The notes under the pieces: model-generated
The model's input: only the letters and a program-made list of their open reading frames with translations
Databases searched by the model: none
What the model was told of the DNA's origin: nothing
DNA from: Blastochloris viridis
GTDB taxonomy: Bacteria; Pseudomonadota; Alphaproteobacteria; UBA2136; UBA6156
Direction of reading: 5' to 3'
Assembly (NCBI GenBank): GCA_005768725.1
Contig: VAFM01000002.1
Location: 546,048-610,047 of the forward strand
Length of the DNA stretch: 64,000 nucleotides
Shown here: positions 1 to 64,000 of the stretch, piece after piece
How positions within the stretch are numbered: position 1 is the stretch's first letter
Layout: each line of letters opens with the position of its first letter
Program-made: the position numbers and the translations under genes

Positions 1-61
1 CACCTTATTTGTAGGATGAACTTAAAAGTTTCCTACGTGGCAACCGAGAAGGAGTATTCTC

Positions 62-430
62 ATGCATGCCGCCCACCCTGCCCACTCCCGTGCCCTCACT
101 CGCGACTTCCAGACGGAGCTCGATGCGTATTATACGCGCGTCAAAGCCCCGTCAGAGGCCCCGCGTGCCGATGTCCGCACCCGTGTCGCCCTCCCCCCGC
201 GCGACGCCGCAACACCGGAGTTCGATGCGGACAAAGCGATTGCGGAACTCTGCACTCCGCCGGTCGTCAAGGCAGCTCACCTGCCGTCGCACTCCTTCCG
301 TGCCCAGACCCCGGCGCGCCAGCGCCAGCCGGACCCCCGCAAGTCGGATGCCCGCCTGCCTCCGCACGAAAAGAGCCAGGACTACCTGTATCTCAACGCC
401 CACCAGCGGGAACAGGTCGCCTACTTCTAA
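62..430 (+). CDS. hypothetical protein; one of three overlapping ORFs at the window start, this frame reads most protein-like
   Basis: Six-frame ORF track. Residues such as DFQTELDAYYTRV and DYLYLNAHQREQVAYF read like protein rather than a GC-rich artefact. No recognisable motif. Confidence 0.2.
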   Translation: MHAAHPAHSRALTRDFQTELDAYYTRVKAPSEAPRADVRTRVALPPRDAATPEFDADKAIAELCTPPVVKAAHLPSHSFRAQTPARQRQPDPRKSDARLPPHEKSQDYLYLNAHQREQVAYF

Positions 431-565
431 CCGATACCCTCAGGCCGCCTTCGGGCGGCCTTTGGCTTGCGTATAACTCTTTACAACACAGGTCAGACAG
501 GCGCAGACTGTAAATGTTCTGAAGCATTTGTACTGCGTGCACTCTCACTACGGGGAACAACCGAG

Positions 566-892
566 ATGCGCATCCTGAAACTCCTGATCTGTCTGGGAAG
601 CCTTACCCTTCCCGCACCGGCGGCATTCGCCTCCCTCCTCCTGCCCGAGACCACCCTCGCCGAGCGCCCAACCGGCCTTAACGTCGCCTGCTCGGCCGAT
701 AACTACGAGCGTATCCGCCGCGAGATGTACTACTGGCTGCGCCAGAATGGCTGGCAACCACCGTCCGACTTCTACGAGATGGCGGTAGACGAGCTGCCGC
801 GCGTGATGCGCCTGTTGGGCCGTCCGGCGGTGGCCGCCGAGGTGGAAGAGAAACTCAGCTTTACTCTCCACCACTGTATGGCCTCCCAATAA
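566..892 (+). CDS. small secreted hypothetical protein with a signal peptide
   Basis: Internal ATG at 566 begins a typical Sec signal (MRILKLLICLGSLTLPAPAAFA). The ORF ends just before a terminator hairpin. Confidence 0.4.
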   Translation: MRILKLLICLGSLTLPAPAAFASLLLPETTLAERPTGLNVACSADNYERIRREMYYWLRQNGWQPPSDFYEMAVDELPRVMRLLGRPAVAAEVEEKLSFTLHHCMASQ

Positions 893-908
893 GCGACTCA
901 AAACACAC

Positions 909-938
909 AAAAACCGCCGGTTCTTCGGCGGTTTTTGG
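909..938. terminator. bidirectional rho-independent terminator between convergent genes
   Basis: GC hairpin ccgccggttcttcggcgg followed by ttttt. It sits between the stop of the + ORF at 892 and the stop of minus-strand ddl at 957. Confidence 0.7.
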
Positions 939-956
939 CGTCCGCTGGGTAAGTAC

Positions 957-2156
957 TTACACCCCGCGTTTGGGGAAGATCGAACCGCCGTTGGCCACGG
1001 GGTCGATCACGCGCACGCGGTTGCGCGACCGCTGGCGGGCTTCCACCAGCATGTCGTCCAGCAGCTCGCTGTAACCCACGCTGGGCGTCGCTGCTTCCCA
1101 TAAAAAGTACCCGAAGCTGCCCGGCAGCGGGTTGACCTCATTGAACCAGATCTCGCCGGTCTGCTCGTTGCACAAAAAGTCCAGGCGCGGCGCCCCCGCC
1201 AGGTCCAGCGCTTCGAACAATGCCACCGCCCACGCCCGCAACTGGGTCGCGCGGCCGTCATCCAGCTCCGGCGGATTAATGATGCGGGTCGCATTCACCA
1301 GTCCCGGGTTGCTGCCGCCGGAAAGCTTGCTCGCCATATCGCCGCTCAGGTACTTGTCCTTGAAGGTATAACTCTCGTCCTTGCGCAGCGGGCGCTCAAT
1401 CGCACTGGTAATCACCGTGCCGTCCGGCTTGCGGCGTACCGCCACGTTGTACTCAATCAGGTTGGGGATGCACCGCTGCACCAGCGCGGCGTGGTCCAGC
1501 CGGAACACCTCGGTCAGCGCCATGCGCGCGTCATCCGGCGTTTTGGCGACACGGGCACCGATGCTGCTGCCTAAGTAGTTGGGCTTTACAAACACAGGGT
1601 AGTCACCGCGCCAGCTGTCCAGCTTGTCATCCAGGTCGTCATCCTTGCTCACGAACATGGTCGGCGGAATCGGTAAGCCCGCGCGTTCCGCCGCACCCAG
1701 CGTCCACATTTTATGAATGGTCAGCGCCATGGCGTCCACACCCCCGCCCACGAACGGAATCTTCTCCGCCGCCAGCACGCCTTGCAGCGTACCATCTTCC
1801 CCCCACGTGCCGTGCAGCGCAGGGATGATCATATCGAACTCTAAGCTCTTGGGCTTGGAAAGCAAGCCTCCACCGCCCACCTCGCGCAGCAGCCAGTGGC
1901 CGCCTTCATACGCTGCACCTACGTTCAGGCTCACACGCGTCAGGCTGCGCTTGGTCGCGGCGTCCGGCAGGTAGTTTTTGCGGTCGCGTAAGGCGTCGCC
2001 CACCCACCATTGACCATCCAGACCGACATACACCGGAAAAGCGTCATACTTTGCGGGGTTTAACGCTTCCAATACTTCCAGGCCGGTCAGCACGCTCACA
2101 TCGTGTTCACTGCTCAGACCGCCGAAAACAACGGCGACTTTGATTTTTTCAGACAT
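957..2156 (-). CDS. ddl: D-alanine--D-alanine ligase, long form
   Basis: N-terminus MSEKIKVAVVFGGLSSEHDVSVLTG plus ATP-grasp body; about 400 aa. Start chosen at MSEKIK, giving a 1 nt gap after the stop of upstream ORFs. Confidence 0.85.
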   Translation of the reverse strand: MSEKIKVAVVFGGLSSEHDVSVLTGLEVLEALNPAKYDAFPVYVGLDGQWWVGDALRDRKNYLPDAATKRSLTRVSLNVGAAYEGGHWLLREVGGGGLLSKPKSLEFDMIIPALHGTWGEDGTLQGVLAAEKIPFVGGGVDAMALTIHKMWTLGAAERAGLPIPPTMFVSKDDDLDDKLDSWRGDYPVFVKPNYLGSSIGARVAKTPDDARMALTEVFRLDHAALVQRCIPNLIEYNVAVRRKPDGTVITSAIERPLRKDESYTFKDKYLSGDMASKLSGGSNPGLVNATRIINPPELDDGRATQLRAWAVALFEALDLAGAPRLDFLCNEQTGEIWFNEVNPLPGSFGYFLWEAATPSVGYSELLDDMLVEARQRSRNRVRVIDPVANGGSIFPKRGV

Positions 2157-2284
2157 AGAATTGTTACCCCCTTGCGTCACCCCCATCGTACCCAAATCCC
2201 GCAAACCCACAACAGGCTTTGCCAAAACCCATGGCATCCCGTACCACTTATCGTAACCGAATACACAACGACTGCTTGTCCGCC

Positions 2285-3076
2285 ATGCCGCAATCCACCC
2301 GCTTCGAACACAACGCCGCCACCCTGCGTGCCGAGCCGTTGACCGAAGCTGCCGGGCCGATCCGCTTGGTCTGGCTGCACGGCTGGGGCCAGTCGCGGGA
2401 GGCTTTGCGCCCGCTGGCCGAAAGTCTCTCCGTGCTGGGCGAAAGCTGGATTCTCGACCTCCCCGGCCACGGCGAAGCCCCGAACCCGCCGGAACCCTAT
2501 GACCCCGCCAAATACGCCAAATTGGTCGCCGCCTGGCTGATGACTCAGCCCGTCTGCCCGACCGTGATTCTTGGCCACAGTCTGGGTTTTCGTGTGGCCG
2601 TGCATATGGCGCACCAACGCACCCAAAGCCTGATGGGTCTCGTCTCCTTGGCGGGTGCCGGCGTACCGCGCGCCTTGTCGGCCAAGGAAAAATCCCGCCG
2701 CCGCCTCATCCGCGGGGCCATGAAGCTGGCCAAGCTCCTCAAACCGGTGCTCGGTGAAGGTTTACTCAATACGCTGCGCCAGAAGTTCGGCAGCAGCGAT
2801 TACAAGAATGTCTCGGAAGGCCTGCGCCCGACCTTTATTGCGGTGGTGAACGACAACGTCACCAGTATCGCCCCGTCGGTGACGCTACCGACACTCCTTA
2901 TATATGGCGATGCCGACACCGAAACTCCGCCCTCGGTCGGCCAGAAGTTCTTAAGTCTCCTGCCGCAGGCCCAGCTCAAGATCCTCCCGCATCAGACCCA
3001 CTACACTGTGCTGGCCGGGGGCCGTCATGTGGTGGCACCTTTGGTTCGCGACTTTATTTCCACATTGGAGCGCTAG
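2285..3076 (+). CDS. alpha/beta-fold hydrolase
   Basis: LVWLHGWGQSREALRPL ... LDLPGHGEAP ... ILGHSLGFRVAV (GxSxG nucleophile elbow) ... LIYGDADTETP. Start set at the internal Met. Confidence 0.75.
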   Translation: MPQSTRFEHNAATLRAEPLTEAAGPIRLVWLHGWGQSREALRPLAESLSVLGESWILDLPGHGEAPNPPEPYDPAKYAKLVAAWLMTQPVCPTVILGHSLGFRVAVHMAHQRTQSLMGLVSLAGAGVPRALSAKEKSRRRLIRGAMKLAKLLKPVLGEGLLNTLRQKFGSSDYKNVSEGLRPTFIAVVNDNVTSIAPSVTLPTLLIYGDADTETPPSVGQKFLSLLPQAQLKILPHQTHYTVLAGGRHVVAPLVRDFISTLER

Positions 3077-4676
3077 CGTGTTCCTGCCCCTCGCTTTTGC
3101 CGCAACCACTGCCTACTTCACGACTCTGCGCCTGCGCACCTACCTCCATCCCTTCCAGCAGGAAGAGTACGACAGCCCTCGTCTGCTGCAATGGTGGAAG
3201 GACAAACGCGCCTACGACAGGTATGCAAGTTTGGGCCTCGCCATCGGCGCTCCCTTTGGGTTTTTGCAGGCGTCCGCCCCAACGCTTACCGCTATTCTGT
3301 GGCTTGTCCTGAAGGCGCGACAGGAGCCCGACCCCACGACCACCGCCAAAAAAGCACTTGTCCTCACACAACGTGCCCGCCACATCTGGTACTTAGCCGC
3401 AGGGCTGAACCTGCCGGTGCTTATCGCCCTTACTGTCGCCCCTCTACCCGCCTGGGTACAGGTGCTGCTGCTCATCGCTCATATCCAGACCTTGCCACCC
3501 TACCTGATGGCAGCCAATACGCTGCTTCGCCCCCTCCAAACCTGGCAGAACAAAAAGTATACAACCGAGGCGCGCACCCTCCTCACCCGCCTGAAGCCCA
3601 CCACCATTGGCCTTACCGGGTCGTTCGGCAAAACCAGCACCAAGTACCTTCTTAATCATATCCTTTCGGCAAGTGCCCCGACTCTTGCCACCCCCGGCAG
3701 TGTGAATACACCTCTCGGCATTGCCCGCATCGTGCGCGAGCAACTCCAGCCCAACCATCAGTATTTTCTGGCCGAAATGGGCGCCTACGGTCCCGGCAGT
3801 ATCGCCGGTTTGTGCAAGCTTGCGCCACCCGATATCGCCTGCATCACCGCCGTCGGCGAAGCCCACTACGAGCGTTTCAAGTCGCTCGAGACAGTCGCAC
3901 AGGCCAAATTCGAACTCGCCGAAGCCACCCTCGCCCGCGGAGGTAAATGTATTCTGAATGTCGATGGTATTCCCGACCATCTCTGGCAGCCGCGCGTCGC
4001 GCAAAATTCCGCAGCCTATCGCTTGGTCTCAACCCGACCGGACGTTCTGCGTGACGGTGACACTCTCCTTTCCGAAATCGTGCAGGCTCCCAAAGGCTTG
4101 GCCCTTACCCTCACCCGTAACGGCGAAGCGACCCCCATCCAGACCCCTCTTTTTGGTCATGTTCAGGCCGGCAACATCGCAGTTGCGTATGCACTGGCCG
4201 CCGAGCTGGGCCTGAAACCCAAGGCGATTGCCGCCGCGCTCAGTACTGCCCAGGCCGCTCCGCACCGCCTGTCTGTCCAGCAAATAGGCACGCAAACACT
4301 TATTGATGATGCCTATAACGCGAATCCTCAAGGCTTTAGCACGGCGCTGGAAACGCTGACCCTGCTGGGCCATGCCGACCCAGATCATCCGCGTCGCCGT
4401 ATACTTGTCACCCCGGGGCTGGTGGAGCTCGGCACCGCCCATGCCGAAGTCCATGCCAGGCTCGGCAAACTGTCTGCCACCCACGCCGATATCATCCTCG
4501 CCATCCAGCCGCAGCGCATTCCGACCTTTGTAGAAGCCGCCAAAGCCACCGAACTCCACACCTTTGCTACCTTGGCCGAGGCCCGCACCTGGCTGCAAAC
4601 CCACGGCCAGCCGACCGATGTGATCCTGCTGGCCAACGACCTTCCCGACCGCTACGAAGCCCGCTGGACGCTTTAA
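3027..4676 (+). CDS. Mur-ligase family protein (MurF-like) with an unusual ~190-aa hydrophobic N-terminal extension; start uncertain
   Basis: P-loop LTGSFGKTSTKYLL; central domain GxxNTPLGI...EMGA; C-terminal LIDDAYNANPQGF (Mur ligase C domain). N-terminal part has 4-5 predicted TM helices. The ORF overlaps the end of the hydrolase gene by 50 nt. Confidence 0.7.
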   Translation: MWWHLWFATLFPHWSASVFLPLAFAATTAYFTTLRLRTYLHPFQQEEYDSPRLLQWWKDKRAYDRYASLGLAIGAPFGFLQASAPTLTAILWLVLKARQEPDPTTTAKKALVLTQRARHIWYLAAGLNLPVLIALTVAPLPAWVQVLLLIAHIQTLPPYLMAANTLLRPLQTWQNKKYTTEARTLLTRLKPTTIGLTGSFGKTSTKYLLNHILSASAPTLATPGSVNTPLGIARIVREQLQPNHQYFLAEMGAYGPGSIAGLCKLAPPDIACITAVGEAHYERFKSLETVAQAKFELAEATLARGGKCILNVDGIPDHLWQPRVAQNSAAYRLVSTRPDVLRDGDTLLSEIVQAPKGLALTLTRNGEATPIQTPLFGHVQAGNIAVAYALAAELGLKPKAIAAALSTAQAAPHRLSVQQIGTQTLIDDAYNANPQGFSTALETLTLLGHADPDHPRRRILVTPGLVELGTAHAEVHARLGKLSATHADIILAIQPQRIPTFVEAAKATELHTFATLAEARTWLQTHGQPTDVILLANDLPDRYEARWTL

Positions 4677-4781
4677 GTCTCTCTTCCGCTTGCGGTTCCA
4701 CCTCCCCCGCCCTACATCTAAAGGCAGCTAGTCCCGTACAAGCTCTATCTCTCCCTGTCCTCTTACCTAAAGGAGTCCGCC

Positions 4782-5066
4782 ATGAAAAAGGCGATTCTTG
4801 GAATACTCATGCTGGCGTCTGTTCCGGTTGGGGCCTATGCCCAGTCAGTGCCGGAGCCCTATCGGGCGGACGTCATTCTCTATCGCTGCAGCGATACGAT
4901 CACGTCCCAGACCGCACATCGCATCGAAGCCAGCTACTACAAGATCAATATGGGTAGCCGCACATTGATTCGTTTGTCCTACATCGCCACAGCGGTCGGC
5001 GACAAAGACCGAATCAAGAATTACTGCGACAATCTGGCCAAGGCTGCCGCCAAATATATACGCTGA
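4782..5066 (+). CDS. small secreted hypothetical protein (94 aa)
   Basis: Signal peptide MKKAILGILMLASVPVGAYAQ; preceded by an aggag RBS; followed by a terminator. GC looks lower than surrounding DNA. Confidence 0.5.
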   Translation: MKKAILGILMLASVPVGAYAQSVPEPYRADVILYRCSDTITSQTAHRIEASYYKINMGSRTLIRLSYIATAVGDKDRIKNYCDNLAKAAAKYIR

Positions 5067-5087
5067 CGAAGGTTGGCCCTCGACACC

Positions 5088-5118
5088 GAAAGGCCCGCCC
5101 CGCGCGGGCCTTTCGCAT
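5088..5118 (+). terminator. rho-independent terminator
   Basis: cgaaaggcccgccccgcgcgggcctttcgca hairpin. Confidence 0.6.
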
Positions 5119-5232
5119 ACACAAATGCCAGAAAACCAAGCAAATCAAGCCCGTGTTCCGCGTGGAACTTGACGTTCACGTTGCACGGCGTACGCTGAAG
5201 GTGTTCACGTCCCTCTTGAACGGAGACATCCC

Positions 5233-5640
5233 ATGCGTACCTCTTTCGTCGTACTGGCCAGCCTTGCGCTGGCGTATCCCGCATATGCAGCGTATAGCCC
5301 GAGCCCCGAGATTCAAGCAGATACCAAGCCTGTGCTCCAGATGACATCGCTTTGCGAGGTCGTTCAAACAGGATTTGCAGACCTGAAGGACCATCTCGTC
5401 GCGCGCCAATCCAATGCCGTCATGGCCACGGCGCTTAAATCCACCACCAGCCCGAGCCAGTTGGTGCTGGCATTGGGTCTGTTACAGAAACCGCCTGCCC
5501 TGAAGACAGGTCAACCGACTGAACTGCTCATCAGTCTCTCCTACAGTTTTCTGCAAGGTGTGGCGTCGATGGATGATCAGGCCGGCAATGCCCTCGTTCT
5601 TATGCTGCTGGAAGCCAAGGGCGTATGCGCACACAGCTGA
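5233..5640 (+). CDS. small secreted hypothetical protein (135 aa)
   Basis: Signal peptide MRTSFVVLASLALAYPAYAAY; terminator downstream. Confidence 0.5.
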   Translation: MRTSFVVLASLALAYPAYAAYSPSPEIQADTKPVLQMTSLCEVVQTGFADLKDHLVARQSNAVMATALKSTTSPSQLVLALGLLQKPPALKTGQPTELLISLSYSFLQGVASMDDQAGNALVLMLLEAKGVCAHS

Positions 5641-5678
5641 AAGGATCAATCCTACCTCTCGGCACGTCCCAAACCTGA

Positions 5679-5707
5679 CCGGCCTTCTCTCCCGAAGGCC
5701 GGTTTTT
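5679..5707 (+). terminator. rho-independent terminator
   Basis: ccggccttctctcccgaaggccgg followed by ttttt. Confidence 0.7.
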
Positions 5708-5789
5708 GCATGCCGGCCAGCAGGAAAAACGCAGGTGTTGTAAGGTCTTCCCGCTTGACGAATGACCCCCAAGTGCCTATCCAAGAGGC

Positions 5790-7694
5790 ATGTCAGCACT
5801 TACCAACGCCACGAATCCCCTCACCGCCACCTATGACGTTATCGTTGTGGGAGGTGGCCATGCGGGGAGTGAAGCCGCCGCCGCCGCCGCCCGTATGGGG
5901 GCTAACACGCTGTTACTAACAGGCAATCTCGATACCATCGGCCAGATGTCCTGCAACCCGGCCATCGGTGGTCTGGCCAAGGGGCACCTGGTGCGGGAGA
6001 TCGACGCGCTGGACGGTATCATGGGCCGCATGACCGATATCGCCGGTCTGCAGTTCCGCATGCTCAACGCCAGCAAGGGTCCCGCCGTACGTGGCCCGCG
6101 TGCCCAGGCCGATCGCAAGCTTTACCGTGAAGCCGTGCAACATGAGCTCTTCGCAACCCCCAATCTCACCATCCGCCAGTCGGAGGTGACGGACGTTGAG
6201 TTGGACGATACCGGTCGCGCCCGCGTGGTGGTGTGCTCCAGCGGCTGGCGTTTTGCCGCCGAGGCGATCGTCATTACCACCGGCACCTTCCTGCGCGGCT
6301 TGATTCACATTGGCCAGCAGCAGCAGGTCGGCGGCCGTGCCGGAGAATCCGCCAGTATCCGTCTGGCCGACCGCATCAAACAGATGGGCTTCCGTACGGG
6401 GCGCCTCAAAACCGGTACCCCGCCGCGCCTGAACACCAAAACGATTAATTACAGTGGCTTGGAAGAACAGCCCGGCGATACCCCGCCCCTGCCGTTCAGT
6501 TTTCTGAGTTCCACTATTTCACAGCCGCAGCTGCCGTGCCATGTCGCTTATACTAATGAGGCGACGCACGAGGTCATCCGCCAGAATCTGCACCGTAGCC
6601 CCATGTACAGCGGCCAGATCGAAGGCACAGGGCCGCGCTACTGCCCGAGCATCGAGGATAAGGTCGTCCGCTTCGCCGAAAAGACCGGCCACCAGATCTT
6701 CCTGGAGCCGGAAGGCTATGATTCGCTTGAGGTTTACCCCAATGGTATTTCTACCTCTCTGCCGATCGACGTCCAGCACGCCATCCTCCGCACCATTCCG
6801 GGGCTGGAGAACGCTGAGATCCTGCGTCCCGGCTATGCCATTGAATATGATTACATTGAACCCACCGAGCTGCGCCATACGCTGGAGACCAAGAAGATCC
6901 CCGGTCTGTTCTTGGCAGGCCAGATCAACGGCACTACGGGCTACGAAGAAGCGGCGGCACAGGGCTTGATGGCCGGTTTGAACGCGGCCCTCAAAGCAGC
7001 CGGCAAGCCCGCCTTCGTCCTTAACCGGTCGGAAGCCTACATCGGGGTGCTGATCGACGATCTGGTCACCCGTGGAACAAGTGAGCCGTACCGCATGTTT
7101 ACCTCTCGTGCCGAGTACCGTTTGCTCCTCCGCGCCGACAATGCCGACCTCCGACTCACGCCGCGCGGTCTGGAAATCGGGTGTATCGGAGTACAACGTA
7201 AAGGTGTGTTCGCACGTCACCAGAGTGAAGTCGCCGAGCTGTTTGCCTTCGCAAAATCCGAGAAGGTGAAGCCGTCGTCCCCCTTGGGAGGGTATGTTGC
7301 TCAACAAGCAGGCAACTACACCGCTACATGTAGTGTATTCGAAGTGCTGAAACGCCCCCAAATCGACATCTCATACGTAAAAACTTACATACCTCAACTT
7401 GCGCAGTTTTCTGCGGCTTCCATAGAGCAGCTTGATATTGAGGCACAGTATGATGGCTACCTGCAGCGCCAGCTCTCCGACGCACAACGTCTGGCCGAAG
7501 AGGAAATGCTCGAGATACCCACAACCCTCGACTACGAAATCATCGGCGGACTCTCCACCGAGGTCAAGCAAAAGCTCCGGTTGCATCAGCCCCCTACCCT
7601 TGCCGCTGCGGGTCGTATTTCCGGGGTCACGCCTGCTGCCGTGCAGGCCATCTGGCTGCATCTGCGTAAAAAAGCAGCACAGTCAGAGGCTTAG
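5790..7694 (+). CDS. mnmG: tRNA uridine-5-carboxymethylaminomethyl(34) synthesis enzyme MnmG (GidA)
   Basis: [26 protein letters not shown]-binding Rossmann motif, NPAIGG, long GidA-specific body, 634 aa. Confidence 0.95.
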
Positions 7695-7697
7695 CGT

Positions 7698-8324
7698 ATG
7701 GAACATGTGGAACAGGCGATTGGCCGCCCGCTGACATCGCAGGAAATCAAGCAATTACAAGACTATGCGCAGATGCTGCGCCAGTGGAATCCAAAGATCA
7801 ATCTGGTTTCGCCGACCACGCTGCCCGATCTCGAAAAGAGACATATAGTAGACAGTGCCCAGCTGGTGCCTCACCTGCCTGCGCAAGAGGGTTTGGATGT
7901 GCTGGATGTTGGCTCTGGTGCTGGTCTTCCGGGCATTATCATGGCCACTTTGGCGCCGCACCATCGTTTCACGCTGGCCGAACGGGACCAACGGAAGTGT
8001 GCTTTCCTGCATATGGCGGCCTATACGCTGGGTTTGAAGAACCTGAAAGTCCATGCGGCCGACGTAACAAAGCTGGAAAATCAATACGATATTGTCACAT
8101 GCCGCGCTTGGGCCGACATGCAGGCTATCTTTACCCTTACCTCCCCCCTCCTGAAGGAACAGGGGTCGTGGTTGCTGCTTAAAGGTAAGGCACTCGACGC
8201 AGAATTAAAGGTTTGTGAAACGATGTTTCACCTGACAGAGGAGCGTTTTCCGAGTAGAGTATCAGACATCGATGGCGGGCGTGGTTGGGTAGTCAAACTG
8301 ACACGTGGGCAAGTGAAACTTTAA
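7698..8324 (+). CDS. rsmG: 16S rRNA (guanine527-N7)-methyltransferase RsmG (GidB)
   Basis: Immediately follows mnmG. SAM-methyltransferase motif LDVGSGAGLPGI; 208 aa. Confidence 0.9.
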   Translation: MEHVEQAIGRPLTSQEIKQLQDYAQMLRQWNPKINLVSPTTLPDLEKRHIVDSAQLVPHLPAQEGLDVLDVGSGAGLPGIIMATLAPHHRFTLAERDQRKCAFLHMAAYTLGLKNLKVHAADVTKLENQYDIVTCRAWADMQAIFTLTSPLLKEQGSWLLLKGKALDAELKVCETMFHLTEERFPSRVSDIDGGRGWVVKLTRGQVKL

Positions 8325-8326
8325 CC

Positions 8327-8342
8327 GAGTTCCACGGGAAAC
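8327..8342. promoter_or_regulatory. possible degenerate parS-like centromere half-palindrome between rsmG and parA
   Basis: GTTCCACGGGAAAC compared with the parS consensus GTTTCACGTGAAAC, 2 mismatches. Positioned 3 nt after the rsmG stop and upstream of parA. Confidence 0.25.
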
Positions 8343-8439
8343 CCCGGACCCTTCTCCCCCTCATCTATAGGGTATCGCGCAGGTAGCGCCACAGCCGGAT
8401 GTCATGTCCGGTAGAGAAGGGAAATCAGGGGGGACCATC

Positions 8440-9264
8440 ATGGCCACGCGTATCATTACTCTCAGCAATCAGAAGGGTGGGGTCGGCAAAACCACTACGG
8501 CCATTAACCTGGCAACCGCCCTCGCCGCCTGCGGCAACCGCGTTCTGGTGGTCGACTTCGACCCGCAGGGGAATACCACTACCGGCTTCGGTATCGACAA
8601 ACGCAATCTCTCGGCCAGCAGCTATAGCCTGGTCATGGGCGAAACCGACCTGTCCCAGTCCACCATCGCCACCAGTGTTCCGGGGCTTTGGCTGGTGCCC
8701 AGTACGATTCACCTGAGCGGAGCCGAAGTTGAACTCGTCCCCGTTATGGCACGCGAAAACCGTTTAAAAGACGCCCTGCTGCCTGCCCAGGAAGTGTATG
8801 ACTATGTCTTTATCGATAGCCCTCCCTCTCTTGGCCTTCTGACGATTAACGCCTTGGTCGCCAGCACCGATGTGATGATCCCGCTCCAGTGCGAATTCTT
8901 TGCCATGGAAGGTCTGAGCCAGTTGTTCAAGACCATTGATCTGGTCAAGCGCAACCTCAACCCGCAGCTGGAAATGATGGGTGTGCTGCTGACGATGTTC
9001 GACAAGCGCAACAATCTCGCCCAGCAGGTGGTGAATGATGTGCGCGAACACCTCGGCGACAAAGTTTTCGATACCATTATCCCGCGTAATGTCCGCCTGT
9101 CGGAAGCCCCGTCTCACGGTGCGCCGGGCCTTATCTATGATGTGAAATCCCCCGGTTCGCAGGCCTACATCCGTCTCGCGGCCGAACTGATGCAGCGCCT
9201 GACCGTGCCGGTCGCACCTGAAGCGGCGGCTGCATCTTCCCAAACCCCGGCCCAGGCCGCCTAA
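8440..9264 (+). CDS. parA: chromosome-partitioning ATPase ParA
   Basis: IITLSNQKGGVGKTTTAINLATALA deviant Walker A; Mrp/MinD-family body. Start set at the internal Met. Confidence 0.95.
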   Translation: MATRIITLSNQKGGVGKTTTAINLATALAACGNRVLVVDFDPQGNTTTGFGIDKRNLSASSYSLVMGETDLSQSTIATSVPGLWLVPSTIHLSGAEVELVPVMARENRLKDALLPAQEVYDYVFIDSPPSLGLLTINALVASTDVMIPLQCEFFAMEGLSQLFKTIDLVKRNLNPQLEMMGVLLTMFDKRNNLAQQVVNDVREHLGDKVFDTIIPRNVRLSEAPSHGAPGLIYDVKSPGSQAYIRLAAELMQRLTVPVAPEAAAASSQTPAQAA

Positions 9265-9291
9265 CTCCAAGCAACAAGAAGGACGATAGTC

Positions 9292-10431
9292 ATGACTGAT
9301 ACCAAACCGACGCACGCCACCACCCAAACCGGCGGCACCCCTTCCCCGTTGCAATCTGTGTCCCTGCCGGGTGTCACACCCAACCCGCAGGCTCAGGCAG
9401 GCGCCATGGCCGCTATTGCGGCTGCCCAAGCTGCAGCACAGGCCACAATGTCCCAACAACAGCCCAAGCCTGCTGCAGCTCAGCCTGTAAAAGGTCTGGG
9501 GCGTGGTTTGGGTGCGCTGCTGGATGACACTGCCGCTGCTGCCGTTGCGCCGCAAATGCAAAGCGCCGCAACGCCGGCCCAGGCTGTGAAGGGTGATACC
9601 ACCCTGCCCCTCACCGCGCTGATTCCTTCCACCGTCCAGCCGCGCCGCCAGTTCGATGACACCATGCTGGAAGCCCTCACCTCCTCTATTAAGGCGCAAG
9701 GCGTGCTTCAGCCGCTGCTGGTGCGTCCGGCCAAGATGCAGGGCCAGTACGAGATTATTGGTGGCGAACGCCGCTGGCGTGCCGCCAAGGCCGCAGGCCT
9801 CAGCGTGGTGCCGGTGATCATCCGCGACCTCGACGACGGCCGTGCGCTGGAAGTCGCGCTGGTGGAGAACATCCAGCGTGCCGACCTGAACCCGCTTGAA
9901 GAAGCCACCGGTTACCAGCGTCTGGTCGCCGAGTTCAACTATACCCACGAAGATATGGCCCGTGTGACCGGTAAGTCCCGCAGCCATATTACCAACCTGC
10001 TGCGCCTGCTGGCCCTGCCGGAAAAGATCAAGGAATGTGTCAATAATGGCCTCCTGAGCATGGGTCATGCCCGTGCCCTGCTCGGTCTGGCGGAAGACCC
10101 GGAACTCCAGCTCCGTGCCGCCAACCGCGTGATCAAGAATCAACTGAGCGTGCGTGAGACCGAAGACCTGGTGCGTAACCTTGTCCGTCCCAACCAGCCT
10201 GCCCGTGGCCGCCGTCCCGCCGACCCCAAGATCTCCGCGCTGGAAACCCTGATGCAGGAACGCGTCGGCCTGAAGGTGGCCATCCGTCAGAAGGATGCCA
10301 AAGGCGGCGGTTCGGTGCGCATCTTCTTTGATAACGTGGAAGAACTGTCATCCCTGCTCAAGCGTATCGGTACCCAGCAGCAGCTGGCGCGCATGGCCGA
10401 AGCTGCTAATGAAGGTCGTATCGATATCTAG
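9292..10431 (+). CDS. parB: chromosome-partitioning protein ParB
   Basis: ParB N-domain [16 protein letters not shown] (GERRxRAA CTP motif), HTH, C-terminal dimerisation region; follows parA. Confidence 0.95.
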
Positions 10432-10487
10432 TATAGGAAGTGCTGTGATATCAGAAAGGTGCTGAATTAAGTAAGTGCTGACCGACA

Positions 10488-10520
10488 TTCCGACCCCTGC
10501 CCGTGTGGCAGGGGTTTGTT
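10488..10520 (+). terminator. rho-independent terminator after parB
   Basis: gacccctgcccgtgtggcaggggtttgtt. Confidence 0.65.
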
Positions 10521-10954
10521 ATGAACGGTTGCCGCCCTTTTGGGCAGCTGTGTATGCGGCTTGTATGCTGAATAAAACAAGGCGATCCGGAAATCATAAA
10601 TATCCCAAAATCTGTAAGCGCCCACTGACGGCAGGAAATAGTGGCTGGAATGGCAAACCGAGGTTTTGTATGCATGCGCGGAAAGGAAACGCTTTGCGAA
10701 CAGGCACTTGTAAAGGTCCCGCCAATTGACATCCGGGGGGCAACAGATAGCATGCGGAGCGAGGCTACCTGGGGGGTGTCTCCTGTAAAGGCTTGGGAAA
10801 TGAAGACGAATACAATTTGTCTCAAAAGTCACACTCCCTTCCGTAGTTGAGTCGCGGGACGTTGACGGCCCCATGGTTGGAGTACACCCTGCATCCAACC
10901 GCAAGGTCGTACGGCTTGGCGGAACTATAGCAATAAAGAGATAGGGATAACGTA

Positions 10955-12043
10955 ATGAAAAAGACCCTTCTGGCAACGACGGCCCTCGCTTTCGTCGCCG
11001 CACATGCGTCCGCTGTGGACGTAGACCTGTACGGCCAAGTTAACAAGGGCCTGTTTGGTTACAACGATGGCCGCGGTACCGACTTTGTCGTATCCGACAA
11101 CGCTCTCAGCAGCTCGCGTCTGGGTGTCAAGGGTGCTCAAACCCTCGACAACGGTCTGACCGCCAGCGTGCTGTTCGAAGGCGAAATGGCCTCCAACGCC
11201 TCCGACGCTTTCACCCAATCCAGCGCGAACGGTTCCTCCGGTACCGCCACCACCCCGGCCAGCAGCGGTGCTGCCACCTTCTCCGAGCGTCAGGCTCGTG
11301 TCGGTCTGTCCGGTAACTTTGGTGGTGTTTACCTCGGTAAGCAAAGCACCGCTATCGACGGTGTTCTGACCCAAGACCTCGCTGGCGCCCAGGACGTTAT
11401 GTCGGCTGACTACGCCCGTATCGGCGGCGGTCTCAAACTGCGTCAAAGCAGCAATGACACCTTTGTCAACGCCGGTGGCACCACCATTGGCGACCTGACC
11501 AGCGATCTGGCCCAAAGCCGCGATGACAGCATCCGTTACGACAGCCCGATCTTTAACGGCTTCCAGGCCCGCGCAAGCGTAGCCCAGGGTGGCGACAGCG
11601 AAGGCTCCGTCTTCTACGATGGTGCTGTTGCTGGCCTGAAGGTTAAGAGCGCCGCCGGTGTACGCTTCAACAACAGCGACACCACCACCGCCGCTGGTAG
11701 CAACCCGAGCCGTGAATACGTTGCCAGCGTCAGCGCTGCCCACGACTCCGGCCTGGCTGGTACCCTCGGTTACACCAAACAAGATGGCGGCACGGACGCT
11801 GACGCTTGGTACGCCAAGGTTGGTTACGCCTGGGATGCCTACGAAGTGGCTGCCGACTACGGCAAGAGCAGCGACTTTGTGACCGATGGCAACAAGCTGA
11901 ACGCCTACGGTCTCGGTGCTCAGTACAACATGGGTAACGGCGTAAGCGTTGCTGGTCTGTACCGCAAGTACGATGCCGATGTAGTGGCGTCCAGCGCCTC
12001 TGACGTTGACCTGTACGGTGTCAACATGCGCGTTAAGTTCTAA
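10955..12043 (+). CDS. outer-membrane general porin (Gram-negative porin superfamily)
   Basis: Signal peptide MKKTLLATTALAFVAAHASA, alternating beta-strand pattern rich in G/S/T/D/N, C-terminal ...VNMRVKF ending in Phe. Confidence 0.8.
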   Translation: MKKTLLATTALAFVAAHASAVDVDLYGQVNKGLFGYNDGRGTDFVVSDNALSSSRLGVKGAQTLDNGLTASVLFEGEMASNASDAFTQSSANGSSGTATTPASSGAATFSERQARVGLSGNFGGVYLGKQSTAIDGVLTQDLAGAQDVMSADYARIGGGLKLRQSSNDTFVNAGGTTIGDLTSDLAQSRDDSIRYDSPIFNGFQARASVAQGGDSEGSVFYDGAVAGLKVKSAAGVRFNNSDTTTAAGSNPSREYVASVSAAHDSGLAGTLGYTKQDGGTDADAWYAKVGYAWDAYEVAADYGKSSDFVTDGNKLNAYGLGAQYNMGNGVSVAGLYRKYDADVVASSASDVDLYGVNMRVKF

Positions 12044-12062
12044 CCTGCGTTAGATCTGACTC

Positions 12063-12086
12063 AAAAGGCCCTTCGGGGCCTTTTTT
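12063..12086 (+). terminator. rho-independent terminator after the porin gene
   Basis: aaaaggcccttcggggcctttttt. Confidence 0.8.
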
Positions 12087-12205
12087 AGGGGCTTGGCGTG
12101 GCGATGCCGCGTGAGAGGGCGCGCTGGCTTGACAAACGGCGGAGGCGCCGCCACCATCCGCCTCATCCGTGCTCCCCAGAGAGCGCCAACAAGAAAGGCC
12201 AATCC

Positions 12206-12748
12206 ATGAAAGAAACGCCCATGTCCCGAACGTTCGCCGTCCCGTCCCGCCTGCTGGCGGCTGCCCTGTGTGCCAGTGTGCTGGTGGCGTGTGCGGGCGC
12301 CAAGGTAGAGGCGCCGGAAGCCAACCCGACCGATATGCCGAAGGGTCCGGGTCTGTTCTCAGGCGAGTCCGGCAATATTCTGGAAGCCTTCAAGCGCGAC
12401 AAGAACAACGCTGAAACCGGCGGTACCATCGGCGTCAATATCTACCTGTGGCGTGCGGCCTTGGAGAGCGTGGCCTTCATGCCTATCACCCAGGCCGACA
12501 GCAACGGTGGCGTGATCACCACCGACTGGTACACCAACCCATCCCAGCCGAACGAGCGTGTCCGCGCCAATGTGCTGATTCTCGGCAAGACCCTGCGTGC
12601 CGATGCTCTCAAGGTCGCGCTGTTCAAGCAGGTCCGCGTGGGCGATGCCTGGAAGGACGAAGCGGTCGCCCCTGCCACCGTTACCGCACTGGAAGACACG
12701 ATCCTCACCAAGGCTCGCGCCATCAAGGTGCAGACCCGCGGCAAATAG
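12206..12748 (+). CDS. DUF3576-like periplasmic lipoprotein
   Basis: Lipobox LVAC after a signal peptide. Conserved [35 protein letters not shown] region typical of the alphaproteobacterial DUF3576 family. Confidence 0.55.
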
Positions 12749-12759
12749 CGGAAATCATG

Positions 12760-12788
12760 AAAAAGAGGCTGAAAAGCCTCTTTTTTTA
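12760..12788 (+). terminator. rho-independent terminator
   Basis: aaaagaggctgaaaagcctctttttttat. Confidence 0.85.
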
Positions 12789-12810
12789 TGGCGCAAGCCC
12801 TGCTACAACT

Positions 12811-15366
12811 ATGCCCATGAATACAGCATCTCCTAAGTATACACCTGAATCTATCGAACCTAAATGGCAACACAACTGGTTCGCTTCCAACGTTTTCCGT
12901 GCCGAGGTAGATACCTCCAAGCCCAAGTACTACGTGCTGGAGATGCTGCCCTACCCGTCCGGTCAACTGCACATGGGCCACGTGCGCAACTACACGCTGG
13001 GCGATGTGCTGGCCCGCTACAAGCGCGCCCAGGGCTTTAACGTGATGCACCCGATGGGCTGGGACGCCTTCGGCCTGCCCGCCGAGAACGCGGCCATCAA
13101 GCGCAAGGTTCACCCCAAGGCGTGGACGCTGGCCAATATCGCCGAAATGAAGCGCACCATGCAGCAGTTCGGCTGGAGTTACGACTGGAGCAAGGAAGTG
13201 GCGACCTGCCTGCCGGAATACTACGGCCACCAGCAGGGACTGTTCATCAGTCTGTATGAGAAAGGTCTGGTCTACCGCAAGGAAACCTTTGTGAACTGGG
13301 ACCCCATCGACCAGACCGTGCTGGCGAATGAACAGGTGGTTGACGGCAAGGGCTGGCGCTCGGGCGCCCCGGTGGAGCGTCGCTCCATGCCGCAGTGGAT
13401 GTTGAAGATCACCCAGTACGCCGACGAATTGCTCGCCGACCTCGACCAGTTGCCCAACTGGCCGGAGCGCGTGCGCACCATGCAGGAGAACTGGATCGGC
13501 AAATCGCAGGGCCTGCAATTCAGCTTTGTCGTCAAAAACGGCGCTGAAACCCTGCCCGACACCCTTGATGTCTTCACGACGCGTCCGGACACCCTCTACG
13601 GCGCCACCTTCTGTGCGGTTGCCCCCGAGCACGCTCTGGCTGCCCAGACCGCTTTAAACGACGTTAAAGCGCAGGAATTCATCGCCGAAGCCGCAGCCCT
13701 CGGAACGGCACAGGAAACGATCGATAAAGCCGAGAAGAAGGGTTACAAGACCCCCTTCACCGCTGTTCACCCCCTCACCGGACAGGAGCTGCCGATCTTC
13801 ATCGCCAACTTCGTGCTGAGCACCTACGGCACCGGCGCCCTCATGGCGGTTCCGGCGCACGATGAACGCGACCACGCCTTCGCCATCAAGTACAATCTGC
13901 CGATTATCCCAGTCGTGGAAAGTGCCCAAGAACTTCCGTATACCGGCGACGGCGCCCACATCAACAGCCCGCTTATCAACGGCCAGAAGGTGGACGAAGC
14001 GAAAGCCACCATCATTGCGGCTGCCGAAAAGGGCGGCTGGGGGAAAGGCGTCACTCAATGGCGCCTGCGCGACTGGGGTATTTCCCGCCAGCGTTACTGG
14101 GGCTGTCCTATCCCCTTCATTCATTGCGAAAAATGCGGGGTTGTCCCTGTTCCCCGTGAATCACTGCCGGTGGAATTGCCCGAAGATGTCGACATTACCG
14201 GCTCCGGCAACCCGCTGGATACCCACCCGACCTGGAAGCACACCACCTGCCCGACCTGCAGCGGCAAAGCGGTGCGCGAAACCGACACCATGGACACCTT
14301 TGCCGACAGCAGCTGGTACTTCATGCGCTATCTGTGTCCGCAATCCCCGCAGCCGCTCGATAAAAAAGCGCTGGATTACTGGATGCCGGCCGGTAGCGGT
14401 GTCGACCAGTACATTGGCGGGATCGAACACGCCGTGCTCCACCTCCTCTACGCCCGCTTCTTCACCAAAGCTCTGCGCGATACCGGCCACGTCAGTTGCA
14501 CCGAGCCGTTCTCGGCCCTGCTCTGCCAAGGTATGGTTATCGGCAACAGTTACCAGAAGGCCGACGGCACCTACCTCTACCCCTCGCAGGTGGAGCAGAA
14601 GGACGGCAAGTGGGTGGAAAAAGCCACCGGCGAGGCCATCACTGTCAAACCGGCCGAAAAGATCAGCAAGAGTAAGAACAACGGCGACGCACCGGATGCC
14701 TTGGTCGAAAAGTATGGCGCCGACACACTCCGCCTCTTCATGCTCTTCACCGCCCCGCCGGAGCGCGACCTGGAATGGTCGGAAGCCGCCATCGAAGGCG
14801 CCTGGCGCTTCATCAACCGCGTCTGGGCGTTGGCCGAGAAAGTGGCGACGGTCTCCGGCTCGGGCGATGCCGCCACCGATAAGGCCCTCAACCGTAAGAT
14901 TCACCAGACCATCCGCAAAGTGACGTTCGATATTGAGCGTTTCCAGTACAACACCATGGTTGCCGCCTGTATGGAGCTGGCCAACGCACTGGCCGCTGCC
15001 GAAGGCAAGGCCTCTCCGGCCCTGTTCCGCGAAGGGGTGGAAGCACTGGTACGTCTGCTCAACCCGGCCGTGCCGCACGTCACTGAAGAACTCTGGCAAC
15101 TGCTGGGCCATGCCGAGCCGTTGCACGCCGCAAAGTGGCCGGTCTTCAGTGAAGAGGCCGCCAAGGAAGACGAGATCACTCTCATCGTGCAGGTCGACGG
15201 CAAGCTCCGTGCCCGTGTGACGCTCGCGGCGGATGTCTCTGAAGCCGACGCCCTCGCCGCCGCCCACGCAGCTGAAGACGCCAAACCGTGGCTGGAAGGT
15301 AAGATCATCGCCAAGCAGGTCTATGTGCCGGGCCGTCTGGTCAACATCGCCACTGTCAGCGCGTAA
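12811..15366 (+). CDS. leuS: leucine--tRNA ligase
   Basis: [15 protein letters not shown] (HIGH motif), [15 protein letters not shown] region KISKSKNNG, 852 aa from the ATG at 12811. Confidence 0.97.
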
Positions 15367-15471
15367 GGCTGAATAAAAGCAAAAGGCCGGAGGATGTGTG
15401 TTCTCCGGCCTTGTGCGTTATCTTTCAAAGTATACATATAACAGCCCTTGCCGACCGGCGTTGTGCCGCAT

Positions 15472-16062
15472 ATGCTGCCGCACATGAACGTCACCCCTGC
15501 CCTGCGCGCAAGCGCCCTGTCCCTTACGGTCTTTCTGGCATCCTGCGGCTACAGCCCGCTTTATGCGCCCGGCGAAGGCGCGTCGGCTGCCGCCGGCCGT
15601 GTGCAGGTGGGCGATGTCGCGGTCGCTCAGGGCGAGCGCCGCCCGGACAGCCGCATGGCGCAGAAGACCAAGACCGTTGGTATGCGCCGTACCGCCCAGA
15701 CCGTCGCGCAGGAGTTGAAGCTGAACTTCCCCCACAGTGGCGCCGAGATGGACACCCTGACCGTGTACATGGAAGAAGAAACCACCACTCTGGCCGTGCA
15801 GCGTACCGCCGCCATCCAGCGTGCTGAAATTTACCTGCGTGGCCAGATGGAACTGACCGACGCGGATGGCAAGACTCTGCTGAAGACGGGCCTGTCGACC
15901 AGCGCGCCCTATAACGTGGAAGATACCCCGTTCAGTACCGAATCCGGCAAGACCTACGCCCGCCTCACTGCCGCCCGTAATCTGGCTGCCGAGATCTCGC
16001 GCCGCGTGTACCTGTACTACAGCACCCGCCCGGATATCGGCGGTCCGGCTAAAACCAAGTAA
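15472..16062 (+). CDS. lptE: LPS-assembly lipoprotein LptE-like; start uncertain (TTG 15448, ATG 15472 or ATG 15484)
   Basis: Lipobox LTVFLASCGY. Position between leuS and holA matches the conserved leuS-lptE-holA gene order. Confidence 0.6.
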   Translation: MLPHMNVTPALRASALSLTVFLASCGYSPLYAPGEGASAAAGRVQVGDVAVAQGERRPDSRMAQKTKTVGMRRTAQTVAQELKLNFPHSGAEMDTLTVYMEEETTTLAVQRTAAIQRAEIYLRGQMELTDADGKTLLKTGLSTSAPYNVEDTPFSTESGKTYARLTAARNLAAEISRRVYLYYSTRPDIGGPAKTK

Positions 16063-16213
16063 TAGAGCTCGTTCAGAAGGGAGACATCGGGATGAATTTT
16101 TGGGATGCTGAGGATCGTGGAAGCGTAAACGTACATGAGGTACGTGCGAACCGCGAAAGCCGAGGCAGCACAAAAATCCGCCCGAGGGCGAACCTTTTGG
16201 GCGGGGTCTAACC

Positions 16214-17245
16214 ATGCCGGGTATTTACCCCAACCAACTGGCGCAAAACCTCAAGCCCCTGCCCCCGCTGGTGCTGCTGTGGGGCGAAGATGCCGGCGCG
16301 CTGCGTCAGGCTGCCCAGCAGGTCATCGCCGCTACCGGCGTCGATCTGAACGATCCCTTTGCGGCCGAAAAGATCACGTTGACCGACCTGCTCGCCTCGC
16401 CATCGCGCTTGGCCGACAGCGCCCAGACCATGAGTTTCACCAGCCCGCACCGCCTGATCTGGGTGCAGGGCATCTCCGGCGATGAATCCGGCGCGACCAT
16501 CACCGCTCTTACCCAATCGGTGAAAACCGCATTGGAGTTTCCGCTGGAGGCCGTCACCATTGTGCTGGCTGTGCCCCATGCGCTGGAGAAGACCTCCCCC
16601 ATTGTCAAAGCCATTGAAGGGCATTCTAAAGCCCTTGCGGTGCGTTTCTTTGTCGATAGCGCATCCGATATCAGCGGATTCCTTCGAACCGAATTTAACG
16701 CCGCCGGAGTGGCTGTAGAACCGGATGCCATCCAAATGATGGCATCCGGCTTGGGTGCCGACCGTGAACTGGCCCGCCGAGAAGTGGAAAAGCTGCTGGT
16801 GTATGCCGGAGATGAGTTGCCGATTACCGTCGCCCACGTTCAGGCCTGTCTGGCAGGTGCCATTCCTGCTGATGCGTTCCGTCTGGCCGAAGCGGTCGGT
16901 AGTCGTAACCGCACCGAAACCGACCGCCTGCTGCAGCACCTGATCCATCAGGGCGAAGATCTGACGCCCGCCTTCAGCCTTACCCTCAAACACCTGCAAA
17001 GTCTGAAAACGGCGCAGGCCATGAAAGCCCGTAACGAGCCGGAAGGCGAAATTCTCAAGGTCACCGGCAAATTCCGCGCGCCGCGCAATGTCCAGAATGA
17101 GTTCCTCAAGCAGGTGCAGGCCTATCCCCCTGCTCGTCTGGCGGGTCTGTCGGCTTACGCGACGGAAACCCTCTCCCAGGCCCGCTCCGGCCTGCTCGAT
17201 CCCACACTTGCGCTCTCCCGCGCCCTGCTGGGTCTCAGCGCCTAA
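16214..17245 (+). CDS. holA: DNA polymerase III delta subunit
   Basis: LVLLWGEDAGALRQAAQQV N-terminal region; 343 aa; conserved position after lptE. Confidence 0.8.
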   Translation: MPGIYPNQLAQNLKPLPPLVLLWGEDAGALRQAAQQVIAATGVDLNDPFAAEKITLTDLLASPSRLADSAQTMSFTSPHRLIWVQGISGDESGATITALTQSVKTALEFPLEAVTIVLAVPHALEKTSPIVKAIEGHSKALAVRFFVDSASDISGFLRTEFNAAGVAVEPDAIQMMASGLGADRELARREVEKLLVYAGDELPITVAHVQACLAGAIPADAFRLAEAVGSRNRTETDRLLQHLIHQGEDLTPAFSLTLKHLQSLKTAQAMKARNEPEGEILKVTGKFRAPRNVQNEFLKQVQAYPPARLAGLSAYATETLSQARSGLLDPTLALSRALLGLSA

Positions 17246-17252
17246 TACCTAT

Positions 17253-17281
17253 AAAAAAAACCGGCCAAAGCCGGTTTTTTT
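17253..17281. terminator. bidirectional rho-independent terminator (holA and convergent lpoA-like gene)
   Basis: aaaaaaaaccggccaaagccggtttttt, with A-run and T-run flanking the hairpin. Confidence 0.85.
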
Positions 17282-17287
17282 GGTCTC

Positions 17288-18907
17288 TTAACGTTGCCAG
17301 CGCCAGCCAGCGGCCCCATCCGGACGCAGATCCGTCGGTAACGTCAGCGGCAGTAAATTCAGTGCCGGTTTCTTGACTTCAAACTGTGTACCGATGCTCA
17401 CCACATCCAGTCCGCGCTCGGTTAAGCCATTGCTACCAAAACGGAAGTAGCCGCCGCTACCGTAATAGCCTTCCGGACGGGTTAGCAGTTCGCCTACCGG
17501 TTTGCCGGTGCGCTGCTTCTCTCCCGCAATATCCGCCAGAATCCGGGCGGCATCGTAGCCGGTCACGGCCAAGGCGGTGGCATCTTCGCCAAAGCTGGCC
17601 TTGTAGCTCTGCTCAAAGCGCTGCACCTTGGGAGCCGCCGCGAATACCGCGCCGCGCATACCGCTGTTGGTACGCAAGAGGTCATTATTCTGCCAGAGGC
17701 CCGTGCCCAGCAGCATCACAGTGGCGTTGTTCACACCGTAGTAGCTCAACTGCGCCTTGATCAGGGGCATCTTCGACGCAGGCGCCGGTACCAGTAACGC
17801 GTTGAAAGGCAAGGTGGACGATGTCGCCGAAGCACCGGTCAGCTGGCGGATGCTGGCGCCGATATCCGTCGCGTTCGGGTCAAAGTACGCCGTTCCGGTC
17901 ACAGTCGCGCCCTCGCGGCGGCCCTCATCGGCAAAGGCTTCCAGAGCTTCTGTGCTGTAATCCGTGCTGGGGGCCAAGACCGCCAGCTTGCGGTTGCCCT
18001 GCCGGATGGCTGCGCGTGCCGCCAGGCGGGCCTGCTCGCTCGGCAGGTAATTGAGTGCGTATACACCATGCCCCATTACACTTTTGTCATTGCTGAGGGC
18101 CAGAATCGGCGTGTTGCTGCCGTCAAAGGCTTCCGCGGTATCGCCTACGCCGTTGGCCAGCAGCGGGCCGACCACAATATCCACGCCCTGTTCGCGCAAT
18201 GCCTTGGCGGCAGTGGCCGTTTGGGCGCCGTCACCGCTGTCCTGCACAATCAGCTCTAAACGCGTACCGCGGCGGCCATCAAACTCACGCAGCCCCAATT
18301 GCAGCCCATGCAGAATGCTTGTCCCCACCTCCCCCAGTTGTCCGCTCAGCGGCAGAATCACACCTACCCGTAGTACCATGCTGGCCTGCTGGCCCTGGAA
18401 GGTATCGTAAGCGGCGCGCAAGCGCTCATAACGCGAGCGGTCCGGCTGATCGGTCAGGCGTTCATAGCTGTTGAGCCACGGGTTGGCAGTTGCAGTGCCT
18501 TTTTCGGCCAGAAAACGCTCGGCCAACTGCAAAGCCAGACGGCCGCGCAGATCGCCCACGGCCTGTCCCAGCGGGGTGGCGTCACGCAGGGTGCCGTCCA
18601 ATACTTTAAAGGCTTCCTCGTCTTCGCCTAGTTGGCTGAGCGCCAGAGCCAAACCATAGCGCGATTGTCCACGCACCACACTGTCAGCATTGTTTACCAA
18701 AGGCTTATAGGTCTCAATGGCGGCAAGCCAGCGGCGCTCGCGGAGCGCCAGCGCACCGGCTTCCAGACCACCGGTGCCGGAGGCCATGACCGGCTGGCTG
18801 GCCCCTACCACAGGCGCCTGAGCCACGGCGGGTTGACTGAAAAAACCGAGGCTTACCAAAAAGGTGGTTGCCAGAAGGGTAGGAGAAAGGGCTATGCTGC
18901 GCGTCAT
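17288..18907 (-). CDS. LpoA-like penicillin-binding-protein activator / periplasmic binding protein family, with TPR-like N-terminal part
   Basis: Signal peptide MTRSIALSPTLLATTFLVSLGFFSQPAVAQA, TPR-like helical region, then a type-1 periplasmic binding fold (leucine-binding-protein-like). Divergent neighbour is yraN, as in lpoA-yraN loci. Confidence 0.55.
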   Translation of the reverse strand: MTRSIALSPTLLATTFLVSLGFFSQPAVAQAPVVGASQPVMASGTGGLEAGALALRERRWLAAIETYKPLVNNADSVVRGQSRYGLALALSQLGEDEEAFKVLDGTLRDATPLGQAVGDLRGRLALQLAERFLAEKGTATANPWLNSYERLTDQPDRSRYERLRAAYDTFQGQQASMVLRVGVILPLSGQLGEVGTSILHGLQLGLREFDGRRGTRLELIVQDSGDGAQTATAAKALREQGVDIVVGPLLANGVGDTAEAFDGSNTPILALSNDKSVMGHGVYALNYLPSEQARLAARAAIRQGNRKLAVLAPSTDYSTEALEAFADEGRREGATVTGTAYFDPNATDIGASIRQLTGASATSSTLPFNALLVPAPASKMPLIKAQLSYYGVNNATVMLLGTGLWQNNDLLRTNSGMRGAVFAAAPKVQRFEQSYKASFGEDATALAVTGYDAARILADIAGEKQRTGKPVGELLTRPEGYYGSGGYFRFGSNGLTERGLDVVSIGTQFEVKKPALNLLPLTLPTDLRPDGAAGWRWQR

Positions 18908-18908
18908 G

Positions 18909-19277
18909 ATGCAAAGCCTACCCCTGCTCTCGCGGCTTGCCAAGCGCCTGCCGGTACATGTGCGTGGTGCGTTGGCCGAAAAAGCGGCGCTGGTAAGTTA
19001 CCTGATACGTGGCTTTACACCCCTCACCGTCTCGCAGCATCTGGCGCAGACCGACCTGACGCTGCGCCGTGGCAACTTGATTCTCTTGGTGGAAGTTAAA
19101 TACCGCACCACGCGCGAGCGTGGCCATCTGGCACTTACACCCGCTCAAAAGGCACGCCTTAACCGGCAGGCGCGCAGTGTCGCCGCTCGTTATCCAGCGT
19201 GTACGGTGCGTCTCGAGGTCTGTCTGCTCTTCCCGCATTGGCCGTTTCAGCAGCGTATACCGTTGCAGGATGCCTGA
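18909..19277 (+). CDS. yraN: YraN family (UPF0102) endonuclease
   Basis: GEDLAARY-like core; ...ILLVEVKYRTTRERGHLALTPAQKARL...; 120-135 aa. The ORF could start at 18864, overlapping the divergent lpoA-like start. Confidence 0.75.
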   Translation: MQSLPLLSRLAKRLPVHVRGALAEKAALVSYLIRGFTPLTVSQHLAQTDLTLRRGNLILLVEVKYRTTRERGHLALTPAQKARLNRQARSVAARYPACTVRLEVCLLFPHWPFQQRIPLQDA

Positions 19278-19320
19278 ATTCATCGCTGATAAACGCCAAG
19301 ACTTTTGTCGACACGCGTGG

Positions 19321-19350
19321 TTGACAGGTACCCGCCGCGTTTCCTACCAT
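19321..19350 (+). promoter_or_regulatory. sigma70-like promoter candidate for the BON-domain gene
   Basis: TTGACA, 18-nt spacer, TACCAT, ending ~24 nt upstream of the ATG at 19374. Confidence 0.4.
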
Positions 19351-19373
19351 CGGGTAACAAGAAAGTTTTCCCG

Positions 19374-20006
19374 ATGTTTGCCTCTCCCCTTCGCTCCACG
19401 GCCCTCGCCACCACGCTGGTTCTCTCTACGCTGTTGGGTGGGTGTGCGGCGCCGCTAATCATCGGTGGCGCGGCTACCGCCGGTTACGTGGGTCTGCAGA
19501 ACCGCACGACCCAGCAAATTGCGGCCGATACCGAGGTGAAGCTGCGCATCAAGGATGCCCTCACTCAGGCGCGCGGTAACTACTTTGTCGATGTTGGTAT
19601 TGATGTCTTTTACGGGAATGTCTTGCTGACCGGCGTCGTCCCCACGCAGGCGGAAGGCGAGCAGGTGCTGGATCTGGCTCGCCGCACGGTCGGCGTCCAG
19701 AAGGTGTATAACGAACTCTTTGTCGGCAGCGCCTATACCGCGGGCCAAAAAGCCAAGGATGCCTGGATATCGGCGCAGATTCAGCCGCGCCTGCTCGGTG
19801 CGAAGGATGCCTACCCGCTCAACTACCTCATCACAGTCGTGAATAATCACGTCTACATCATGGGAGACGCGCTGACGCAGGGCGAAAAGGATCACGTGTT
19901 GCACATCTTGCGGACCACGCGCGGTGTTCAGCAAGTGCATGATTATCTTGTGATAAAAGGTGTGAATCCCGATGATGACCGGGCCAATGTTGTCAAGCGC
20001 AACTAG
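19374..20006 (+). CDS. BON-domain periplasmic lipoprotein (YraP/OsmY-like)
   Basis: Signal plus LLGGCA lipobox, then two BON-like repeats (KLRIKDALTQARGN...VDVGIDVFYGNVLLTGVVPTQ and HVYIMGDALTQGEKD). Conserved yraN-BON neighbourhood. Confidence 0.75.
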   Translation: MFASPLRSTALATTLVLSTLLGGCAAPLIIGGAATAGYVGLQNRTTQQIAADTEVKLRIKDALTQARGNYFVDVGIDVFYGNVLLTGVVPTQAEGEQVLDLARRTVGVQKVYNELFVGSAYTAGQKAKDAWISAQIQPRLLGAKDAYPLNYLITVVNNHVYIMGDALTQGEKDHVLHILRTTRGVQQVHDYLVIKGVNPDDDRANVVKRN

Positions 20007-20708
20007 TTGCTAAGACCTCTGTCTCAGACGCCCTCTGGGCGTCTTTTTGATGCGTATGTGAAAAGTATGAACAGTCTCTGGCGGGATCTTTTTAAGCCTC
20101 TCTGCGTTACCCTGTAGCGAGAGCACTTCTTTAATATCAGTGAATTAACGTTCTTGAGGATCTCTCCATCTGCGTTTGTGGAACTCTGTGAATCATGTTG
20201 CATGTTTCTGTGAAACATAGCCCGATTCCACAGGGGCGACAGCTTCATGCTCATCACTTCAGGCGAAGCTGCCGAAACGGCGTTTCACAACTCCACAGTG
20301 CCGTGCACACAAAGTAAGCAAAGCGCGGAATAGGTCTTGCCTCAGACGTCAAGGGTGCCTAAAATGGCATCATACCCCTCGGAAGGGTCCCGAAAGTTTT
20401 TGCAACACGCGAAAACACCCTCAAAAACGCTTGAAAAGGCGTTTCACAAATTGTGTGAATTTCCAAAATCCGCGCTCACACACAGGTCTAATTTGTGAAT
20501 AAGCATTTACATAAAAGTTATTCTCATAAAATCAAAGGGGATAGCTAGGCTTCGTTGTGCGCCGCACAATAAAGTGTGAAAGCTCTGTAAAAGATGGCCT
20601 GAAACCGAAAAGATCTGCAATTTCAAGTCTTCATGTGTGACATGAAAAGCGCATTTTGCGTGATAATGTATGCACTCATGTAGGGTGTCATGAGGAGAGG
20701 GTGTGACG
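20007..20708. promoter_or_regulatory. 700-bp AT-rich non-coding region with multiple repeated motifs; candidate complex regulatory region or oriC
   Basis: No credible ORF. GCGTTTCACAA appears twice (20279, 20439), plus TGTGAAACAT, TGTGAATAA (8/9 match to DnaA box TGTGGATAA), TGTGGAACT, the near-palindrome TTCACAAATTGTGTGAA and several GATC sites. Lies ~10 kb from parAB/gidAB. Confidence 0.4.
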
Positions 20709-21956
20709 TTAGACGAGGGGGAGCGGACGCAGAATGCGTTGTAAAATACTGTTCAGCAGCGGCCATCCGGCGTCCGTCAGATGAAGATGGCTGCGTGTAC
20801 GCTTTAACAGGCCTTTCGAGATCAAAAAGGCCACTTCATCGGTGTCAATTGCCGCTTTATACAGCGCCTCTGGAGAGTGTTTTAAGAGGGAGTCCATATC
20901 AACACCCTCTGCAAGACGTAAACCTGCAAAAAACGCTTCCTGAATCGCTTCAGCAGGTGTGAGCTCGGTGACGTGCAAAACGCGCGAAATATCCTCTACA
21001 GCACGGAAATAACTGTCGGGATGCTTCAAAACACGTGTCGCTAAAACATCACGGGGAGAGGTGTGCAGGCGGCCGTGAGCTCCCGGTCCGAAGCCGGCAT
21101 AATCGCCATAACGCCAGATGTGCAGGTTATGGCGGCATTCCTTGCCCGGCTTGCAGAAATTGCTGATCTCATAATTACTATAGTTATGCTGCCGCAGAAT
21201 CTGACGCGTTTCTTCAAAGAAAACATGCTCTTGATCGCTGTCCAGAGGCTCCCACGCGCCGCGCCGTACAGCTGTGTAAAACGCTGTGTTGGGTTCGATC
21301 GTCAGCTGATAGGCGGAAATATGACTTAAACCGCGGTCAGCAAGGAAATGCAGCAGTTCGCGCCAGTCGGCGATATCCTGATTCGGTAAGCCATAGATCA
21401 CGTCGGCATTTACGTTGTCAAAAACGCTCTGCGCGGCATCCAGCGTGGCTAGAGCATCGCTAACACTATGTTCGCGGCCTAAAAAGGTGAGCCATTCGGG
21501 TTTAAGGCCTTGAATGCCGATGCTGATGCGGTTAACGCCACAGGATTTAAGATCTTGAAAAAACTGTTGTGCTTCAACCGGAGAGGCAAAACTGGTAGGG
21601 TTACACTCGACGGTGACTTCCATATCCGGCTCTGGCGGAGCAATTTCGGTCAATCCGATGATGAGCTTTTCCAATGTTTTGGGAGACATCAGGCTAGGCG
21701 TGCCGCCCCCGAAAAACACGCTGGTGAGAGAGCTGTGTGTAGGCCGGAATTGTACCTTTTGTGAAGGGGTAATGACTCCATGATCATGAAAATGCCGAAA
21801 CTCACGCAAAACGGCGTTGAGATAGTCCTGCTCGCGTGGGGCGCTGGCATGGCTGTTGAAGTCGCAATACGGGCACTTGGCCTTGCACCAAGGCCAGTGC
21901 ACATAGGCTGCCAAAGGAGTTGGCGATGCCCTGAATTCCTGTAAGGAATCACTCAC
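20709..21956 (-). CDS. hemW: radical-SAM heme chaperone HemW (HemN-like, oxygen-independent coproporphyrinogen-III oxidase family)
   Basis: YVHWPWCKAKCPYCDFNS radical-SAM CxxxCxxC motif near the N-terminus; 415 aa; rph-rdgB-hemW order. Confidence 0.9.
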   Translation of the reverse strand: MSDSLQEFRASPTPLAAYVHWPWCKAKCPYCDFNSHASAPREQDYLNAVLREFRHFHDHGVITPSQKVQFRPTHSSLTSVFFGGGTPSLMSPKTLEKLIIGLTEIAPPEPDMEVTVECNPTSFASPVEAQQFFQDLKSCGVNRISIGIQGLKPEWLTFLGREHSVSDALATLDAAQSVFDNVNADVIYGLPNQDIADWRELLHFLADRGLSHISAYQLTIEPNTAFYTAVRRGAWEPLDSDQEHVFFEETRQILRQHNYSNYEISNFCKPGKECRHNLHIWRYGDYAGFGPGAHGRLHTSPRDVLATRVLKHPDSYFRAVEDISRVLHVTELTPAEAIQEAFFAGLRLAEGVDMDSLLKHSPEALYKAAIDTDEVAFLISKGLLKRTRSHLHLTDAGWPLLNSILQRILRPLPLV

Positions 21957-21958
21957 GT

Positions 21959-22585
21959 TTAAGACTCCAGCCAGGCGGCGGGTTGGCGCAAGGCAGCGCC
22001 ACGATGGGAGAAGCTGTGTTTGGCCTCAGCGGTCATCTCTGCAAATGTCTGTAACTGGCCCTCAGGGCGGAACACAGGGTCATACCCAAAACCTTTTTCG
22101 CCACGCGCATCGAGTGTAATAACGCCTTCGCACACGCCCTCAAAAAACGTTGTAACGCCTTGCGGAGACTGCAAGGCCAGAACACACACGAAGCGCGCCT
22201 GCCGTTGTTTCTCCGGCGTCTCCTTCAGTGCGTTTAAGAGCTTTTCCCACCCTCCGTAGTGCGCCGTATCGACGCCTGGCGCGCCGTTTAAGGTAAGCAC
22301 TTTCAGACCAGAATCATCGGCCAGAGTCCAACAGCCGGTCGCAAGGCGTCCTTGGGTTGCTTTCAATTCAGCGTTGGCATGGAAGGTTGTGCCCGTTTCT
22401 TCGGGCGCGGGCAGGCCTTCCTCGGCAAGTGTGCGCATGCGGAACCCGAAGGGAGAGAGGAGCGTTTCTAATTCACGCGCCTTGCCGACGTTGTGTGTTG
22501 CAAGGAGCAGCGTCTCGCCGCGTTGGGGGCGATTTTCCAGTAAATTCGGGGCATTAAGAGTCATCGGGAGTGGCTTTCGGGTCAA
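21959..22585 (-). CDS. rdgB: non-canonical purine NTP pyrophosphatase RdgB/HAM1 (start may be the internal Met at 22564)
   Basis: LLLATHNVGKARE ... FGYDPVF... motifs; ~200 aa; between rph and hemW. Confidence 0.9.
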   Translation of the reverse strand: MTRKPLPMTLNAPNLLENRPQRGETLLLATHNVGKARELETLLSPFGFRMRTLAEEGLPAPEETGTTFHANAELKATQGRLATGCWTLADDSGLKVLTLNGAPGVDTAHYGGWEKLLNALKETPEKQRQARFVCVLALQSPQGVTTFFEGVCEGVITLDARGEKGFGYDPVFRPEGQLQTFAEMTAEAKHSFSHRGAALRQPAAWLES

Positions 22586-22682
22586 GTCTGAAAACAGTGC
22601 GCAAGCAGCATCGAGAGAGTTGTGTGGTGTTTGTGCAATGAGTAGGTATTTACTTAAATTTGACGGGTTGAAAATCAGACGA

Positions 22683-23426
22683 TTAGGCGCTCATTGCGAG
22701 TGCCTGCTGTTGCAGATCGATAAGCTGGCGAATGCCTTGGGCAGCATAATCTTTCATCAGGGCAATCTCGGCATCCTTCACGGGGCGTTGCTCGGCGGAG
22801 ACCTGAACCTCAATCCAGTCGCCACTGGCCGACATGACAAAGTTCGCATCGGCGTGTGTCTGGCTGTCTTCGGCATAATCCATGTCCAGAATAACGCCCG
22901 TATCTGTAAGTCCGCAGGAAATGGCGGCCACAGGCTCTCGCAATACAGGGCCTCTCAGCAGTTTTTTGGAAGCGCATTCGCGCAAAGCCAGCGCAGCGGC
23001 AATATAGCTGCCGGTAATGGCTGCTGTGCGCGTTCCGCCATCGGCGACCAGTACATCGCAATCGAGCCAGAGAGTCAGGCCATCCATGTCGGAGAGGGTG
23101 CAAATGCTGCGCAGGGAGCGGCCAATAAGGCGTTGAATTTCAACGGTGCGGCCGTCCTGCTTGCCGCGTGTCGCTTCACGGTCTTTGCGTTCGCCTGTTG
23201 CGCGCGGCAACATGCCGTACTCGGCTGTTAGCCAGCCCTGGCCTTTGCCTTTCAGCCATTGCGGCACTTTGGTTTGCACGCTGGCCGTGCAAATCACCTC
23301 GGTACGACCAAACTGAATAAGGCAGCTGCCTTCCGCGTAAGGGTTGCAACCGGTCGTAATACGCACTTCACGCAGCTCGTTGGCGGTGCGTCCGTCAGCG
23401 CGCAGAGGGGTAGATGGTGTGGTCAT
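22683..23426 (-). CDS. rph: ribonuclease PH
   Basis: RADGRTANELREVRITTG... GTRTAAITGSYIA; 247 aa. Confidence 0.95.
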   Translation of the reverse strand: MTTPSTPLRADGRTANELREVRITTGCNPYAEGSCLIQFGRTEVICTASVQTKVPQWLKGKGQGWLTAEYGMLPRATGERKDREATRGKQDGRTVEIQRLIGRSLRSICTLSDMDGLTLWLDCDVLVADGGTRTAAITGSYIAAALALRECASKKLLRGPVLREPVAAISCGLTDTGVILDMDYAEDSQTHADANFVMSASGDWIEVQVSAEQRPVKDAEIALMKDYAAQGIRQLIDLQQQALAMSA

Positions 23427-23570
23427 GATAAAAATCCTTTTAATCGTCCCTCAAGAGGTGGGTCTGACCTTTAAGGAAGCTTGGCCGGAAAGGCAAGCTT
23501 TCTGGCAGTGCGTTCAATGATGCATGTGAAACATTGAACGGAAGTGACGCATTATAGCACTTATTGAATA

Positions 23571-24038
23571 TTAGGATTGATAGTGACTTATGCTTTCAAC
23601 AACGAAGTTGATATGGTCTTTGGGTGATATTTTTCGCTTGGCTGCAACAAGGTCCCCCTGGGGGCTGTAAATGAAAATATCACGCGAAAGACCCATATAA
23701 GTGCGCCCGTACATGCTCTTCTGCACCCAGGAATGAAACTGATTTGCAAGGATTTGCGCGTTATCGCTCAGTAAATCGAAGTTAAGACCTTCTTTTTGCT
23801 TGAATTTGACGAGAGTGGCGGGGGCATCGGGGCTGATGCCATAGGTGATTGCGTTCAGCTTGCTCAAAACGTCCTTATTATCCCGTATGGCACAGGCTTG
23901 CTCTGTACAGCCAGATGTCATGGCTTTCGGGTAAAAGTAAATAACTACAAACTTACCTAGCGTTTCTGCGATCTGTACAGGGGTGCCGTCTTGGTTGAGA
24001 AGCTCAAGATGAGGGATCGTGCGGGGAGCTTGCTGCAT
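23571..24038 (-). CDS. bcp: peroxiredoxin (Bcp / thiol peroxidase family, thioredoxin fold)
   Basis: FVVIYFYPKAMTSGCTEQAC peroxidatic-Cys motif; 155 aa. Lower GC than the upstream core genes. Confidence 0.8.
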   Translation of the reverse strand: MQQAPRTIPHLELLNQDGTPVQIAETLGKFVVIYFYPKAMTSGCTEQACAIRDNKDVLSKLNAITYGISPDAPATLVKFKQKEGLNFDLLSDNAQILANQFHSWVQKSMYGRTYMGLSRDIFIYSPQGDLVAAKRKISPKDHINFVVESISHYQS

Positions 24039-24186
24039 GGCGTGTCGTTCCTTTCCTTTGTCAGTGGGCAGATGCTAGGCATTGTCATGACCTCTGGCAA
24101 TCCCAAATGCGTCTGGCTGGCGTATAAAGGAGTGTAATGAGGTCGCCGAAGCAGTGTGTGACCTGAAATAGAAGGGGATAGGGATT

Positions 24187-24663
24187 GTGAAACAATCGAC
24201 AAAAGCGAGCGCTGAACGGCAGACAAATAAAGCGAGTCAGAGCGCCAAGAAGACTGTTGCAGATAAGAATGCAAAGGCGGATCTCGCAAAAGAAAATTCT
24301 AGCTTTCAAAAGAAAGCAAGCGTGACAGGATGGATTCAGGATGCCTCTTTGGAGACGTCTTTAGCATCTTTTGGATATGAGCCGAAGCCGGGTGAGCGTG
24401 AGGTTGAGTTTTCGGTCGCGATGCGCCGTCGCCAGGAAGAGGGGCGTGATTATGCTGAACTACGTGGCCGGGCTCTGATCCATGCCTCCGGAAACGTCCT
24501 GGCGCTCGCTGAGGCCAGCTACGTGGCGGAAATGGGGACGGATGAGAGTGAGGCCGTTTTGGTTCAGGGCATGTATCCATCCCTGCGCGACGCGCTCCAA
24601 TCGCTGCTGCAAATGGCTGGGCACACCCCGCCATTACCAGAATCTCTGGAAAATGCGGCCTAA
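24187..24663 (+). CDS. hypothetical protein (158 aa); Lys-rich N-terminus, no confident family
   Basis: ORF preceded by an aggggatagggattg RBS-like region; followed by a terminator. A weak SecB-like impression from the C-terminal half only. Confidence 0.4.
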   Translation: MKQSTKASAERQTNKASQSAKKTVADKNAKADLAKENSSFQKKASVTGWIQDASLETSLASFGYEPKPGEREVEFSVAMRRRQEEGRDYAELRGRALIHASGNVLALAEASYVAEMGTDESEAVLVQGMYPSLRDALQSLLQMAGHTPPLPESLENAA

Positions 24664-24805
24664 AATAGGTCGTATTTTTTTGCCATAGAGGGTGTCCAGG
24701 AGGAATTCTAGGTGATGCATATAGGCAATAATGTGTGTCTTGTGTGCTTTAGAAGAAAATCTTTAGATTCATGAAAACAACCGCCTAAACACTAGCCTAT
24801 GGTGA

Positions 24806-24834
24806 GAAAAAGCCCCTTATCGGGGCTTTAAACT
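24806..24834. terminator. bidirectional rho-independent terminator
   Basis: aaaaagccccttatcggggcttt between convergent genes. Confidence 0.75.
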
Positions 24835-24851
24835 GATAAATAAGGGATTTT

Positions 24852-25151
24852 CTAGTGGATCATGCTGGCAGCGAATGTGCTGATGACTTTCAGAATTCCG
24901 TTACGAATGAACACAATTGCCACGATCAGAACAACGGGGGTCAGGTCCAGTCCGCCGATCAGGGGAACATAGGGGCGCAGCTTTTCCAACACAGGCTCCG
25001 TAATATTCCGCAGGATGCGAACCAGGGGGTTGAGGGGGTCTGGATTGACCCAGCTGAAGATAGCTACGGCAATGATAATGCACATATAAATCAGCAGAAG
25101 CGAGTCGATGATATTGACCGCAGCCAGCAGGGGGTAGGCGATGGCGTACAT
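24852..25151 (-). CDS. YggT-family integral membrane protein
   Basis: 99 aa, four hydrophobic segments, conserved YggT-like pattern (IIDSLLLIYMCIIIAVAIFSW ... PLIGGLDLTPVVLIVAI). Confidence 0.7.
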   Translation of the reverse strand: MYAIAYPLLAAVNIIDSLLLIYMCIIIAVAIFSWVNPDPLNPLVRILRNITEPVLEKLRPYVPLIGGLDLTPVVLIVAIVFIRNGILKVISTFAASMIH

Positions 25152-25216
25152 GGTTGTCTCCTTTTTTTCTGTTTATAGATAGCATATCCTGAAGGAAAAG
25201 AAAGAGAACCTCCGAA

Positions 25217-26371
25217 ATGGCCTACCCTCTACGCCTCTTGATGAGCCAGCCGGCTTATGAAGCTGCTGTCGCAGGGCGCCACGCACAGGCTGTCAGGCTG
25301 GCTCAGGGGTTCAAGAAATATGGTTTTGACAGCTGTGGCAAGAGTGTGTCTAAAATACAGGCAATGCCAGTGGCAAAGAGAGGGAGTGTGTTTCACGTGC
25401 AACGGATGTTGAGTGAAGGTTTGAATCAGTTGATGCAGTTAAGGGAGGGTGCTTTATTGACGCATTCCCGCAACAATCGCCTTAAATGGAGCCATGTCTG
25501 CTTAGCAGGGACGGCTTTGGCTGTTTTTCAAGGGTTTTTAACGATTGGGCATGCTGAAGATAAGGAGTGTATCAACTTCTATACGGTCGGAGACAGCAAA
25601 TGTGAGCCGGCAACCAAGGCAACTGAGCCGTCTTCAAATGCTCCCACGCTGTTAAAGCCGACAACTGCGAAGAGCGATGACCAAAAAGTGGATGAGTACC
25701 TTGAAAACTATGGGAAACCGCCGCGGGAATTTGTTGAGTTTTATATGAACCCTACACCGGATAATGCCAAAAAGTGGGTGGAAGCCTACCAAGGGATCGT
25801 GCAGAAGAGTCAGGATCTGTCCAAGATGTGGGAAGATGCCGAGCGTCTCTACACTCAGCAGGGAGCAGAACCGGCATTGCGTCGTCCCGCAACGGTCGTA
25901 CCGGCAGTTACACCTCAACCGACTACGCACCCTCAACCTGCTGTCACGGTTCCGTCGGCTCAGGCTTCGCCACTGGGCAATTTTGGTGGTTTGAATGCGG
26001 TCCCCGTAGCAGCTCAAACCGGGGGAGTGATGCCTCAGGACCAGGGGCTGAAACTGACCTATTACTTCAGTCAGGTCTGCCCGTACTGTGCGCGTATGAC
26101 ACCTGAATTATCTGTATTAACAAATAATTATTCAGGTAAGTTAGAATTTACTTGCGTAGATGTGACGCCGTTCTCCGGTGCAACAGCACCCAACCCAGCC
26201 TATCTGCGTGACAAATTGGCATGCCAGTGGCGTTTGCCGGGAGAAGGAGAATTGCAGCGCGAAGGTGTGAACCAGACCCCAACGTTACTCGTACAACAGG
26301 GTGGCAAGGCACAGGTGAAACTTTCCGGTTACATGTCGCAGGAGCAACTCAAGCCGTACTTCGCCCGTTAG
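25217..26371 (+). CDS. periplasmic thioredoxin-fold protein with CPYC active site (DsbA/TrbB-like thiol:disulfide oxidoreductase); start uncertain (25217/25364/25406)
   Basis: C-terminal LTYYFSQVCPYCARMTPEL followed by a thioredoxin-like fold. Signal-like WSHVCLAGTALAVFQGFLTIGHA upstream. Pro/Thr-rich linker. Confidence 0.55.
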   Translation: MAYPLRLLMSQPAYEAAVAGRHAQAVRLAQGFKKYGFDSCGKSVSKIQAMPVAKRGSVFHVQRMLSEGLNQLMQLREGALLTHSRNNRLKWSHVCLAGTALAVFQGFLTIGHAEDKECINFYTVGDSKCEPATKATEPSSNAPTLLKPTTAKSDDQKVDEYLENYGKPPREFVEFYMNPTPDNAKKWVEAYQGIVQKSQDLSKMWEDAERLYTQQGAEPALRRPATVVPAVTPQPTTHPQPAVTVPSAQASPLGNFGGLNAVPVAAQTGGVMPQDQGLKLTYYFSQVCPYCARMTPELSVLTNNYSGKLEFTCVDVTPFSGATAPNPAYLRDKLACQWRLPGEGELQREGVNQTPTLLVQQGGKAQVKLSGYMSQEQLKPYFAR

Positions 26372-26410
26372 GCATCAGAGTAAAAGCGCGCCACAAGTAA
26401 GCCGCTTAAT

Positions 26411-26442
26411 GTCGAAACCCCGTCTGTCAGGCGGGGCTTTTC
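26411..26442 (+). terminator. rho-independent terminator
   Basis: aaaccccgtctgtcaggcggggctttt. Confidence 0.7.
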
Positions 26443-26502
26443 TTTCCCTTCATAAGACAGCACAATAAGCCCTGCTTCCGGCAGGAAAGAAAGGATATAC
26501 CC

Positions 26503-26832
26503 ATGAGTGAGATCAAGACCCAGGCGGTCAGCGCCAAGATCGGCGGCGAGACAGCTTTTGTGAAGGAGCGCCTTATCTGGGCGAGCCGTCCGATGGGCCT
26601 GCTCATTCTGGTTCTCTGGATTTTGCACCCGGCTACCGGTATCGGCTCGGACGCAGTGCACCTGGCTCTGATGGGCTTTCTGGCGGGGACGGCCTACGGG
26701 CTGGTTCTGTATGGCCGCAAGCTGCGTTCCTACCTGACCCTCAAGCCCGCCAGCCTGACCCAGACCCCCAACCGCGTGCCGTCTGAATACTACTGGGGTA
26801 GCATCGCGCAAGTGATGTACGACAACAGCTAA
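26503..26832 (+). CDS. small membrane protein (109 aa, 2-3 TM helices)
   Basis: aaggatatacccATG RBS; hydrophobic segments LLILVLWILHPA and LALMGFLAGTAYGLVLYG. Directly upstream of the T4CP-like ATPase. Confidence 0.5.
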   Translation: MSEIKTQAVSAKIGGETAFVKERLIWASRPMGLLILVLWILHPATGIGSDAVHLALMGFLAGTAYGLVLYGRKLRSYLTLKPASLTQTPNRVPSEYYWGSIAQVMYDNS

Positions 26833-26870
26833 GCCGTAAAGCAAGATAAAATAAATAGATAGACCGCCCC

Positions 26871-28283
26871 ATGAGCCAGGATCTCTTCCTTCCGTCCGAT
26901 CTTCTCTCCCGTCACTGTCTGGGTATTGCTGCCACCGGGGGTGGTAAGTCCAATTTCCTGAACCTGATCCTCAAACAGCAGATGATGCGCGGAGGCGGGG
27001 TTATTCACGTCGACGGGAAGAACAACAAGGATGCCATTCGCGAATTCCTGACGCTGGCCGAGCAGCATAACCGCTGGCAGGACGTGCGGATCATCAATAT
27101 CGATGAAGCCTCTCTTAGTAATACCTATAACCCGCTGCTGCGTGGCGACGCGGAAGAGTTGACGACGCGTATCATGCTGCTGATCGGCAGTGGCGGCGAT
27201 TCCTTTTTCCGTTCGCAGGCCAGTAAGGGTCTGGGAGCCATTTCCGGCTTGGTGAAGCGTATGGGCGTCCCGTTCAGCTTTGCGGACCTCTCTGTGCTGA
27301 TGGGAAGCGAGGGGGCGCTGCGTTATCTGCTGCGGGAAGCACCGAAGGATACCCGCGAATACACCGATTTTAAGATGTTCTTTGACCAATTGCTGGAAGC
27401 GGACCGTCGTACGGGTGCGATGATCGTCAGCGAAAAGAAGCTTCAGCATACCTTTGGCGATATGCTTGGCCGCTTGGCGGCCTATACCCGTGGCCAGGCG
27501 CGCGACGTAGTAAACAGTTACAATCCGGAAGTGGATCTGCTGCAGGCGATTAAGGAAAACCTGCTGGTGTATGTGGCGTTGCCCATGCTCAGTAAGGCGG
27601 AAGTGGCCACCGACTTTGCCAAGATCTTCCTCTCCGACCTGCGTACCGCCGTCGGTCAGCTCCAGAACGTGCCGCCGGAGCAGCGTCCGAATCCGACCTT
27701 CCTCTGTCTGATGGACGAGTTCAGCAGCTACGCCATGCCTACCCTGGCGCCGCTGTTCGAGCAGGCGCGTTCGGCTAATATCTGTCTGTTCCCCTTTATC
27801 CAGACCGTCTCGTCGCTGTCGGATAAGGAGCGTGGCCTGAGTCCGGACTTTGCCCAGAAGATTATCGGTAACACATGGAATAAAATAAGTTTTGTGTTAA
27901 AAGACCCGGAATCGTGCGAGCAGATGAGCAAGATTGCCGGTCAGGCGCTGAAGGAGTTTGTCAGCAAGAGTGTAGGCGAAAACATTGGCTTTGCCTCCGG
28001 CACGCAGGATGCTTCGATGCTTTATACTGCCAACCGTGGGCGCAGTGTCAGTACGTCGACCCGTGTCGAGTACGATGCCGTGGCGCGCCCGGAAGACTTC
28101 AGTAACCTCAAGGTCGGGGAAGGCATCTATATGGGTCCCAGTGGGGTGATGAAGATCCGGGTTCCCTTAGTCAAGCTGGCCAAAAATGGCGAAGATATTG
28201 TTTTTCCGCGCTTCCGTATGACGCCGGTACCTGGCTTGGCGGTGGCTGAAAAATACCATATGTTCAGCGCCACAGGGGGTTAG
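26871..28283 (+). CDS. type IV coupling-protein-like (TraD/VirD4/TraG family) P-loop ATPase lacking an N-terminal membrane anchor
   Basis: Walker A GIAATGGGKSNFL at residue ~20; Walker B FLCLMDEFSSYA followed by a QTVSSL-type motif as in T4CP/FtsK-HerA ATPases; no TM helices; 470 aa. Confidence 0.55.
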   Translation: MSQDLFLPSDLLSRHCLGIAATGGGKSNFLNLILKQQMMRGGGVIHVDGKNNKDAIREFLTLAEQHNRWQDVRIINIDEASLSNTYNPLLRGDAEELTTRIMLLIGSGGDSFFRSQASKGLGAISGLVKRMGVPFSFADLSVLMGSEGALRYLLREAPKDTREYTDFKMFFDQLLEADRRTGAMIVSEKKLQHTFGDMLGRLAAYTRGQARDVVNSYNPEVDLLQAIKENLLVYVALPMLSKAEVATDFAKIFLSDLRTAVGQLQNVPPEQRPNPTFLCLMDEFSSYAMPTLAPLFEQARSANICLFPFIQTVSSLSDKERGLSPDFAQKIIGNTWNKISFVLKDPESCEQMSKIAGQALKEFVSKSVGENIGFASGTQDASMLYTANRGRSVSTSTRVEYDAVARPEDFSNLKVGEGIYMGPSGVMKIRVPLVKLAKNGEDIVFPRFRMTPVPGLAVAEKYHMFSATGG

Positions 28284-28321
28284 CGCATAATGGCAAAGCC
28301 TTTTAAGGAGAGAATGAGTTC

Positions 28322-28603
28322 ATGATCGCGTACCTCGCGCAGTTGTATGTCAATGTTATTGAGCCGGGCTTGCGTATCTTCGCGATTATTGCCCTGATCA
28401 TGGCGGTGCTCTATGTGTTCAACCTGCTGCGTGGCGGTAAGGACGACGCCATTACCAAGCTGGTGAACGGTTTCTTCCGCCTGATCTATAAGACGGTGTG
28501 TTTGTTTGGAGTCCTGATGGTCAAGTTGATGCGCGGCTTCATTAAGCGTATGATGCTGGTGTTTGCGGTTATTCGCGACTTTTTTACATCGCGCGATTTG
28601 TAG
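28322..28603 (+). CDS. small membrane protein (93 aa)
   Basis: Two hydrophobic helices (IFAIIALIMAVLYVF; VCLFGVLMVKL); RBS aaggagag. Confidence 0.45.
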   Translation: MIAYLAQLYVNVIEPGLRIFAIIALIMAVLYVFNLLRGGKDDAITKLVNGFFRLIYKTVCLFGVLMVKLMRGFIKRMMLVFAVIRDFFTSRDL

Positions 28604-28767
28604 TTATTTTAATGAGATAGATGGTGATTGCGATTGTGTTTGTGTAAAAGAGTTGTCAAAAATCACGAGTGTTCAACTTATCACATAAGGTGCTATTTAA
28701 GTGCTGCATAAAGAGGCGGTGTACTTGCCTATATTATAAGGTGTCTATTTAATTGGGTCAGAACAGT

Positions 28768-28785
28768 AACAGGTTTTCACCTGTT
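28768..28785. promoter_or_regulatory. perfect 7-bp inverted repeat (AACAGGT-tttc-ACCTGTT), operator-like, upstream of the lipoprotein gene
   Basis: Seen directly in an AT-rich promoter region ~30 nt upstream of the ATG at 28815 and just before the aaggag RBS. Confidence 0.35.
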
Positions 28786-28814
28786 GCAGAGGATACCAAG
28801 AAGGAGCCCCGGAT

Positions 28815-29735
28815 ATGGGAAAGACAGGCACGGTACGCATCGGTCGTCGGTATGGCTGGCACTTAAGCGTTGCGGCGGTGGCGTTGGTCGGCGGCGGTTG
28901 CCAGTCGGCACCGGGTCCTTACGGCGGTTACCCGGCGTATCCGGCCTATGATTACAGCACGGCGCCCCGCCCGGCAGCACAGGCTCCCCAGCCAGCTGTT
29001 ACCGAGGTTCCTTACCAGTCTCCGGCGTATCAGGCGTTGGAAGGTGCGACGATGGAATTGAAAGAGCGCCTCGACCGCGTCGAAAAAGCCATGCTGCGTC
29101 TGGACCGCCGCATGCAACTGGTGGAGCGCAACGAATTATCCCGCATGAACGGCCGTACCTCGTCCTTAGCACCGGCGACAGGTTCTGATGCCGGTCAGGC
29201 TGTGTCCGTCAGCGCCAATGCCTCGGATGTAGATGAAGCCATGAAGGCGTTGGGCCTGAACGATGCCTCTGGCTACCGTCCGGTTGTCAGTCGTAACGAA
29301 ACGATTACCTCGGCTTTGCAAGCCGCACCGAGCCTGGCCTCGACCGATATCGGCGCCCCGCGCAGCGAGCCGGTGCGCATGGCCAGCCGTAACAGTCTGC
29401 CGTCTCTGGCCGATCCGGTCCGTCCCGCGGGGCGTGATCTAAAAGCGGGTCAGCAGGATGTCGCCATCTGGACCGTCCATTACGAGTCCGGCAAGGTCTG
29501 GCCGGACCGCACCCAGTTGCCCTCCAGCCGTGATGTGGTGGATGTACTGCGTGAGAACGGTAAGGCCAATATCTATGCCCGCGGCAAAAACGCCAGCGCG
29601 GTCGAGTTCCGTGACCGCGTCAAGGCCCTTAGCCGTTACCTGTCCAAGGTCAGCAGTCTGGAGACCGTGCCGATTGCCGCCATGGCCGCGCCGCACCTCG
29701 ATGACGAGACCATTGAGATTGTTGTGACACACTAG
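28815..29735 (+). CDS. probable lipoprotein (306 aa), Pro/Tyr-rich N-terminal region then coiled coil; hypothetical
   Basis: Signal plus LVGGGC lipobox-like motif; GPYGGYPAYPAYDYS low-complexity region; no recognised family. Confidence 0.5.
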   Translation: MGKTGTVRIGRRYGWHLSVAAVALVGGGCQSAPGPYGGYPAYPAYDYSTAPRPAAQAPQPAVTEVPYQSPAYQALEGATMELKERLDRVEKAMLRLDRRMQLVERNELSRMNGRTSSLAPATGSDAGQAVSVSANASDVDEAMKALGLNDASGYRPVVSRNETITSALQAAPSLASTDIGAPRSEPVRMASRNSLPSLADPVRPAGRDLKAGQQDVAIWTVHYESGKVWPDRTQLPSSRDVVDVLRENGKANIYARGKNASAVEFRDRVKALSRYLSKVSSLETVPIAAMAAPHLDDETIEIVVTH

Positions 29736-29911
29736 TTTCTTACGGAGAGCTGTTGGAGGCCCGCTACGCTTGAGGTCTCCGGCAAAACCCCTTAGGATGA
29801 GCGAACGTTCACCTACTTCGGTAGAGGAATGATACCTATGCAGCTCCGGCTGCAAACGTGCCGAGGAAGACTCCCCTTTCTCGCCTAGAACCAAAAGAAA
29901 GGCACCTGCTT

Positions 29912-30523
29912 ATGTCCGACGTCCCCACGTCTCCTATGTCCAATGGCTCCGGTTCCAATGCCGAAACCGCCAGCCTTGAAGCCGCTCTCGGCGCCGTGCT
30001 CAACAAGCACCTCGCCAAGGGTAACGCCCAGTTCCGTGCCCGATTGCTCAACCAGATGGTGCAGCTGGCCCGCCATGGTAATTTCGCCGAAACCTTTATC
30101 CGCACCACGCCAGAAGGCACCGATATGGTGAACTTTGCCCGTATGTGGGAATATGTTCTGGTGCAGGCTGACCGCCAAACCCGCGGTTATGTGGCCAAGA
30201 CCAGCCGTAACGAATTTGAACAGACCCGCAAGGATTTTGAAGACTGTGTCGATTTCATGGTCAGCAAACTCCGCAGCGCCAGCCAACGCCACAAGCTGGA
30301 TCTCTCTGGTACCAACTTTATCTCCCGCGTGGCTCAGCGTTACGGTATCGCCGACAAGGTCCGCAAGGCTCCCAGTCTGAGTGCCAAGCCGAGCGATGAA
30401 CAGGTTGACGCCTTTGCCCCGCAGGCAGCTGCACCCGTGCAGGCCGAAGAGGCTGCCCGCCCCGCGCGCGTTCCGGCCCAGCCGAAGGCCGCCACGGTGA
30501 TGCCGGACGTTGACGATCTCTAG
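29912..30523 (+). CDS. hypothetical protein (~203 aa)
   Basis: aaagaaagg RBS then ATG; soluble; Ala/Pro-rich C-terminal tail; terminator follows. Confidence 0.45.
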   Translation: MSDVPTSPMSNGSGSNAETASLEAALGAVLNKHLAKGNAQFRARLLNQMVQLARHGNFAETFIRTTPEGTDMVNFARMWEYVLVQADRQTRGYVAKTSRNEFEQTRKDFEDCVDFMVSKLRSASQRHKLDLSGTNFISRVAQRYGIADKVRKAPSLSAKPSDEQVDAFAPQAAAPVQAEEAARPARVPAQPKAATVMPDVDDL

Positions 30524-30553
30524 TGGGTGGTCGCTTACCGACAGCCCAAGCCC

Positions 30554-30582
30554 CCGCATCTGCGGGGGTTTTTGGTACGTTG
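30554..30582 (+). terminator. rho-independent terminator
   Basis: agcccccgcatctgcgggggttttt. Confidence 0.8.
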
Positions 30583-30689
30583 CGATGTCGCAGTGGCGTG
30601 CCACATGAAACATCAGAAGACGCGGGAGGACTGGTCAGACGCCCAAATGTACCGTAAGGTCTGGTTCAGTAACGAGAGAAGGAGCCCCC

Positions 30690-31028
30690 ATGGCTGGTAA
30701 AGATGGCATGTCGACGGTAAGCACCATCGTCGTTTTCGGTGTATTGATCGGTGTCTGTGTCTGGGGGTTGATGATCGCCTCCGCCCAAGGTGAGCGCCGC
30801 CTGGAACAGGCCTGCAAGCCGATCGAATATGCCACCCAGTTCCTCCATGAAATGGCCACAACCGTCTCTGGCCGCCAGCCGACCTGGAGTCTGTACGTCC
30901 AGCGTTACCTGATGACCGGCTGCTACTACGGTTTCAGCATTGTCTTCTCCGAAACGCTTGAGCAAAACCCCCTGAGCGGTGTGCCGGTCACTATTGAGGA
31001 TCAGGGTGTCGGCGGTATCCACCAATAA
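30690..31028 (+). CDS. small membrane protein (112 aa)
   Basis: RBS agaaggag; TM helix IVVFGVLIGVCVWGLMIASA. Confidence 0.45.
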   Translation: MAGKDGMSTVSTIVVFGVLIGVCVWGLMIASAQGERRLEQACKPIEYATQFLHEMATTVSGRQPTWSLYVQRYLMTGCYYGFSIVFSETLEQNPLSGVPVTIEDQGVGGIHQ

Positions 31029-31045
31029 GCCTCCAGATGCCTGAA

Positions 31046-31075
31046 AAAGCCGCCGGAAGGGCGGCTTTTTCAGAG
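31046..31075. terminator. bidirectional rho-independent terminator
   Basis: aaaaagccgccggaagggcggcttttt between convergent genes. Confidence 0.8.
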
Positions 31076-31082
31076 CGAAGCG

Positions 31083-32495
31083 TTAGAACATCTCCGAGAG
31101 CTTGGCGTCCACATGGCCTGCCTGTACATGGGCAAACGCGGTCAGTTGCTGCAGGTCCATCACCACTTCCGGCTGGTCTGGCAGGCTGGGTAGCTCGTGC
31201 CAGCGCTTCAGCACCGCGGTGTGGCGTCCTGCGTCCGGCGTTAGTTTCAGAACCGGACCCCACATGTGCGTGTGGATCAGTAAGGTAAAGCAGCCATTGC
31301 TGGCATTCTGGCCGTCATGCTCACGGGCGATGAAACCAGCTTCCTGCAACTGGTTGGCCAGGTGCGGCCATGCCGGGTGTTGCAAGCCGCCGCTGGTATC
31401 CCACAGGCCAAGGGTTTGGCGCAGGGTGGGCTTCAAGAGCGGTGCTAGCACATGCAACAGCGCTTCCTGTTTTAGCCAGACGCTGCCATCGGCCAGTTTC
31501 AGGCAGGTGGTGCCACTGTCCAGGCTGGAAGCAGGTTCCAGTTCGTTCAGCAGGGCGGGCCACTGGCTGGCCATATTCGTGCGCAGTTCGTCCAGTTGTT
31601 CGGCGTCCATCTGGTCCAGTTCGCGCACATCCAGTTGCTGGAGCTGGGCATCGGCACGCCACAGATAATCAACAATTTCGCGCGCCAGCGGCGTGCTGTT
31701 CAGGGGCAACTGGTGGGGTGTCGCGTGGTAGCGCAGGGCTATCAGCAGAGTGCGTTGTAATTCTTCACCTTCAGCAGTGCCTTTCATCGCGCGGAACGCC
31801 GGGAACGTGGAGAGCAGAAAGGCGGTAATGCCGCCATGGGCTTGGCAACGCTGCGTGAACTTCACGCTATCGCGCTTCCAGAAATGGCTGAGTGGCGCGC
31901 TGCTGCGCTTCTCCACAAAGGCATGGACTAAGGCCAGATCCTTCGAGAGTGCCGCAATACGATGCCAGTGGGTCGCACCGGGGATCTGCCGCATCACCTG
32001 CCAACGGGCAACGGCCAGCTCATACAGGCTGGCGAACTCGCGGCCGGGGCTGGCTTCGTGGCGTTTGTTCTGGGCATTCAGATTGACCGGCCAGTGACGA
32101 TAACCCTGCAGAAAACCAATCAATTCCGCTTCCAGCGGGTGCAATCCCGGCCAGTCCGGCGGAGCCACCAGTTGCGGCAGGAACTTGGTCAGAGACATCT
32201 TGAAGGGAGTGGTGGATTTTCCGTCCGGCGTCGCCATCTGGAATTCGGTGCCGAACTCATCCGTTACTCCGGCTTCAAACCCGGTGGAGAGATTGCGACG
32301 CATATCGCCCAGCAGGGTGGCGGCCCATACCAGTACAAAACCGGCCAGTGCGCCGCCCGCTAAGAGCAGAACACTTCCGGCATAACGATGCGTATCAAGG
32401 CCAGTCCCGAGCAAAACACTCCAGACCACGTGGGCTGCCCACAAAAACATCATCAAAAGACTCATCACCAGAACGGCGCGACCTCTAGGTCCCAT
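31083..32495 (-). CDS. hypothetical membrane-anchored protein (two N-terminal TM helices plus a large cytoplasmic domain); start uncertain (ORF extends to 32639)
   Basis: TM helices VLVMSLLMMFLWAAHVVWSVLL and SVLLLAGGALAGFVLVWAATLL; no confident catalytic motif. Opposite strand to the surrounding pilus genes. Confidence 0.4.
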   Translation of the reverse strand: MGPRGRAVLVMSLLMMFLWAAHVVWSVLLGTGLDTHRYAGSVLLLAGGALAGFVLVWAATLLGDMRRNLSTGFEAGVTDEFGTEFQMATPDGKSTTPFKMSLTKFLPQLVAPPDWPGLHPLEAELIGFLQGYRHWPVNLNAQNKRHEASPGREFASLYELAVARWQVMRQIPGATHWHRIAALSKDLALVHAFVEKRSSAPLSHFWKRDSVKFTQRCQAHGGITAFLLSTFPAFRAMKGTAEGEELQRTLLIALRYHATPHQLPLNSTPLAREIVDYLWRADAQLQQLDVRELDQMDAEQLDELRTNMASQWPALLNELEPASSLDSGTTCLKLADGSVWLKQEALLHVLAPLLKPTLRQTLGLWDTSGGLQHPAWPHLANQLQEAGFIAREHDGQNASNGCFTLLIHTHMWGPVLKLTPDAGRHTAVLKRWHELPSLPDQPEVVMDLQQLTAFAHVQAGHVDAKLSEMF

Positions 32496-32660
32496 ACGGC
32501 ACTTTTCCTTTGTGAGAGCGTGGCTTTCCAAGGTTCCGCTGCGGTTGCAGCATTGTCTTTTGGTCACACTCCGGTCATCAGATGCGGCTGGGCCACTCCC
32601 AGACCGCCATACAACTATGATAGCGTCACATCCAACCAATAACAGTCAAGCACGTCGGGC

Positions 32661-33992
32661 ATGTCCATGAAACTTTTTCAGACCCTACCGCAGCAAACCC
32701 GCATCAACCTGAGCGGGATGCGCCACGCATTCTGGGCCGTCGCTCTCGCGTCCACGGTGCTCAGCACAGCGTCTGCCGCACCCTCACTACCGGTACCGGG
32801 CTATGTCGCGCCGGTCGTCGGCACCGATGTAGCACCCTATGTCGATGATACGCGCGGGGTTTACATTCCGCCGCACCAGCAACTGCGCCAGAAAACCGAT
32901 TCCGAACTGGCCAACTGGGATGCGGTGATGGAAACCAACCGTCCGCTCTACGCCCAGCAAAACCCGGCTGGCCGCCAGTATGAGCGCGCCCTTAACACGG
33001 TCGCTTCCGGTGTCGCCGACACCCGCAGCGAACTGGACCGCATTGCCGGCGACCCTGGCCTTCTGCAAGGCGGCAAGCCCAAGGCCGATGCCGACCTGTA
33101 CGCGCAGGATGAATACGCCGACAACACCGAAACACTGTCGATGAATGGCCGTCAATTGGCCCAGAACACCCGCGCCAGCCAACCGCGCGGTCTGGAAGAT
33201 TACCCCTCGCTGGCCACCGGTGGTCGTCCTCGCACCCAGGCAGGCGTGGATATCGGTGCGGCTCCGTCAGCAGCCGCTGCGCCGTCCGCGCCTTCATCCT
33301 CCGCTATGAGCGATGGCGGTGTTGAACTGGCCGTCGGCGGTCCGGCTGGCCGTTCCGACCTCGACCTCCAGAACGGTATCGTCCGCCTGAAGGAAGAACG
33401 TATTTCCGTCCGCCGCGCCATGCAGCGCATGCTCGACCAGGTTGGCGGTGCAGGCTGGACAGTGGTGTGGGACCTTGATGAGGTTAACGCCGGTCTGCCG
33501 GATATGGAGATTAGCATTTACGCTGAAGAGCCGTTCATCAAGGTGATGAATGCCATGCTTGCCCGTCTGCAAACCCGCAGCGGCCAGCCGATCCGCGTGA
33601 TCAAGTACGATAAGACCCAGCGTCTGGTTGTCACCGACCGTACCGGCGGCGACGCCCGTAGCGGCAGCATCGGTGCCGGTGGAGCCGCAGGCGGTAACGT
33701 TGCGATCACCGAGACCGTGCTGAAGGAAAGCACCATCAGCCTCCACTACGATGAAATTCCGCTGGTCGATGCGCTGGAAAACATTGTGAACCAGGCTGGT
33801 AAGGGCCAGTGGCGCCTGCGTATGTACGCCGGTACCGACCAGGTCCTGAAGCCTGCCCACGTCGAAGAACCCTTCGGTGTTGCCCTTGAGCGTATCCTTA
33901 AGGTGTTTAACCTGCGTTACGAAATCTTCCCCGGTGGCAAGCTTATCGTGGTGACCAGTGGCAGCACGTTTGGTTTCCGCGGCGTAGAATAA
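32661..33992 (+). CDS. periplasmic pilus-biogenesis accessory protein with two tandem TcpQ/PilL-family (STN-like) domains
   Basis: Signal peptide; two ~80-aa repeats (…GWTVVWDLD…EEPFIKVMNAMLARL…RLVVTDRTG and …GQWRLRMYAG…EEPFGVALERILKV…KLIVVTSG). Located immediately upstream of the secretin gene. Confidence 0.55.
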   Translation: MSMKLFQTLPQQTRINLSGMRHAFWAVALASTVLSTASAAPSLPVPGYVAPVVGTDVAPYVDDTRGVYIPPHQQLRQKTDSELANWDAVMETNRPLYAQQNPAGRQYERALNTVASGVADTRSELDRIAGDPGLLQGGKPKADADLYAQDEYADNTETLSMNGRQLAQNTRASQPRGLEDYPSLATGGRPRTQAGVDIGAAPSAAAAPSAPSSSAMSDGGVELAVGGPAGRSDLDLQNGIVRLKEERISVRRAMQRMLDQVGGAGWTVVWDLDEVNAGLPDMEISIYAEEPFIKVMNAMLARLQTRSGQPIRVIKYDKTQRLVVTDRTGGDARSGSIGAGGAAGGNVAITETVLKESTISLHYDEIPLVDALENIVNQAGKGQWRLRMYAGTDQVLKPAHVEEPFGVALERILKVFNLRYEIFPGGKLIVVTSGSTFGFRGVE

Positions 33993-34008
33993 GAAGAAGT
34001 AGAAAACG

Positions 34009-36015
34009 ATGACCCGTCCCAGCATGATGCCTTTCAGTTCGCAACCCTCCGGCAAACTGTTCTGCCGCGCTTCAGCCCTTGTTCTGGTAGCTGCTGCTTT
34101 GGCATCGTGCAACGGTATCTCGTACACTCAGCGCCAGTCTCCGGCCAATCCATACAAAGATTTCAAAGAGAAGAACCAGTCTAACGCCTCGGTGCTGGGT
34201 ATGGGCGAGCCGATCAGCTCGCGCCAGATGACCGCCAACGCCACGCTGTCGCTCAATGGCCAGTACACGCTGGCCGAGGTAATGCAGCGCGTGGCCGGTA
34301 CCTATAATACCGCTATCCGCTGGGGCAACGGCGCCCGCCGCGAAAAGCGCGAGAACGTGACCATCAACAAGCTGACCTTCGATGAAGCGCGTAACTATAT
34401 CGAAGATGTTTACGATATCCAGATCATCAAGGAAGGCGAACGCCGCCTGCTGATTCTGCCGTCGGCCTCCGAACCGCGCCTGACAGCCTTCAACCCGGGC
34501 AACAACGTCAGCCTGTCGCAGGCACTGCGCGGTCTGGCCGAGCAATGTAACTACAACCTCGTCATTAACGAGAACCGCGAGCAGATCAACAGCATCCGCG
34601 TGACCGCCAACCTCAAGAACGTCACCTGCTACGACGCGTTTGAAGCCCTGCTCAATCCGCACGGTCTCAGCATCATCAACGCAGGCGACTACATGACCGT
34701 CGGTGGCCTGCCGCAACGCCAGTGGACACTGAACCTGTACGAGCCGCAGCGCACCGAAACCGTGGAAGTGAACTACTCGTCCGACTTCTCCGCAGCCACC
34801 GGCGGCGGTACCGGCAGCAGCAGCGGTGGCGGCTCGTCCGAGTCTTCCAGCGGTGCCCAAAGCGCCGGTGGCAGCACCAAGGTCAGCGTCAAATACGACC
34901 GTAACCTCTGGAAAGATCTGCAGGAAGATCTGGACGAATTGGTCAAGAGCAACTGTATCCGCCCGCTGGATGCCGGTGTGGTGCAGCCCGCCACGGCCAG
35001 CCTGCTGCCACCACCGGATGGCAGCACGCCGGATCCGTCTCTGGTTCCGCCGCAAGATCCCTCTATGGCAGGCGTAGGCGGTAGTAGTACGGGCTCTTCA
35101 AGCTCGGGCATGACCGACGACGCAAGCGCTGCAGCACAGTGTGGTTATGTGCGTATCAACAGCGCGGTCGGTCTCATCCAGATGCGTGCACCACGTGCCG
35201 TGCTCGACGAAGCCGATGAAATCATTCAACGTGTGCAGGATATCGCCAGCCGCCGTCTGCTGCTGGAAGCCCGTGTGCTGGCTGTCAGTCGCAACCGCAA
35301 TTTCAACCAGCAGGCTAACCTCAAGGTGGGCAGCAACAAGCTGAACACCGGTGCCGGCTTTAGCGGTAGCGTCACCGCGGCGCTCAATAACATGCTGCCG
35401 ACTTTCACGGCCACCGACATGACCACCGTGGGCGGTATCGCTGTCAAGAGTGGTTCGCTGGATGCCGTGATAGCGTTGCTGGAACAGTACGGCACTACCT
35501 ATGAGCTGATGCATCCGATGATGGAGCTGATGGACCGCCAGCGCGCCACTCTGATTGATGGCCGTAACGAGAAGTACTACGTGGTTACCACCGATACCAC
35601 GACCGATTCTGGCACCACCACCAGCACCAGCGAAGTGGAAGAGCGCAGCCAGTTCCTGGGCCTGCAGTTCTCCGCCACAGCGCAGGTGAGCGACAGCCCG
35701 GAAGAGCCGCACACCATCAGCCTGCAGATTCCGATCACCTCGCTGGCCAAAACCATCGATATTCCGAATGGTGACGGTACCACGGCCGGTGTCGCTCCTG
35801 TCGCCAACACCCGTCTTATCGACCAGAAGGTGCGTATCCGCGATAACGAGATCAAAGTCATCGGTGGTTTGACCAAGACCATTGCGATTGATACCGAATC
35901 CGGCGTGCCGCTGATCCGCGATATCCCGGCGCTGGGCAAGCTGGCCAACGAAGAAGCGATCCAGTACGAGAACGTCGAGTTTGTAATTTTGCTACAGGTG
36001 CGTCGTCTCTATTAA
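34009..36015 (+). CDS. lipoprotein secretin (PilN/BfpB/TcpC-like, type IVb pilus outer-membrane channel)
   Basis: Lipobox ALASC; C-terminal secretin motif KVIGGLTKT...GVPLIRDIPALGKLANEE...VEFVILLQVRRL; Gly/Ser-rich linker; 668 aa. Confidence 0.85.
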   Translation: MTRPSMMPFSSQPSGKLFCRASALVLVAAALASCNGISYTQRQSPANPYKDFKEKNQSNASVLGMGEPISSRQMTANATLSLNGQYTLAEVMQRVAGTYNTAIRWGNGARREKRENVTINKLTFDEARNYIEDVYDIQIIKEGERRLLILPSASEPRLTAFNPGNNVSLSQALRGLAEQCNYNLVINENREQINSIRVTANLKNVTCYDAFEALLNPHGLSIINAGDYMTVGGLPQRQWTLNLYEPQRTETVEVNYSSDFSAATGGGTGSSSGGGSSESSSGAQSAGGSTKVSVKYDRNLWKDLQEDLDELVKSNCIRPLDAGVVQPATASLLPPPDGSTPDPSLVPPQDPSMAGVGGSSTGSSSSGMTDDASAAAQCGYVRINSAVGLIQMRAPRAVLDEADEIIQRVQDIASRRLLLEARVLAVSRNRNFNQQANLKVGSNKLNTGAGFSGSVTAALNNMLPTFTATDMTTVGGIAVKSGSLDAVIALLEQYGTTYELMHPMMELMDRQRATLIDGRNEKYYVVTTDTTTDSGTTTSTSEVEERSQFLGLQFSATAQVSDSPEEPHTISLQIPITSLAKTIDIPNGDGTTAGVAPVANTRLIDQKVRIRDNEIKVIGGLTKTIAIDTESGVPLIRDIPALGKLANEEAIQYENVEFVILLQVRRLY

Positions 36016-36166
36016 GCTCAAATGCCCGCGGCCTCTAGCCGAAACAGGGCAAATCAGGGCAACATAGAATCCAAGGTCTGTCTGCCGGTGTGGGGCGGTG
36101 CGTAATCTCTTACGCCCCGCACGGGTAAGACCAAGAGGAGGAAAAACCATTAACACGCCCCTGCCC

Positions 36167-38017
36167 ATGCAGAACCCGCTCCCGCCGGAAGCTACACCGG
36201 CGCAGGAGGCTGGTGCCGCGTTGCCGCCGCAAACGTCCTTGCCACAAGGCGTTCCGATGCCGATCAGCCTGAGCCCGACGCCGCAGGTCCAGGTGGGGGG
36301 AGAAGAACTTTCCCCGCGCGAGGAGATGTATCAGAGCATTCTGAAGATTCTGCATGCCTCGAACGATCTCGGTATCGACCGCATGGCGCACGCGCATCTG
36401 GAGAAGGCGCTGGTCAGCGCCAGCAGCAAGCAGCTGGTGGTGCGTGACCTCATTAACCAGAAGATCATTAACCGCGTCCAGCTGGCCCGCGCCATGGCAC
36501 GCTACAACCGCGCGCGTGAGCTTCTCTCGATTCTCGATATTCCCGCCGAAGCGCAGGCCCTCCGCTCCGAACTGCAGCCACGTCTGCGCACCGTGCTGCG
36601 CCGCGAACGTATTATTCCGATGTCCATCCGCAAGGAGGAAAGTGGCGCGATCACCGACGTCCACTTTGCCCACGACAGCCCGCTGCGCGACTTGGTGCTG
36701 GAAGCCAACCTGCGGGAATTCTTCCCCCCTACCGCCAAAATTCACTGGCACTTCTGCCTGCGCGAAGTGGCGGGTGCGTTCTGGATGGCCGGCGAATCGG
36801 AAAGCATCGACTCCGACATGGAGGCCGAAGCCCTGCTTGACCGTATCATCACCAACGCCATCGATGCCCGCTCCTCGGATATTCACATCGACCCGTCGAT
36901 CAAGGGTGAGCCGCGCGCCATCATCAAGTACCGTATCGATGGTTTCGTGCACCCCAAAGAGGTGATCACCACCGAGCAGCTGGAACGCCTGCGCGTGCGT
37001 ATTGAGAACTTGGCGCGTATGCCGAAAGTGAACCTCAATTACGCCAACAAGGGCGCGTTCACGCGTTCGGGGTACGACTGGCGTGTCCAGATCCAGCCGC
37101 ACGCGGGCCGTCTGGGCCCGGTGCCGCGTCTGGTCCTGCGTCGTCTGCAGCCGGATGTCATGCCGCTCGAAGTGCTGGGTTATCCGCCTGACTTCATTGA
37201 AAAGATCAAGACTGCCGCCGGCTCGCCGAACGGGGTTATTTTCTGGACCGGGCCGACCGGGAGCGGCAAAACCGAAGCGATTCACTCCGCCGTGGTCAGT
37301 GCCAACCCGATGGCCAAGGGCCTCTCGGTCCATACCATTGAAGACCCGCCCGAAAAGCGCGTGCCCGGTTATGCCGTGCAGATGGAGATTGCCAGTGAAG
37401 ACCCCAACCGTACCGGTCTGCAGCTCATGAAATCGTCGCTGCGTGCCGACCCGGATGTGGTGATCTTTGGTGAGGTACGTGACTCGGAAATGGCCAAACT
37501 GGTGTTCGAAGCCGCCAACACCGGTCACTTGGTGTTCACAACGCTCCACACCAACACCGCGTTGGATGCGATCGCGCGTCTAGATGAGCTCGGCATCAAC
37601 GGCTTCCTGCTGTCCTATGTCCGCGGTATCGCAGCACAGCGTCTGGTGCGTCGTCTGTGCGGTCACTGCAAACTGCCGATGCAAGAGCCGGATGATTACA
37701 CCCGTTACGTCTTCGACCGCTACAACGTGCCGCTGAGTGGCGCCAACCTGTTCGTGGCCAATAACGAAGGTTGTGCCAACTGCAACTACACCGGTTACTA
37801 TGGCCGTATCGCCGCCGCCGAATGGCTCAAGCCGACGCGCGAGATCGTTGAAGCCAGTACCGAAAAGAACTACGCCGACCTGGAAGATATGGCTAAGCGT
37901 GCCGGCTGGCAGCCGATGGGCCGTATGGGCGTGCAGCATGTCAAGAACGGCATTACCGACGCGACCGAACTGTCCACCAAGATTCTCGAGCTCGCCGCCG
38001 AGACGCTGACGGGATAA
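36167..38017 (+). CDS. GspE/PilB-family secretion ATPase (type IVb pilus assembly ATPase)
   Basis: Walker A WTGPTGSGKT, Asp box, Walker B VVIFGEVRD, His box LVFTTLHTNTA, tetracysteine CGHC...CANC. The ORF extends upstream to 36098, where aagaggagg is followed by an in-frame ATT. Confidence 0.92.
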   Translation: MQNPLPPEATPAQEAGAALPPQTSLPQGVPMPISLSPTPQVQVGGEELSPREEMYQSILKILHASNDLGIDRMAHAHLEKALVSASSKQLVVRDLINQKIINRVQLARAMARYNRARELLSILDIPAEAQALRSELQPRLRTVLRRERIIPMSIRKEESGAITDVHFAHDSPLRDLVLEANLREFFPPTAKIHWHFCLREVAGAFWMAGESESIDSDMEAEALLDRIITNAIDARSSDIHIDPSIKGEPRAIIKYRIDGFVHPKEVITTEQLERLRVRIENLARMPKVNLNYANKGAFTRSGYDWRVQIQPHAGRLGPVPRLVLRRLQPDVMPLEVLGYPPDFIEKIKTAAGSPNGVIFWTGPTGSGKTEAIHSAVVSANPMAKGLSVHTIEDPPEKRVPGYAVQMEIASEDPNRTGLQLMKSSLRADPDVVIFGEVRDSEMAKLVFEAANTGHLVFTTLHTNTALDAIARLDELGINGFLLSYVRGIAAQRLVRRLCGHCKLPMQEPDDYTRYVFDRYNVPLSGANLFVANNEGCANCNYTGYYGRIAAAEWLKPTREIVEASTEKNYADLEDMAKRAGWQPMGRMGVQHVKNGITDATELSTKILELAAETLTG

Positions 38018-38023
38018 CGGCAT

Positions 38024-39112
38024 ATGGGCATTCAGTTTGGTAAAGCCGGGTTCAATACCTCCGACCGTATCGATTTTTTCAAGACCCTGTCGGGCTGGAT
38101 GAACTCCGGCGCCGGGCAGATGTCGCTGGGTGAAGCCGTGGCCAACACCACACAGGGTTTCAGTCAGGAAGAATACGCCACGCTGGCCCCGCAGATGAGC
38201 ATGATCGAGCGCGACGTGGCTGGTGGTCAGACACCGCTGTATCAGGCCCTGGCCATGGCCAACGTCGGCTTCAAACCGCAGGAATTGGCCATCATCGAGG
38301 CTGCGGAAAAAGGGAACCAATTGCGCCAGGCCTTGCCGGCACTGGTCGAGGCGCTGGAAGTCGAAAGCTCCGGCCGACGCGACCTGATGTCGAAAATGGC
38401 GGGCCCGATCATTATCGGCGTGATGCTGATCGCGCTGTCGATCGGGGTACTGATTTTCATGCTGCCGATGGTGATCCAGCCGGTACTTGACCGTAATGCC
38501 GAAGCGCTGATGAAGTTTCCGTTTATTCTACGCATGTTCTGGTACACTTCGGTCTGGCTACGCGCCAACCCGATGATACCGATCGTGTTGGTGGGGGTTC
38601 TCGTAGCGGGTCTGCTGCTGCGCAATGCACCGTTGGTCCAGCCGCACTGGATCCGTTTCACCATGTGGTGGGGCGTGACCCGTAAGCTGATTCTGGGCTT
38701 CAACGCGATGGTCTCGGTCTTCTTCATTCCGGCGCTGGTGCGCTCCGGCATGCCGACCTACATGGTGCTGGAGCAAATGGCTTACTGTGTCAGTCACCCT
38801 CTTATCCGCAGCCAGTATCTGGCCGCTGCCGAAGATCACCGCAATGGGATGCGTATGAGCCAGGCCGTGGAAGGCCTGCCGTTCCGCGCCTCGTTTTTCA
38901 ACGCCATCGTGGCGGGCGAGTCCACCGGTGCCATCGCGGCCCGTGTGGAAGACCTCCAGCTGGCCTACAAACTGGAGCTTGAGCGCTATATCCGTCAGGT
39001 TTCTGCAACCCTCAAGTTCATCGTGATGACCGTGCTGCTGCCGTTGTTCATTATCTGCACCTATACCTCGCTGGTGGGGCCGATCTTCGCGCTGATGGAA
39101 TACGGACGCTAG
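38024..39112 (+). CDS. GspF/PilC-family inner-membrane platform protein
   Basis: 362 aa, three TM segments, duplicated GspF-type cytoplasmic domains; follows the ATPase with a 6-nt gap. Confidence 0.85.
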   Translation: MGIQFGKAGFNTSDRIDFFKTLSGWMNSGAGQMSLGEAVANTTQGFSQEEYATLAPQMSMIERDVAGGQTPLYQALAMANVGFKPQELAIIEAAEKGNQLRQALPALVEALEVESSGRRDLMSKMAGPIIIGVMLIALSIGVLIFMLPMVIQPVLDRNAEALMKFPFILRMFWYTSVWLRANPMIPIVLVGVLVAGLLLRNAPLVQPHWIRFTMWWGVTRKLILGFNAMVSVFFIPALVRSGMPTYMVLEQMAYCVSHPLIRSQYLAAAEDHRNGMRMSQAVEGLPFRASFFNAIVAGESTGAIAARVEDLQLAYKLELERYIRQVSATLKFIVMTVLLPLFIICTYTSLVGPIFALMEYGR

Positions 39113-39145
39113 GACGATGCAGGATTACGAAGGACGACCCACACC

Positions 39146-40636
39146 ATGCCATTAACCGTTATTTCCCGCCGTTCTGTTGTCTACCGCGAAAGCGGTAGCG
39201 GCGAAATGACCGTGCTGCTGGTCCCGGGACGCGACCAGATTCAGGTTGTGAAAGACCTTGCCGGTCTCGGTAAGGCCGACATTCCGGTACGCGACCCCAA
39301 TGCGCAAGGCAAGCAGGTACAGGTGCGCAAACAGGCGCAGTTAAGCCGTGTGTATATTGGTCGCCGGTATATTTACGGTAACCTGCCGAACGAGATTTCC
39401 GATCTCCGCCAGCCGGTAAAGGTCTGGCTGGCCGAAGACTACGCGCCGACCCAGAGCCAGGCGTTCTTCTATGTGTTCAGCAGCACGGTGGTTATCCACG
39501 GTGTGCGCGAGCAGGATGACGAAGGCCAGCAAAGCTGGCGCACCGCCCAGTTGCTGCTGGGGGAAGGTGACCCGGTCAAGAACATCATCGATGCCATCAG
39601 CGACTATGCGCTGGCCAATTCCACCGAAACGCTCACCGTGGCGGTGCTCAACAAGCTGGACTTGTACGAAAAGCTGCAGGCGGGCCTGGCGACCTATAAC
39701 ATCAGCCCGGTGCCGTTCTCCAAGCTTAAGCCGCAGCCGGGCGTCAAACCGCTGTACCGCCACCGCGACTACACCATTCTCTATCTCACCTTCGCATTGC
39801 TGGGTCTTATCACCGTGCTGGCCAGCGGCGCCTATGCCTTCTTTACGATGCTGGAGCGCGACAAACTGGCCGAAGAGGTCAAGGACGTCCAGCACCGCAT
39901 CGAGTCGATCAAGCTCAACCAGAACGTCGGTCAGGTGACCGACCCGCAATCCGTCTTGCAGGCCATGAGCCGTGGTATCAACCAGCAGATGTCCGTCATT
40001 CTGCACGCCGCAGGTGAAGTGGGCGAACAGTTGGGGAAAATGGAAAAAGTTCGCCTGATGTTTGAAGGCGGCGACTACGAAGGTATTCCGGTCGAAGGTG
40101 TGGGCGAGGGCCAGCAGGTCGCACTTGTCCGTCTGTTGGAGATGAAGAAAGAACTGCTGCTGGATCAGGAACTGGATGCCACCCAGATCGTCGCCACCCA
40201 CCCGTGGGTGCGTGGCATCATGCGTGGTGGCGCGGTCGGAGAATCTGGCGTCATCGCCGTGGTTCTGCAGGTGGACCAGACCGCCGAGATGCGTGCGGCC
40301 GCGACCGCTCCGTTGCCAGAGGCTCAACCGGCTCCGCAACCGGAAGCTTCTGCGCCTAACCCCGACGCCGCAACCGCGACCGAGGCACCTGCTGCCACGG
40401 TTCCTGAAGGACCGTCTGCCACCCAGCCAGTGGCCTCGACCTTTGCTCCGGTACCGGCTGTCCAGGCGTCGGCCACCGTTCAGCCGGAAGGACTCGTTTC
40501 CACTTCGGCACCCTCCACCGGTGGAAGCTTCCAGCCGGCGGCGCAGCCCCAAACTCAACCGGTTTCGGCCACACTTCCGGCAGCGGCGCCCGCCGTGTCG
40601 GCTACGCAGCCTAAAGTACAGGAGGCCGCGCAATGA
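39146..40636 (+). CDS. bitopic inner-membrane pilus-assembly protein (GspL/PilM-PilO-like architecture) with a Pro/Ala/Gln-rich C-terminal tail
   Basis: Cytoplasmic N-domain, single TM ILYLTFALLGLITVLASGAYAFF, periplasmic domain, then APQPEASAPNPDAATATEAPAATVPEGP low-complexity tail. Confidence 0.5.
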   Translation: MPLTVISRRSVVYRESGSGEMTVLLVPGRDQIQVVKDLAGLGKADIPVRDPNAQGKQVQVRKQAQLSRVYIGRRYIYGNLPNEISDLRQPVKVWLAEDYAPTQSQAFFYVFSSTVVIHGVREQDDEGQQSWRTAQLLLGEGDPVKNIIDAISDYALANSTETLTVAVLNKLDLYEKLQAGLATYNISPVPFSKLKPQPGVKPLYRHRDYTILYLTFALLGLITVLASGAYAFFTMLERDKLAEEVKDVQHRIESIKLNQNVGQVTDPQSVLQAMSRGINQQMSVILHAAGEVGEQLGKMEKVRLMFEGGDYEGIPVEGVGEGQQVALVRLLEMKKELLLDQELDATQIVATHPWVRGIMRGGAVGESGVIAVVLQVDQTAEMRAAATAPLPEAQPAPQPEASAPNPDAATATEAPAATVPEGPSATQPVASTFAPVPAVQASATVQPEGLVSTSAPSTGGSFQPAAQPQTQPVSATLPAAAPAVSATQPKVQEAAQ

Positions 40637-41262
40637 TTCGCAGTACCTACCGCAACCTGATGATCGGTGTGCTTCTGGCCTGCTTTGGCCTGTCGTATTA
40701 CCTGTTCACCACCTCGCAGGATTTCCAGCTGCAGATCCAGCAGAACAACAACGACCTGATTCGTCTGAATCAGGAACTGGAGAATATGCAGAACCTCAAC
40801 GTCGCGCTGACCGAGCTGGATAACCTGACGATCACCGAACAGACCGCCACACAGCTCGACATTCTGCGCCACTTGGGCCTCGACAAGAGTGATTACAACT
40901 TCCAGCTGGAAGCGCGCGACCAGCAGAGCGTGGGCGGTACCTCGCTGTTCATCCACACCGTGCAGGTTTCGGCCAAACTGCCGTATGCCGAGGCGCTGGC
41001 CCTGTGCGACCGTCTTCAGAACACCAAGAAGATCGTGATGAGCGAGATCACGTTGGATGCGCCGCAGCCCAGTGCCAACGATAACCTCGTCGGTCTCACC
41101 ATCCGCGGGAATATTTACGGTCTGGACAAGATCATTCCGCCGCTGGAGATCATTCCTGCCGAGCCGATGAAGCCGGAGACCGAGGCCGGAGCGGTCCCGG
41201 AAGCATCAACCGAAACGGCACCGGCCGACGCAGCTGCGTCACCGCAACCGGCCCAGCAGTAA
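40633..41262 (+). CDS. bitopic pilus-assembly protein (GspM/PilO-like architecture)
   Basis: N-terminal TM LMIGVLLACFGLSYYLF, coiled coil, periplasmic domain. Start overlaps the previous stop (ATGA). Confidence 0.5.
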   Translation: MIRSTYRNLMIGVLLACFGLSYYLFTTSQDFQLQIQQNNNDLIRLNQELENMQNLNVALTELDNLTITEQTATQLDILRHLGLDKSDYNFQLEARDQQSVGGTSLFIHTVQVSAKLPYAEALALCDRLQNTKKIVMSEITLDAPQPSANDNLVGLTIRGNIYGLDKIIPPLEIIPAEPMKPETEAGAVPEASTETAPADAAASPQPAQQ

Positions 41263-41274
41263 GGAGGCGGCACT

Positions 41275-41874
41275 ATGATATTCTCCCCCACTTTCGCCCG
41301 CAGTCTGACCGCGTTGATTCTCACGCTGGCGGCTATGCCGGCGGCTCAGGCCGAAGGCTTGCTCTGGAAGACCACCAGCCGCTACCAGCCGGCGGTAGTT
41401 CCTCCCTACACCGGTCAGCCCAGTCCATTCCCGTCCGTCGTCACCGTCGTGCCGGAAGCCTCTCCCGAAGGTCCGACGCTGGAAGACATGGAAGTGGAGC
41501 GCCTCCAGCAGGAAGCGGTGGAACACGCTACGCAGCTGATCAACTCGCCCGGCGCGCTGGTACCCTACATGGAAGGTGCCGTAGTTGGCGGTCGGGTCGA
41601 AGGTCCCCACGGCAGCAAGATTCTTATCGGTAATGAATGGATCGGCCCGGGCATGAGCATGAATGTGCGCCTGATGGCGTCCGACAGTGTGCGCGAGGCC
41701 ATCAACAAGGTCTCCGACTTTAACCAGGATACCGCCAAAAGCCTGAAGGAGCAGCTTTCCCTGCGCCTGCGCCAGACCCCGCTGACCAAGATGAAACTGC
41801 GCGAGATCCGTAGCGACTCGCTGGTGCTGGTGGGCGACTACGGCGAAAAAGTCATGAAATTCGTCATGCAATAA
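41275..41874 (+). CDS. periplasmic pilus-assembly accessory protein (PilP-like)
   Basis: Signal peptide SLTALILTLAAMPAAQA; ~170-aa periplasmic domain. Confidence 0.4.
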   Translation: MIFSPTFARSLTALILTLAAMPAAQAEGLLWKTTSRYQPAVVPPYTGQPSPFPSVVTVVPEASPEGPTLEDMEVERLQQEAVEHATQLINSPGALVPYMEGAVVGGRVEGPHGSKILIGNEWIGPGMSMNVRLMASDSVREAINKVSDFNQDTAKSLKEQLSLRLRQTPLTKMKLREIRSDSLVLVGDYGEKVMKFVMQ

Positions 41875-41957
41875 CCGCGTGTCAGTCACAAAGGTTGGAG
41901 ACACCTTCCATAAGAAGTGACCACGAAGGCCTATAACCAAGGATACTTACAGCGCAT

Positions 41958-42920
41958 ATGCAGGCAATGTTCATCTTTTCTCTGTTTACGTTCGTCCTGG
42001 CGTTGATGGGCTCGATTATCTCGTTCGGCAGTAAGGATGCCGCGATCCTGACCGACGAACGTATCAAGGAAACCGGACGCTTCTTCGAAGCCATGGCGCA
42101 GGTGATCAAGACGGATGTGACCCAGAAGTATCTGACGGCCAACCCGAACAATCACGTAACGATTGCCAATTATATTACGGGTCTTCCGGAAGTGGCCGCC
42201 ATGTCGGCGGGTCTGTATAACGATGTCGGCGTCGATGCCTGGGGTAAGCCCCTGCAAGGTGCCATCGTCACCGAATATCAGCTGATTACCGCCTCCGCCG
42301 ATGCTAATAGCGCGGTCAGTGTACCGGTCACGGCCATTGCCTTTGTTTCCAGCGGACCGGATGGCGTGTTGCAAACCGTAATGCCGCTTAACCCGACCAC
42401 CATCAACCAGGTGCGTAATATCGTGGCGCCGAGCGATGCCGCAGGCCGCCCGACCAGCGACGATATCGTCTATACGTTCGATAACCGCGAAGACCAGATG
42501 CGCCAGTTGCAAACCCTCCACGCGCACATGGAGCGTATCGGTACTGCCTCGCTCAAAGAGTACCAGTACCGTGTCAGCGATTTCCGCGCGGCCCTGATCA
42601 AACAGTATGAGACCGATGTGGCGCTGGGTAAGGCTGTGGCTGCACCGGATATGAATCTGGCCAACCAGCCCAACCCGCCCAAAATGCTGTCGCTGGACAG
42701 CAGTGCCAACCGTTACAAGCTGGGGGTGGACGAAGATATCGCCATTCTGGAGCGTACGCTGGCCAGTGGCCGTCGCATGGTGCTTTCGGCCGTCACACCG
42801 GCAACCGCTACCGCACCGCTGGTGCTGACACTCACCAACAGCAGCTCCAGCCCGACACCCTGGGGCACGTCCAGCCGACCGTTCCGCTACGTTGTCCGCG
42901 TCTTTCCGGATAAAATCTAA
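41958..42920 (+). CDS. hypothetical protein with a hydrophobic N-terminus (320 aa)
   Basis: MFIFSLFTFVLALMGSIISFG N-terminal helix but no canonical prepilin G/FTLxE motif. Confidence 0.4.
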   Translation: MQAMFIFSLFTFVLALMGSIISFGSKDAAILTDERIKETGRFFEAMAQVIKTDVTQKYLTANPNNHVTIANYITGLPEVAAMSAGLYNDVGVDAWGKPLQGAIVTEYQLITASADANSAVSVPVTAIAFVSSGPDGVLQTVMPLNPTTINQVRNIVAPSDAAGRPTSDDIVYTFDNREDQMRQLQTLHAHMERIGTASLKEYQYRVSDFRAALIKQYETDVALGKAVAAPDMNLANQPNPPKMLSLDSSANRYKLGVDEDIAILERTLASGRRMVLSAVTPATATAPLVLTLTNSSSSPTPWGTSSRPFRYVVRVFPDKI

Positions 42921-42988
42921 CGGGAGCCCCACGTATGATCTTAACCCGCACATTGTTTAAATCCGCCCCCCAACAAAAGGATGCACCC

Positions 42989-44089
42989 ATGAACCTGAAG
43001 AGTTCCAAAGGCTTTACGCTGTTTGAAATGATCTTGACCGTCGCCATTATGGCGATTCTGGTGGCCACCACCACGCCGTCGATCTACGAATTCATTCGCC
43101 AGCGCGACAAGCAGAATGAGGAGGTCGCGCAAATGCAGGTGCGCAAGGCGCTGGAAGCCTATATCGCCGACAAGGGCGTACCGCCGAGCGACAACGATGT
43201 GACCGAACCGTGGTACGAAAAACTGGCCGGTTATACCAGCCTGTCCGCGAACGAGATTGCCAACGACGTCTGGGGCCGTCCGCGCATGTATCTCTCGTAT
43301 CTCGATACCTCCCGCAATATCTACGGGACGACCGTCAGCGTGACCTACGTCACCCTGCACAGCATGGGCGAGAACGGTCGGGCTGAACGGACGGAAACCG
43401 TGAACGGCAGTACCGTGACCGTGAACGGTGTCGCTGTCAGCAACAACGCGTTCAGCGGCAGCACCGCATCCGGCGCTACCGGTTGGTGGAAGAACATGAC
43501 CGACCGTGCCACCGCCTTTGCTACCGTACGCGGCGCGGGGGATGACCAGATGATGCGCTATACCAATTACGAAGACGTGCTGCGCCGCTATAACGCCACG
43601 CGCGAACGTATGGACAAACTCAGCGAAGCGCTGGAAACCTATGCCCGCAGCCAGTATGCCAACCACGTGGCCGCCTGTTCGTCCTCTACCACCACCACCG
43701 CCACCTGTAACAGCGATGGTACCCCGCGCCTGGCGATCTACTACCCGCGCAGTACCGCCCGTCAGGTGACGGCCGATGCCGCCCGCTATGTTCGCGATGG
43801 AGCTATCGTCACCGAAGTGGTCGTCAACAACGCAGCTACAACGGATGATGATCGCCGTAAGAACATGGAAGACCTGATGGCCCGTCTCGGTTTGCCGCTG
43901 GAGTATTGCTGCTCGGCGCTGAACAACGCAGCCGATGGCAAACCTGCGCCGTTCTACTACTTCAGCAACCCGCGCCCGCGTGACGTGAGTTCCTGTGGTG
44001 CCCGCCCAGGTGTGGATGCCGCCAAATTGCCGGCGCGTATCACTACCATCTACAACGTAGATACCAGCGCCCAGCGTACCTGCGGTTAA
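42989..44089 (+). CDS. large type IV prepilin (366 aa) with a class-III signal peptide; PilV/TcpB/minor-pilin-like
   Basis: MNLKSSKG|FTLFEMILTVAIMAILVATT: leader, G-1, F+1, E+5 and hydrophobic alpha1-N. The ORF extends upstream to 42935. Confidence 0.85.
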   Translation: MNLKSSKGFTLFEMILTVAIMAILVATTTPSIYEFIRQRDKQNEEVAQMQVRKALEAYIADKGVPPSDNDVTEPWYEKLAGYTSLSANEIANDVWGRPRMYLSYLDTSRNIYGTTVSVTYVTLHSMGENGRAERTETVNGSTVTVNGVAVSNNAFSGSTASGATGWWKNMTDRATAFATVRGAGDDQMMRYTNYEDVLRRYNATRERMDKLSEALETYARSQYANHVAACSSSTTTTATCNSDGTPRLAIYYPRSTARQVTADAARYVRDGAIVTEVVVNNAATTDDDRRKNMEDLMARLGLPLEYCCSALNNAADGKPAPFYYFSNPRPRDVSSCGARPGVDAAKLPARITTIYNVDTSAQRTCG

Positions 44090-44105
44090 TCGGACGCGGC
44101 CGGAC

Positions 44106-44459
44106 GTGGAGTTCCTGACCAGACTGATGACGCTCTACGTCAACGGAGCGGCGGCGATAGCCGCCGCTTGGCCGTGGTTCTGGCCGCTGGTGGGTGGCAT
44201 GCTGGGCGCCGTCTTCGGGTCCTTCCTCAACTGTGCGCGCTACCGGGTTCCGCGGGGGCTATCGCTGCGCCGTCCACCCAGTCATTGCCCCTCCTGCAAA
44301 ACGGTGCTGGGCGTACCAGACCTCGTGCCGATCCTTAGCTTCGTGGCATTACGGGGCCGTTGCCGCCATTGCGGCATCCGTATCGGCAGCACCAGTCTCT
44401 GGATTGAGATCGTCTGCGCACTTCTCGCTGCAGCTCTTGTGGCGCTCCTTCAGGGTTAA
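44106..44459 (+). CDS. prepilin-peptidase N-terminal zinc-binding domain only (A24 N-domain / DiS-P-DiS); truncated, no catalytic domain
   Basis: LGAVFGSFLNCARYRVP...CPSCKTVLGVPDLVPILSF...GRCRHCGIRIG matches the PilD N-domain with two Cys pairs. The ORF stops after 117 aa and no continuation exists in any frame before the next gene. Confidence 0.65.
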   Translation: MEFLTRLMTLYVNGAAAIAAAWPWFWPLVGGMLGAVFGSFLNCARYRVPRGLSLRRPPSHCPSCKTVLGVPDLVPILSFVALRGRCRHCGIRIGSTSLWIEIVCALLAAALVALLQG

Positions 44460-44581
44460 CCACCCTCCCGCTCCATCTCCTGCCGGGCGGTGCTAATTTC
44501 CCACAGCCCGCGCGCCCAAAAGTGAACACAATGCGTTGAACACTTGGCGGAGCGCCGCATGCACGGCACAATCCGGCCAGT

Positions 44582-46696
44582 ATGACAGTGTTGCACACCC
44601 TTTCGCGTACCGCTCTGGTGGGGACGGCCCTTGGCCTGACCCTCGCTGGCTGTGCCGCAAGCCCGGCGGCTGCCGTAACCGAGCAGAACCACACCGCAGC
44701 GGCCAGCCTTAACCAGCCGCAGGGCGTGCAGTATGCCAGTCTCGACACCTCCGAGGTGATGACCGACGCCACCGAACCGGTCGTGCGCAAAGGCACCGTG
44801 CTCTGGCGCCGTATGGGAGACGAACCGGCGCCCAAGGCCCCGGAACCGCAAGTGAGCGAAGAGCTCAAGCGCCTGCGCGAAGCGGTCGAACGCATGCAGG
44901 GCCTCACCACTGAGCAGATCGCAGCCCTCCAGCAGAAACTGGCTACCAACGAGCAGGCTCTCCAGCAGGTCTCGGCCGAGCAGGCCCGTCAGGAGCGTGA
45001 CCTGCGTGAGCAAACCACCTCCACCGTCTCCAATGTGGCCAAAATGGCCGAAGAAAGCCTGCGCTCCATGCGTCAGGTGGCCGAAAACAATTCGCAGACG
45101 CTCGAACAGAGCAACCAGCAGTTGTCGCGCTTGGAAAACAGCCTGCAATCGCAACTGAGCGAGGTGAAAACCCTTCAGAAAACCGCGGCCGAAGTCCAGC
45201 TGGCGCGCCAGAAGGCTGCCGAAGAAGCCCACAACGCACGCCTCAAGGAGGTCAGTATTCAGTTAGCTGCCGCCGAAAAGATCCAGCAGGAACGTCTGGC
45301 AGCTGCTGAGAAGGTTCAACAGGAACGCCTCACTACGGCCGAGCAACTCCATCAGGCACGCCTCAAGGAAGTCAGCAATCAGGTGGCCACGGCAGAACAA
45401 CTGCAGCAGGCTCGCCTGGCGACGGTCGAGCAGGTTCAGAATGCCCGTCTCAAAGAAGTCAGCACGCAACTCGCCGCTGCCGAGCAGGTGCAGCAGGCCC
45501 GTATGGTTGCGGTCAGCAGTCAATTGGCCGCCAACCAGCGCCTCACCGAGGCGCAACTGGCTGACCTCCGTAAGGTCGCCGCCGAAAACCGCGCGCTCGC
45601 CAGCTCCGAAACCGCCAACGTCGCCGTGGCGCTGCGTATTTACGCCGACCGCCAGCTGGCGCAGGCGCAGGCGACCACCTCCGCCACGCTGGCCGAGATG
45701 GCTTCCGCCACCAATCAGAACATTGCCGCGTTGGACCAACGCACCAGCCAGCGCATGGGTGTGATGTGGACCGCCGCCAGCCGTCAGGCCGAAAAACTGG
45801 CCGAAGAAAAGGCCAACGCCGTGGCCGCCAGCGTTGCCGCCCTGCAGCAGCAGACCGCTTCTCAGAAGATCGAACCGGCCCAGATCCGCGCCATCGCCGA
45901 ACAGACCGTGGCCGAATCCACCCCCGAATTCCGCGCTCTGGCTCTTCAGACCCTCAAGGATGGTCAGGATTATATCCGCAGCGTCGCCCGCAGCGCGGTA
46001 CAGGACAAAGACCCCGGCATGACCAGTGCGCTGGCCGATGCCGCGCGTGATGTGATTACCCGTGACGACAAGGTCGTCTTCGCCATCCGCAAAGCCGTGG
46101 CCGACGAATTGCAGAGTGCCGTCACCGGCACGACCACGACGGCCGAGCCCGCCACCGGCGCACGCACAACCTTGGGCCCGGACCACACCCTGACCGAAGC
46201 CGAACAACTCGACCCCAACCGCCTGCGCATTGCCCAGTTACTGGCACCGGAAGGCGGTCCCGCCTCCGACGCCGCCAAGCTGACCGATGCCCAGCTGGCG
46301 GCCATCAGCCCGGCCGCAGGTCAGGCTTCGGCTGGCGCGGTGGTAGGCCAGCAATCATGGTCGGCGCAGGGCACCAGCCTCATGCGCCCGCGTAACCGTG
46401 CCGACTGGATGGACATCCGTCAGTACAAGGTGGTGGTGCACCAAGATGACCAGACGCTGGAAACCCTGCTTGGCAATATCCTCAAGCACGCCGAGCCGTT
46501 CACCGGTCCGTGGCAGATCCGCTGGAAGATCTCCGACAGCAACAAGGACCTGATGACCGAGAAGTTCAGCCTGGACGCCGAAGCGCCGTTTGAAGAGTTT
46601 GTCAGTTACCTGGCCCAGTACATCGTCAACGATCGTGGCGTAAAACTGAGCGTAAGCCTGTTCGACAGCGAACGAATTATTGTAATTTCCGACTGA
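44582..46696 (+). CDS. PilL-like conjugative-region lipoprotein: long coiled coil plus C-terminal TcpQ/STN-like domain
   Basis: Lipobox LAGC; ~450 aa of heptad/11-mer repeats (AEKIQQERLAAAEKVQQERLTTAEQLHQARL...); C-terminal domain ...TLETLLGNILKHAEPFTGPWQIRWK...LSVSLFDSERIIVISD. Confidence 0.6.
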   Translation: MTVLHTLSRTALVGTALGLTLAGCAASPAAAVTEQNHTAAASLNQPQGVQYASLDTSEVMTDATEPVVRKGTVLWRRMGDEPAPKAPEPQVSEELKRLREAVERMQGLTTEQIAALQQKLATNEQALQQVSAEQARQERDLREQTTSTVSNVAKMAEESLRSMRQVAENNSQTLEQSNQQLSRLENSLQSQLSEVKTLQKTAAEVQLARQKAAEEAHNARLKEVSIQLAAAEKIQQERLAAAEKVQQERLTTAEQLHQARLKEVSNQVATAEQLQQARLATVEQVQNARLKEVSTQLAAAEQVQQARMVAVSSQLAANQRLTEAQLADLRKVAAENRALASSETANVAVALRIYADRQLAQAQATTSATLAEMASATNQNIAALDQRTSQRMGVMWTAASRQAEKLAEEKANAVAASVAALQQQTASQKIEPAQIRAIAEQTVAESTPEFRALALQTLKDGQDYIRSVARSAVQDKDPGMTSALADAARDVITRDDKVVFAIRKAVADELQSAVTGTTTTAEPATGARTTLGPDHTLTEAEQLDPNRLRIAQLLAPEGGPASDAAKLTDAQLAAISPAAGQASAGAVVGQQSWSAQGTSLMRPRNRADWMDIRQYKVVVHQDDQTLETLLGNILKHAEPFTGPWQIRWKISDSNKDLMTEKFSLDAEAPFEEFVSYLAQYIVNDRGVKLSVSLFDSERIIVISD
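45240..45530 (+). repeat. imperfect tandem ~33-nt (11-codon) coding repeats inside the PilL-like gene
   Basis: Repeating units ...caggaacgtctggca / caggaacgcctcact / caggcacgcctcaag / caggctcgcctggcg / aatgcccgtctcaaa... encode QQERL/QQARL coiled-coil repeats. Confidence 0.7.
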
Positions 46697-48237
46697 TGAC
46701 CCCGATGCGCCGCCGCTTCCTCCTCGCTCTCACCGCCTCCACGCTGCTGGCGGGTTGCGCTGTACCGCATACGGCCTCGGGCCCTACGGCGTTTGAGGCA
46801 CCGCGCCTCAGCGATGAAGGTGTGGTGATTGCCGAATCGACACTGGTCACCGGTGTCTCCAAGGGCAACAGCATTACCGGTGGCACCGACGACTGCGTCG
46901 GCCCGGGCCTGGGTGTCACGGTTGGCACCACGCGCGGCGACGACCGCTTCCTGTTCGATAAGAACGGCGAACCCTGCGACTCTGCCGAAATGCTGTTCGA
47001 TGGCCGCAGTCAGGTCAATCAGCGCCAGGGCGATCCCGCCATCACACTCAAGTTCTTCGACGGTAAATCCGCCAAGACCACTGGCGACCTGCCGGATCTG
47101 CAACCAGTTCCGACGATTCAGTTGAAGTCGGAGCTATTGCCGCAAGGGGGCAAGGCGGTGGCGCAGACCGACTTTAGTGCGATCGAACCGGCCGCTGGCC
47201 CGGCCAAGCTCTCGGCCAACGGCACGGTACCGGCTACACCGGCTCCGGTGCAGGTTGCTGCCGTCAATAAGCCAGACCCCGTACTGGCCACGCTGGCCTC
47301 CTGGCAGAACCAGGACACCGTGTACGCCGCCCGCAGCGAAGAAGCGACCGCTGCCGCCGAGCGCAACCTGAACAACATCGTCAAGGGCAACCGCAGCAAC
47401 TCCGAGCAGGAGACCATGTCGAAGCTGATGGCCCAGTTGCGCGAGCGTGAACGTCAGGTACAGGAAGAGCAGCGCCGTCATACCGAAACGCTTGAACGTG
47501 CACAGCGCAACCGCGATATCACCGTGGCTGCCCGTAACGAATGGCAGCAGAAGGAATCGGAACTGGAAGGCCAGCTTAAGGCCACCCAACAGCGTCTGGC
47601 GCAGGTGGAACAGCTTGCTCAACGCCTGAATGCCGAAAAAGCGAATAAAGAAAAAGCTTATCAGCAGCAGATCAACACCCTCAGTTCCGACCTCAAGGTC
47701 GCCGAACAGCAGGCCGATGTCTCTCGCCGCGAGCTGATTCTGCAGGCCGCCGCCAAGATTGCCGAAGCTGAACAGCTCGCCTCTGCCGCCAAGATTCAGG
47801 AACAACAGATCAAGCTGCGCGAAGCTGCGCGTCTGAAGTCAGAAGCCGAGACCATGATGGACCGCGCGCTGGCGATGAATTCCGGGAAAAATGTGCTGGT
47901 GAACGGCGTGGGGGCCCCGCCCGCCGTGCCGCTGCAACTGATGGAAACGCCGGTGACCGTGGTCGCCAACGGCAAAACCCTGCCGGAGATTCTGAGCGAT
48001 GTCCTCAAGCAGGCAGCCCCGCAGGCGGGTGCCTGGAAAGCCGACTGGCAACTCGCCGCCGCCAACAAAAAGCTGCTGAGCGACAAATGGTCGCTGACGG
48101 CGGAAGCCCCGGTGGAGCAGGTGCTGGCCCAGTTGAACCAACAGGTTAAGGACGCCTACGGATTCCCGTTGCTGTTCACGCAATTCGGCCAGTCACAGCT
48201 GATTGTTGTCACCGAGGCCACACCCCCAACGCGTTAA
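46696..48237 (+). CDS. second PilL-like lipoprotein paralog (coiled coil plus TcpQ/STN-like C-domain)
   Basis: Lipobox LLAGCA; coiled-coil middle; C-terminal ...TLPEILSDVLKQAAPQAGAWKADWQL...PLLFTQFGQSQLIVVTE. Start ATG overlaps the upstream stop (TGATG). Confidence 0.6.
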   Translation: MTPMRRRFLLALTASTLLAGCAVPHTASGPTAFEAPRLSDEGVVIAESTLVTGVSKGNSITGGTDDCVGPGLGVTVGTTRGDDRFLFDKNGEPCDSAEMLFDGRSQVNQRQGDPAITLKFFDGKSAKTTGDLPDLQPVPTIQLKSELLPQGGKAVAQTDFSAIEPAAGPAKLSANGTVPATPAPVQVAAVNKPDPVLATLASWQNQDTVYAARSEEATAAAERNLNNIVKGNRSNSEQETMSKLMAQLRERERQVQEEQRRHTETLERAQRNRDITVAARNEWQQKESELEGQLKATQQRLAQVEQLAQRLNAEKANKEKAYQQQINTLSSDLKVAEQQADVSRRELILQAAAKIAEAEQLASAAKIQEQQIKLREAARLKSEAETMMDRALAMNSGKNVLVNGVGAPPAVPLQLMETPVTVVANGKTLPEILSDVLKQAAPQAGAWKADWQLAAANKKLLSDKWSLTAEAPVEQVLAQLNQQVKDAYGFPLLFTQFGQSQLIVVTEATPPTR

Positions 48238-48272
48238 GCACCCTCGTGTACGCACATTTTTCGGTAAAGATC

Positions 48273-48300
48273 TTGCAAACCTTGCATGAAGCACCATAAT
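48273..48300 (+). promoter_or_regulatory. sigma70-like promoter candidate for the pilin/T4SS operon
   Basis: TTGCAA, 16-nt spacer, CATAAT, 24 nt upstream of the aaggag RBS and ATG at 48325. Confidence 0.4.
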
Positions 48301-48324
48301 CAAAGGCAAAGGAGACCCAAACAT

Positions 48325-48696
48325 ATGAATCAACGCACTCTTCTCTTCAGTGTAGCTGCCGTGGCCCTCATGGCGGTCATGATCGCTAACCCGGCTCTGG
48401 CGCAGGGTACGGGCGACGTCGGCGAAGCCGGTAACGCAGCAGCGCAAACCCTTGTCAGCGCCATTACCGGTAACATCGGTCTATTGATCGGCCTCGGTAT
48501 CACCGTGATGGGCCTGTGGACCTGGATTATCGGCCAGAAGACCGCAGCTGGTCTCACCATGGTTGTAGGTGGCGTGCTGCTGACCATGGCCCCGGGTATC
48601 TTCAAGGGTGCTCGCGACGTGGCCGTGGGTGTGGTCGAAGGTTTTGGTGGCGAAGCCTACCAGGTCGACGGCGCCCAGTCCTCGGGAGCTAACTAA
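48325..48696 (+). CDS. TrbC/VirB2/TraA-family conjugative pilin-like protein (paralog 1)
   Basis: Sec signal MNQRTLLFSVAAVALMAVMIANPALAQG, then two hydrophobic helices separated by a short charged loop (…ITGNIGLLIGLGITVMGLWTWIIGQKTAAGLTMVVGGVLLTMAPGIF…), ~95-aa mature size. Confidence 0.5.
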   Translation: MNQRTLLFSVAAVALMAVMIANPALAQGTGDVGEAGNAAAQTLVSAITGNIGLLIGLGITVMGLWTWIIGQKTAAGLTMVVGGVLLTMAPGIFKGARDVAVGVVEGFGGEAYQVDGAQSSGAN

Positions 48697-48715
48697 TCCA
48701 AGCGTAGTAGCATCC

Positions 48716-49036
48716 GTGACAAAACTCTTGCTACTGGTGGTGGCGGCACTCCTTCTGGGTGCCGCCACTGGCTATGCGCAGAGCGATGCCGGCGCGGTCG
48801 AGCTTGATCTCGTGCGGCGTATCTTCACGGGGAATATCGGCCTTTTCATCGGGCTGGCTATCACGATCATGGGCATCATCATGTTCGTGCAGGGCGATAC
48901 CGGTGGCGCGATCTTTACCGTCATTCTGGGCGTGCTTATCACCATGCTGCCGGGTGTCTATAATGGCCTCCGTTACATTGCCTGCCCGATCGCGGAGGGC
49001 TTTGGCGGGCATTGTGGAACTGAAACTTCGCAGTAG
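48716..49036 (+). CDS. TrbC/VirB2-family pilin-like protein (paralog 2); probable GTG start
   Basis: VTKLLLLVVAALLLGAATGYAQS signal, then …FTGNIGLFIGLAITIMGIIMFVQGDTGGAIFTVILGVLITMLPGVY…, same architecture as the upstream gene. Confidence 0.45.
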   Translation: MTKLLLLVVAALLLGAATGYAQSDAGAVELDLVRRIFTGNIGLFIGLAITIMGIIMFVQGDTGGAIFTVILGVLITMLPGVYNGLRYIACPIAEGFGGHCGTETSQ

Positions 49037-49048
49037 GACGTAACAGTC

Positions 49049-49315
49049 ATGCAGATGCGTCCGGTACCCCGTAATATCGATAAACCGAACCGCACCCCGG
49101 AATACGCGGTCACGTTCCTGTTTGCCTATTACATGACGCTGTTCCTGTTCAGTAAAGCCTTGGTAGCGCTGCTGGTAGGCGCTATAGCAACCTACATCAT
49201 GTACAAGGTCACATTGGATAAACCGGAAGGTCTGGCCATGCGTCTCGCCTACCGTCATGTCAAATTCGGCAAAATGCGCCCGAGCCCCAAGCACGCCCCC
49301 CGTCTCGAAATCTGA
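49049..49315 (+). CDS. small inner-membrane protein, TraL/VirB3-like by size and position
   Basis: 88 aa with one or two TM helices (VTFLFAYYMTLFLFSKALVALLVGAIATYIMY); directly follows the pilin genes as traL does in F-like operons. Confidence 0.35.
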   Translation: MQMRPVPRNIDKPNRTPEYAVTFLFAYYMTLFLFSKALVALLVGAIATYIMYKVTLDKPEGLAMRLAYRHVKFGKMRPSPKHAPRLEI

Positions 49316-49452
49316 TTGAGCATCGCGGCTCAAGCGCGGCTTTGGTGCCACACGCAAAGCGCAGGCGGGAGGGTTGCTGCCTGTTTTCGCAACAGCCTAC
49401 TCCCCAACGCCTTCAAAAGCAGCTAGTCTGACGCGCAAGGAGAAGACCAAGA

Positions 49453-50115
49453 ATGGATTTTGTCGCGCGTGCAGGTGCAATTGTCGACCGTGCCCACCGG
49501 GTGGCCGGTATTCTGTTGTTATGCGTGCTCGTGCTCTGTCTGGTCAGCATGTGCCAGCTGGTTGAGAATCAGAATCTCCAGGCGGAAATGAACGCCCAGC
49601 GTATCCGTTATCCGGTGATCGTGGTGCCGGACGCTACCACTGGGGTATACAGCCCGACCGAAGAAGATCGCCTGATCTACCTGTTTGCCGACTTCGTCAC
49701 CCAGTCGCTTAACTCTTACACGCCAGCCAATATTGGCCAGCTCTATCGTGGCCTGTACCCCTACATGGGGCCAGCCCTGCAAACCGACTCGCAGCCTTAC
49801 TTTGAGCGTAAGATCCGTGACTCGACCTCCGATCGCCGCTCGTCCTTCTTTGTGCCGGACCGCACGCAACTGCCGACCGTGAAGAAGCGCCGCGAAAACG
49901 GTGTGGAATTCCGTGATGTCGCCGTACGCGGCCAGATCAGCACCATCGTCGGCGGTACACTGGCCGAAGGCTCTCCGATGGAGATCCAGATGACTTTCCA
50001 GAAAGTCTTCGCCAGCCCGGTCAACCCCTACGGCTTCCTGCTGACCAAGTACTACGAGAAACTGCTGGTCGACCCGCTGCAAGCCCCCAAACTGCCGCCC
50101 GCCGCGGCCCGGTAA
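49453..50115 (+). CDS. bitopic membrane protein, TraE/VirB8-like by architecture
   Basis: RBS aaggag; N-terminal TM GILLLCVLVLCLVSM followed by a ~180-aa periplasmic domain; operon position after the TraL-like gene. Confidence 0.35.
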   Translation: MDFVARAGAIVDRAHRVAGILLLCVLVLCLVSMCQLVENQNLQAEMNAQRIRYPVIVVPDATTGVYSPTEEDRLIYLFADFVTQSLNSYTPANIGQLYRGLYPYMGPALQTDSQPYFERKIRDSTSDRRSSFFVPDRTQLPTVKKRRENGVEFRDVAVRGQISTIVGGTLAEGSPMEIQMTFQKVFASPVNPYGFLLTKYYEKLLVDPLQAPKLPPAAAR

Positions 50116-50136
50116 TTCTGTAAAGGAGATAACTCT

Positions 50137-50856
50137 ATGCGTATGCGCCTCACTCTTCTCACTTTGGCTTTGGTGGCACAGGTCGCCGGTGTCTGGGCCG
50201 ATACTCTGGTCTGGCGCAGCCCCACCAAGCCGCTGACCATCGGTCTCTCCACCGGCGACTATACGCAGGTGATGTTCCCGGAGCCGATCAAGGCCGTGAC
50301 GCTGGAAAACCCGAGCTATATCGATGGTAAACCGCTCGACGGCTATAACGGTCAGGCCATCATGTTCCAGTCCCTGCTGCCGAAGATGGCAACCCGCGGC
50401 TTCTTTGTCGGCCAGAGCGGTAATACGTATATTCTCATTCTGACCACCGACGTGCCGTACCGCACGTATATCGAAATTGTCGACGGCGTGGCGATGAAGC
50501 AGCTCAAGGAAACGGTCGCCTCCAAAATGGGGCCGCACGATCTCATCCGCGCCATGGCGCAGGATGTCGATGTGCCCGGCATCACTCGCGAAACCTACGT
50601 GGTTCCCAACTGGTTCCGTGGCAGCGGCATGACCTTCGACCTCTCCGAGATCTGGCAGTCGCCGACCATGACCGGTTTGGTCGTACACGTGCGGAATGAA
50701 AACCCGGTGCCGAACGAGGTCAACCTGCCCGCCATCGTCATCCCCAAAACTAGCGAATGGGGTAATCTGCGCTTTGCCAGCATGGAAAATCTGCGCCTTG
50801 CACCCGCTGGCCAGCCGAACGACAAGGGCGTGCTGCTGCTCGTCTTCCTGCGCTAG
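50137..50856 (+). CDS. periplasmic protein, TraK/VirB9-like by architecture and position
   Basis: RBS aaggag; signal peptide MRMRLTLLTLALVAQVAGVWA; 239 aa, secreted and soluble. Confidence 0.3.
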   Translation: MRMRLTLLTLALVAQVAGVWADTLVWRSPTKPLTIGLSTGDYTQVMFPEPIKAVTLENPSYIDGKPLDGYNGQAIMFQSLLPKMATRGFFVGQSGNTYILILTTDVPYRTYIEIVDGVAMKQLKETVASKMGPHDLIRAMAQDVDVPGITRETYVVPNWFRGSGMTFDLSEIWQSPTMTGLVVHVRNENPVPNEVNLPAIVIPKTSEWGNLRFASMENLRLAPAGQPNDKGVLLLVFLR

Positions 50857-50958
50857 TCGTTTTGACCGGAGTGCGGCGTGACAAAAACCCCGCGCTCCCT
50901 GCCGCTCTTGGCGGCTTTCCCCTTGGCAATCCGCCTTTTTCAGCCCTATATTCTCAGT

Positions 50959-51723
50959 ATGAACCTCTCTCGGGCCTTGTTGGCATGTATCTGTCTGTCT
51001 GCCGCCGTTATGGCGCAGCCGGTGCGTGCCGATTATGAGAACGACCCGTTCGACCCGCTGATCGCCCGTGACGCCTGGATGCTGATCGCTCAGGCCGAAC
51101 GCTCCAACGGTATTCCGGCAGGCCTGCTGCACGCCATGAGCCTGGTCGAAACTGGCAAGGGGATCCGTGGCTGGGTCTTGCCGTGGCCGTACACCATCGG
51201 CGTCAATGGCACCGGAGTACAAAAGTTTGCCACGCGTGAAGAGGCGATGACGGCGTTCACCCGTTACCGCAACCTGGGCTTCGTCCGTTTTAATGTCAGC
51301 GCGCTCGGTGTACGCCTCAGCAAGGCCAAACCCTTGGAAGTGGCCGCCGCACTGGGCAGTGTTCCGGCAGGTTCTCCGGTTACGCTGGAAGGCATCAATT
51401 ACGGCCGTCGCTTCAATAGCGAGCGTGAAGCCGCCGCATTTCTCCGCCGCATGTTCAGCGCAGGCTACCGCAATGTCGATGTCGGCATGATGCAGATCAA
51501 CTGGCGCGTCCACAGCCAGCACTTCAGCAGTATCGAAGAAGCCCTGAACCCCGACACCAACCTCAATTATGCCGTGCGCTACCTGTTGGAGCACCGTCAG
51601 ACCCGCGACTGGTGGGGTTCGGTCGGCCGTTACCACAGTGGCACCAGCCGCTATGCCAACAAATACATCCGCAGCGTGTACAACATGTACCTGCGCATTC
51701 ACCGGGTGAATACCTCCGCATGA
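50959..51723 (+). CDS. lytic transglycosylase (SLT domain; PilT of R64 / BfpH / VirB1-like)
   Basis: Signal peptide MNLSRALLACICLSAAVMAQPVRA; SLT motif GLLHAMSLVETGKG (catalytic Glu); ...DVGMMQINWRVH..YAVRYL. Confidence 0.85.
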   Translation: MNLSRALLACICLSAAVMAQPVRADYENDPFDPLIARDAWMLIAQAERSNGIPAGLLHAMSLVETGKGIRGWVLPWPYTIGVNGTGVQKFATREEAMTAFTRYRNLGFVRFNVSALGVRLSKAKPLEVAAALGSVPAGSPVTLEGINYGRRFNSEREAAAFLRRMFSAGYRNVDVGMMQINWRVHSQHFSSIEEALNPDTNLNYAVRYLLEHRQTRDWWGSVGRYHSGTSRYANKYIRSVYNMYLRIHRVNTSA

Positions 51724-53558
51724 GCAAACCGATGTCCTCCGGGCGTAGCTGGACGCCTTCGCAACAGCAGGTGCTGGCCTTCAATGGCAGCAGCCTGACC
51801 GTTGGTACGCCCGGCAGTGGCAAAACCTCGCTGCTGCTGGCGCAGGCCGAGCATCTGGCCAATCATGGCCACAAGGTGGCCGTCGCCACCTTCTCCTTCC
51901 GCAGCCATCAGTATCTCAAGGCCATCGCCACGCCGTCGCAGGCGGCTATCTGGAACCGCCTCGGTACCGGTACGCTGCGCGATCTGGCCATCCAGCAACT
52001 GCATATTGCGGGCCAGAGCTTCAGCTTCGCCAGCAACAATCAGGTGCGCGAGATCCTGCGCGGCCTGATCCCGGCCCAGGCCTTCCCCGGTACGCTGGAA
52101 GATGCCGAGCACATCATCCGTACCGCCAAGGCCCGTGCCAAAAAGCTGCCCGAAAGTGATCGTTATTACCCATTCGTCGAAGCCTATAAAGCGCGTCTGG
52201 AAGAACTTGGCCTGGCCGACCGCCATGACATCATCCGCCGCCACGTTATCGGCATGCGCGATGGCTCGGTGCCGCCGCTGCCCGTCACCCATCTGTTGCT
52301 GGATAACGTGCAGGATGCCACCGAACTCCAGCTTATCTGGCTGCAGATGCATCTGGCGCAGGGTATCACGCTCAAACTGACTGGCGACGATGACGTTACC
52401 GCCTTCGGTCAGGATGGCGCGCAAGGCCCTAAAGCGCTGGAAACGATTGAAAGCTGGGGCGAGATGACCCGCTTTAACCTGACCGAGACCCAGCGCATCG
52501 CACCGGTACTCGTACCGGCGGTCGACAAGATCGCGCGCCAGCTCCGCACCCGCGTTGCCAAAACGCTGGAGGCCGCCCCTGCGACGAAGGACTCTCTCCG
52601 TCAGAATGCCACCCTGCGCGTCGAGGTTTTTCCCAACGCGCCCGCCGAGCACGTCTTTCTGGCCGAAACCTGTCAGGAACTGCTGCGCAAGCTTCCACAG
52701 GGCCAGCGCACACCCGGCGCCGGCCACCAGATCGGCATTCTTACCCGCACCCACTTCGAGGCCGCTTGCATCACCCACGCGCTGCGCCGCCATGGCCTGA
52801 ATCCCGCAAGCTATGCCCGTCTTATCTGGGAAGAACGCACGCCCCAGATCATCCTCTCGCTGCTGTACCTGATGCTCGGGCAGGGCAACAACGGCCACCT
52901 GCATATGGTGCTGCTCGGCTTTGGTGTACCCGCCACCACCGTCGCGGCACTCTTCCAGGCGGGCCTGCGCGCCGAACAATGGGCGGCCCACGGGTTTACT
53001 GTTCCTGCCTTGCCAGACGAATCCCCGACAACCCTGGCTACGCTCCAGCAAGTCCGTCGTGCCATGCGTACGTCCCAACAACTTCTGCAGGCGCCACCGG
53101 CCGCCACCGGCATGGCCGATGCCGCACTCACGCCGCGTATGGTCTTCAAAGCACTGGTGTCTGAACTTCTGCCCCACCTGCCGGCCGACGAACACGCCTA
53201 CGCGCTACTGGCCACGGATATGCTGCTGAATCTGTCCGGCAAGCTCACCGAAGTATTGCCGCGCGTGCGGACGGAAACCCTGCCGGATATGGCTTCACCC
53301 ATCGTGGTGGCGCCGGTGCGCGAAACCCGCAACCAGCAGTTCGGTACCGTCATTCTGCCCTATGCCTCGGCGAACCACTGGCCCAAGCCGCCCTCCAAAC
53401 TGATGGGCACGGATGCCGACCACGAGCGCCGCCTGTTCTATCTGGCCATTACCCGGAGCGCCGGTTCGCTCATCTTTACCCGCCACCAGCCGGAAGCATC
53501 GCCGCTGGTGCAGGAGCTTCAGCAGAGCCTGAAGCAGCAGGCCCGCAAGGCTGCATAA
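51720..53558 (+). CDS. UvrD/Rep-family superfamily-1 helicase-like protein with degenerate motif II
   Basis: Motif I TVGTPGSGKTS; motif II LLDNVQDAT (canonical DEFQD, so the catalytic Glu is replaced by Asn); motif III LTGDDDVTAFGQDGA; motif VI YLAITRSAGSLIF. Start ATG overlaps the SLT stop (ATGA). Confidence 0.75.
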   Translation: MSKPMSSGRSWTPSQQQVLAFNGSSLTVGTPGSGKTSLLLAQAEHLANHGHKVAVATFSFRSHQYLKAIATPSQAAIWNRLGTGTLRDLAIQQLHIAGQSFSFASNNQVREILRGLIPAQAFPGTLEDAEHIIRTAKARAKKLPESDRYYPFVEAYKARLEELGLADRHDIIRRHVIGMRDGSVPPLPVTHLLLDNVQDATELQLIWLQMHLAQGITLKLTGDDDVTAFGQDGAQGPKALETIESWGEMTRFNLTETQRIAPVLVPAVDKIARQLRTRVAKTLEAAPATKDSLRQNATLRVEVFPNAPAEHVFLAETCQELLRKLPQGQRTPGAGHQIGILTRTHFEAACITHALRRHGLNPASYARLIWEERTPQIILSLLYLMLGQGNNGHLHMVLLGFGVPATTVAALFQAGLRAEQWAAHGFTVPALPDESPTTLATLQQVRRAMRTSQQLLQAPPAATGMADAALTPRMVFKALVSELLPHLPADEHAYALLATDMLLNLSGKLTEVLPRVRTETLPDMASPIVVAPVRETRNQQFGTVILPYASANHWPKPPSKLMGTDADHERRLFYLAITRSAGSLIFTRHQPEASPLVQELQQSLKQQARKAA

Positions 53559-53584
53559 AAGAACCGGCCTCCAGGCCGGTTCAG
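53559..53584. terminator. bidirectional terminator hairpin between convergent genes
   Basis: agaaccggcctccaggccggttc perfect hairpin. Confidence 0.6.
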
Positions 53585-53595
53585 AGTTTTGAGCG

Positions 53596-54147
53596 TTATT
53601 GGCACACGCTGCGACCACAGGTCGTCGTGTAAATGGGGTTACAGGTCTCACAACCGTCATGATATCCCGAAGAGCGGTACCCGGTTAAAACCGTACCAAA
53701 GCTGCTGTAACCTGCGGGGCACTGGCCAGAGGTTGTCGTGGTCGTCTCCAGACGGCAGTTGGCCGAAACCTGGCTGCTGGAGGTCGAACGGCAGCTGTCG
53801 CTGGCGCGAGAGTAGACCTGGTTGTTGTTGCCGCACGCGATGAACTTCTGCAGGATCGAATCATCATAGGCCGCCCCCTTACATCCAAGCGCATCGGCAC
53901 CCTGTTCGTTTTTACCGATATAGAGAAGACCGCGCTTACCGCATTCAATCGCTTCGGTCACACGCACATTCAGTCCTGCTATCCGCCCTTCTGCAGCCGT
54001 GGCGAGATTGGAGAGTGCCTGCCAGGAGGTTTGGTCTGTCTGCGCACCCGCTGCCGTGCGCTCCTGCGCAAGGGGAGCGGCGGAGGTCATGCTCAGGGCA
54101 CACAAGGAGAGGCACAGGGCGAGAAGGCGGGAAGAGGCGAAGATCAT
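53596..54147 (-). CDS. secreted cysteine-rich protein, paralog A (~184 aa, 10 Cys)
   Basis: Signal peptide MIFASSRLLALCLSLCALSMTSAAP; conserved FIACG, QCPAGY, HDGCETCNPIYTTTC; ends ...GRSVCQ. Confidence 0.65.
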   Translation of the reverse strand: MIFASSRLLALCLSLCALSMTSAAPLAQERTAAGAQTDQTSWQALSNLATAAEGRIAGLNVRVTEAIECGKRGLLYIGKNEQGADALGCKGAAYDDSILQKFIACGNNNQVYSRASDSCRSTSSSQVSANCRLETTTTTSGQCPAGYSSFGTVLTGYRSSGYHDGCETCNPIYTTTCGRSVCQ

Positions 54148-54170
54148 GGTAAGGCTCTTGATGTTGGTTG

Positions 54171-54737
54171 TTATTTGTACTCGCACACCATCGTGGCACA
54201 GGTCGTCGTGTAAATGGGGTTGCACGTTTCGCAACCGTCATGCCAACCGGAGGATTTGTAGCCCGCGAAAACGGTACCCATATTGTTATATCCGGCCGGG
54301 CAACGGTTGCCGTACGACATATTGCTGGTGATTGTGGTCGTTCGCATGGAGCATACCTGAACCTTTTCGATGGTGGAGAGGCAACGGTCCTGATTCATCG
54401 CATAGATCAGGCCTTGGTCACCGCAGGCGATGAACTTGTTCAGAATGGCGCTGGAGTAGGGCGCAGCAAGGCAGCCTTCCGCGTCGGCCCCGTTAATGCC
54501 TGGCGCATACATACGTCCCTTGGCGGCGCATTTGGACGACTGGTTCAGCCGGATGGACACGGTTTGTGCCGCCATCTGGGTTTTGTTGAGGGAATTGGCG
54601 ATACCGGACCATTTTGTTTCCGTCTCAAGAGACTCGGTCACGGCGCGTTCCTGGGCTGCGGCGGCAGGGAGGTAAACGCCACAGGCAAGGCCAGCAAGGC
54701 TTGCGACGCAGAAAAGGGTTTTCGTGAAGAGACTCAT
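54171..54737 (-). CDS. secreted cysteine-rich protein, paralog B (~189 aa, 10 Cys)
   Basis: Signal peptide MSLFTKTLFCVASLAGLACGVYLPAAAA; same conserved Cys spacing (FIACG, RCPAGY, HDGCETCNPIYTTTC); 23-nt gap to paralog A. Confidence 0.65.
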   Translation of the reverse strand: MSLFTKTLFCVASLAGLACGVYLPAAAAQERAVTESLETETKWSGIANSLNKTQMAAQTVSIRLNQSSKCAAKGRMYAPGINGADAEGCLAAPYSSAILNKFIACGDQGLIYAMNQDRCLSTIEKVQVCSMRTTTITSNMSYGNRCPAGYNNMGTVFAGYKSSGWHDGCETCNPIYTTTCATMVCEYK

Positions 54738-54850
54738 GTGTACCTTTATAGGGATGAGGGGTGGGGTGTCTGACATAGCGTCCGGAACGACGAGATATCA
54801 GGCTGCAAAACGATTACATCTCAAAGAAGACAAACCCGACACCAAATTCG

Positions 54851-54900
54851 CACACCCCCTGTCAGTTTTGAGAAGGGGGGTGCATCAAAAAACTGACACT
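54851..54900. promoter_or_regulatory. nested palindrome in the divergent promoter between the Cys-rich operon and the sigma-ParB fusion gene
   Basis: Outer perfect 10-bp inverted repeat TGTCAGTTTT(54860-54869)/AAAACTGACA(54889-54898); inner CCCCC/GGGGGG hairpin arms (54855-54859/54875-54880). Confidence 0.5.
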
Positions 54901-54955
54901 CGCAGAAATCCGTGCCATTCTAAGGGTAATAACAAGCCAGAAGGCATCGTCACGT

Positions 54956-57241
54956 ATGAGTAAAGCCACCAAAGCCACGGTCCGTAAACCTGCAGCTCCC
55001 GCCAAAACTGTTAAGGCCGCACCTGCCATCAAAGCGGTGGCCGAACCCAAGGCCAAAGCGCCCACCAAAGGCCAGCAGCGTCAGGTCGCCCGTAACGAGG
55101 CCGATGTCGCGGCCCTCAAGGCTGCCGACGAAGGTTTCAAGCTTGCCCGCGAGAATGCGGTGAAGTACCTGCACAGCCGCCGTCAGGCCATTTTCGCATT
55201 GGCCCGCCATTTCCACCTGGATGCCGACGACCTGCAGCAGGAAGCCTACGAAGTGCTGTTGACCTGCCTGCGCGATTTCAACCCGCTCTACACCAAGGCC
55301 GATGGCACCACCGTCAACGTCCAGTTCAACACCTTTTTCGGCAACCGTTTGGAAGGCAAGGCGCTGGAGCAGCGCAACCGTGACCCGGAATACCAGGCCC
55401 GTCAGGCCCACCTGCAGGACATGAGCGACGAGGAACGCACCGAATTCCGTAAAAACCCGCCCTTGCTGGTACAGCACCTCGACCAGGAAACCACCATGCA
55501 GGAAACCCTGCGCGGCGAGGTGGCCGCCGCCCAGCGCTCCCGCCAGACCAATATGGCACTGAAAGTAGTGCAGGATACCTTCATCGAACGCAAACTGAAC
55601 GACCTGATTGCCGCCGAACGCGACGACAAGCGCCGTGCCGCCCTGATGCACGTCAAGGTGGGTGGCGTCAGCAGCTTTGAAGAGATCGCCTACCACTTCG
55701 GGGTCACCGACAGTCGCGCCAGCCAGATCCTGAACGAACTGATGGATGCGTTCTACGTGCAGCGCCTGATTGATGGCGACCTGAAGAGCGTGATGTACGA
55801 CTTCCGCAAGCTCAGTCTGCAACCTAAACGCACCCAGCGCCTGCTGGAAGAGGCCATGCGCAATGCCCCTACACCCCGCGCCGCCGAGATTGCCAACCTG
55901 TTCATGGCCGAATACCCGGACCTGCGCGAGGTATTGGGCAGCCTGCCGAAACCCGGCCAGATTGCCGAAAAGACCGAAACCGACAGCGCCGAAGCGCCAG
56001 CGACTGCCAGCGGCAACGCGTTGCCGGCACAGCTGACGCCCGCCGAAGAGGACCAGTACCCGTTGCAGGCCGTGGAATGGCGCGAAATCGCAACCCTGAC
56101 CGCGCTGGGCGTCCAATTCCGCCCGACCTTGATGCAGGCACCGGAAGATATGGCGCATATCCGCCAGATTGCCGCCCATCCCGCCGAAACCTGGGCACCG
56201 CTGATCGTGACGCCGGAAGGCGGCGTGATTGATGGGGAGCGCCGCATTGCGGCCGCCCGCGCCAAGGGTATCACCCGTTTGCTCTGTCAGGTACGTACCA
56301 CGCCTAGTGCTGCGCTGGCCCGCCAGTTGCGTGTCTGCCTCAACAGCCGTGTCCGTCCGCTGGATAAACTGGAACTGTATTTCGCCATCGGTGCATTGTC
56401 CGAGCTGGGCCTGACCCAGGGCGTTATCGCCCAAGCGCTTGGTACCAGTCGCCCCAACGTTATCGTTTACGCCAAGGTGCGCGAAAAAGCTTCGCCGCGC
56501 CTGCGCCAGTTGTTCGAAGACGGACTGATTCAGATCACCAATGCTTCCAGCGCGGTCGATCTTCCGGTCCAGTCGCAGGATGAAATGGCCGACTTCATTC
56601 GCCAATACGGTGCCGGGTGGGGCCGTGGCCCGCAGTTTAACGAGCTGTACGCCGCTGCCGCCGAAGGTCAGATTGCCGCCCTTGTGCCGCCGCAGGTAGG
56701 TGGGCCGCAACCCAGCCATGCTGCCATTCTGCCACTCCCCAGCATTCCCGCCGCCACACTGGCATCCGCTCCGGTGCAGGGTGCCCAACTGGTAGCGCCT
56801 CCCGGTTCACTCTCTCCCACACTGGCAACCGCGCTTAAAAAGCGACAGGAGGCACTGGAAACCGCACTGCGCGACAGCGAGATCTGGGCCCGTCAGCGTG
56901 AGGCGACCATTACCAGCCAAACCAGCCAGATTCATGATCTGCGTCAACAGGTTGAGAGTTATAAACGCGAACTTGAAGCGCAAACTCTGCTGCAACATGG
57001 CGATGCGGCGACCATGGCCAATTATATGAAGGAACTCAAAGCCTTCTATGCGGTGCAGGAGCGTTTGGCCAGTGCCATCCACCAACTGGAAAAGACCCAC
57101 ACCGCGGTGCGCAGCCTGAACCTAACCCACCGTCAAACGGTTGAATTGGAACAGTTGTTGGAGAAAGTTGCCTCTCTGCAAACGGCTCTGCGCGTGCAAC
57201 TGGTAAAATCCCCCACCCCCACACCCGAAAATACGCGCTAA
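54956..57241 (+). CDS. fusion protein: Lys/Ala-rich histone-like tail + sigma-70-family (regions 2 and 4) domain + ParB-like N-domain with HTH + C-terminal coiled coil
   Basis: Residues 1-40 KATKATVRKPAAPAKTVKAAPAIKAVAEPKAKAPTKG. Sigma region 2 DLQQEAYEVLLTCLRDFNP...FNTFFGNRLEGKALEQ. Region-4 HTH VSSFEEIAYHFGVTDSRASQILNELMD. ParB motif LIVTPEGGVIDGERRIAAARAKGITRL with HTH LTQGVIAQALGTSRPNV. Heptad-rich C-terminus. Confidence 0.65.
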   Translation: MSKATKATVRKPAAPAKTVKAAPAIKAVAEPKAKAPTKGQQRQVARNEADVAALKAADEGFKLARENAVKYLHSRRQAIFALARHFHLDADDLQQEAYEVLLTCLRDFNPLYTKADGTTVNVQFNTFFGNRLEGKALEQRNRDPEYQARQAHLQDMSDEERTEFRKNPPLLVQHLDQETTMQETLRGEVAAAQRSRQTNMALKVVQDTFIERKLNDLIAAERDDKRRAALMHVKVGGVSSFEEIAYHFGVTDSRASQILNELMDAFYVQRLIDGDLKSVMYDFRKLSLQPKRTQRLLEEAMRNAPTPRAAEIANLFMAEYPDLREVLGSLPKPGQIAEKTETDSAEAPATASGNALPAQLTPAEEDQYPLQAVEWREIATLTALGVQFRPTLMQAPEDMAHIRQIAAHPAETWAPLIVTPEGGVIDGERRIAAARAKGITRLLCQVRTTPSAALARQLRVCLNSRVRPLDKLELYFAIGALSELGLTQGVIAQALGTSRPNVIVYAKVREKASPRLRQLFEDGLIQITNASSAVDLPVQSQDEMADFIRQYGAGWGRGPQFNELYAAAAEGQIAALVPPQVGGPQPSHAAILPLPSIPAATLASAPVQGAQLVAPPGSLSPTLATALKKRQEALETALRDSEIWARQREATITSQTSQIHDLRQQVESYKRELEAQTLLQHGDAATMANYMKELKAFYAVQERLASAIHQLEKTHTAVRSLNLTHRQTVELEQLLEKVASLQTALRVQLVKSPTPTPENTR

Positions 57242-57251
57242 CCCTTGCATA

Positions 57252-59177
57252 ATGCGTACACCTGCACCATTTTGGAACTATATGGAATGGAAACGTATTT
57301 CCGGGCGATCGGGTAAGGCCGTTGGAGCGGCTGTTTTGGCATTGCAAATCTGTGTTGGCAGCGTTTATGCGCAATTCGATGGAACCGGCGGCATTCCCGC
57401 GGCTGACCTGTATCTATCACCTCTGCCGGAAACAGGTCTTCGTGTTCCGCCGAGTGGAGCTATCAATATTACCCCAGCTTTAAATCCCGAAGAAGCGATG
57501 GGTGATCGAACTCCTGTTATGACCGGTGAAGCCGCAAAGGTAGGAGACGTGACGAATACGCTTGGTTGCGCTGGTATCGGTCAGGGTGAGTTTACCAGCG
57601 GTTTGTACAATATGCCGGAGACCTATCTGAAATTCCAGCAGGATGTGAACTCGACCCTCTCGAAGAACTTGCTCTCCCTCAACTTCGTCATGCCGCAAAC
57701 CTCGGCGCTGTTTGAGCAGTTGAACAATATCGGTAACCAGCGTTATGACCAGTTCCAGCGCGCCTGTAACGTCACTCAGCTTCAGCAGGATGCCAAACAG
57801 ACCTACATGCAGGCCTGTGTGGAAAAGCTGACGCCTGAGCGCAAAAAGCTGATCGAAGAAGACAATAACAAACGTCCTCAAAATGCGCGGATTCCCGAGG
57901 CACAGATCGGCCCGATGGCCTATGCCCAGGCGTGGGAAGTCTGTGGCAACCAGTACACGAGTAATACAACGGCATTGGACGTACGCAATACCAAGCTTAC
58001 GGATTTCTATACAAAAACACGTGAACTGGAACGTGTGAACGATGCTGTTGCACCGCTGCTGTGCCAACTGACCAACTCTCAGAAGGCGTCCGATGATATT
58101 GCTGGCTGCTGGAGTCAATTCCTGATTCCGCAAGTCCGCATCTGTCTTGGGAATGATCTGGAAGGCGGCTGCACCGATGGTAACTATGGCGTTAAAGAGC
58201 CGATTATCACGATGCAGCGTCTATTCGATACCATGCGCTTTGTTATGGAAGATGAAGTGATCGCACGTCGCGTTATCAGTTTTACCACCCAGTTGGATCA
58301 AAAAAATATAGGACCCTCTGCACGTCGCCTTGCAGCGGCAGAGGCCTCGCTGGCAATGAGCACAGCTACATTGTTCCGCGGTGTGAGTGGCACGACATCG
58401 ACGGGTTCAGATATTCCCTCCATGCCTCTTAATACAGTGCAGGATTATCAGCTTGGCTACCTCAGTTGTAAACAGAATGATATTCTTATTCCTTTGAAGG
58501 AATATCAGAACCGCATTAAAGAAAAAGCCGGATCGGGTGTCGAAATTAAGGATATAGAAGAGCTTTTAGAACCCGCCTACGAACAGGTGGTAAAGAGGAT
58601 GAAGCTGCCCAGTATGTCGGGTAAGAACAGTGGTGCAGCGGGCGCAGAATCGGGTGGTGGTGATGTTAATGATGAAAAGGATGTGAAGGCGGTAGGTGCT
58701 CTTCTCAAAACGGCTATTGGTTGTACGGCCAACCAGTCCATTCCGATTTTTGACCCGAATATCACTGCGGCTCTTCAAACCCAATGCAGTGCGCAAGACC
58801 GCTCCGCTTTCTATACCATGGCCGGTTACGATGTCGCCTTAACTGCTACGCGCGATGTCTACCGCTACACAGGCCTCAAGCTGAAGCAGGTCTATGCCCG
58901 CCTGCTGACGGAAGCGATGGTACCGGTCTCTGATACGACGAATACATCTGTCAGCCCGACCCTTAGCCCGGAACTGAACGCCAAGTTCGCCACGGTCGTG
59001 AAGGATGTCATGATTCCGTACGTGGATGCCCAAATCCAGCGTCTGGATGAACTGAACACCACGCGCGGTGTCTTTGGTCAGCGTGTCCGGGAAATTTATA
59101 ACAATAAGAGTGGATGTATGTCGCAGCCTGCAGGGTTCGTTCTGCCAAATGGCAGACCCGCGACATTTCGTCCGTAG
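57252..59177 (+). CDS. large secreted Cys-containing protein (641 aa), possible T4SS periplasmic component (TraH/TraN-like?); lower-GC gene
   Basis: Signal peptide GAAVLALQICVGSVYAQ; ~18 Cys; AT-richer codon usage than neighbours. Alternative start at 57282 (MEWKR). Confidence 0.45.
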   Translation: MRTPAPFWNYMEWKRISGRSGKAVGAAVLALQICVGSVYAQFDGTGGIPAADLYLSPLPETGLRVPPSGAINITPALNPEEAMGDRTPVMTGEAAKVGDVTNTLGCAGIGQGEFTSGLYNMPETYLKFQQDVNSTLSKNLLSLNFVMPQTSALFEQLNNIGNQRYDQFQRACNVTQLQQDAKQTYMQACVEKLTPERKKLIEEDNNKRPQNARIPEAQIGPMAYAQAWEVCGNQYTSNTTALDVRNTKLTDFYTKTRELERVNDAVAPLLCQLTNSQKASDDIAGCWSQFLIPQVRICLGNDLEGGCTDGNYGVKEPIITMQRLFDTMRFVMEDEVIARRVISFTTQLDQKNIGPSARRLAAAEASLAMSTATLFRGVSGTTSTGSDIPSMPLNTVQDYQLGYLSCKQNDILIPLKEYQNRIKEKAGSGVEIKDIEELLEPAYEQVVKRMKLPSMSGKNSGAAGAESGGGDVNDEKDVKAVGALLKTAIGCTANQSIPIFDPNITAALQTQCSAQDRSAFYTMAGYDVALTATRDVYRYTGLKLKQVYARLLTEAMVPVSDTTNTSVSPTLSPELNAKFATVVKDVMIPYVDAQIQRLDELNTTRGVFGQRVREIYNNKSGCMSQPAGFVLPNGRPATFRP

Positions 59178-59294
59178 GCGCGCAAGCCGCTCGTTCTTTC
59201 ACCAACTTGTTTCCCTGCAACACCGGATAACAGCTGACACTCTGTAAAAACGCGGGCATTATCGGCCCAAGGTGTAACAGGGGAACAATAAGTC

Positions 59295-61496
59295 GTGTCC
59301 GATATGCAGCATGTGATGGCGGGGGAGGGGCCGCAGATACTTCCGGTTCTCGCCGGCTGCTGGGATCTACGCCTAGGCTATCACCCGTCCCTGAAACAGC
59401 AATTGCCGATGCTGGCCGACCTTCCGGTGTTGGAATCGGTTGAGGCGCAGCAGTTGGCAGAGCTGGAGCTTCCCGTCGCGCTTGCAACCACCGGTCACCA
59501 CCTGATGAAGGATGCGGCTCTGCTTGCCGCTGCCATGCCGCAGGGGGGTATGGTCGAAGCGGCGGATGTCTATCCGTTGGCGCCGGTCTTTGTGCGCGAC
59601 CTCTGCGGTCGTCCCATCCATACCGGTCTTGTTCCGCTGCCTGCCGCACCGTCGGTACCCCTCTTTCCTACAGGTTGCCGTCATGTCCCGAAGGATCATC
59701 CGGCCTATGCGCATCTCGAAAGCCTGATCTGGCAGACGCTGCGCCGTATCGAATGCGCGCCGGTGCGTCCCGATGCCGCAGGGCTTGCAGGGCAGCCTGA
59801 ACTGAGTTTGCGGGCCGCCATTGCCCAACCGCAAGCGTATGCTTTCAAGCTTCGCCCGGACACGTTTTACGCCGATGGCTGGCGCTTGCCGGTGGTGCCG
59901 CGCGTGTTTGCCGTGCCGGTGCAGCCGGTGCAGGCGCAGGCAGCGGCCGACGAACTTCTGGCGCGCTGGCAGCAGCGTCCGGAAGGGCAGGATTACGAAG
60001 CCTTTTACGACGCCAACAATGGTGAGATCTGGTTTGAAGAGCTGTTCGAGCGCGGCTGTACGGTGATCCCGACCCTGGAGGCCTACAATGGCCGCTATCA
60101 TATCGGGGCCGATTACGTGGCGACGGCGGTCGATCCGGGCCGCGCTCTGCCGGGGTTGCATGAGGTTGTCGGGCGTGAGCCGTCGGAATATGCCGCAGGT
60201 ACGATTCTTGAAGTCAAAGCCCCGGGCTGGGTGACGGCGACCACGGTGCACAAGGCGCAGGTGGTTGTGAGTGATGGCAGTGCATTCGTTGCAGCCGATG
60301 CCCCGCTGCCGCAGTTGCCAGACTTGGCGCTGCCGCACGCGCGGGTGGGGGGCAAGGTGGGCGATGTCTGGCTGCCGACACATCCCGAACACTTTGCCGA
60401 ACCGGCCTTGTACGACTGGAACGAGATGGGGCATTTTGTCCAGATCTCAGGCCCGCTCTGGGATCCTCTCCATTATGTTTATACCAGCACGGCACCGCTT
60501 CTGCGGGCGCTGCGCAAACCGCACCCGGTGGTGGCAGGCGCCTATGTGCTGCCGGAATCCGTCAAGCTGCGCTTCCATCCGCTGGCGCAACTGACGTGGT
60601 ACGACGCCTACAACGAGCGGACCGCCCAGCAGCGCATGCAGGATCCGGCCCACCCCTTGTACGGCAGTGCCATCGACATGGTGCCGCTGATGCGCGAAGT
60701 GGCGCCCGCCGGGTATCACCGTCTGCCGTGGGGGTTGGAATATGAATTGGACCCAGCCCATCTGCCAGCGCTGCATCCGCGTCATCGTGCGGTGGTCTAT
60801 CCAGAAGTTTTGGCTGGTCGTCGCATGGGTATTGCCACATTAAGCGATGCCGACAGCTACCGTACGCACGACACGGTGGTAACCGAAGCGATGCGGGATG
60901 TATTGGCGCATGCGTGTACGGCTCCGTTTGAGGAAGCTGTTTGCGACATCCATGCCACACTGCTTCCTGCCGAATTGCTGGCGCAGCCGGAACCGCACAT
61001 GCGGGCCGTGCCGGTCTGGTTGCCTGAAATTTCAGCCAGCCATCTCGCGGTAAATATCAAGAGAATTTTCGCAGCACGGCGCTATCGGCAGGCGGTACAA
61101 GAGCAGTCGGTCCGCTGGGGACAGTCTGGTTTTCCGGCGGCCTTCTACCAATTCCGAGAGTCAGCGCTGGCTTGGCGCCGCTTGCGTTACCGCCTGTTTG
61201 GCAAGTATGCCTCGGTCTGGCAGCAGGCTGCGGCAGAAGGTTTGGATCTTACCGCGGCTGAACTTCTGGTGCCGGAGTCCGATCCGGTGCGTCATGCGCA
61301 GGTGCAGCACGCGCGTGCCAGCGGGCTGGGAGTGGTTGCAGAGGTGCCTCTCCAGAGGGCGGATGGTTTGCCTTCCTCTGCGGCACAGGGTAAGCTCACG
61401 CAAGCTGAGCGGCCTAAGCCCCCACGGGCGCTGGACAAGGCCTCGCACAAGGTGCGGCAGGGTCGCGCGCAAACCGATAACAACGGCATGGAATAA
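59295..61496 (+). CDS. large cytoplasmic hypothetical protein (733 aa); GTG start
   Basis: Long ORF with consistent codon usage; no recognisable motif; Trp/His-rich. Confidence 0.45.
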   Translation: MSDMQHVMAGEGPQILPVLAGCWDLRLGYHPSLKQQLPMLADLPVLESVEAQQLAELELPVALATTGHHLMKDAALLAAAMPQGGMVEAADVYPLAPVFVRDLCGRPIHTGLVPLPAAPSVPLFPTGCRHVPKDHPAYAHLESLIWQTLRRIECAPVRPDAAGLAGQPELSLRAAIAQPQAYAFKLRPDTFYADGWRLPVVPRVFAVPVQPVQAQAAADELLARWQQRPEGQDYEAFYDANNGEIWFEELFERGCTVIPTLEAYNGRYHIGADYVATAVDPGRALPGLHEVVGREPSEYAAGTILEVKAPGWVTATTVHKAQVVVSDGSAFVAADAPLPQLPDLALPHARVGGKVGDVWLPTHPEHFAEPALYDWNEMGHFVQISGPLWDPLHYVYTSTAPLLRALRKPHPVVAGAYVLPESVKLRFHPLAQLTWYDAYNERTAQQRMQDPAHPLYGSAIDMVPLMREVAPAGYHRLPWGLEYELDPAHLPALHPRHRAVVYPEVLAGRRMGIATLSDADSYRTHDTVVTEAMRDVLAHACTAPFEEAVCDIHATLLPAELLAQPEPHMRAVPVWLPEISASHLAVNIKRIFAARRYRQAVQEQSVRWGQSGFPAAFYQFRESALAWRRLRYRLFGKYASVWQQAAAEGLDLTAAELLVPESDPVRHAQVQHARASGLGVVAEVPLQRADGLPSSAAQGKLTQAERPKPPRALDKASHKVRQGRAQTDNNGME

Positions 61497-61502
61497 CCGA
61501 AG

Positions 61503-62954
61503 ATGGCGTCCGAAAACTCACCCGATTACATCGCCCGTCCGGGCGCCGGTGGCAAGCCGGAAGGTGGCACGTCGCAAGCCTCTGACGCACTGCAGCGTTT
61601 CCGCGCATTGCCGCCCAAGCTGCAGGGTGCCATTCTCATCGGTGCGCTGATTCTGGTGTTCTACGTCATTTCCACCCTGCGCGGCGGCGGTGCGTCTACG
61701 CAGCGCAGCGTTGTCAATCTGGGGCAGACCAATAACCGCACCGGCCAGGTCAGTGCGACTTTCACAGGTATCGAAACCGACCGTCCGGCCGTGATGCAGG
61801 CGGTGTTCGAGCAGAACCGTCGTGATATGGCCGAACTGCGTTCCAAGATCGAAAGCGATTTCAGCATCCGCGACAAAGCCCTGCAGGATGCTATCACCCA
61901 AAACCAGGAACTGCAGCGCCAAATGCAGCAGATGATGGGCGACTTTACCACCGAGCTGAAGAGCATTCAGGTGGAGCGCGCCCGCGATAACGAGCGTCTG
62001 GCTCAACTGGCCGACCAGCAACGCCAGTTGGAACTGAATGCGCCGGTCAACGGCGTTGGTCAGGTCGGCGGCATTACGCCGCAGCGCCGTGCCATCCAGC
62101 AGGTTGTGCTGGGCGGCGGTGGCGGTGGTGTGATGGGAGCTGTCCGCGCCCCTTTCGCGCAGGCGGGGACGGGCTCTAACAAGTCGGACTCAGCGGGTCA
62201 GGCTGTCCGTAACCCCGCTGAAAAGGCGGCGGAAGAGCGCTTACCATTCATTCCGCCGCTGGGCTTTGTCCGTGCAACCATGCTGAACGGTGTTGATGCG
62301 CTGGTCGGTGGAACCACGACACCAGCTCTGGCCCGCCTGTCGGGAACCTACAAAACCGCCATGAACAGCACGATCTCGCTGGATGGCTGTATCGCCATGG
62401 TCGAATTTACCGGTAATATTTCCACCGAGCGCGCCACGGGTAAGCCGGTCCGCATGACGTGTGTCTACCCAGACGGCGGCGCCGCGACCTACAGTCTCTC
62501 TGGGTACGCGGTCGATGCCGAGGACGGTATTATTGGAATTCCCGGCGTTCTATATGAAGGCGACCCGAGCCGTATCGCGGCCGCCATGCTGGCCGAGTTT
62601 GCCGCCGGTGTCGCCGGTATCGTGGAAGACAACACCGGCAACAGCGTCACCCGCGTGAATACCGATGGTACAACGTCTACGTTCGAACTGCCGAGCAGTG
62701 CTGACTGGGCCGAGCAGATTGTCGGCGGGTCCGGCAAGGTGATGGGTTCGCTGCGTGATTATCTCCAGAAACGTGCCGACCGCGTTCAGTCGTTCATCCG
62801 TCTGGATGCCACGCGCGAAATCAATCTGGTGATCCTGAACGGTACCGAACTGCGCAAGTCCGGCGAAGTCTGGAGCGCGCTGTTCGACGGCAATACCGAC
62901 AGCGGCCTGCCGCAATCCAATTTACCCGCCGAGACATCCGGCGCAACGCAATAA
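61503..62954 (+). CDS. TraB/VirB10-family T4SS protein (TrbI-like C-terminal domain)
   Basis: Cytoplasmic N-terminus, one TM (LQGAILIGALILVFYVISTL), coiled coil, Gly-rich linker, C-terminal ...VRMTCVYPDGGAATYSLSGYAVDAEDGIIGIPGVLYEG... consistent with the VirB10/TraB beta-barrel domain. Confidence 0.55.
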   Translation: MASENSPDYIARPGAGGKPEGGTSQASDALQRFRALPPKLQGAILIGALILVFYVISTLRGGGASTQRSVVNLGQTNNRTGQVSATFTGIETDRPAVMQAVFEQNRRDMAELRSKIESDFSIRDKALQDAITQNQELQRQMQQMMGDFTTELKSIQVERARDNERLAQLADQQRQLELNAPVNGVGQVGGITPQRRAIQQVVLGGGGGGVMGAVRAPFAQAGTGSNKSDSAGQAVRNPAEKAAEERLPFIPPLGFVRATMLNGVDALVGGTTTPALARLSGTYKTAMNSTISLDGCIAMVEFTGNISTERATGKPVRMTCVYPDGGAATYSLSGYAVDAEDGIIGIPGVLYEGDPSRIAAAMLAEFAAGVAGIVEDNTGNSVTRVNTDGTTSTFELPSSADWAEQIVGGSGKVMGSLRDYLQKRADRVQSFIRLDATREINLVILNGTELRKSGEVWSALFDGNTDSGLPQSNLPAETSGATQ

Positions 62955-62969
62955 GGGGGAAGACAGATC

Positions 62970-63425
62970 ATGAAAACCTACCGTCTACCTGTAGCACTTC
63001 TGGGTGTGGTCGCCATGCTGGGCGGCTGTAAGTACTATGGCAGCGCCCTTCCGCCGGAGTACCCGATGAGCATGGAAGATGCCCTGACCTCGGCCAACGA
63101 CCAGCGCGCCAGCGCCGGCGGCAGCCAGCGTCCGGTGGTGCGTAATCCTACCCGCCCGCGCGTCGAGCGCCCAAGCTACCTGCCGGAAAAGGAACTGGCA
63201 CTTGTCAGCCCGCCCAAAACCCTGCTGGTCTGGACCTACCCGCACGTCACCGACGATAATACGCGCGTGTTCGGTAACTGGAGCACCATCTTCCTGACCG
63301 ACCGCTACGAATGGGCCCGCCCGAGCAACGAACTGCCGAGCAACGAAGACGATGCTGGCACCGCAGCCGGTCGTCCGTCGCTGGGCATGGCGCCGCAGAA
63401 CGGCGCGGCCGCCCCCACGCCCTAA
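62970..63425 (+). CDS. small lipoprotein, TraV-like by size and position after the TraB-like gene
   Basis: RBS aagggggaag; signal plus LGGC lipobox; 151 aa; Pro-rich. Confidence 0.35.
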   Translation: MKTYRLPVALLGVVAMLGGCKYYGSALPPEYPMSMEDALTSANDQRASAGGSQRPVVRNPTRPRVERPSYLPEKELALVSPPKTLLVWTYPHVTDDNTRVFGNWSTIFLTDRYEWARPSNELPSNEDDAGTAAGRPSLGMAPQNGAAAPTP

Positions 63426-63486
63426 ACGCGTGTAAGGCAACTGGCACACAAACAAGAATATCGGCAAGAATAACGGCACACCACGT

Positions 63487-64000
63487 ATGGACCACAAAAA
63501 TACCTATACGCCGCCCCGCCCGGACCAGCTGGCCGAGCAACTGCCGTATTTCGAGTTTAATGAGGATGAGTCCTCGCAGTTCTACCGCTTCCACCTGCTG
63601 AAGGATGGTGGTTTGGGCATCTGCTGGAAATGCCCGGTTCCTGCAAGTTATTCGTACGATGACGGCTACGGCTCCACGACCAACGAATTCCGCACGTTCC
63701 TCGAAAGCATACCGACCGATTACGAAGCACAGATTTCGATCCTGTCGCACAACAACCTCGTCAAACCGCTGCAGAACTATCTGGAAGCCACCCCGAATCT
63801 GGAGCGTGCCCGTCTGCTGCGCCAGTCGCGCGCCGAAAAGATCCGCGACTCCGGCCATCGGGGCTATGCCACATCCGAGCGCGGGTTTACCCGTCTGCGT
63901 GAATCGTACATGGTCATCAGCCTGCGTTGCCCGGAAACCGTTGAACGCTATGGTCTTCTCAAGGGCGCGATCGAAATGACCTATCAGGCCCTGGCGTTGA
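63487..64000 (+). CDS. partial ORF at the window edge (5' part only); possibly the next T4SS component, e.g. the N-terminus of a TraC/VirB4-like ATPase
   Basis: Open reading frame running to the end of the window; no diagnostic motif within the available 171 aa. Confidence 0.3.
   Translation, partial: MDHKNTYTPPRPDQLAEQLPYFEFNEDESSQFYRFHLLKDGGLGICWKCPVPASYSYDDGYGSTTNEFRTFLESIPTDYEAQISILSHNNLVKPLQNYLEATPNLERARLLRQSRAEKIRDSGHRGYATSERGFTRLRESYMVISLRCPETVERYGLLKGAIEMTYQALAL

What the first reader, a model, noticed from the sequence alone, without database searches (positions are those of the whole stretch)
23427..64000. Putative >40-kb acquired island combining a type IVb pilus/T2SS-like machine with F/MPF_G-like T4SS genes
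Core genes with conserved synteny end at rph (23426). After that, GC becomes patchy, with notably AT-richer stretches at 23.5-28.7 kb and 57.2-59.2 kb.

The gene content switches to these groups.
- A coupling-protein-like ATPase.
- A lipoprotein secretin, GspE ATPase, GspF platform and a type IV prepilin.
- PilL-like lipoproteins.
- TrbC/VirB2-like pilins, TraL/E/K-like proteins, a lytic transglycosylase, TraB/VirB10-like and TraV-like proteins.

This resembles ICEs that carry an R64/PAPI-1-type pilL-V thin-pilus cluster beside a conjugative T4SS. However, no integrase, relaxase or tRNA attachment site is visible in the window, and ~10 kb of unrelated cargo is embedded in it. It may be a new ICE variant or a repurposed secretion/contact system.
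Basis: partly seen in the sequence, partly recalled or inferred. Interest (0 to 1): 0.75.

Follow-up and report, generated by a model that had tools for sequence, protein, structure and literature searches.

The report
Lineage-fixed conjugation-type secretion and pilus cluster
The region is not a recently acquired island: it is a ~45-kb F-like type IV secretion plus pilus gene cluster that a whole group of uncultured proteobacteria has inherited vertically at one chromosomal site under strong selection, so it looks like a plasmid-transfer machine taken over for a host function.

Summary
It includes a coupling-protein-like ATPase, a lipoprotein secretin, GspE/GspF homologues, one prepilin, two VirB2-like pilins, TraL/E/K/B/V-like genes and a transglycosylase. 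TraC/VirB4 lies just past the window end.

- The cluster (window ~25.2 kb to ~69.9 kb on the identical longer contig) keeps the same gene order in at least 10 related MAGs. In six of them it sits beside rph-bcp-yggT.
- dN/dS is 0.015-0.08 and dS matches the flanking housekeeping genes.
- The coupling ATPase is more conserved than RNase PH (98% against 87%).
- GC3 of cluster genes equals that of core genes. The two AT-rich patches recur in the orthologous loci of relatives, and the first one covers housekeeping genes.
- There is no integrase, relaxase, tRNA or flanking repeat at either end.
- The supposed 10-kb cargo (UvrD-like helicase, ParB/KorB-type protein, Cys-rich exported protein, 733-aa protein of novel fold) is conserved within the cluster.

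The T4SS is nearest to F-type, not MPF_G. The pilus machine is MSHA/T2SS/T4a-like, not R64-type IVb. The closest mobile relative is on plasmid pOS401.

The most likely function is a domesticated contact-dependent DNA or nucleoprotein transfer apparatus. The substrate is unproven.

The parts
25217..26371 (+). TraF-like protein fused to a thioredoxin domain with a CPYC motif. It is the first gene of the cluster.
   Evidence: Pfam TraF scores 34.7 bits (cutoff 23), with Thioredoxin_2 also hit. The CPYC motif is visible in the sequence. It is syntenic in L006-L013. A pOS401 homologue matches at E=2.8e-16.
26503..26832 (+). 109-aa protein with two transmembrane segments. It is the probable detached membrane anchor of the coupling ATPase.
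   Evidence: The TM scan shows two segments. It is conserved next to the ATPase in all relatives. pOS401 has the same arrangement of a small 2-TM ORF followed by a TM-less 470-aa ATPase.
26871..28283 (+). Coupling-protein-like ATPase (T4CP family, 470 aa, no TM domain).
   Evidence: TraG-D_C and TrwB_AAD_bind score above cutoff. The best NCBIfam model is SXT_TraD at 98 bits. The best PDB match is IcmO/DotL at 1.9e-14. Identity in relatives is 98/92/92/88/61%, against 87/77/67/69/60% for rph. dN/dS is 0.015.
28322..31028 (+). Four conserved genes without any family hit: a 93-aa TM protein, a 306-aa probable lipoprotein, a 221-aa cytoplasmic protein and a 112-aa TM protein.
   Evidence: No Pfam or NCBIfam hit was found. 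They are syntenic in 5-6 relatives.
31083..32495 (-). 470-aa protein with two N-terminal TM helices and a conserved cytoplasmic domain. Its function is unknown.
   Evidence: No family or PDB hit was found. It is conserved in relatives. It has a distant homologue at the head of the pOS401 cluster (E=7e-6).
32661..33992 (+). Exported 443-aa protein with a weak TcpQ/PilL-type domain, located upstream of the secretin.
   Evidence: Pfam TcpQ gives E=8e-4, below cutoff. A signal peptide is present.
34009..36015 (+). Lipoprotein secretin.
   Evidence: The Secretin domain scores 72 bits. The lipobox LASC is present. The best NCBIfam model is MshL at 122 bits, while the R64 PilN model scores only 20.5 bits.
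36098..39112 (+). Pilus extension ATPase (GspE/PilB family) and platform protein (GspF family).
   Evidence: T2SSE scores 227.6 bits and T2SSF 67.7 bits. The best NCBIfam models are PilB/GspE and GspF.
39146..42920 (+). Four conserved membrane or periplasmic proteins (496, 209, 199 and 320 aa). They are probable pilus alignment or assembly components.
   Evidence: No family hit was found. TM or signal sequences are present. They are syntenic in L057 and L058. The 496-aa protein has a weak pOS401 homologue.
42935..44089 (+). The only type IV prepilin in the 73 kb examined. It is large (about 367 aa) and has a short leader, MNLKSSKG|FTLFE.
   Evidence: The N_methyl motif is hit. A motif scan of all six frames finds no other prepilin. 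The N-terminus is GspG-like.
44106..44459 (+). Stand-alone prepilin-peptidase N-terminal domain (A24_N). No peptidase domain follows it.
   Evidence: PF06750 scores 92.8 bits. The gene is 110-159 aa in L057, L058 and L065 as well.
44582..48237 (+). Two lipoproteins (704 and 513 aa) that share a C-terminal TcpQ-related domain.
   Evidence: Both have lipoboxes. hhalign gives 99.6% between them and 82-96% to the TcpQ-like region of 32661-33992. The 704-aa family has only 25 homologues among 5.8 billion proteins.
48286..49036 (+). Two tandem VirB2/TrbC-type pilin genes.
   Evidence: PF04956 scores 40.4 bits. tblastn shows the two are paralogous.
49049..51723 (+). TraL-like, TraE-like and TraK-like genes, followed by an SLT lytic transglycosylase.
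   Evidence: TraL and TraE give only weak hits. SLT scores 29.4 bits. pOS401 ORFs in the same order match at 3e-8, 7e-13 and 5e-17. Identity to L057 is 90-96%.
51612..53558 (+). UvrD/PcrA-family SF1 helicase, conserved inside the cluster.
   Evidence: The UvrD-helicase domain is hit. It is syntenic in L057, L058, L059, L065 and L067. In pOS401 the homologue (E=5e-40) directly follows the coupling-like ATPase.
53596..54776 (-). Two small ORFs with signal peptides. They are specific to this genome and are not part of the conserved cluster.
   Evidence: No orthologue exists in L057, L058 or L059, where the helicase and ParB-like genes are about 150 nt apart.
54956..57241 (+). 761-aa DNA-binding protein. 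It has a helical N-terminal domain with sigma-70-region-4-like HTH, a central ParB/Noc/KorB-type CTPase plus HTH domain (GERR motif), and a C-terminal coiled coil.
   Evidence: The profile matches PDB 1vz0 at 1.6e-6. AF2 plus Foldseek gives ParB/Noc/KorB at probability 1.0. The invariant GERR motif is seen in the alignment. At least 138 homologues exist. No plasmid homologue was found.
57252..59177 (+). Exported, Cys-rich, fast-evolving 641-aa protein. This gene is the second AT-rich patch.
   Evidence: It has a signal peptide. It has 13 Cys, 11 of them conserved. Identity to orthologues is 24-37%. The orthologues are also low in GC.
59295..61496 (+). 733-aa cytoplasmic protein of unknown function with no solved structural analogue.
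61503..63425 (+). TraB/VirB10-like protein and a TraV-like lipoprotein.
   Evidence: TrbI scores 38.7 bits. The F-type TraB model gives E=1.4e-16. The lipobox LGGC is present. pOS401 homologues match at 2e-38 and 5e-8.
63487..64000 (+). 5' part of TraC/VirB4 (865 aa). On the identical contig it is followed by an 872-aa protein and a 297-aa protein, after which housekeeping sugar genes resume.
   Evidence: L004 is identical to the window over 11,031 nt. TraC_F_IV scores 35.7 bits, above cutoff. The TraC-F-type model scores 200.9 bits.

Best explanation
The region is a vertically inherited, chromosomally fixed ('domesticated') conjugation-type apparatus of an uncultured proteobacterial lineage. 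The MAGs are deposited as Alphaproteobacteria or Proteobacteria bacterium.

**Components (shown)**
- It combines a minimal F-like type IV secretion system with a dedicated secretin-based pilus machine of the MSHA/T2SS/T4a kind.
- The T4SS has two VirB2-type pilins, TraL/E/K/B/V/C homologues, a TraF-thioredoxin protein, a lytic transglycosylase, and a coupling-type ATPase whose membrane anchor is a separate small protein.
- Three DNA-handling or lineage-specific proteins are embedded and conserved in the cluster. These are a UvrD/PcrA-type helicase, a ParB/KorB-type CTP-switch DNA-binding protein, and a 733-aa protein of novel fold.

**How it works (inferred)**
1. The pilus makes or tightens contact with a target cell.
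2. The T4SS forms the envelope channel.
3. The coupling ATPase feeds the channel with a substrate that is probably DNA or a nucleoprotein complex, unwound by the dedicated helicase.
4. The ParB-like protein either marks the transferred DNA or regulates the genes.

The DNA substrate, the target cell and the nicking enzyme are all inferred, not shown.
For: **Fixed and vertically inherited**
- The gene order is the same in L006/L057, L007, L008, L009, L012, L013, L058, L059, L061, L065/66 and L067.
- In six of these the cluster lies beside rph-bcp-yggT. In L059 the same sugar-synthesis genes follow the far end.
- dN/dS is 0.015-0.081 for cluster genes and 0.051-0.076 for flanking genes, with similar dS.
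- GC3 is 0.66-0.80 for cluster genes and 0.68-0.77 for core genes.
- No tRNA, integrase, relaxase or boundary repeats were found.

**Conjugative ancestry**
- The VirB4 homologue scores best with the F-type TraC model, at 200.9 bits. The MPF_G model scores 78 bits and VirB4_CagE 68.5 bits.
- TraB scores best with the F-type TraB model.
- Plasmid pOS401 carries homologues of the pilin, TraL, E, K, B, V, C, TraF-like, T2SSE, split coupling ATPase and UvrD-like helicase.

**DNA handling**
- The coupling ATPase has the TrwB DNA-binding-domain signature.
- The helicase is adjacent to the coupling ATPase in pOS401.
- The ParB/KorB fold with a GERR motif is present.
- From established knowledge: ICEBs1 transfer needs a PcrA-type helicase.
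- From my recollection: ssDNA secretion by the gonococcal island's F-like T4SS depends on island-encoded partitioning-type proteins.
Against: - No relaxase of any Pfam or NCBIfam family was detected in the 73 kb read, and no oriT was identified. DNA transfer therefore lacks its defining enzyme here. It could lie elsewhere in the genome or be one of the unannotated proteins.
- Several F-type assembly proteins (TraH, TraN, TraU, TraW, TrbC, TraG/VirB6) were not detected.
- All T4SS family scores are below curated cutoffs, except the Pfam domains TraF, TrbC, TrbI, TraC_F_IV, P-loop_TraG and TraG-D_C.
- The 733-aa family has paralogues outside the cluster, so it may not be a machine component.
- All relatives are MAGs. 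The organism's biology and exact taxonomy are unknown.
- dS is near saturation (0.55-1.8), so the ratios are approximate.
Confidence: 0.62

Rival explanations
1. The same fixed machine translocates protein effectors into prey bacteria or eukaryotic hosts, as Dot/Icm or the Xanthomonas killing T4SS do. On this view the helicase and the ParB-like protein serve only regulation or are hitch-hikers.
For: - No relaxase is present.
- The coupling ATPase's best solved relative is DotL/IcmO.
- The cluster is conserved across the lineage like a lifestyle determinant.
- The cluster holds an exported, fast-evolving Cys-rich protein and a cytoplasmic 733-aa protein with a disordered basic C-terminus.
Against: - The known effector-translocating T4SSs I can recall do not keep a dedicated UvrD-type helicase and a ParB-type CTPase inside the locus. 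Here both are as conserved as the channel genes.
- No recognisable effector or immunity pairs were found. PADLOC and Pfam gave nothing specific.
Confidence: 0.22
2. It is an old integrative conjugative element or integrated plasmid. It would be either still mobile with unrecognised integration and relaxase genes, or recently immobilised.
For: - The closest non-lineage relatives of the T4SS genes are on plasmids (pOS401 and Pseudomonas/Variovorax megaplasmids).
- L011 (rph 62% identical) lacks the cluster beside yggT, so it was gained or lost at some point.
- pOS401 is itself typed 'non-mobilizable' although it carries the machinery. Relaxases of this family may therefore be unrecognised.
Against: - The cluster sits at the same site, with the same flanks on both sides, across species whose RNase PH is only 60-87% identical.
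- dS equals that of the flanks, and purifying selection is strong.
- GC3 is like the core genome.
- There are no att repeats, tRNA or recombinase.
- The ParB-like and 733-aa genes have no plasmid homologues.
Confidence: 0.08
3. The pilus half is a DNA-uptake (competence-type) pilus. The whole locus would then mediate DNA import or bidirectional exchange rather than export.
For: - The pilin N-terminus also matches ComGC, ComGD and ComGE models, and the platform matches ComGB.
- The locus has a secretin, an extension ATPase and a helicase.
Against: - The matches are weak and are outscored by the GspG and GspF models.
- No ComEA, ComEC or DprA homologues occur in the locus.
- F-type T4SS genes have no known role in uptake. 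The ComB uptake system of Helicobacter is VirB-type.
Confidence: 0.08

Closest known systems
F-type (MPF_F) conjugative T4SS of F, pED208 and SXT/R391
   Same: - The core genes appear in the F order L-E-K-(...)-B-V-C.
- VirB4 scores best with the F-type TraC model, and TraB scores best with the F-type TraB model.
- A TraF-family domain is present.
- The coupling ATPase scores best with SXT_TraD.
   Different: - Every equivalog score is far below its cutoff.
- TraH, TraN, TraU, TraW, TrbC and TraG were not detected.
- The pilins hit the VirB2/TrbC family.
- The coupling ATPase is split from its membrane anchor.
- About 10 kb of helicase, ParB-like and lineage-specific genes sits between traK and traB.
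- There is no relaxase.
- The locus is chromosomally fixed.
Transfer-like cluster of plasmid pOS401 (AP026971, Comamonadaceae bacterium OS-4)
   Same: - It is the best plasmid hit for TraC (25% identity over 95% of the protein).
- It has homologues of the pilin, TraL, E, K, B, V, C, TraF-like, T2SSE and the GspL-like protein.
- It also has a prepilin, the 2-TM protein, a small 2-TM ORF followed by a TM-less coupling ATPase, and a UvrD-like helicase.
   Different: - It is plasmid-borne.
- Its pilin-to-TraC genes are contiguous.
- The helicase directly follows the coupling ATPase.
- No secretin, ParB-like or 733-aa homologue was found in the 42 kb read.
- Identities are only 23-40%.
Gonococcal genetic island (F-like T4SS that secretes ssDNA)
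   Same: It is a chromosomal F-like T4SS used by the host, associated with partitioning-type proteins and a TraD-type coupling protein. This comparison rests on my own knowledge.
   Different: - The gonococcal island is a variably present horizontally acquired island with a MOB_H relaxase and dif-like ends.
- It has no associated secretin pilus cluster.
- None of this was tested here by sequence.
Dot/Icm (type IVB) of Legionellales
   Same: - It is the precedent for a conjugation system fixed across a lineage and lacking a relaxase.
- The coupling ATPase's best PDB relative is DotL.
   Different: - Its channel genes are MPF_I, not F-like.
- It has no helicase or ParB genes in the locus.
- It has no secretin pilus.
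R64 / PAPI-1 / ICEclc thin-pilus (pilL-V) plus T4SS arrangement
   Same: - A pilus cluster with a lipoprotein secretin, an ATPase, a platform protein, a large prepilin and TcpQ/PilL-type domain proteins lies beside a T4SS.
   Different: - The secretin fits MshL (122 bits), not R64 PilN (20.5 bits).
- The pilin has a short T4a/T2SS-type leader.
- Only the A24 N-terminal domain is present.
- There were no MPF_G or MPF_I hits.

Membership tests
Integrative conjugative element / genomic island | Integrase or other recombinase at one end | tested here: not met
   No recombinase domain appears in any ORF scanned from 23.5 to 64 kb. None appears in the genes past the window end up to the housekeeping flank.
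Integrative conjugative element / genomic island | Relaxase | tested here: not met
   No Pfam or NCBIfam relaxase family was hit. An unrecognised relaxase cannot be excluded.
Integrative conjugative element / genomic island | Attachment site: tRNA or flanking direct repeats | tested here: not met
   ARAGORN finds no tRNA. No direct repeat of 13 bp or more links 19-26.6 kb with 68.8-73.4 kb.
Integrative conjugative element / genomic island | Variable presence among close relatives, and atypical composition | tested here: not met
   The cluster is present at the same locus in six relatives and syntenic in five more. GC3 is core-like. The GC troughs are shared by orthologous loci. It is absent beside yggT only in the distant L011.
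MPF_F (F-type) T4SS | F-type VirB4 (TraC) | tested here: inconclusive
   Pfam TraC_F_IV scores 35.7 bits, above its cutoff of 28.1. TIGR02746 is the best NCBIfam model at 200.9 bits, but its cutoff is 567.
MPF_F (F-type) T4SS | TraL, TraE, TraK, TraB and TraV in F order | tested here: inconclusive
   TraB matches PRK13729 at 1.4e-16, below cutoff. TraL and TraE give E around 1e-3. TraK and TraV are assigned only by position and by pOS401 homology. hhalign against one plasmid TraK found nothing.
MPF_F (F-type) T4SS | F-specific assembly and stabilisation proteins TraF, TraH, TraN, TraU, TraW and TrbC | tested here: not met
   Only a TraF-family domain was found. No hit was found for the others in Pfam, NCBIfam or family HMMs run against the annotated plasmid L063.
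MPF_G (ICEclc / PAPI-1 / ICEHin1056) T4SS | tfc-type proteins (TIGR03744-TIGR03759 family set) | tested here: not met
   Only TIGR03744 is hit, at 78 bits against a cutoff of 520, and it is outscored by the F-type model. No other model of the set was hit.
R64-type type IVb thin pilus | PilN-family lipoprotein secretin | tested here: not met
   TIGR02520 scores 20.5 bits against a cutoff of 287.65. MshL scores 121.9 bits.
R64-type type IVb thin pilus | Type IVb prepilin (long leader) and a full PilU prepilin peptidase | tested here: not met
   The single prepilin has an 8-residue leader, G|FTLFE. Only the A24_N domain is present, 117 aa.
R64-type type IVb thin pilus | Shufflon / Rci recombinase at pilV | not tested
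   No recombinase domain was seen. Repeats at the pilin 3' end were not searched.
Type IV coupling protein (VirD4/TraD/DotL) | P-loop NTPase with all-alpha DNA-binding domain and TraG-D_C | tested here: met
   TraG-D_C scores 38.4 bits (cutoff 22). TrwB_AAD_bind scores 24.8 bits (cutoff 20.5). The Walker A motif GGGKS is visible. DotL matches at 1.9e-14.
Type IV coupling protein (VirD4/TraD/DotL) | N-terminal transmembrane anchor in the same polypeptide | tested here: not met
   The 470-aa protein has no TM segment. A separate 2-TM 109-aa gene lies immediately upstream, as in pOS401.
ParB/Noc/KorB CTP-switch DNA-binding proteins | ParB N-terminal domain with GxxRxxA/GERR motif, followed by HTH | tested here: met
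   The profile matches Spo0J 1vz0 at 1.6e-6. The invariant G427-E-R-R430 is seen in the alignment. Foldseek gives probability 1.0 to ParB, Noc and KorB. The N- and C-terminal extensions are atypical. The Pfam single-sequence scan missed the domain.
Anti-phage defence island (Gabija and similar) | Complete set of system-specific proteins | tested here: not met
   Only generic GajB-type helicase similarity (E=1e-11) and mad8-type ATPase similarity were found, with no partner proteins.

The most novel reading that the evidence does not exclude
The locus could be a previously undescribed class of host-owned T4SS. It would be an F-derived channel coupled to an MSHA/T2SS-like pilus that moves DNA or nucleoprotein without a canonical relaxase. 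A dedicated UvrD-type helicase, a ParB-type CTP clamp and lineage-specific proteins of novel fold would do the DNA processing. On this reading it is an essential lifestyle machine, for example for obligate cell-cell interaction, of a whole uncultured proteobacterial clade.
Probability: 0.25. Interest if true: 0.85.

Novelty: new variant of a known kind. Interest (0 to 1): 0.6.

Why it matters
Only a few conjugation systems are known to have been taken over by their hosts and fixed in a lineage: Dot/Icm, the Rickettsiales vir homologue, Bartonella Trw, Helicobacter ComB and the killing T4SS of Xanthomonadales. Each one revealed new biology.

This locus would add an F-derived example. It has an unusual parts list:
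- an attached secretin pilus;
- a split coupling protein that is more conserved than RNase PH;
- an in-locus helicase and a ParB-type CTPase;
- about 16 conserved proteins with no family assignment, one of them a confidently modelled novel fold.

It also links to unannotated transfer genes on 'non-mobilizable' megaplasmids such as pOS401, so a whole T4SS subfamily may be escaping current typing schemes. For genome scanning there is a methodological lesson: T4SS gene content plus patchy GC does not establish an island.

Tried and rejected
**Searches that found nothing**
- MPF_G/PAPI-1 assignment: the NCBIfam tfc models gave nothing specific.
- Defence-island reading of the 'cargo': PADLOC gave only generic helicase and ATPase similarity.
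- Relaxase hunt among unannotated proteins:
  - The profile search of PDB sequences was empty.
  - The 2-TM 470-aa protein also has no PDB hit.
  - An exhaustive HMMER search of 1.84 billion representatives found only clade members, plus about 50-residue matches to one small segment.
- TraK confirmation: the PDB profile search and hhalign against a plasmid TraK both failed.
- Rfam scan of the window: no hit.
- att-repeat search: nothing found.
- ParB-like and 733-aa proteins against plasmids: no match.

**Taxonomy of the source lineage, not resolved**
- MAG labels are generic or plainly wrong ('Blastochloris viridis', 'Pseudomonas fluorescens').
- 'UBA6156' appears in one paper without a lineage.
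- I considered Micavibrionales. I could not test it, and the Micavibrio genome paper reports no T4SS, so I make no such claim.

**Practical failures and rejected side ideas**
- The afdb50 fold library was unavailable.
- A first all-against-all hhalign run timed out and was replaced by HMM searches.
- oriC reading of the 20.0-20.7 kb gap: exact DnaA boxes are not enriched. It is left as a side note.

Full report
**Source and extent**

The window matches a metagenomic contig exactly (Logan SRR5420275_7532, 84,962 bp). It was identical over all 11,031 overlapping bases that I checked. One protein is also identical to a protein of an NCBI MAG mislabelled 'Blastochloris viridis'.

The contig let me read 9.4 kb past the window end. 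After TraV-like come:
- an 865-aa TraC/VirB4;
- an 872-aa Pro/Ala-rich bitopic protein;
- a 297-aa protein;
- then glycosyltransferases, a WecA-type transferase and RmlA/RmlD-type genes.

The cluster therefore runs from about 25.2 kb to about 69.9 kb in window-equivalent coordinates. It is flanked on both sides by housekeeping genes. On the left these are gidA, gidB, parA, parB, a porin, LeuRS, holA, LppC, hemN-like, rdgB, rph, bcp and yggT. There is no tRNA in the window.

**Check of the observation**

The coupling-protein-like ATPase, lipoprotein secretin, GspE- and GspF-family proteins, one prepilin, two VirB2/TrbC pilins, an SLT transglycosylase, TraB/VirB10 and TraC are solid.
- TraL and TraE are weak hits below cutoff.
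- TraK-like and TraV-like have no family hit. They rest on position, on a signal peptide or lipobox, and on homology to equally placed ORFs of plasmid pOS401.
- About 16 conserved proteins have no hit in either library.

- The secretin fits the MshL model (122 bits) far better than the R64 PilN model (20.5 bits).
- The ATPase, platform and pilin fit PilB/GspE, GspF and GspG best.
- The only prepilin in 73 kb has a short leader, MNLKSSKG|FTLFE, which is not a type IVb leader.
- The 'prepilin peptidase' is a stand-alone A24 N-terminal domain of 117 aa. It is the same in relatives, so it is not a truncation.
- VirB4 scores 200.9 bits with the F-type TraC model, 78 with the MPF_G model and 68.5 with VirB4_CagE. 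No other MPF_G model is hit.
That domain is related to the weak TcpQ-type region of the protein upstream of the secretin. The label is therefore defensible at domain level only.

**Is it an island?**

I anchored on RNase PH and fetched its neighbourhood from one genome per species. The closest genomes are all MAGs, labelled Alphaproteobacteria or Proteobacteria bacterium.
- In L006, L007, L008, L009, L012 and L013, RNase PH is 87, 77, 67, 69, 60 and 63% identical.
- In each of these loci the genes from yggT and TraF-like onward lie next to rph in the window's order, as far as each 10-kb flank extends, up to the 443-aa gene at 32661-33992. Two gaps are that L013 shows no match to the coupling ATPase and L009 none to bcp.

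Starting from the 704-aa lipoprotein, the ParB-like protein and TraC, I recovered the middle and far parts of the cluster from relatives: L057 (the same MAG as L006), L058, L059, L061, L065/66 and L067.
- The order is the same throughout, including the far housekeeping flank in L059.
It holds the UvrD-like helicase, the 761-aa protein, the 641-aa protein and the 733-aa protein.
- Only two small minus-strand ORFs at 53.6-54.8 kb are specific to this genome.

The coupling ATPase is 98, 92, 92, 88 and 61% identical in L006, L007, L008, L009 and L012. In the first four of these it is more conserved than RNase PH, and in L012 it is about equal (61% against 60%).

Nei-Gojobori estimates against the nearest MAG give the following.

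| Gene set | dN/dS | dS |
|---|---|---|
| 11 cluster genes | 0.015-0.081 | 0.69-1.40 |
| 5 flanking genes | 0.051-0.076 | 0.55-1.84 |

dS is near saturation, so these ratios are rough. Even so, the two sets cannot be told apart.

Composition points the same way.
- GC3 of cluster genes (0.66-0.80) matches core genes (0.68-0.77).
- The low-GC genes are hemN-like, rdgB, rph, bcp, the 158-aa gene and TraF-like (20.7-26.4 kb), plus the 641-aa gene.
- Both troughs are also present in the orthologous regions of relatives. They are intrinsic to these genes and do not mark transfer.
- The tetranucleotide distance of 28-72 kb from the core profile is only modestly raised.
- No repeat of 13 bp or more links the two boundaries.

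One more distant relative (L011, rph 62% identical) has yggT-bcp-rph without the cluster. The cluster was therefore gained or lost deeper in the clade.

**Ancestry**

Against 72,556 plasmids, TraC finds its best match on pOS401 of a Comamonadaceae bacterium (25% identity over 95% of the protein). After that come F-type TraC genes.

Family HMMs built from the clade detect a large set of pOS401 homologues:
- the pilin, TraL, TraE, TraK, TraB, TraV and TraC as one contiguous block;
- a TraF-like protein, two GspE-type ATPases, a GspL-like protein and a prepilin;
- the 2-TM protein;
- a TM-less coupling-like ATPase preceded by a small 2-TM ORF and followed directly by a UvrD-like helicase.

pOS401 is typed 'non-mobilizable', so this T4SS subfamily escapes current typing. 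The coupling ATPase is also 35% identical to 'T4SS DNA-binding domain' proteins of Pseudomonas and Variovorax megaplasmids. Its best solved relative is DotL. The ParB-like and 733-aa proteins have no plasmid homologue.

**The embedded proteins**

*The 761-aa protein.* It has at least 138 homologues, all in metagenomic or MAG data. Some are named ParB-like by their sources.
- A profile of 59 members matches Spo0J/ParB, Noc and KorB through its central part, and the GERR arginine motif is invariant.
- The AlphaFold model has confident domains. Foldseek places the centre with ParB/Noc/KorB at probability 1.0.
- The N-terminal ~300 residues are helical with a sigma-70-region-4-like HTH. The C-terminus is a long coiled coil.

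*The helicase.* It is a UvrD/PcrA-family SF1 helicase.

*The 733-aa protein.*
- Its family has 37 representatives at E<=1e-30 among 1.84 billion proteins.
- Paralogues lie outside the cluster, next to giant exported proteins. Its role in the machine is therefore uncertain.

*The 641-aa protein.* It is exported and fast-evolving, and 11 of its 13 cysteines are conserved. This fits with the CPYC thioredoxin fused to TraF-like. It also recalls, by analogy only, the Cys-rich F-type surface and periplasmic proteins.

**Interpretation**

The data show a conjugation-derived apparatus that has become a stable, selected part of the chromosome of a clade. What it transports is inferred.
- I favour DNA or nucleoprotein because a helicase and a ParB-type DNA clamp are kept inside the locus as tightly as the channel genes, and because the helicase is joined to the coupling ATPase in the plasmid relative.
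- The lack of any recognisable relaxase is the main objection. It keeps protein-effector delivery as a serious rival.
- A still-mobile ICE and a competence-type uptake system are less likely.

**Novelty**

I found no description of this locus in the searchable literature, but my searches were few and were limited by not knowing the clade's name. I rate it a new variant of a known kind, namely a host-domesticated T4SS. There is a minority chance that it represents a new class.

Noticed in passing
window 20007-20708: This is a 700-nt non-coding stretch (GC 0.46) between a BON-domain gene and hemN-like. It holds 11 TGTG[GA]A[TA] boxes, and a ~55-nt core (about 20177-20231) is conserved in L006, L007 and L009. 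gidA-gidB-parA-parB lie 10 kb upstream, and the cumulative GC skew has a local minimum here. It may be a replication origin or a regulatory region. Exact DnaA boxes are not enriched.
   Followed up: partly
window 19500-28000; L006 7-13 kb, L007 7-12 kb, L009 7-12 kb, L012 9-12 kb: A GC trough of 5-10 points covers hemN-like, rdgB, rph, bcp, yggT and TraF-like. It is conserved across species. The cause is unknown. These genes are also the most diverged from L006.
   Followed up: partly
window 53596-54776 (- strand): Two overlapping ORFs with signal peptides (212 and 201 aa) are inserted between the helicase and ParB-like genes. They are absent from L057, L058 and L059 and have no family hit.
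   Followed up: partly
L068 5130-12028; L069 1310-6783; L065 14677-20404 (- strand): Paralogues of the 733-aa protein occur away from, or inverted within, the cluster. Each lies directly downstream of a giant exported protein of 1146-1560 aa with no Pfam hit, and these giant proteins are related to one another. This looks like a recurrent two-gene module of unknown function.
   Followed up: partly
window 44106-44459; L057 9520-9882; L058 9559-9891; L065 1627-2106: A stand-alone prepilin-peptidase N-terminal (A24_N, Cys-motif) protein without the aspartic peptidase domain is conserved in every relative examined. The matching peptidase must be encoded elsewhere, or this domain acts alone.
   Followed up: no
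L004 13262-16868 (window-equivalent 66231-69837): Two genes end the cluster beyond the window. The first is an 872-aa protein with a ~550-residue Pro/Ala/Glu-rich cytoplasmic region, one TM helix and a small C-terminal domain. The second is a 297-aa cytoplasmic protein that is 90% identical in L059, where TraC is 80%. Neither has a family hit.
   Followed up: partly
L064 (AP026971, plasmid pOS401) 674-38600: This 305-kb plasmid is typed 'non-mobilizable' and almost entirely annotated as hypothetical. It nevertheless carries a complete-looking relative of this T4SS and pilus system with a split coupling ATPase and a UvrD-like helicase.
   Followed up: partly
protein records P0026, P0008, P0034: The public MAGs that hold this locus carry implausible species names ('Blastochloris viridis', 'Pseudomonas fluorescens', 'Pseudomonadaceae bacterium'). 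Their RNase PH is closest to MAGs labelled Alphaproteobacteria or Proteobacteria bacterium. Taxonomy in the records should not be trusted.
   Followed up: no
window 9292-10431 and 54956-57241: The window encodes two ParB-family proteins. One is a canonical chromosomal ParB (379 aa, all three Pfam ParB domains) next to parA. The other is the atypical 761-aa protein in the cluster, which the Pfam single-sequence scan did not recognise as ParB.
   Followed up: yes

Follow-up and report, generated by a model that had tools for sequence, protein, structure and literature searches.

Within the window, i.e. the whole stretch of 64,000 nt (64 kb) that was analysed, ORF calls combined with Pfam and NCBIfam searches delineate ten collinear genes on the plus strand between positions 32661 and 44459, here named A to J (Table 1). 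In this order they encode a TcpQ-like protein, a lipoprotein secretin, a PilB/GspE ATPase, a GspF platform protein, three accessory proteins, a 320-aa protein, a prepilin and a 117-aa protein, in agreement with the secretin, GspE ATPase, GspF platform and accessory genes listed for this region in the initial annotation. Characteristic traits of the type IV filament superfamily are present, namely a class III pilin, a PilB/GspE ATPase with a GspF/PilC platform and a secretin; a further trait, an A24 prepilin peptidase, which several systems may share and which may lie elsewhere in a genome, is absent from the locus, from the 64-kb window and from the related loci.

The module A–J is embedded in a T4SS cluster, with VirB4/TraC located just beyond the window end. 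These T4SS surroundings do not appear in the initial annotation. The combination of a T4SS and a coupling protein is a trait of conjugative elements. Searches of the large island proteins with Pfam and NCBIfam recognised no relaxase or integrase, several proteins of 640–870 aa being without a family match, and no match was obtained among the PLSDB plasmids. The T4SS island, which belongs to an uncultured alphaproteobacterium, is probably conjugative. Directly after J follows K, which is conserved in all related loci and whose C-terminal 95 aa share 32% identity with L (E 8e-16); K is probably a member of the module or a link between the module and the T4SS.

Table 1. Positions of the module genes and of neighbouring T4SS genes in the window
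Feature	Position	Strand	Evidence
A, secreted protein, 443 aa, two TcpQ-like domains	32661..33992	+	weak Pfam TcpQ PF10671, E 8e-4, below cutoff
B, lipoprotein secretin, 668 aa	34009..36015	+	Pfam Secretin PF00263 E 4.7e-20, Secretin_N_2
C, extension ATPase, PilB/GspE family	36098..38017	+	T2SSE E 2.5e-67
D, inner-membrane platform, GspF/PilC family, 362 aa	38024..39112	+	T2SSF E 1.2e-18, two stretches
E, bitopic, 496 aa	39146..40636	+	topology prediction; conserved in all loci
F, bitopic, 209 aa, N-terminal TM and coiled coil	40633..41262	+	topology prediction; present across related loci
G, periplasmic, 199 aa, signal peptide	41275..41874	+	topology prediction; present across related loci
H, leaderless pilin paralogue, 320 aa	41958..42920	+	hhalign against pilin family
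I, only canonical prepilin, 366 aa	42989..44089	+	N_methyl PF07963 24.6 bits (cutoff 21.2), TIGR02532 22.6 bits (cutoff 16.3)
J, 117 aa, A24 N-terminal ('methylase') domain alone; TM1, Zn finger, TM2	44106..44459	+	A24_N_bact E 1.4e-26
K, 704-aa lipoprotein, coiled coil and TcpQ-like C-terminal domain	44582..46696	+	lipobox LAGC
L, 513-aa lipoprotein, K paralogue, same C-terminal domain as K	46696..48237	+	sequence comparison
Two T4SS pilin ORFs of the VirB2/TrbC type, directly after L	48286..49036	+	profile matches
TraL-like	49049-49315
TraE-like	49453-50115
SLT	50878-51723
VirB10 (TrbI/VirB10)	61503-62954
Coupling protein (TraD-like T4CP)	26871-28283

Genes of the assembly machine

The domain of A resembles the one at the C-terminus of L (E 3e-5), and the gene is conserved at the same position in related loci, making A a candidate secretin partner or pilotin. 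The secretin B starts with a lipobox (LASC); among the NCBIfam models MshL fits it best, with 121.9 bits (cutoff 250.2), and weak matches to GspD/PilQ were found in the PDB. For the ATPase C the true start probably lies downstream of the listed GTG, since its homologues measure 587–603 aa. Compared with PDB proteins, C scores 175–189 bits with PilF/PilB, about 150–153 bits with GspE and 106 bits with the T4b ATPase BfpD; it is the single ATPase of the module, in which Pfam and NCBIfam detect no PilT. The platform protein D has GspF and ComGB matches below their NCBIfam cutoffs and is 51–89% identical across loci.

The topologies of E, F and G (one TM, an N-terminal TM and a signal peptide, respectively) are those of the three bitopic or periplasmic accessory proteins described initially. 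E consists of a 207-aa cytoplasmic part, one TM (residues 208–236), a periplasmic portion and a tail rich in Pro, Ala and Gln. No match was obtained for E with Pfam, NCBIfam or PDB profiles, nor for F and G with Pfam and NCBIfam, and homology of the three proteins to PilMNOP or GspLMC was not detected with any of these resources. E is thus a candidate GspL- or PilM/N-like protein by position and topology only, F a candidate GspM- or PilO-like protein by topology only, and G a candidate PilP- or GspC-like protein by position only.

Two large pilin-like proteins

Across 32661–44459, N_methyl and TIGR02532 matched in 42935–44089 only, and the six-frame motif scan of the 64 kb found the class III signal KG/FTLFE of I (at 43010) as the only canonical one, confirming the single prepilin leader reported initially. 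The leader of I, MNLKSSKG, comprises 8 aa, and cleavage is predicted before the Phe at 43013, which leaves a mature protein of 358 aa with Glu5, Pro22 and a two-part globular region containing four conserved Cys. When 61 homologues were aligned, E13 (E5 of the mature protein) was invariant, and G8 (G-1), F9 (F+1) and P30 (P22) were nearly so. Pro22 is conserved in major T4a pilins (PMC11046646), and the set Gly-1, Phe+1, Glu5 and Pro22 in I typifies a polymerising subunit. The AF2 model (pLDDT 93.3) has an alpha1 helix spanning residues 11–62, PDB matches to the N-terminus are geopilin, PilE and GspG, and the N-terminal part is GspG-like (TIGR01710, E 8e-8; 32 bits, cutoff 88.85). With 358 aa, mature I lies above the range of 42–297 aa reported for 1,955 T4a major pilins and may therefore form no long fibre.

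A major pilin of ~150–200 aa, whose absence had been noted initially, was found neither in the 64-kb window by motif scan nor around more than 15 related loci. Over 23 related loci, the class III motif is essentially confined to the 340–386-aa homologues of I, which are duplicated in one lineage; one further convincing motif occurs in an ORF (5147–5728 of locus L020) that is cut by the contig end, and the other matches are chance occurrences in unlikely ORFs.

H begins with MQAMFIFSLFTFVLALMGSII and lacks a leader, Gly-1 and Glu5. Its residues 1–25 are hydrophobic and free of a G-1/E+5 pattern, so the hydrophobic start without processing motif noted initially stands; upstream extension of the ORF is impossible, and the N-terminus is conserved in 15 homologues. 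Aligned to the pilin family with hhalign, H reaches a probability of 88.9% (E 2.4e-6) over a DxWGxP...SGPDG...DDxxxxFxN core, and its AF2 model (pLDDT 84.9) shows the arrangement seen in I. On this alignment H and I are homologous, H being a leaderless paralogue of I. For the globular parts of both proteins Foldseek returned no PDB match.

Features of the pilin-like proteins also bear on a T2SS-like secretion or piston device, in which cargo, perhaps T4SS-related, would be driven through the secretin by no more than a short periplasmic pseudopilus built from I and H, with no external pilus. Such a device would suit the GspG-like N-terminus of I, the DxWGxP shared by I and H, the GspE-like and GspF-like matches, the single ATPase without PilT, and subunits exceeding any reported major T4a pilin. 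The T2SS pseudopilus, with GspG as major subunit and the Glu5-less GspK at its tip, resembles the module in the GspG-like alpha1 and DxWGxP of I and H and in having one pilin-like protein (H in the module) without Glu5. It differs in subunit size (about 140 aa vs 320–366 aa) and number (five pseudopilins vs two), and, in contrast to the T2SS, H has no leader at all and the module lacks GspC and GspO. T2SS membership was rejected, as the GspD, GspE, GspF and GspG models, like every T2SS model, remained far below their cutoffs and no further pseudopilins of the GspH/I/J/K type were found. Neither was a candidate exoprotein found, and the constant T4SS association matches the precedent of the R64/PAPI-1 mating pili. 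We consider this pilus-independent secretion device, which had also been proposed initially, unlikely.

J is a conserved stand-alone A24 N domain

J covers positions 2–82 of the 84 positions of the A24_N_bact model (PF06750/IPR010627), and Pfam detects no Peptidase_A24 (PF01478). Its zinc finger (codons 44286–44372) reads C61-x2-C64-X21-C86-x2-C89, with G84-R85 before the third Cys. Compared with PilD/GspO (MEROPS A24A; PF06750 + PF01478), J has a complete N domain: its four Cys are spaced identically (CxxC-X21-CxxC), a Gly-basic pair precedes the third of them, and TM helices lie on either side. It lacks, however, the peptidase domain, which holds two catalytic Asp, and is a separate gene product in the 108–170-aa range with WPWFWP and TM1-Cys motifs. 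The initial annotation had stated that the Asp-containing catalytic domain is missing in all frames, and this was upheld by the motif scan and by two similarity searches. From 35 full-length prepilin peptidases the peptidase halves were taken as queries, and neither tblastn (best E 0.036) nor a profile HMM (best E 0.19; positive control, 61 control proteins recovered) detected a counterpart in the window and 25 loci. A frameshifted continuation of the peptidase, the scenario raised initially against a genuine loss, was found by tblastn and HMM in no frame, and the A24 peptidase domain is absent from the rest of the island too.

Altogether 86 homologues of J were found, nearly all of them 98–181 aa long and containing PF06750 only. 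J lies directly downstream of I in every locus (at least 13 loci), is 46–89% identical across independent assemblies from many samples, has a dN/dS of 0.10–0.35 and is better conserved than E–I in distant loci. CxxC-X21-CxxC is kept in 83 of the 84 short homologues and G-[RK] before the third Cys in 79 of 84, and a GxGD-like motif occurs in none of the 84. WPWFWP and the TM1 Cys are clade-specific motifs of the J family, found in 0 of 74 full-length peptidases. These patterns mark J as a conserved short gene family under purifying selection, not a remnant or broken gene; the number of short homologues, the fixed adjacency to the pilin, the dN/dS and the family's own motifs overturn the earlier description of the 117-aa gene as a peptidase remnant. 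J might be taken for a prepilin peptidase gene in decay or with a sequencing error, since it contains the N-terminal domain only and the sequence comes from a metagenome-assembled genome, but this is scarcely credible given the recurrence of the same short gene in independent assemblies, the lack of peptidase-domain sequence in any frame and the short distance of only 122 bp from the J stop to the next gene, which begins with a lipoprotein signal; moreover, the divergence of the related loci rules out one clonal contaminant.

Very improbable, too, is a role of J as a dominant-negative decoy against the host prepilin peptidase or pilins, one that would, for instance, shut down the pili or T2SS of the host during activity of the island. 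This speculative reading draws on domain content, J being a truncated host-enzyme homologue on a mobile-looking island; against it, I keeps an invariant cleavage site and hence needs an active host peptidase, and the translational adjacency of J to I in every locus suggests cooperation.

IPR010627 is regarded as a methylase domain, and the zinc bound by its four Cys is required for methylation, not for cleavage (PMC3584216, PMC10191384, PMC4471445). Pilin N-methyltransferase activity is known for whole PilD, in which the Gly and the basic residue beside the third Cys contribute to methylation (PMC3584216). In the literature the methylase role of the A24 N domain still awaits formal demonstration, and the methylation active site could require the peptidase domain too. 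Possibly, if at rather low probability, J is a functional non-enzyme, i.e. an adaptor or chaperone that binds prepilin, passes I (and H) on to a host peptidase or the platform and may gate assembly; its zinc finger might then be retained for structure or substrate recognition only. Aly et al. suspect such a structural or substrate-recognition role for the zinc finger (PMC3584216), the A24 N domain has no known SAM-binding motif, the strict J–I linkage would be expected of a binding partner no less than of an enzyme, and WPWFWP and the TM1 Cys suggest new interactions. An adaptor, however, fits less well with the retention of the whole domain in J and of the methylation-specific Gly-basic pair of PilD in most of its homologues.

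Relationship to known type IV filament systems

Type IVb pili are marked by a leader of about 15–30 aa, a residue other than Phe at +1 and a major pilin of about 180–200 aa. A type IVb pilus was rejected for the module, whose leader counts 8 aa from the consensus start, whose +1 residue is Phe and whose pilins, at the locus and in its relatives, all measure 320–386 aa. An ATPase or secretin of the T4b lineage (BfpD/TcpT/PilQ-R64; PilN/TcpC/BfpB) was likewise rejected on the low BfpD score of C and a PilN score (TIGR02520) of 20.5 against a cutoff of 287.65. Only two traits of the module are T4b-like, its lipoprotein secretin and the weak TcpQ-like domain. Given also an ATPase nearer to PilF/PilB than to BfpD and MshL as the best secretin model, the 'type IVb' label of the initial annotation was dropped; judged by its sequence relationships, the machine is T4a/T2SS/MSH-like rather than type IVb.

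The module shares with MSHA a T4a-derived machine, MshL as best secretin model and the lack of a peptidase at the locus, but it has no match to the MshE N-terminal domain and no small Msh pilin set, and gene order and accessory proteins differ. MSHA membership was rejected, with the MshL score of B under its cutoff and no Msh pilins found.

The R64 (IncI1) thin pilus and the pil2 pilus of PAPI-1/pKLC102 are type IVb pili encoded beside a T4SS on conjugative elements. As in these systems, a type IV filament module lies within a T4SS cluster and combines a lipoprotein secretin with a TcpQ/PilL-like partner. R64 PilV is similar in size to the large pilin-like protein of the module. In contrast to R64 and PAPI-1, to which it is not homologous at the family level, the module has a short leader with Phe+1 instead of a long T4b leader, lacks a ~200-aa PilS-type major pilin and a shufflon, and contains a stand-alone methylase-domain gene without counterpart there. 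PAPI-1 and the module both lack a catalytic peptidase gene at the locus, and thus a host peptidase would be needed. Precedent for borrowing exists in PAPI-1, whose PilS2 depends on the host's PilD (PMC8565334, PMC3984277), and in MSH, where all loci are without a prepilin peptidase and the sharing of peptidases between systems is accepted (PMC6668835).

Proposed function of the module

The explanation that we favour, with confidence about evenly balanced, is that A–J, probably together with K and L, constitute an accessory type IV filament module of the T4SS island, with a host peptidase cleaving I and with J as a detached N-methylase. In this explanation C, D and the secretin B with A, together with E, F and G as alignment proteins, would polymerise the giant prepilin I into a pilus or a short pseudopilus, which H would probably prime or cap, by analogy with the Glu5-less GspK. 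As the module contains no catalytic prepilin peptidase, we infer that a host A24 enzyme must remove the leader of I, as in PAPI-1 and the MSH loci. The chromosomal peptidase and unrecognised pilin suggested initially come near to our best reading, to which we add the 320-aa protein as a pilin paralogue.

J would most likely supply or direct the SAM-dependent N-methylation of Phe1, the new first residue of I; Met1 of H is a possible second substrate. J could thereby free methylation from dependence on the N domain of the host peptidase, which peptidases of the TadV/CpaA types do not have; TadV is described as lacking the N-terminal domain (PMC3584216, PMC10191384, PMC4471445). As a protein under selection that consists of the N domain alone, J could also allow the poorly understood pilin methylation step to be examined in isolation. 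The filament may, as the R64 thin pilus and the pilus of PAPI-1 suggest by analogy, promote donor–recipient contact for the T4SS.

A more far-reaching version, which we regard as doubtful, is that J is an autonomous membrane-embedded pilin N-methyltransferase that arose by fission of the bifunctional peptidase, and that H is 'born mature'. H would retain its initiator Met, since residue 2 is Gln, and would be methylated directly by J, so that the fibre is primed without a peptidase and only I needs the host enzyme. If true, H would be the first type IV pilin to need no peptidase and J the first separate pilin methylase.

Layout and classification of the pilus module

The pilus module comprises ten collinear genes (A-J), which are packed tightly with intergenic gaps of -4 to 83 bp and are followed by the lipoprotein genes K and L. 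ORF, Pfam and NCBIfam results agree with the gene content described in the initial annotation, and the presence of a full type IV filament (T4F) assembly set inside a type IV secretion system (T4SS) cluster is established. The GspL/M/C-like labels of the accessory proteins E, F and G derive from topology only, because no sequence match was found; a PDB profile search with E also returned no match. The C-terminal tail of E (~110 aa) is rich in Pro, Ala and Gln, and E homologues are 378 to 496 aa long. K and L are paralogous coiled-coil proteins kept after J in all loci; they have a common C-terminal domain of ~95 aa (32% identity, E 8e-16), with further similarity to the TcpQ-like domain in A (E 3e-5). 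No tandem repeats were found in 32-49 kb.

Table. Features of the pilus module and the surrounding T4SS cluster (window coordinates; the slash marks predicted cleavage)
Feature	Position	Strand	Product	Remarks
TraF-like thioredoxin	25217-26371			upstream of module
TraD-like coupling protein	26871-28283			upstream of module
518-aa protein	31083-32639	-	518 aa	conserved, no family match
A	32661-33992	+	secreted, 443 aa	weak TcpQ match
B	34009-36015	+	lipoprotein secretin	Pfam Secretin E 5e-20; top NCBIfam model MshL, 122 bits vs cutoff 250
C	36098-38017	+	PilB/GspE ATPase	
D	38024-39112	+	GspF platform	
E, F, G	39146-41874	+	two bitopic and one periplasmic protein	no family match
C-terminal tail of E	40300-40636			
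H	41958-42920	+	320 aa	hydrophobic N-terminus
I	42935/42989-44089	+	prepilin	sole protein with N_methyl/TIGR02532 signature, MNLKSSKG/FTLFE
J	44106-44459	+	117 aa	Pfam A24_N_bact alone, E 1.4e-26, model positions 2-82 of 84
K, L	44582-48237		lipoproteins	
Two VirB2/TrbC ORFs	48286-49036		136 and 142 aa	downstream of module
UvrD-like helicase	51612-53558			downstream of module
VirB10	61503-62954			downstream of module

The initial annotation had called the cluster type IVb-like, an assignment that found no support: I has a short leader and Phe+1, the top secretin model is MshL, and the ATPase C is nearer to T4a (175-189 bits against T4a PilF/PilB, ~150-153 against GspE and 106 against T4b BfpD). 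Only the lipoprotein secretin and the TcpQ-like domains recall T4b pili. Curated T2SS, T4aP, MSH and PilN-T4b models all scored far below their cutoffs, and judged from these sequence comparisons the module is a divergent T4a/T2SS/MSH-like T4F system. Among T4SS-associated pili it represents a third lineage, distinct from T4b and found so far almost only in uncultured bacteria that are mostly annotated as Alphaproteobacteria.

Absence of a peptidase domain and of a small pilin

From 35 full-length prepilin peptidases, the peptidase halves served as tblastn queries and as the basis of a profile HMM; neither search found a peptidase domain in the window or among 25 loci related to it or flanking it (lowest E 0.036 with tblastn and 0.19 with the HMM). 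As a positive control, the same HMM recovered 61 control proteins. A GxGD regular expression was too strict, matching 11 of 34 true peptidases, so the absence call uses tblastn and the controlled HMM instead. The sequence just past the window end (L022) holds VirB4/TraC, followed by two unassigned proteins and by glycosyltransferases, and no peptidase. A frameshifted continuation of J, as would result from a sequencing error, was looked for and not found in any frame; it is ruled out by the gap of only 122 bp between the J stop and K, which starts with a lipoprotein signal, by the absence of the domain from all frames and by the shortness of J in all loci. The lack of a small pilin, noted from the outset, was confirmed: a six-frame motif scan yielded just one canonical class III signal across 64 kb, at 43010, and in most related loci a scan of the ~10 kb flanking the J homologue in either direction, contigs permitting, revealed no small pilin among the short ORFs.

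A locus without a peptidase is ordinary in itself. MSH loci always lack one (PMC6668835), and PilS2 of PAPI-1 is processed by the chromosomal PilD (PMC8565334, PMC3984277); by analogy with both systems, the leader of I would be removed by an A24 peptidase of the host.

J is a conserved stand-alone N-domain protein

J had been regarded as the remnant of a prepilin peptidase, a view contradicted by its distribution and conservation. A search of 5.8 billion proteins yielded 86 homologues with 44-89% identity, nearly all of them 98-181 aa long with PF06750 only, and when 1.84 billion representatives were searched exhaustively, ~27 short proteins (98-179 aa) ranked before the first full-length peptidase. 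The gene order A to L and then VirB2 recurs in every context examined (L001-L003, L005-L008, L024 and 13 species-representative MAGs), and each time the J homologue comes next after that of I and occupies a stop-to-stop ORF of 116-198 aa; J is genetically coupled to the pilin, in an island without a catalytic peptidase. In distant loci the identity of J (46-65%) is above that of E, F, G, H or I, and its dN/dS (0.10 in the comparison with L001, 0.19-0.35 with more distant loci) is like that of the platform and pilin genes. The short homologues also carry signatures of their own, namely a WPWFWP-like motif before the first transmembrane (TM) helix (49/84) and a Cys within this helix (56/84), both absent from all 74 long proteins. 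Conservation, dN/dS, recurrence and these signatures exclude a sequencing error or a decaying pseudogene as the source of J. One long relative (P0198, 340 aa) lies in an ordinary pilC-pilD locus and gave no clue to the origin of the family. In a Bdellovibrionales MAG, an orphan 98-aa A24_N-only ORF is found between an ABC transporter and purK (L025, 9470-9766), outside any T4F locus; therefore short A24_N proteins also occur outside this island family.

J contains the motif C61-x2-C64-X21-C86-x2-C89 with G84-R85 right before the third Cys, and two flanking TM helices. The CxxC-X21-CxxC spacing is kept in 83 and the Gly-basic pair in 79 of 84 short homologues, and J has both in common with P. 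aeruginosa PilD, where the same motif (C72, C75, C97, C100) binds zinc that is needed for SAM-dependent N-methylation and dispensable for leader cleavage, and where the Gly and the basic residue beside the third Cys have a part in methylation (PMC3584216). Reviews treat IPR010627 as a methylase domain, which TadV-type peptidases lack, and state that this assignment for the PilD N-domain 'remains to be formally demonstrated'; pilin N-methylation itself was discovered more than 40 years ago and its purpose is still obscure (PMC10191384, PMC4471445). No stand-alone A24 N-domain was described in the literature searched, and a PDB sequence search with J found no match and no solved structure. With its zinc motif and Gly-basic pair, J may supply or direct N-methylation of Phe1 of I once the leader is cleaved, which would make the modification independent of the domain content of the host enzyme. 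That J is a non-catalytic adaptor, a role that would equally suit its fixed place after I, is one of the two main rival readings and appears rather unlikely to us. As a naturally isolated, conserved copy of the PilD N-domain tied genetically to one pilin, J offers a clean test system, which could show whether this domain methylates by itself, what effect methylation has, and by what means mobile elements deal with hosts in whose peptidases the N-domain is missing.

A giant prepilin and its leaderless paralogue

The cleavable prepilin I has 358 aa after predicted cleavage. All 61 homologues (31-87% identity) have Glu5, and nearly all have Gly-1, Phe+1 and Pro22, residues that by sequence mark polymerising (pseudo)pilins; Pro22 is conserved in major T4a pilins (PMC11046646). 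In the confident AF2 model (pLDDT 93.3), the alpha1 helix is 52 residues long; a four-stranded sheet, a second helix of 37 residues and a C-terminal domain that contains Cys are also predicted. As the subunit of a fibre, I would be longer than any of 1,955 surveyed major T4a pilins (mature length 42-297 aa, mean 141; PMC11046646). At its N-terminus, I has PDB sequence matches to geopilin, PilE and GspG, and its globular part has no Foldseek match. The other main rival reading, that the module works as a T2SS-like pseudopilus, would fit either role of J as well as the GspG match and strikes us as unlikely.

The initial annotation had allowed for an unrecognised pilin, and H is indeed a pilin homologue, its core being homologous to that of I (hhalign probability 88.9%, E 2.4e-6), though as a leaderless paralogue and not as a small major pilin. 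The motifs DxWGxP, SGPDG and DDxxxxFxN are common to both proteins, and the AF2 model of H (pLDDT 84.9) predicts the same layout. H starts with MQ(A/T)(M/L/I)F followed by a hydrophobic helix; leader, Gly-1 and Glu5 are absent in all 15 homologues, and an upstream extension of the ORF is impossible. The T2SS tip pseudopilin GspK also has no Glu5, and by this analogy H might prime or cap the fibre. In the lineage of L006, L007 and L015, a leaderless H-like gene is accompanied by two canonical large prepilins in tandem (379 and 381 aa; L006 6660-10001), and an additional gene of ~220 aa lies between secretin and ATPase. The module widens the known range of pilin architecture by a 358-aa subunit with major-pilin hallmarks and a leaderless paralogue. 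Pilins of exclusively 320-386 aa are unusual, as are this paralogue and the conserved detached methylase domain in a T4SS-linked module.

The T4SS island and its hosts

Further TraL-like, TraE-like and SLT genes are found downstream of the module. The island spans ~46 kb, since housekeeping genes reach ~24 kb and restart ~7 kb past the window end. It is only probably conjugative, because no relaxase or integrase was recognised in it (24187-64000 and L022 10518-16868). By analogy with R64 and PAPI-1 pili, the filament could aid cell-cell contact for the T4SS. Our reading as a whole, with I cleaved by the host, methylation via J, H as primer or cap and a contact filament serving the T4SS, has in our estimation about an even chance of being correct.

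A literature search found no description of the island, and PLSDB plasmids gave no tblastn match to I or J. Almost every relative is a MAG of an unclassified alphaproteobacterium or proteobacterium, and some bear the name 'Pseudomonas fluorescens'; given such relatives, the label 'Blastochloris viridis' of the NCBI MAG (DI628) that is 100% identical to the window looks unreliable. The island starts at ~24.1-25.2 kb. The stretch 20000-26000 has a GC content of 50-53% (~60% elsewhere) and is housekeeping (HemN-like, Ham1, RNase PH, Bcp/AhpC), not island. The T4SS coupling protein (26500-28283) is seemingly split: its nucleotide-binding ORF is without the usual N-terminal membrane part, and a small two-TM ORF (MSEIKTQ..., end 26829) lies in another frame; the split may be natural or due to a frameshift. 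Besides the 518-aa protein, further large conserved proteins lack a family match, namely three of 761, 641 and 733 aa and, in L022, two of 872 and 297 aa. The VirB2/TrbC-like ORFs overlap in tandem, the first alone passing Pfam TrbC, and the UvrD-like helicase is kept inside the T4SS cluster in all loci.

What the first reader, a model, noticed from the sequence alone, without database searches (positions are those of the whole stretch)
48325..63425. F-like T4SS gene order interrupted by ~10 kb of unusual cargo
Pilin x2, TraL-like, TraE-like and TraK-like are contiguous (48.3-50.9 kb) with good RBSs and an upstream promoter-like TTGCAA-N16-CATAAT.

The expected TraB/VirB10-like and TraV-like genes appear only at 61.5-63.4 kb. 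Between them lie the following.
- A lytic transglycosylase translationally coupled to a UvrD-like helicase.
- The two Cys-rich secreted proteins on the opposite strand.
- The sigma-ParB fusion.
- A low-GC 641-aa secreted Cys-containing protein.
- A 733-aa orphan.

This layout suggests either insertion of a cargo module into a T4SS operon, or a non-canonical system that co-opts T4SS parts.
Basis: inference. Interest (0 to 1): 0.55.

Follow-up and report, generated by a model that had tools for sequence, protein, structure and literature searches.

The report
Conserved split T4SS cluster, not cargo
The genes that separate the two halves of this F-like type IV secretion cluster are fixed, vertically inherited parts of a very divergent chromosomal secretion system of uncultured Alphaproteobacteria, and only two small Cys-rich genes behave like optional cargo.

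Summary
The order is two VirB2-like pilins, TraL, TraE, a TraK-position protein, SLT, a UvrD-like protein, two Cys-rich genes on the minus strand, a sigma-ParB fusion, p641, p733, TraB, TraV, then TraC.

The 'cargo insertion' reading fails.
- TraK-(SLT)-UvrD-sigmaParB-p641 recurs in every related locus long enough to show it. These come from chromosomal contigs up to about 1 Mb, with TraB down to 50% and TraK down to 55% identity.
- In the freshwater/engineered clade, p733-TraB-TraV-TraC follows directly.
- The intervening genes have dN/dS of 0.05-0.17 and dS of about 1, like a flanking housekeeping gene.
- There are no flanking repeats.
- The low GC of p641 is shared by all its orthologues.

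Only the Cys1/Cys2 pair is variable. It sits in the gap between two transcription units: a terminator follows UvrD, and a conserved inverted repeat with a promoter-like site precedes sigma-ParB.

This TraC clade is isolated: at least 55% identity within it, at most 25% to any other TraC found. TraW/U/N/H/G, a relaxase and an integrase are not detectable. The UvrD-like protein has lost the catalytic Glu of motif II. p733 has a confident but unmatched fold with a GrpE-C-like insert.

Verdict: a new variant of an F-like T4SS, probably domesticated. Its substrate is unknown.

The parts
48273..48300 (+). Promoter-like site TTGCAA-N16-CATAAT upstream of pilin1
   Evidence: Consensus scan, 9/12 match. 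Sequence read. Weak evidence on its own.
48325..48696 (+). Pilin 1, VirB2/TrbC family
   Evidence: Pfam TrbC 3.6e-10, above the gathering score. AAAGGAGA RBS 7 nt upstream of the ATG.
48716..49036 (+). Pilin 2, a paralogue of pilin 1. The start is uncertain; GTG at 48716 is the best candidate.
   Evidence: 42% identity to pilin 1, E 2e-18. phmmer 1.8e-4 to the pOS401 pilin-position protein.
49049..49315 (+). TraL/VirB3-like protein
   Evidence: Pfam TraL 1e-3 and TIGR02762 1.8e-3. hhalign against canonical TraL: 94.9%, E 4.6e-8.
49453..50115 (+). TraE/VirB8-like bitopic membrane protein
   Evidence: TIGR02761 6e-4 over the full length. hhalign against canonical TraE: 82.6%, E 9.7e-6. One predicted TM segment at residues 19-37.
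50137..50856 (+). TraK-position periplasmic protein. Homology to TraK is unproven.
   Evidence: Hydrophobic N-terminus like a signal peptide. phmmer 2.4e-16 to the pOS401 protein between TraE and TraB. hhalign against canonical TraK: only 4.4%, E 0.009. No Pfam or PDB hit.
50959..51723 (+). Lytic transglycosylase (VirB1-like, SLT domain), with a promoter-like site at 50923-50952
   Evidence: Pfam SLT 6.6e-7, above the gathering score. VirB1 NF010438 3.4e-4. Promoter scan. Absent from this position in marine loci L018-L021.
51720..53558 (+). UvrD-like SF1 protein with motif II DNVQD (catalytic Glu lost). Its start overlaps the SLT stop as ATGA.
   Evidence: Pfam UvrD-helicase 9.7e-7, above the gathering score. 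PHROG DNA helicase 8e-16. Motif analysis across 10 orthologues plus pOS401. dN/dS 0.07-0.17.
53561..53582 (.). GC-rich hairpin terminator between the convergent UvrD and Cys1 genes
   Evidence: 9-bp stem with 7 GC pairs, followed by a T-run on the minus strand. Sequence read.
53596..54147 (-). Cys1, predicted secreted protein with 12 Cys. Accessory gene.
   Evidence: Paralogue of Cys2 (41% identity). Orthologue in L008 at 53%. Absent from L003, L004 and L007. No family or PDB hit.
54171..54776 (-). Cys2, predicted secreted protein with 12 Cys. Accessory gene.
   Evidence: Same calls as Cys1. Shares the C-terminal motif DGCETCNPIYTTTC.
54860..54898 (.). Inverted repeat TGTCAG-N27-CTGACA upstream of sigma-ParB. 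The right arm forms CTGACA-N17-CATTCT.
   Evidence: Found in the 260 nt before the sigma-ParB start in 8 of 11 loci, including the distant L010 and L019/L020. It is the only such pair in the window.
54956..57241 (+). Fusion of an ECF-sized sigma-70-like domain, a ParB N-domain with HTH, and a coiled coil. First gene of the second unit.
   Evidence: PDB Spo0J/ParB 1.1e-6 at residues 375-510. PHROG ParB 1.9e-10. TIGR02937 2.1e-6, but 27.5 bits is below the 42.9 cut-off. 44-92% identical in all loci.
57252..59177 (+). p641, a Cys-rich, mostly alpha-helical, fast-evolving protein with a signal-peptide-like N-terminus. It always follows sigma-ParB.
   Evidence: 10 invariant Cys in alignment A1. AF2 pLDDT 64.5, all-alpha. 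No PDB fold or sequence match. Homologues after sigma-ParB in L010, L021 and L023. Low GC in all orthologues. dS saturated.
59295..61496 (+). p733, a protein with no predicted signal peptide or TM segment (so probably cytoplasmic), an unmatched fold and a GrpE-C-like segment at residues 286-329. An alternative ATG start is at 59304.
   Evidence: AF2 pLDDT 90.9, pTM 0.89. Foldseek against PDB finds only a local GrpE match. A scan of 1.84 billion proteins finds about 31 full-length representatives plus weak GrpE hits. No plasmid homologue.
61503..62954 (+). TraB/VirB10
   Evidence: Pfam TrbI 1.2e-9, above the gathering score. NF010289 TraB 1.4e-16.
62970..63425 (+). TraV-like lipoprotein (lipobox LGGC)
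   Evidence: hhalign against canonical TraV: 93.9%, E 1.6e-7. Alignment.
63487..64000 (+). Start of TraC/VirB4, which runs off the window. The full gene is L001 11985-14582.
   Evidence: TIGR02746 TraC-F-type 2.7e-59, but 201 bits is below the 567 cut-off. Pfam P-loop_TraG and TraC_F_IV.

Best explanation
The region is the centre of a chromosomal supercluster of about 45 kb.

Cluster content:
- Upstream lie a TraF-like thioredoxin, a T4CP without predicted TM segments, a type IVb-like pilus module and two lipoproteins.
- Then come the genes of this finding, followed by TraC, p872 and p297.

It encodes a very divergent F-like T4SS that is inherited vertically in a clade of uncultured Alphaproteobacteria. 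The genes between the TraK-position gene and TraB are not an insertion. They are fixed members of the system.

Proposed transcription units:
- Unit 1 runs from the pilins through TraL, TraE, TraK-like and SLT to UvrD-like. It ends at a hairpin terminator.
- Unit 2 starts at a conserved inverted-repeat operator and promoter-like site. It runs sigma-ParB, p641, p733, TraB, TraV, TraC, p872, p297.

Inferred roles:
- The pilins, TraL, TraE, TraK-like, TraV, TraB and TraC build the envelope channel and pilus.
- SLT opens the peptidoglycan.
- Sigma-ParB is the system's own autoregulated transcription and DNA-binding factor. KorB does a comparable job for IncP transfer genes.
- p641 is a disulfide-bonded periplasmic or surface component under rapid diversification. 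It may be an adhesin, a pilus-tip protein, or an analogue of TraH/TraN.
- p733 is a cytoplasmic factor with a GrpE-like domain. It may couple a DnaK-type ATPase or the substrate to the machine.
- The UvrD-like protein has lost its catalytic Glu. It is more likely a nucleotide-bound DNA-binding or scaffolding factor than a motor.

The Cys1/Cys2 pair occupies the inter-unit gap, which is the one variable slot. The ancestral layout, kept by plasmid pOS401, has TraK next to TraB, SLT at the front and T4CP-UvrD at the end. The chromosomal lineage is therefore a rearranged and probably domesticated derivative.

Shown: gene identities, conserved order, selection and vertical inheritance. Inferred: operon structure, roles, and domestication.
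For: Conserved order:
- L003, L004, L005, L006, L007 and L008 have TraB at 50-90% identity.
- L010 has p733 at 34% identity.
- The metagenome loci L015-L023 have TraK at 55-63% identity (99% in the near-identical L015) and include TARA contigs of 232-994 kb.

Vertical inheritance:
- The downstream flank GT1-GT4-NTP-transferase is shared by L001, L003 and L004.
- dS is about 1 for all cluster genes and for the flanking GT1. dN/dS is 0.02-0.27.
- Homologue-bearing contigs reach 1.36 Mb.
- The window itself starts with gidA-gidB-parA-parB-leuS.

No sign of insertion:
- No flanking repeats.
- The low GC of p641 is conserved in six genomes.

Canonical adjacency elsewhere:
- traK and traB are adjacent in all seven annotated plasmid systems inspected, with one small annotated ORF between them in L029.

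Relation to pOS401 (phmmer):
- TraK 2.4e-16, TraB 4e-29, TraC 7e-56, T4CP 2e-46, UvrD 1e-24.
- It is the only plasmid among 72,556 with a TraK-like hit.

Other points:
- Transcription units: terminator at 53561-53582 and the conserved IR with promoter-like site.
- TraC clade: 85 proteins at >= 55% identity, then <= 25%.
- Helicase motif II is D[NGH]xQD in all chromosomal orthologues but DEMQD in pOS401.
- GrpE-like segment of p733.
Against: - There is no expression data. The operon boundaries rest on one hairpin and on consensus-level promoter matches.
- TraK homology is not established by sequence.
- No VirB6/TraG-like polytopic protein was found in the window lineage. A 1043-1146-aa candidate exists only in L023 and L009, so the machine may be incomplete or use unknown parts.
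- In marine loci L020 and L021 the p733 homologue is on the opposite strand, and TraB is not within 10 kb of TraK. Only TraK-UvrD-sigmaParB-p641 is universal.
- The relaxase search covered only about 73 kb of one contig.
- The taxonomy rests on MAG labels, and some of those are clearly wrong ('Blastochloris viridis', 'Pseudomonas fluorescens').
- The roles proposed for p641, p733 and the UvrD-like protein are inference only.
Confidence: 0.8

Rival explanations
1. A recent cargo insertion. A mobile module carrying SLT, helicase, regulator and orphan genes landed inside a canonical traK-traB junction of an F-type operon.
For: - traK and traB are adjacent in all annotated plasmid systems inspected.
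- p641 has lower GC than its neighbours.
- Two genes lie on the opposite strand.
Against: - The same genes lie in the same order in all related loci, down to 50% TraB identity.
- dS equals that of the flanks, and selection is purifying.
- There are no flanking repeats and no transposase or integrase.
- The low GC of p641 is conserved in every orthologue.
At most, an ancient rearrangement at the base of the clade is possible.
Confidence: 0.03
2. An active conjugative system: an ICE or a chromosome-mobilising (Hfr-like) T4SS. The intervening genes would be its DNA-processing module. UvrD-like would unwind DNA, sigma-ParB would bind an oriT or parS-like site, and p733 would be a new type of relaxase or relaxosome protein that feeds ssDNA to the T4CP.
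For: - A T4CP is present: SXT_TraD 4.5e-28, with Walker A and a DE Walker B.
- A UvrD-like gene is also linked to the T4CP in plasmid pOS401.
- The ParB domain keeps the GERR motif.
- p733 has many invariant His, Tyr and Asp residues.
- F-like chromosomal islands with ParA/ParB that export DNA are known, such as the gonococcal genetic island (PMC4207684).
Against: - No relaxase, integrase, tRNA or att repeats were found in 64 kb plus 9 kb.
- The helicase lacks its catalytic Glu in every chromosomal orthologue.
- The chromosomal site is fixed and the flanks co-diverge.
- TraC is unusually conserved for a mobile element.
- MOB-suite types even pOS401 as non-mobilizable.
- p733 has no nuclease or relaxase fold match.
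Confidence: 0.25
3. A decaying remnant. The cluster is a degraded conjugation locus that no longer forms a machine, and the intervening genes are unrelated chromosomal genes that accumulated between the fragments.
For: - TraW, U, N, H and G, a VirB6-like protein and a relaxase are not detectable.
- Helicase motif II is degenerate.
- TraB is frameshifted in L010, which is a 2x-coverage contig.
Against: - All genes are intact in the window and in L003 and L004, with dN/dS of 0.02-0.27.
- TraC is 59-94% identical across 85 cluster representatives.
- Order is conserved across deep divergence.
- The regulatory inverted repeat is conserved.
Confidence: 0.05

Closest known systems
MPF_F (F plasmid, SXT/R391-type) conjugative T4SS
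   Same: - It has a VirB2-like pilin, TraL, TraE, TraB, TraV and a TraC-type VirB4, broadly in F order.
- A TraF-like thioredoxin and a TraD-like T4CP lie nearby.
- An SLT transglycosylase is present.
   Different: - TraK is not recognisable.
- TraK and TraB are separated by 10.6 kb of conserved genes.
- TraW, TraU, TrbC, TraN, TraH, TraG and a relaxase are not detectable.
- TraC scores 201 bits against a 567-bit cut-off and is at most 25% identical to other TraC proteins.
- There are two pilins.
- It is chromosomal and vertically inherited.
Tra-like cluster of Comamonadaceae bacterium OS-4 plasmid pOS401 (AP026971.1; unannotated 'hypothetical proteins')
   Same: - It is the only plasmid relative in PLSDB.
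- It also combines type IV pilus genes, VirB1, a pilin, TraL, TraE, a TraK-like protein, TraB, TraV, TraC, a TraF-like protein, a 469-aa T4CP and a UvrD-like helicase.
   Different: - TraK and TraB are adjacent.
- SLT is at the front, and T4CP-UvrD are at the end.
- The helicase keeps DEMQD.
- It has no sigma-ParB, p641, p733, p872 or p297 homologues.
- Identities are only 25-40%.
MPF_G (ICEHin1056/ICEclc type) and MPF_I (R64) systems
   Same: - They have two VirB2-like pilins. MPF_G also has TraK/TraB/TraV-like core proteins (PMC4027160).
- They are associated with a type IVb pilus module. This point rests on my own knowledge of R64 and PAPI-1.
   Different: - No TIGR037xx (PFL_47xx) ICE family hits were found, apart from a weak traC_PFL_4706 match at 3e-22.
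- The core genes are adjacent in MPF_G.
- Those systems carry a MOB_H or MOB_P relaxase and an integrase.
Gonococcal genetic island T4SS (Neisseria gonorrhoeae)
   Same: It is a chromosomal F-like T4SS with lytic transglycosylases and ParA/ParB-type proteins. Its function, ssDNA secretion, is not classical plasmid conjugation (PMC4207684).
   Different: - From my own knowledge, the GGI keeps the full F-type gene set, a TraI relaxase and an adjacent traK-traB.
- It is a horizontally acquired island, not a clade-wide vertically inherited locus.
KorB (IncP-1), a ParB-family regulator of transfer genes
   Same: It is a ParB-fold DNA-binding protein encoded with, and regulating, a T4SS (my own knowledge). 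Here a ParB-domain protein heads the second unit, behind a conserved inverted repeat.
   Different: - Here the ParB domain is fused to a sigma-70-like N-terminal domain and a long C-terminal coiled coil.
- No partner ParA/IncC lies in the cluster.
- Binding to the inverted repeat is untested.

Membership tests
MPF_F type IV secretion system | VirB4 ATPase of the TraC-F type | tested here: inconclusive
   TIGR02746 is the best family (2.7e-59, 201 bits) but lies far below its 567-bit cut-off. The nearest non-clade TraC proteins are at most 25% identical. No VirB4 phylogeny was made.
MPF_F type IV secretion system | TraL, TraE, TraB and TraV homologues | tested here: met
   hhalign gives TraL 94.9%, TraE 82.6% and TraV 93.9%, with clean controls. 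TraB matches Pfam TrbI above the gathering score and NF010289 at 1.4e-16.
MPF_F type IV secretion system | TraK (secretin-like core protein) | tested here: inconclusive
   hhalign gives 4.4%, E 0.009. This is the best of its row but not significant. There is no Pfam, NCBIfam or PDB hit. Support is positional only, plus homology to the pOS401 protein in the TraK slot.
MPF_F type IV secretion system | F-specific periplasmic and outer-membrane proteins TraW, TraU, TrbC, TraN, TraH, and the VirB6-like TraG | tested here: not met
   Pfam and NCBIfam scans of every sizeable ORF from 25 kb to the end of the cluster found none. Only a weak TraF-like thioredoxin was seen. p641, p733, p872 and p297 have no family match.
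MPF_F type IV secretion system | Contiguous traK-traB(-traP)-traV core block | tested here: not met
   10.6 kb separates the TraK-position gene from TraB in the window and in relatives. The genes are adjacent in 7 of 7 annotated plasmid systems, with one small ORF between them in L029.
Conjugative element (plasmid or ICE) | Relaxase (MOB) gene | tested here: not met
   There is no relaxase family hit in the window or in the 9 kb downstream. phmmer with a MobH relaxase found nothing. The rest of the genome was not available.
Conjugative element (plasmid or ICE) | Type IV coupling protein | tested here: met
   The 470-aa protein at 26871-28283 matches Pfam TraG-D_C (38.4 bits, above 22) and TrwB_AAD_bind (24.8 bits, above 20.5). 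It also matches SXT_TraD at 4.5e-28. It has no predicted TM segment.
Integrative conjugative element | Integrase, tRNA or att boundary, variable chromosomal site | tested here: not met
   No tRNA was found and no integrase family hit. The downstream flank is the same in three genomes. The locus lies next to gidAB-parAB.
ParB/Spo0J family (for the 761-aa fusion) | ParB N-terminal domain with the GERR box, followed by an HTH | tested here: met
   The PDB profile hit to 6sdk/1vz0 is 1e-6 over residues 375-510. PHROG ParB scores 1.9e-10. DGERRIAAARAKG is conserved.
Sigma-70/ECF family (for the 761-aa fusion) | Regions 2 and 4 scoring above the family cut-off | tested here: inconclusive
   TIGR02937 gives 2.1e-6 and 27.5 bits, below the 42.9 cut-off, but covers profile positions 13-158 of 165. 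Pfam Sigma70_r4 gives only 0.019. The region-2 and region-4-like motifs were read by eye.
UvrD/Rep/PcrA SF1A helicases | Walker A plus motif II DExx with a catalytic Glu | tested here: not met
   Walker A (GSGKT), motif III (GDDD) and motif VI are present. Motif II is DNVQD (N, G or H in 10 of 10 chromosomal orthologues), whereas the pOS401 homologue has DEMQD. The Pfam UvrD-helicase domain itself is above the gathering score.
GrpE nucleotide-exchange factors (for p733) | Long N-terminal helix and four-helix bundle, plus the C-terminal beta domain, in a protein of about 200 aa | tested here: not met
   Only about 45-50 residues (286-329) match the GrpE C-terminal domain: 40% identity, E 2e-6. 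The library hits (5e-6 to 1e-3) that were tested are all GrpE. Foldseek aligns about 120 columns with a query TM-score of 0.1. This is a domain resemblance, not membership.

The most novel reading that the evidence does not exclude
This is a previously undescribed class-level lineage of T4SS. It would be a vertically inherited, domesticated T4SS physically and functionally joined to a type IVb-like pilus. A whole clade of uncultured Alphaproteobacteria would use it for something other than plasmid conjugation, such as contact-dependent interaction with other cells, or DNA release or uptake. It would have its own new core parts: a sigma-ParB fusion regulator, a catalytically dead UvrD-like protein, a GrpE-domain cytoplasmic factor (p733) and a hypervariable Cys-rich surface protein (p641).
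Probability: 0.3. Interest if true: 0.8.

Novelty: new variant of a known kind. Interest (0 to 1): 0.6.

Why it matters
T4SS classification rests on eight MPF classes whose core genes are contiguous.

This is a coherent and widespread set of chromosomal loci. It was found in pond, wastewater, hospital and marine metagenomes, on contigs up to about 1 Mb. It keeps only part of the F-type core and splits it into two units. It has fixed several proteins with no known family, and one of them (p733) has a confident but unmatched fold.

If the system is functional, three things follow.
- It is a natural experiment showing which T4SS parts are dispensable or replaceable.
- It is a candidate case of exaptation of a conjugation machine.
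- It is a source of new accessory modules: a sigma-ParB regulator, a pseudo-helicase and a GrpE-like adaptor.

There is also a practical lesson. A break in a canonical gene order should be tested against relatives before it is called cargo.

Tried and rejected
Searches that found nothing:
- A megablast search of the region against plasmids found no match.
- PDB profile searches for p641, p733, TraK-like, TraV-like and the Cys proteins gave nothing significant.
- PHROGs found nothing for the orphans.
- Foldseek against PDB for p641 gave only noise. The model is only moderate, at pLDDT 64.5.
- tblastn of p733 against plasmids found no match.
- tblastn of the 1043/1146-aa membrane proteins of L023 and L009 against the window found no homologue.

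Libraries not installed:

Tests for an insertion or a mobile element:
- Direct or inverted repeats flanking 50.9-61.5 kb: only chance-level short matches, plus the Cys1/Cys2 paralogy.
- MobH relaxase search by phmmer: nothing.
- Integrase or relaxase among the small ORFs at 23.5-32.6 kb: nothing. One of them is an AhpC-type peroxiredoxin.

Other ideas dropped:
- The motif AAACTGACAC is not a regulon-wide promoter. It occurs only at the sigma-ParB inverted repeat and is not enriched elsewhere.
- Taxonomy was not resolved. Literature searches for the run accession, UBA6156 and pOS401 gave nothing useful.
- I considered a Micavibrionales (predatory) affiliation. I could not test it, and the Micavibrio ARL-13 paper reports no T4SS (PMC3189940). 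I make no such claim.

Full report
**1. What is in the sequence.**
ORF listing and translation give the following plus-strand series:
- pilin1 (48325-48696)
- pilin2 (about 48716-49036)
- an 88-aa TraL-like protein (49049-49315)
- a 220-aa TraE-like protein (49453-50115)
- a 239-aa protein with a signal-peptide-like N-terminus in the TraK position (50137-50856)
- an SLT transglycosylase (50959-51723)
- a UvrD-like protein (51720-53558)
- a 761-aa fusion protein (54956-57241)
- p641 (57252-59177)
- p733 (59295-61496)
- TraB (61503-62954)
- a TraV-like lipoprotein (62970-63425)
- the start of TraC (63487 onward)

Two paralogous Cys-rich genes lie on the minus strand at 53596-54776. The SLT stop and the UvrD start overlap as ATGA. 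The promoter-like TTGCAA-N16-CATAAT is at 48273-48300. Matches of that quality are only about twice as frequent as in shuffled sequence.

**2. Are the T4SS assignments right?**
- Pilin1 is a Pfam TrbC/VirB2 member, and pilin2 is its 42% paralogue.
- TraB is secure: Pfam TrbI above the gathering score, and NCBIfam TraB at 1.4e-16.
- TraL and TraE give only weak direct hits.
- I therefore built profiles from orthologues and compared them with profiles of six annotated plasmid systems, using all cross-pairs as controls.
  - TraL: 94.9%, E 4.6e-8.
  - TraE: 82.6%, E 9.7e-6.
  - TraV: 93.9%, E 1.6e-7.
  - Off-diagonal pairs: E >= 0.15.
- The TraK-position protein reaches only 4.4%, E 0.009, so its homology to TraK is unproven.
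- It is, however, clearly homologous (2.4e-16) to the protein between TraE and TraB in plasmid pOS401.
- TraC is closest to the F-type model, but at 201 bits against a 567-bit cut-off.

**3. Is the stretch between TraK and TraB an insertion?**
traK and traB are adjacent in all seven annotated plasmid systems I inspected, with one small annotated ORF between them in L029. The separation here is therefore real and unusual.

Conserved order:
- Six GTDB genomes with TraB at 50-90% identity show SLT-UvrD-sigmaParB-p641-p733-TraB-TraV-TraC-p872-p297 wherever the contig allows.
- A locus whose p733 is only 34% identical shows the same order.
- Eleven metagenome loci found with the TraK-like protein (55-63% identity apart from one near-identical locus, L015; several on contigs of 232-994 kb) were examined, seven of them for gene order. 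Those long enough show type IV pilus genes, two lipoproteins, two pilins, TraL, TraE, TraK, (SLT), UvrD and sigmaParB, then a p641 homologue.

Other tests:
- The downstream flank of two glycosyltransferases and an NTP-transferase is shared by L001, L003 and L004.
- Against L003 and L004, every cluster gene has dS of about 0.6-1.5. The flanking GT1 has 0.92-0.98. dN/dS is 0.02-0.27.
- No repeats flank the stretch, and no transposase or integrase is present.
- The low GC of p641 is not a local anomaly. Its orthologues are 6-17 GC points below their neighbours in all six genomes.

The cargo-insertion reading is therefore refuted for five of the seven intervening genes.

**4. The one variable slot.**
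- Cys1 and Cys2 have 12 Cys each and share the motif DGCETCNPIYTTTC.
- They are present in the window and, as an orthologous pair at 53% identity, in L008.
- They are absent from the closer L003 and L004, from L007, and from the marine loci.
- In L010 the same gap holds an IS200-type Y1 transposase gene.
- This gap lies between a strong hairpin terminator just after UvrD (53561-53582) and a conserved inverted repeat, TGTCAG-N16..29-CTGACA. The repeat lies in the 260 nt before the sigma-ParB start in 8 of 11 loci.
- The right arm of the repeat forms a CTGACA-N17-CATTCT promoter-like site.

I read this as the boundary between two transcription units. Unit 1 runs from the pilins to UvrD. Unit 2 runs from sigma-ParB to p297.

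**5. What the intervening genes are.**
- SLT is a VirB1-type transglycosylase. It is an ordinary T4SS accessory in an unusual place, and it is missing from this position in some marine loci.
- The UvrD-like protein keeps Walker A and motifs III and VI. Motif II reads D-N/G/H-x-Q-D in all ten chromosomal orthologues, while the pOS401 homologue keeps DEMQD. From established knowledge of SF1 helicases, loss of this Glu abolishes ATP hydrolysis. The protein is still under purifying selection.
- The 761-aa protein has a ParB N-domain with an HTH (PDB 1e-6, PHROG 1.9e-10). It also has a conserved GERR box, an N-terminal region that resembles sigma-70 regions 2 and 4 (TIGR02937, below cut-off), and a C-terminal coiled coil.
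- p641 has a signal-peptide-like N-terminus, ten invariant Cys in the first alignment, and a mostly alpha-helical model (AF2 pLDDT 64.5). It evolves fast: 31-75% identity where TraC is 68-94%, and its dS is saturated. It has no fold or sequence match.
- p733 has no predicted signal peptide or TM segment. Its AF2 model is confident (pLDDT 90.9, pTM 0.89).
  - A profile scan of 1.84 billion representative proteins finds only about 31 full-length family representatives.
  - It also finds weak hits to a stretch of about 50 residues. All ten of those hits that I tested are GrpE, matched at its C-terminal domain. A pairwise alignment gives 40% identity, E 2e-6.
  - Foldseek's only PDB hits are also GrpE.
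  - The rest of the fold is unmatched.

**6. Wider context.**
- The window begins with origin-proximal housekeeping genes: gidA, gidB, parA, parB, leuS and holA.
- From about 25 kb it carries:
  - a TraF-like thioredoxin;
  - a 470-aa T4CP without predicted TM segments;
  - a type IVb-like pilus module with a TcpQ-like protein, a secretin, PilB, PilC and prepilins;
  - two coiled-coil lipoproteins.
- After TraC come p872 and the highly conserved p297. p872 has a 540-aa disordered Pro/Ala-rich N-terminus, one TM segment and a C-terminal domain. After these, LPS-type genes follow.
- No relaxase, integrase or tRNA was found.
- The TraC family forms an isolated clade. 85 cluster representatives are at least 55% identical, all from uncultured MAGs or metagenomes. 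The next hits are at most 25% identical.
- The only plasmid relative in PLSDB is pOS401. It combines the same modules in a canonical order and lacks sigma-ParB, p641, p733, p872 and p297.

**7. Interpretation.**
- Best supported, at about 0.8 for the architectural claim: this is a conserved, non-canonical, chromosomally fixed F-like T4SS arranged in two units. The 'interrupting' genes are its own peptidoglycan hydrolase, a nucleotide-binding DNA factor, a dedicated regulator, and two lineage-specific structural or accessory proteins.
- What it transports is open.
- A domesticated, non-conjugative function is favoured by the fixed locus, the strong conservation of TraC, the missing relaxase and integrase, and the dead helicase motif.
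- An active DNA-transfer system with an unrecognised relaxase, for which p733 is the obvious candidate, remains possible at about 0.25.

**8. Limits.**
- There is no expression or functional data.
- The TraK identity is unproven.
- No VirB6-like protein was identified in this lineage.
- Only about 73 kb of the genome was seen.
- The taxonomy rests on unreliable MAG labels.
- In marine relatives the part downstream of p641 is rearranged. In L020 and L021 the p733 homologue is on the opposite strand and TraB is not within 10 kb. Only TraK-UvrD-sigmaParB-p641 is universal.

Noticed in passing
window 51720-53558; orthologues in L003, L004, L007, L008, L010, L017, L020, L021, L023; L014 39212-41161: The UvrD-like protein has motif II D-N-V-Q-D (N, G or H in place of the catalytic Glu) in all ten chromosomal orthologues. 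The plasmid pOS401 homologue keeps DEMQD. Walker A and motifs III and VI are intact, and dN/dS is 0.07-0.17. It is probably a hydrolysis-dead 'pseudo-helicase'.
   Followed up: partly
window 54860-54898; same position in L003, L004, L007, L008, L010, L019, L020: A conserved inverted repeat, TGTCAG-N16..29-CTGACA, lies in the 260 nt before the sigma-ParB start. Its right arm forms CTGACA-N17-CATTCT. A similar CTGACA-N17-CATTAT precedes p733 at 59234-59262. It is a candidate operator or autoregulatory site.
   Followed up: partly
window 59295-61496, residues 286-329: p733 contains a segment homologous to the C-terminal beta domain of GrpE. This is supported independently by a profile scan of 1.84 billion proteins and by Foldseek. 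The surrounding 733-aa fold is confidently predicted but otherwise unmatched.
   Followed up: yes
window 57252-59177 and orthologues in L003, L004, L007, L008, L010: p641 is 6-17 GC points lower than its neighbours in every genome. It is the fastest-evolving gene of the cluster and its dS is saturated. This pattern is typical of surface-exposed or frequently recombining genes.
   Followed up: partly
window 25217-48237: Upstream of the finding lie a TraF-like thioredoxin, a 470-aa T4CP without predicted TM segments, a type IVb-like pilus module (TcpQ-like protein, secretin, PilB, PilC, several prepilin-like proteins) and two coiled-coil lipoproteins. The adjacency of pilus genes, lipoproteins and T4SS genes is conserved in marine loci L017, L021 and L023.
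   Followed up: partly
window 44582-46696, 46696-48237, 32661-33992: The two coiled-coil lipoproteins (704 and 513 aa) share a C-terminal domain of about 100 aa. This domain also matches the TcpQ-like region of the 443-aa protein at 32661-33992. All three hit the same stretch of L019.
   Followed up: no
L001 14729-18335 (9 kb beyond the window end): After TraC comes p872, which has a 540-aa Pro/Ala-rich disordered N-terminus, one TM segment and a C-terminal domain. Then comes p297, which has no predicted TM segment or signal peptide and is 99%, 95% and 68% identical in L003, L004 and L010. Both are conserved cluster members with no family match.
   Followed up: partly
L023 17464-20595; L009 1310-6783: A 1043-1146-aa polytopic membrane protein, a possible VirB6/TraG analogue, follows the p641 homologue in L023. 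In L009 it sits directly upstream of a p733 homologue, outside any visible T4SS context. It has no homologue in the window.
   Followed up: partly
L021 15002-19304; L020 7057-9377: In a marine subclade the p641 homologue is followed by a third VirB2-like pilin gene (202 aa). The p733 homologue is on the opposite strand, and TraB is not within 10 kb of TraK.
   Followed up: no
L001 11985-14582 (TraC) and one search hit list: The TraC family shows a sharp gap. 85 cluster representatives are 55-94% identical, then nothing until 25% or below. All members come from uncultured MAGs. Several carry implausible NCBI organism labels, such as Blastochloris viridis, Pseudomonas fluorescens and Pseudomonadaceae.
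   Followed up: partly
window 957-23426: The first 23 kb are origin-proximal chromosomal housekeeping genes: ddl, a Mur ligase, gidA/mnmG, gidB, parA, parB, a porin, leuS, holA, hemN, rdgB and rph. The T4SS/T4P supercluster therefore lies close to the presumed replication origin region.
   Followed up: no
window 50923-50952: A 10/12 promoter-like site, TTGGCA-N18-TATATT, lies directly upstream of the SLT start. This suggests an internal promoter within unit 1.
   Followed up: no
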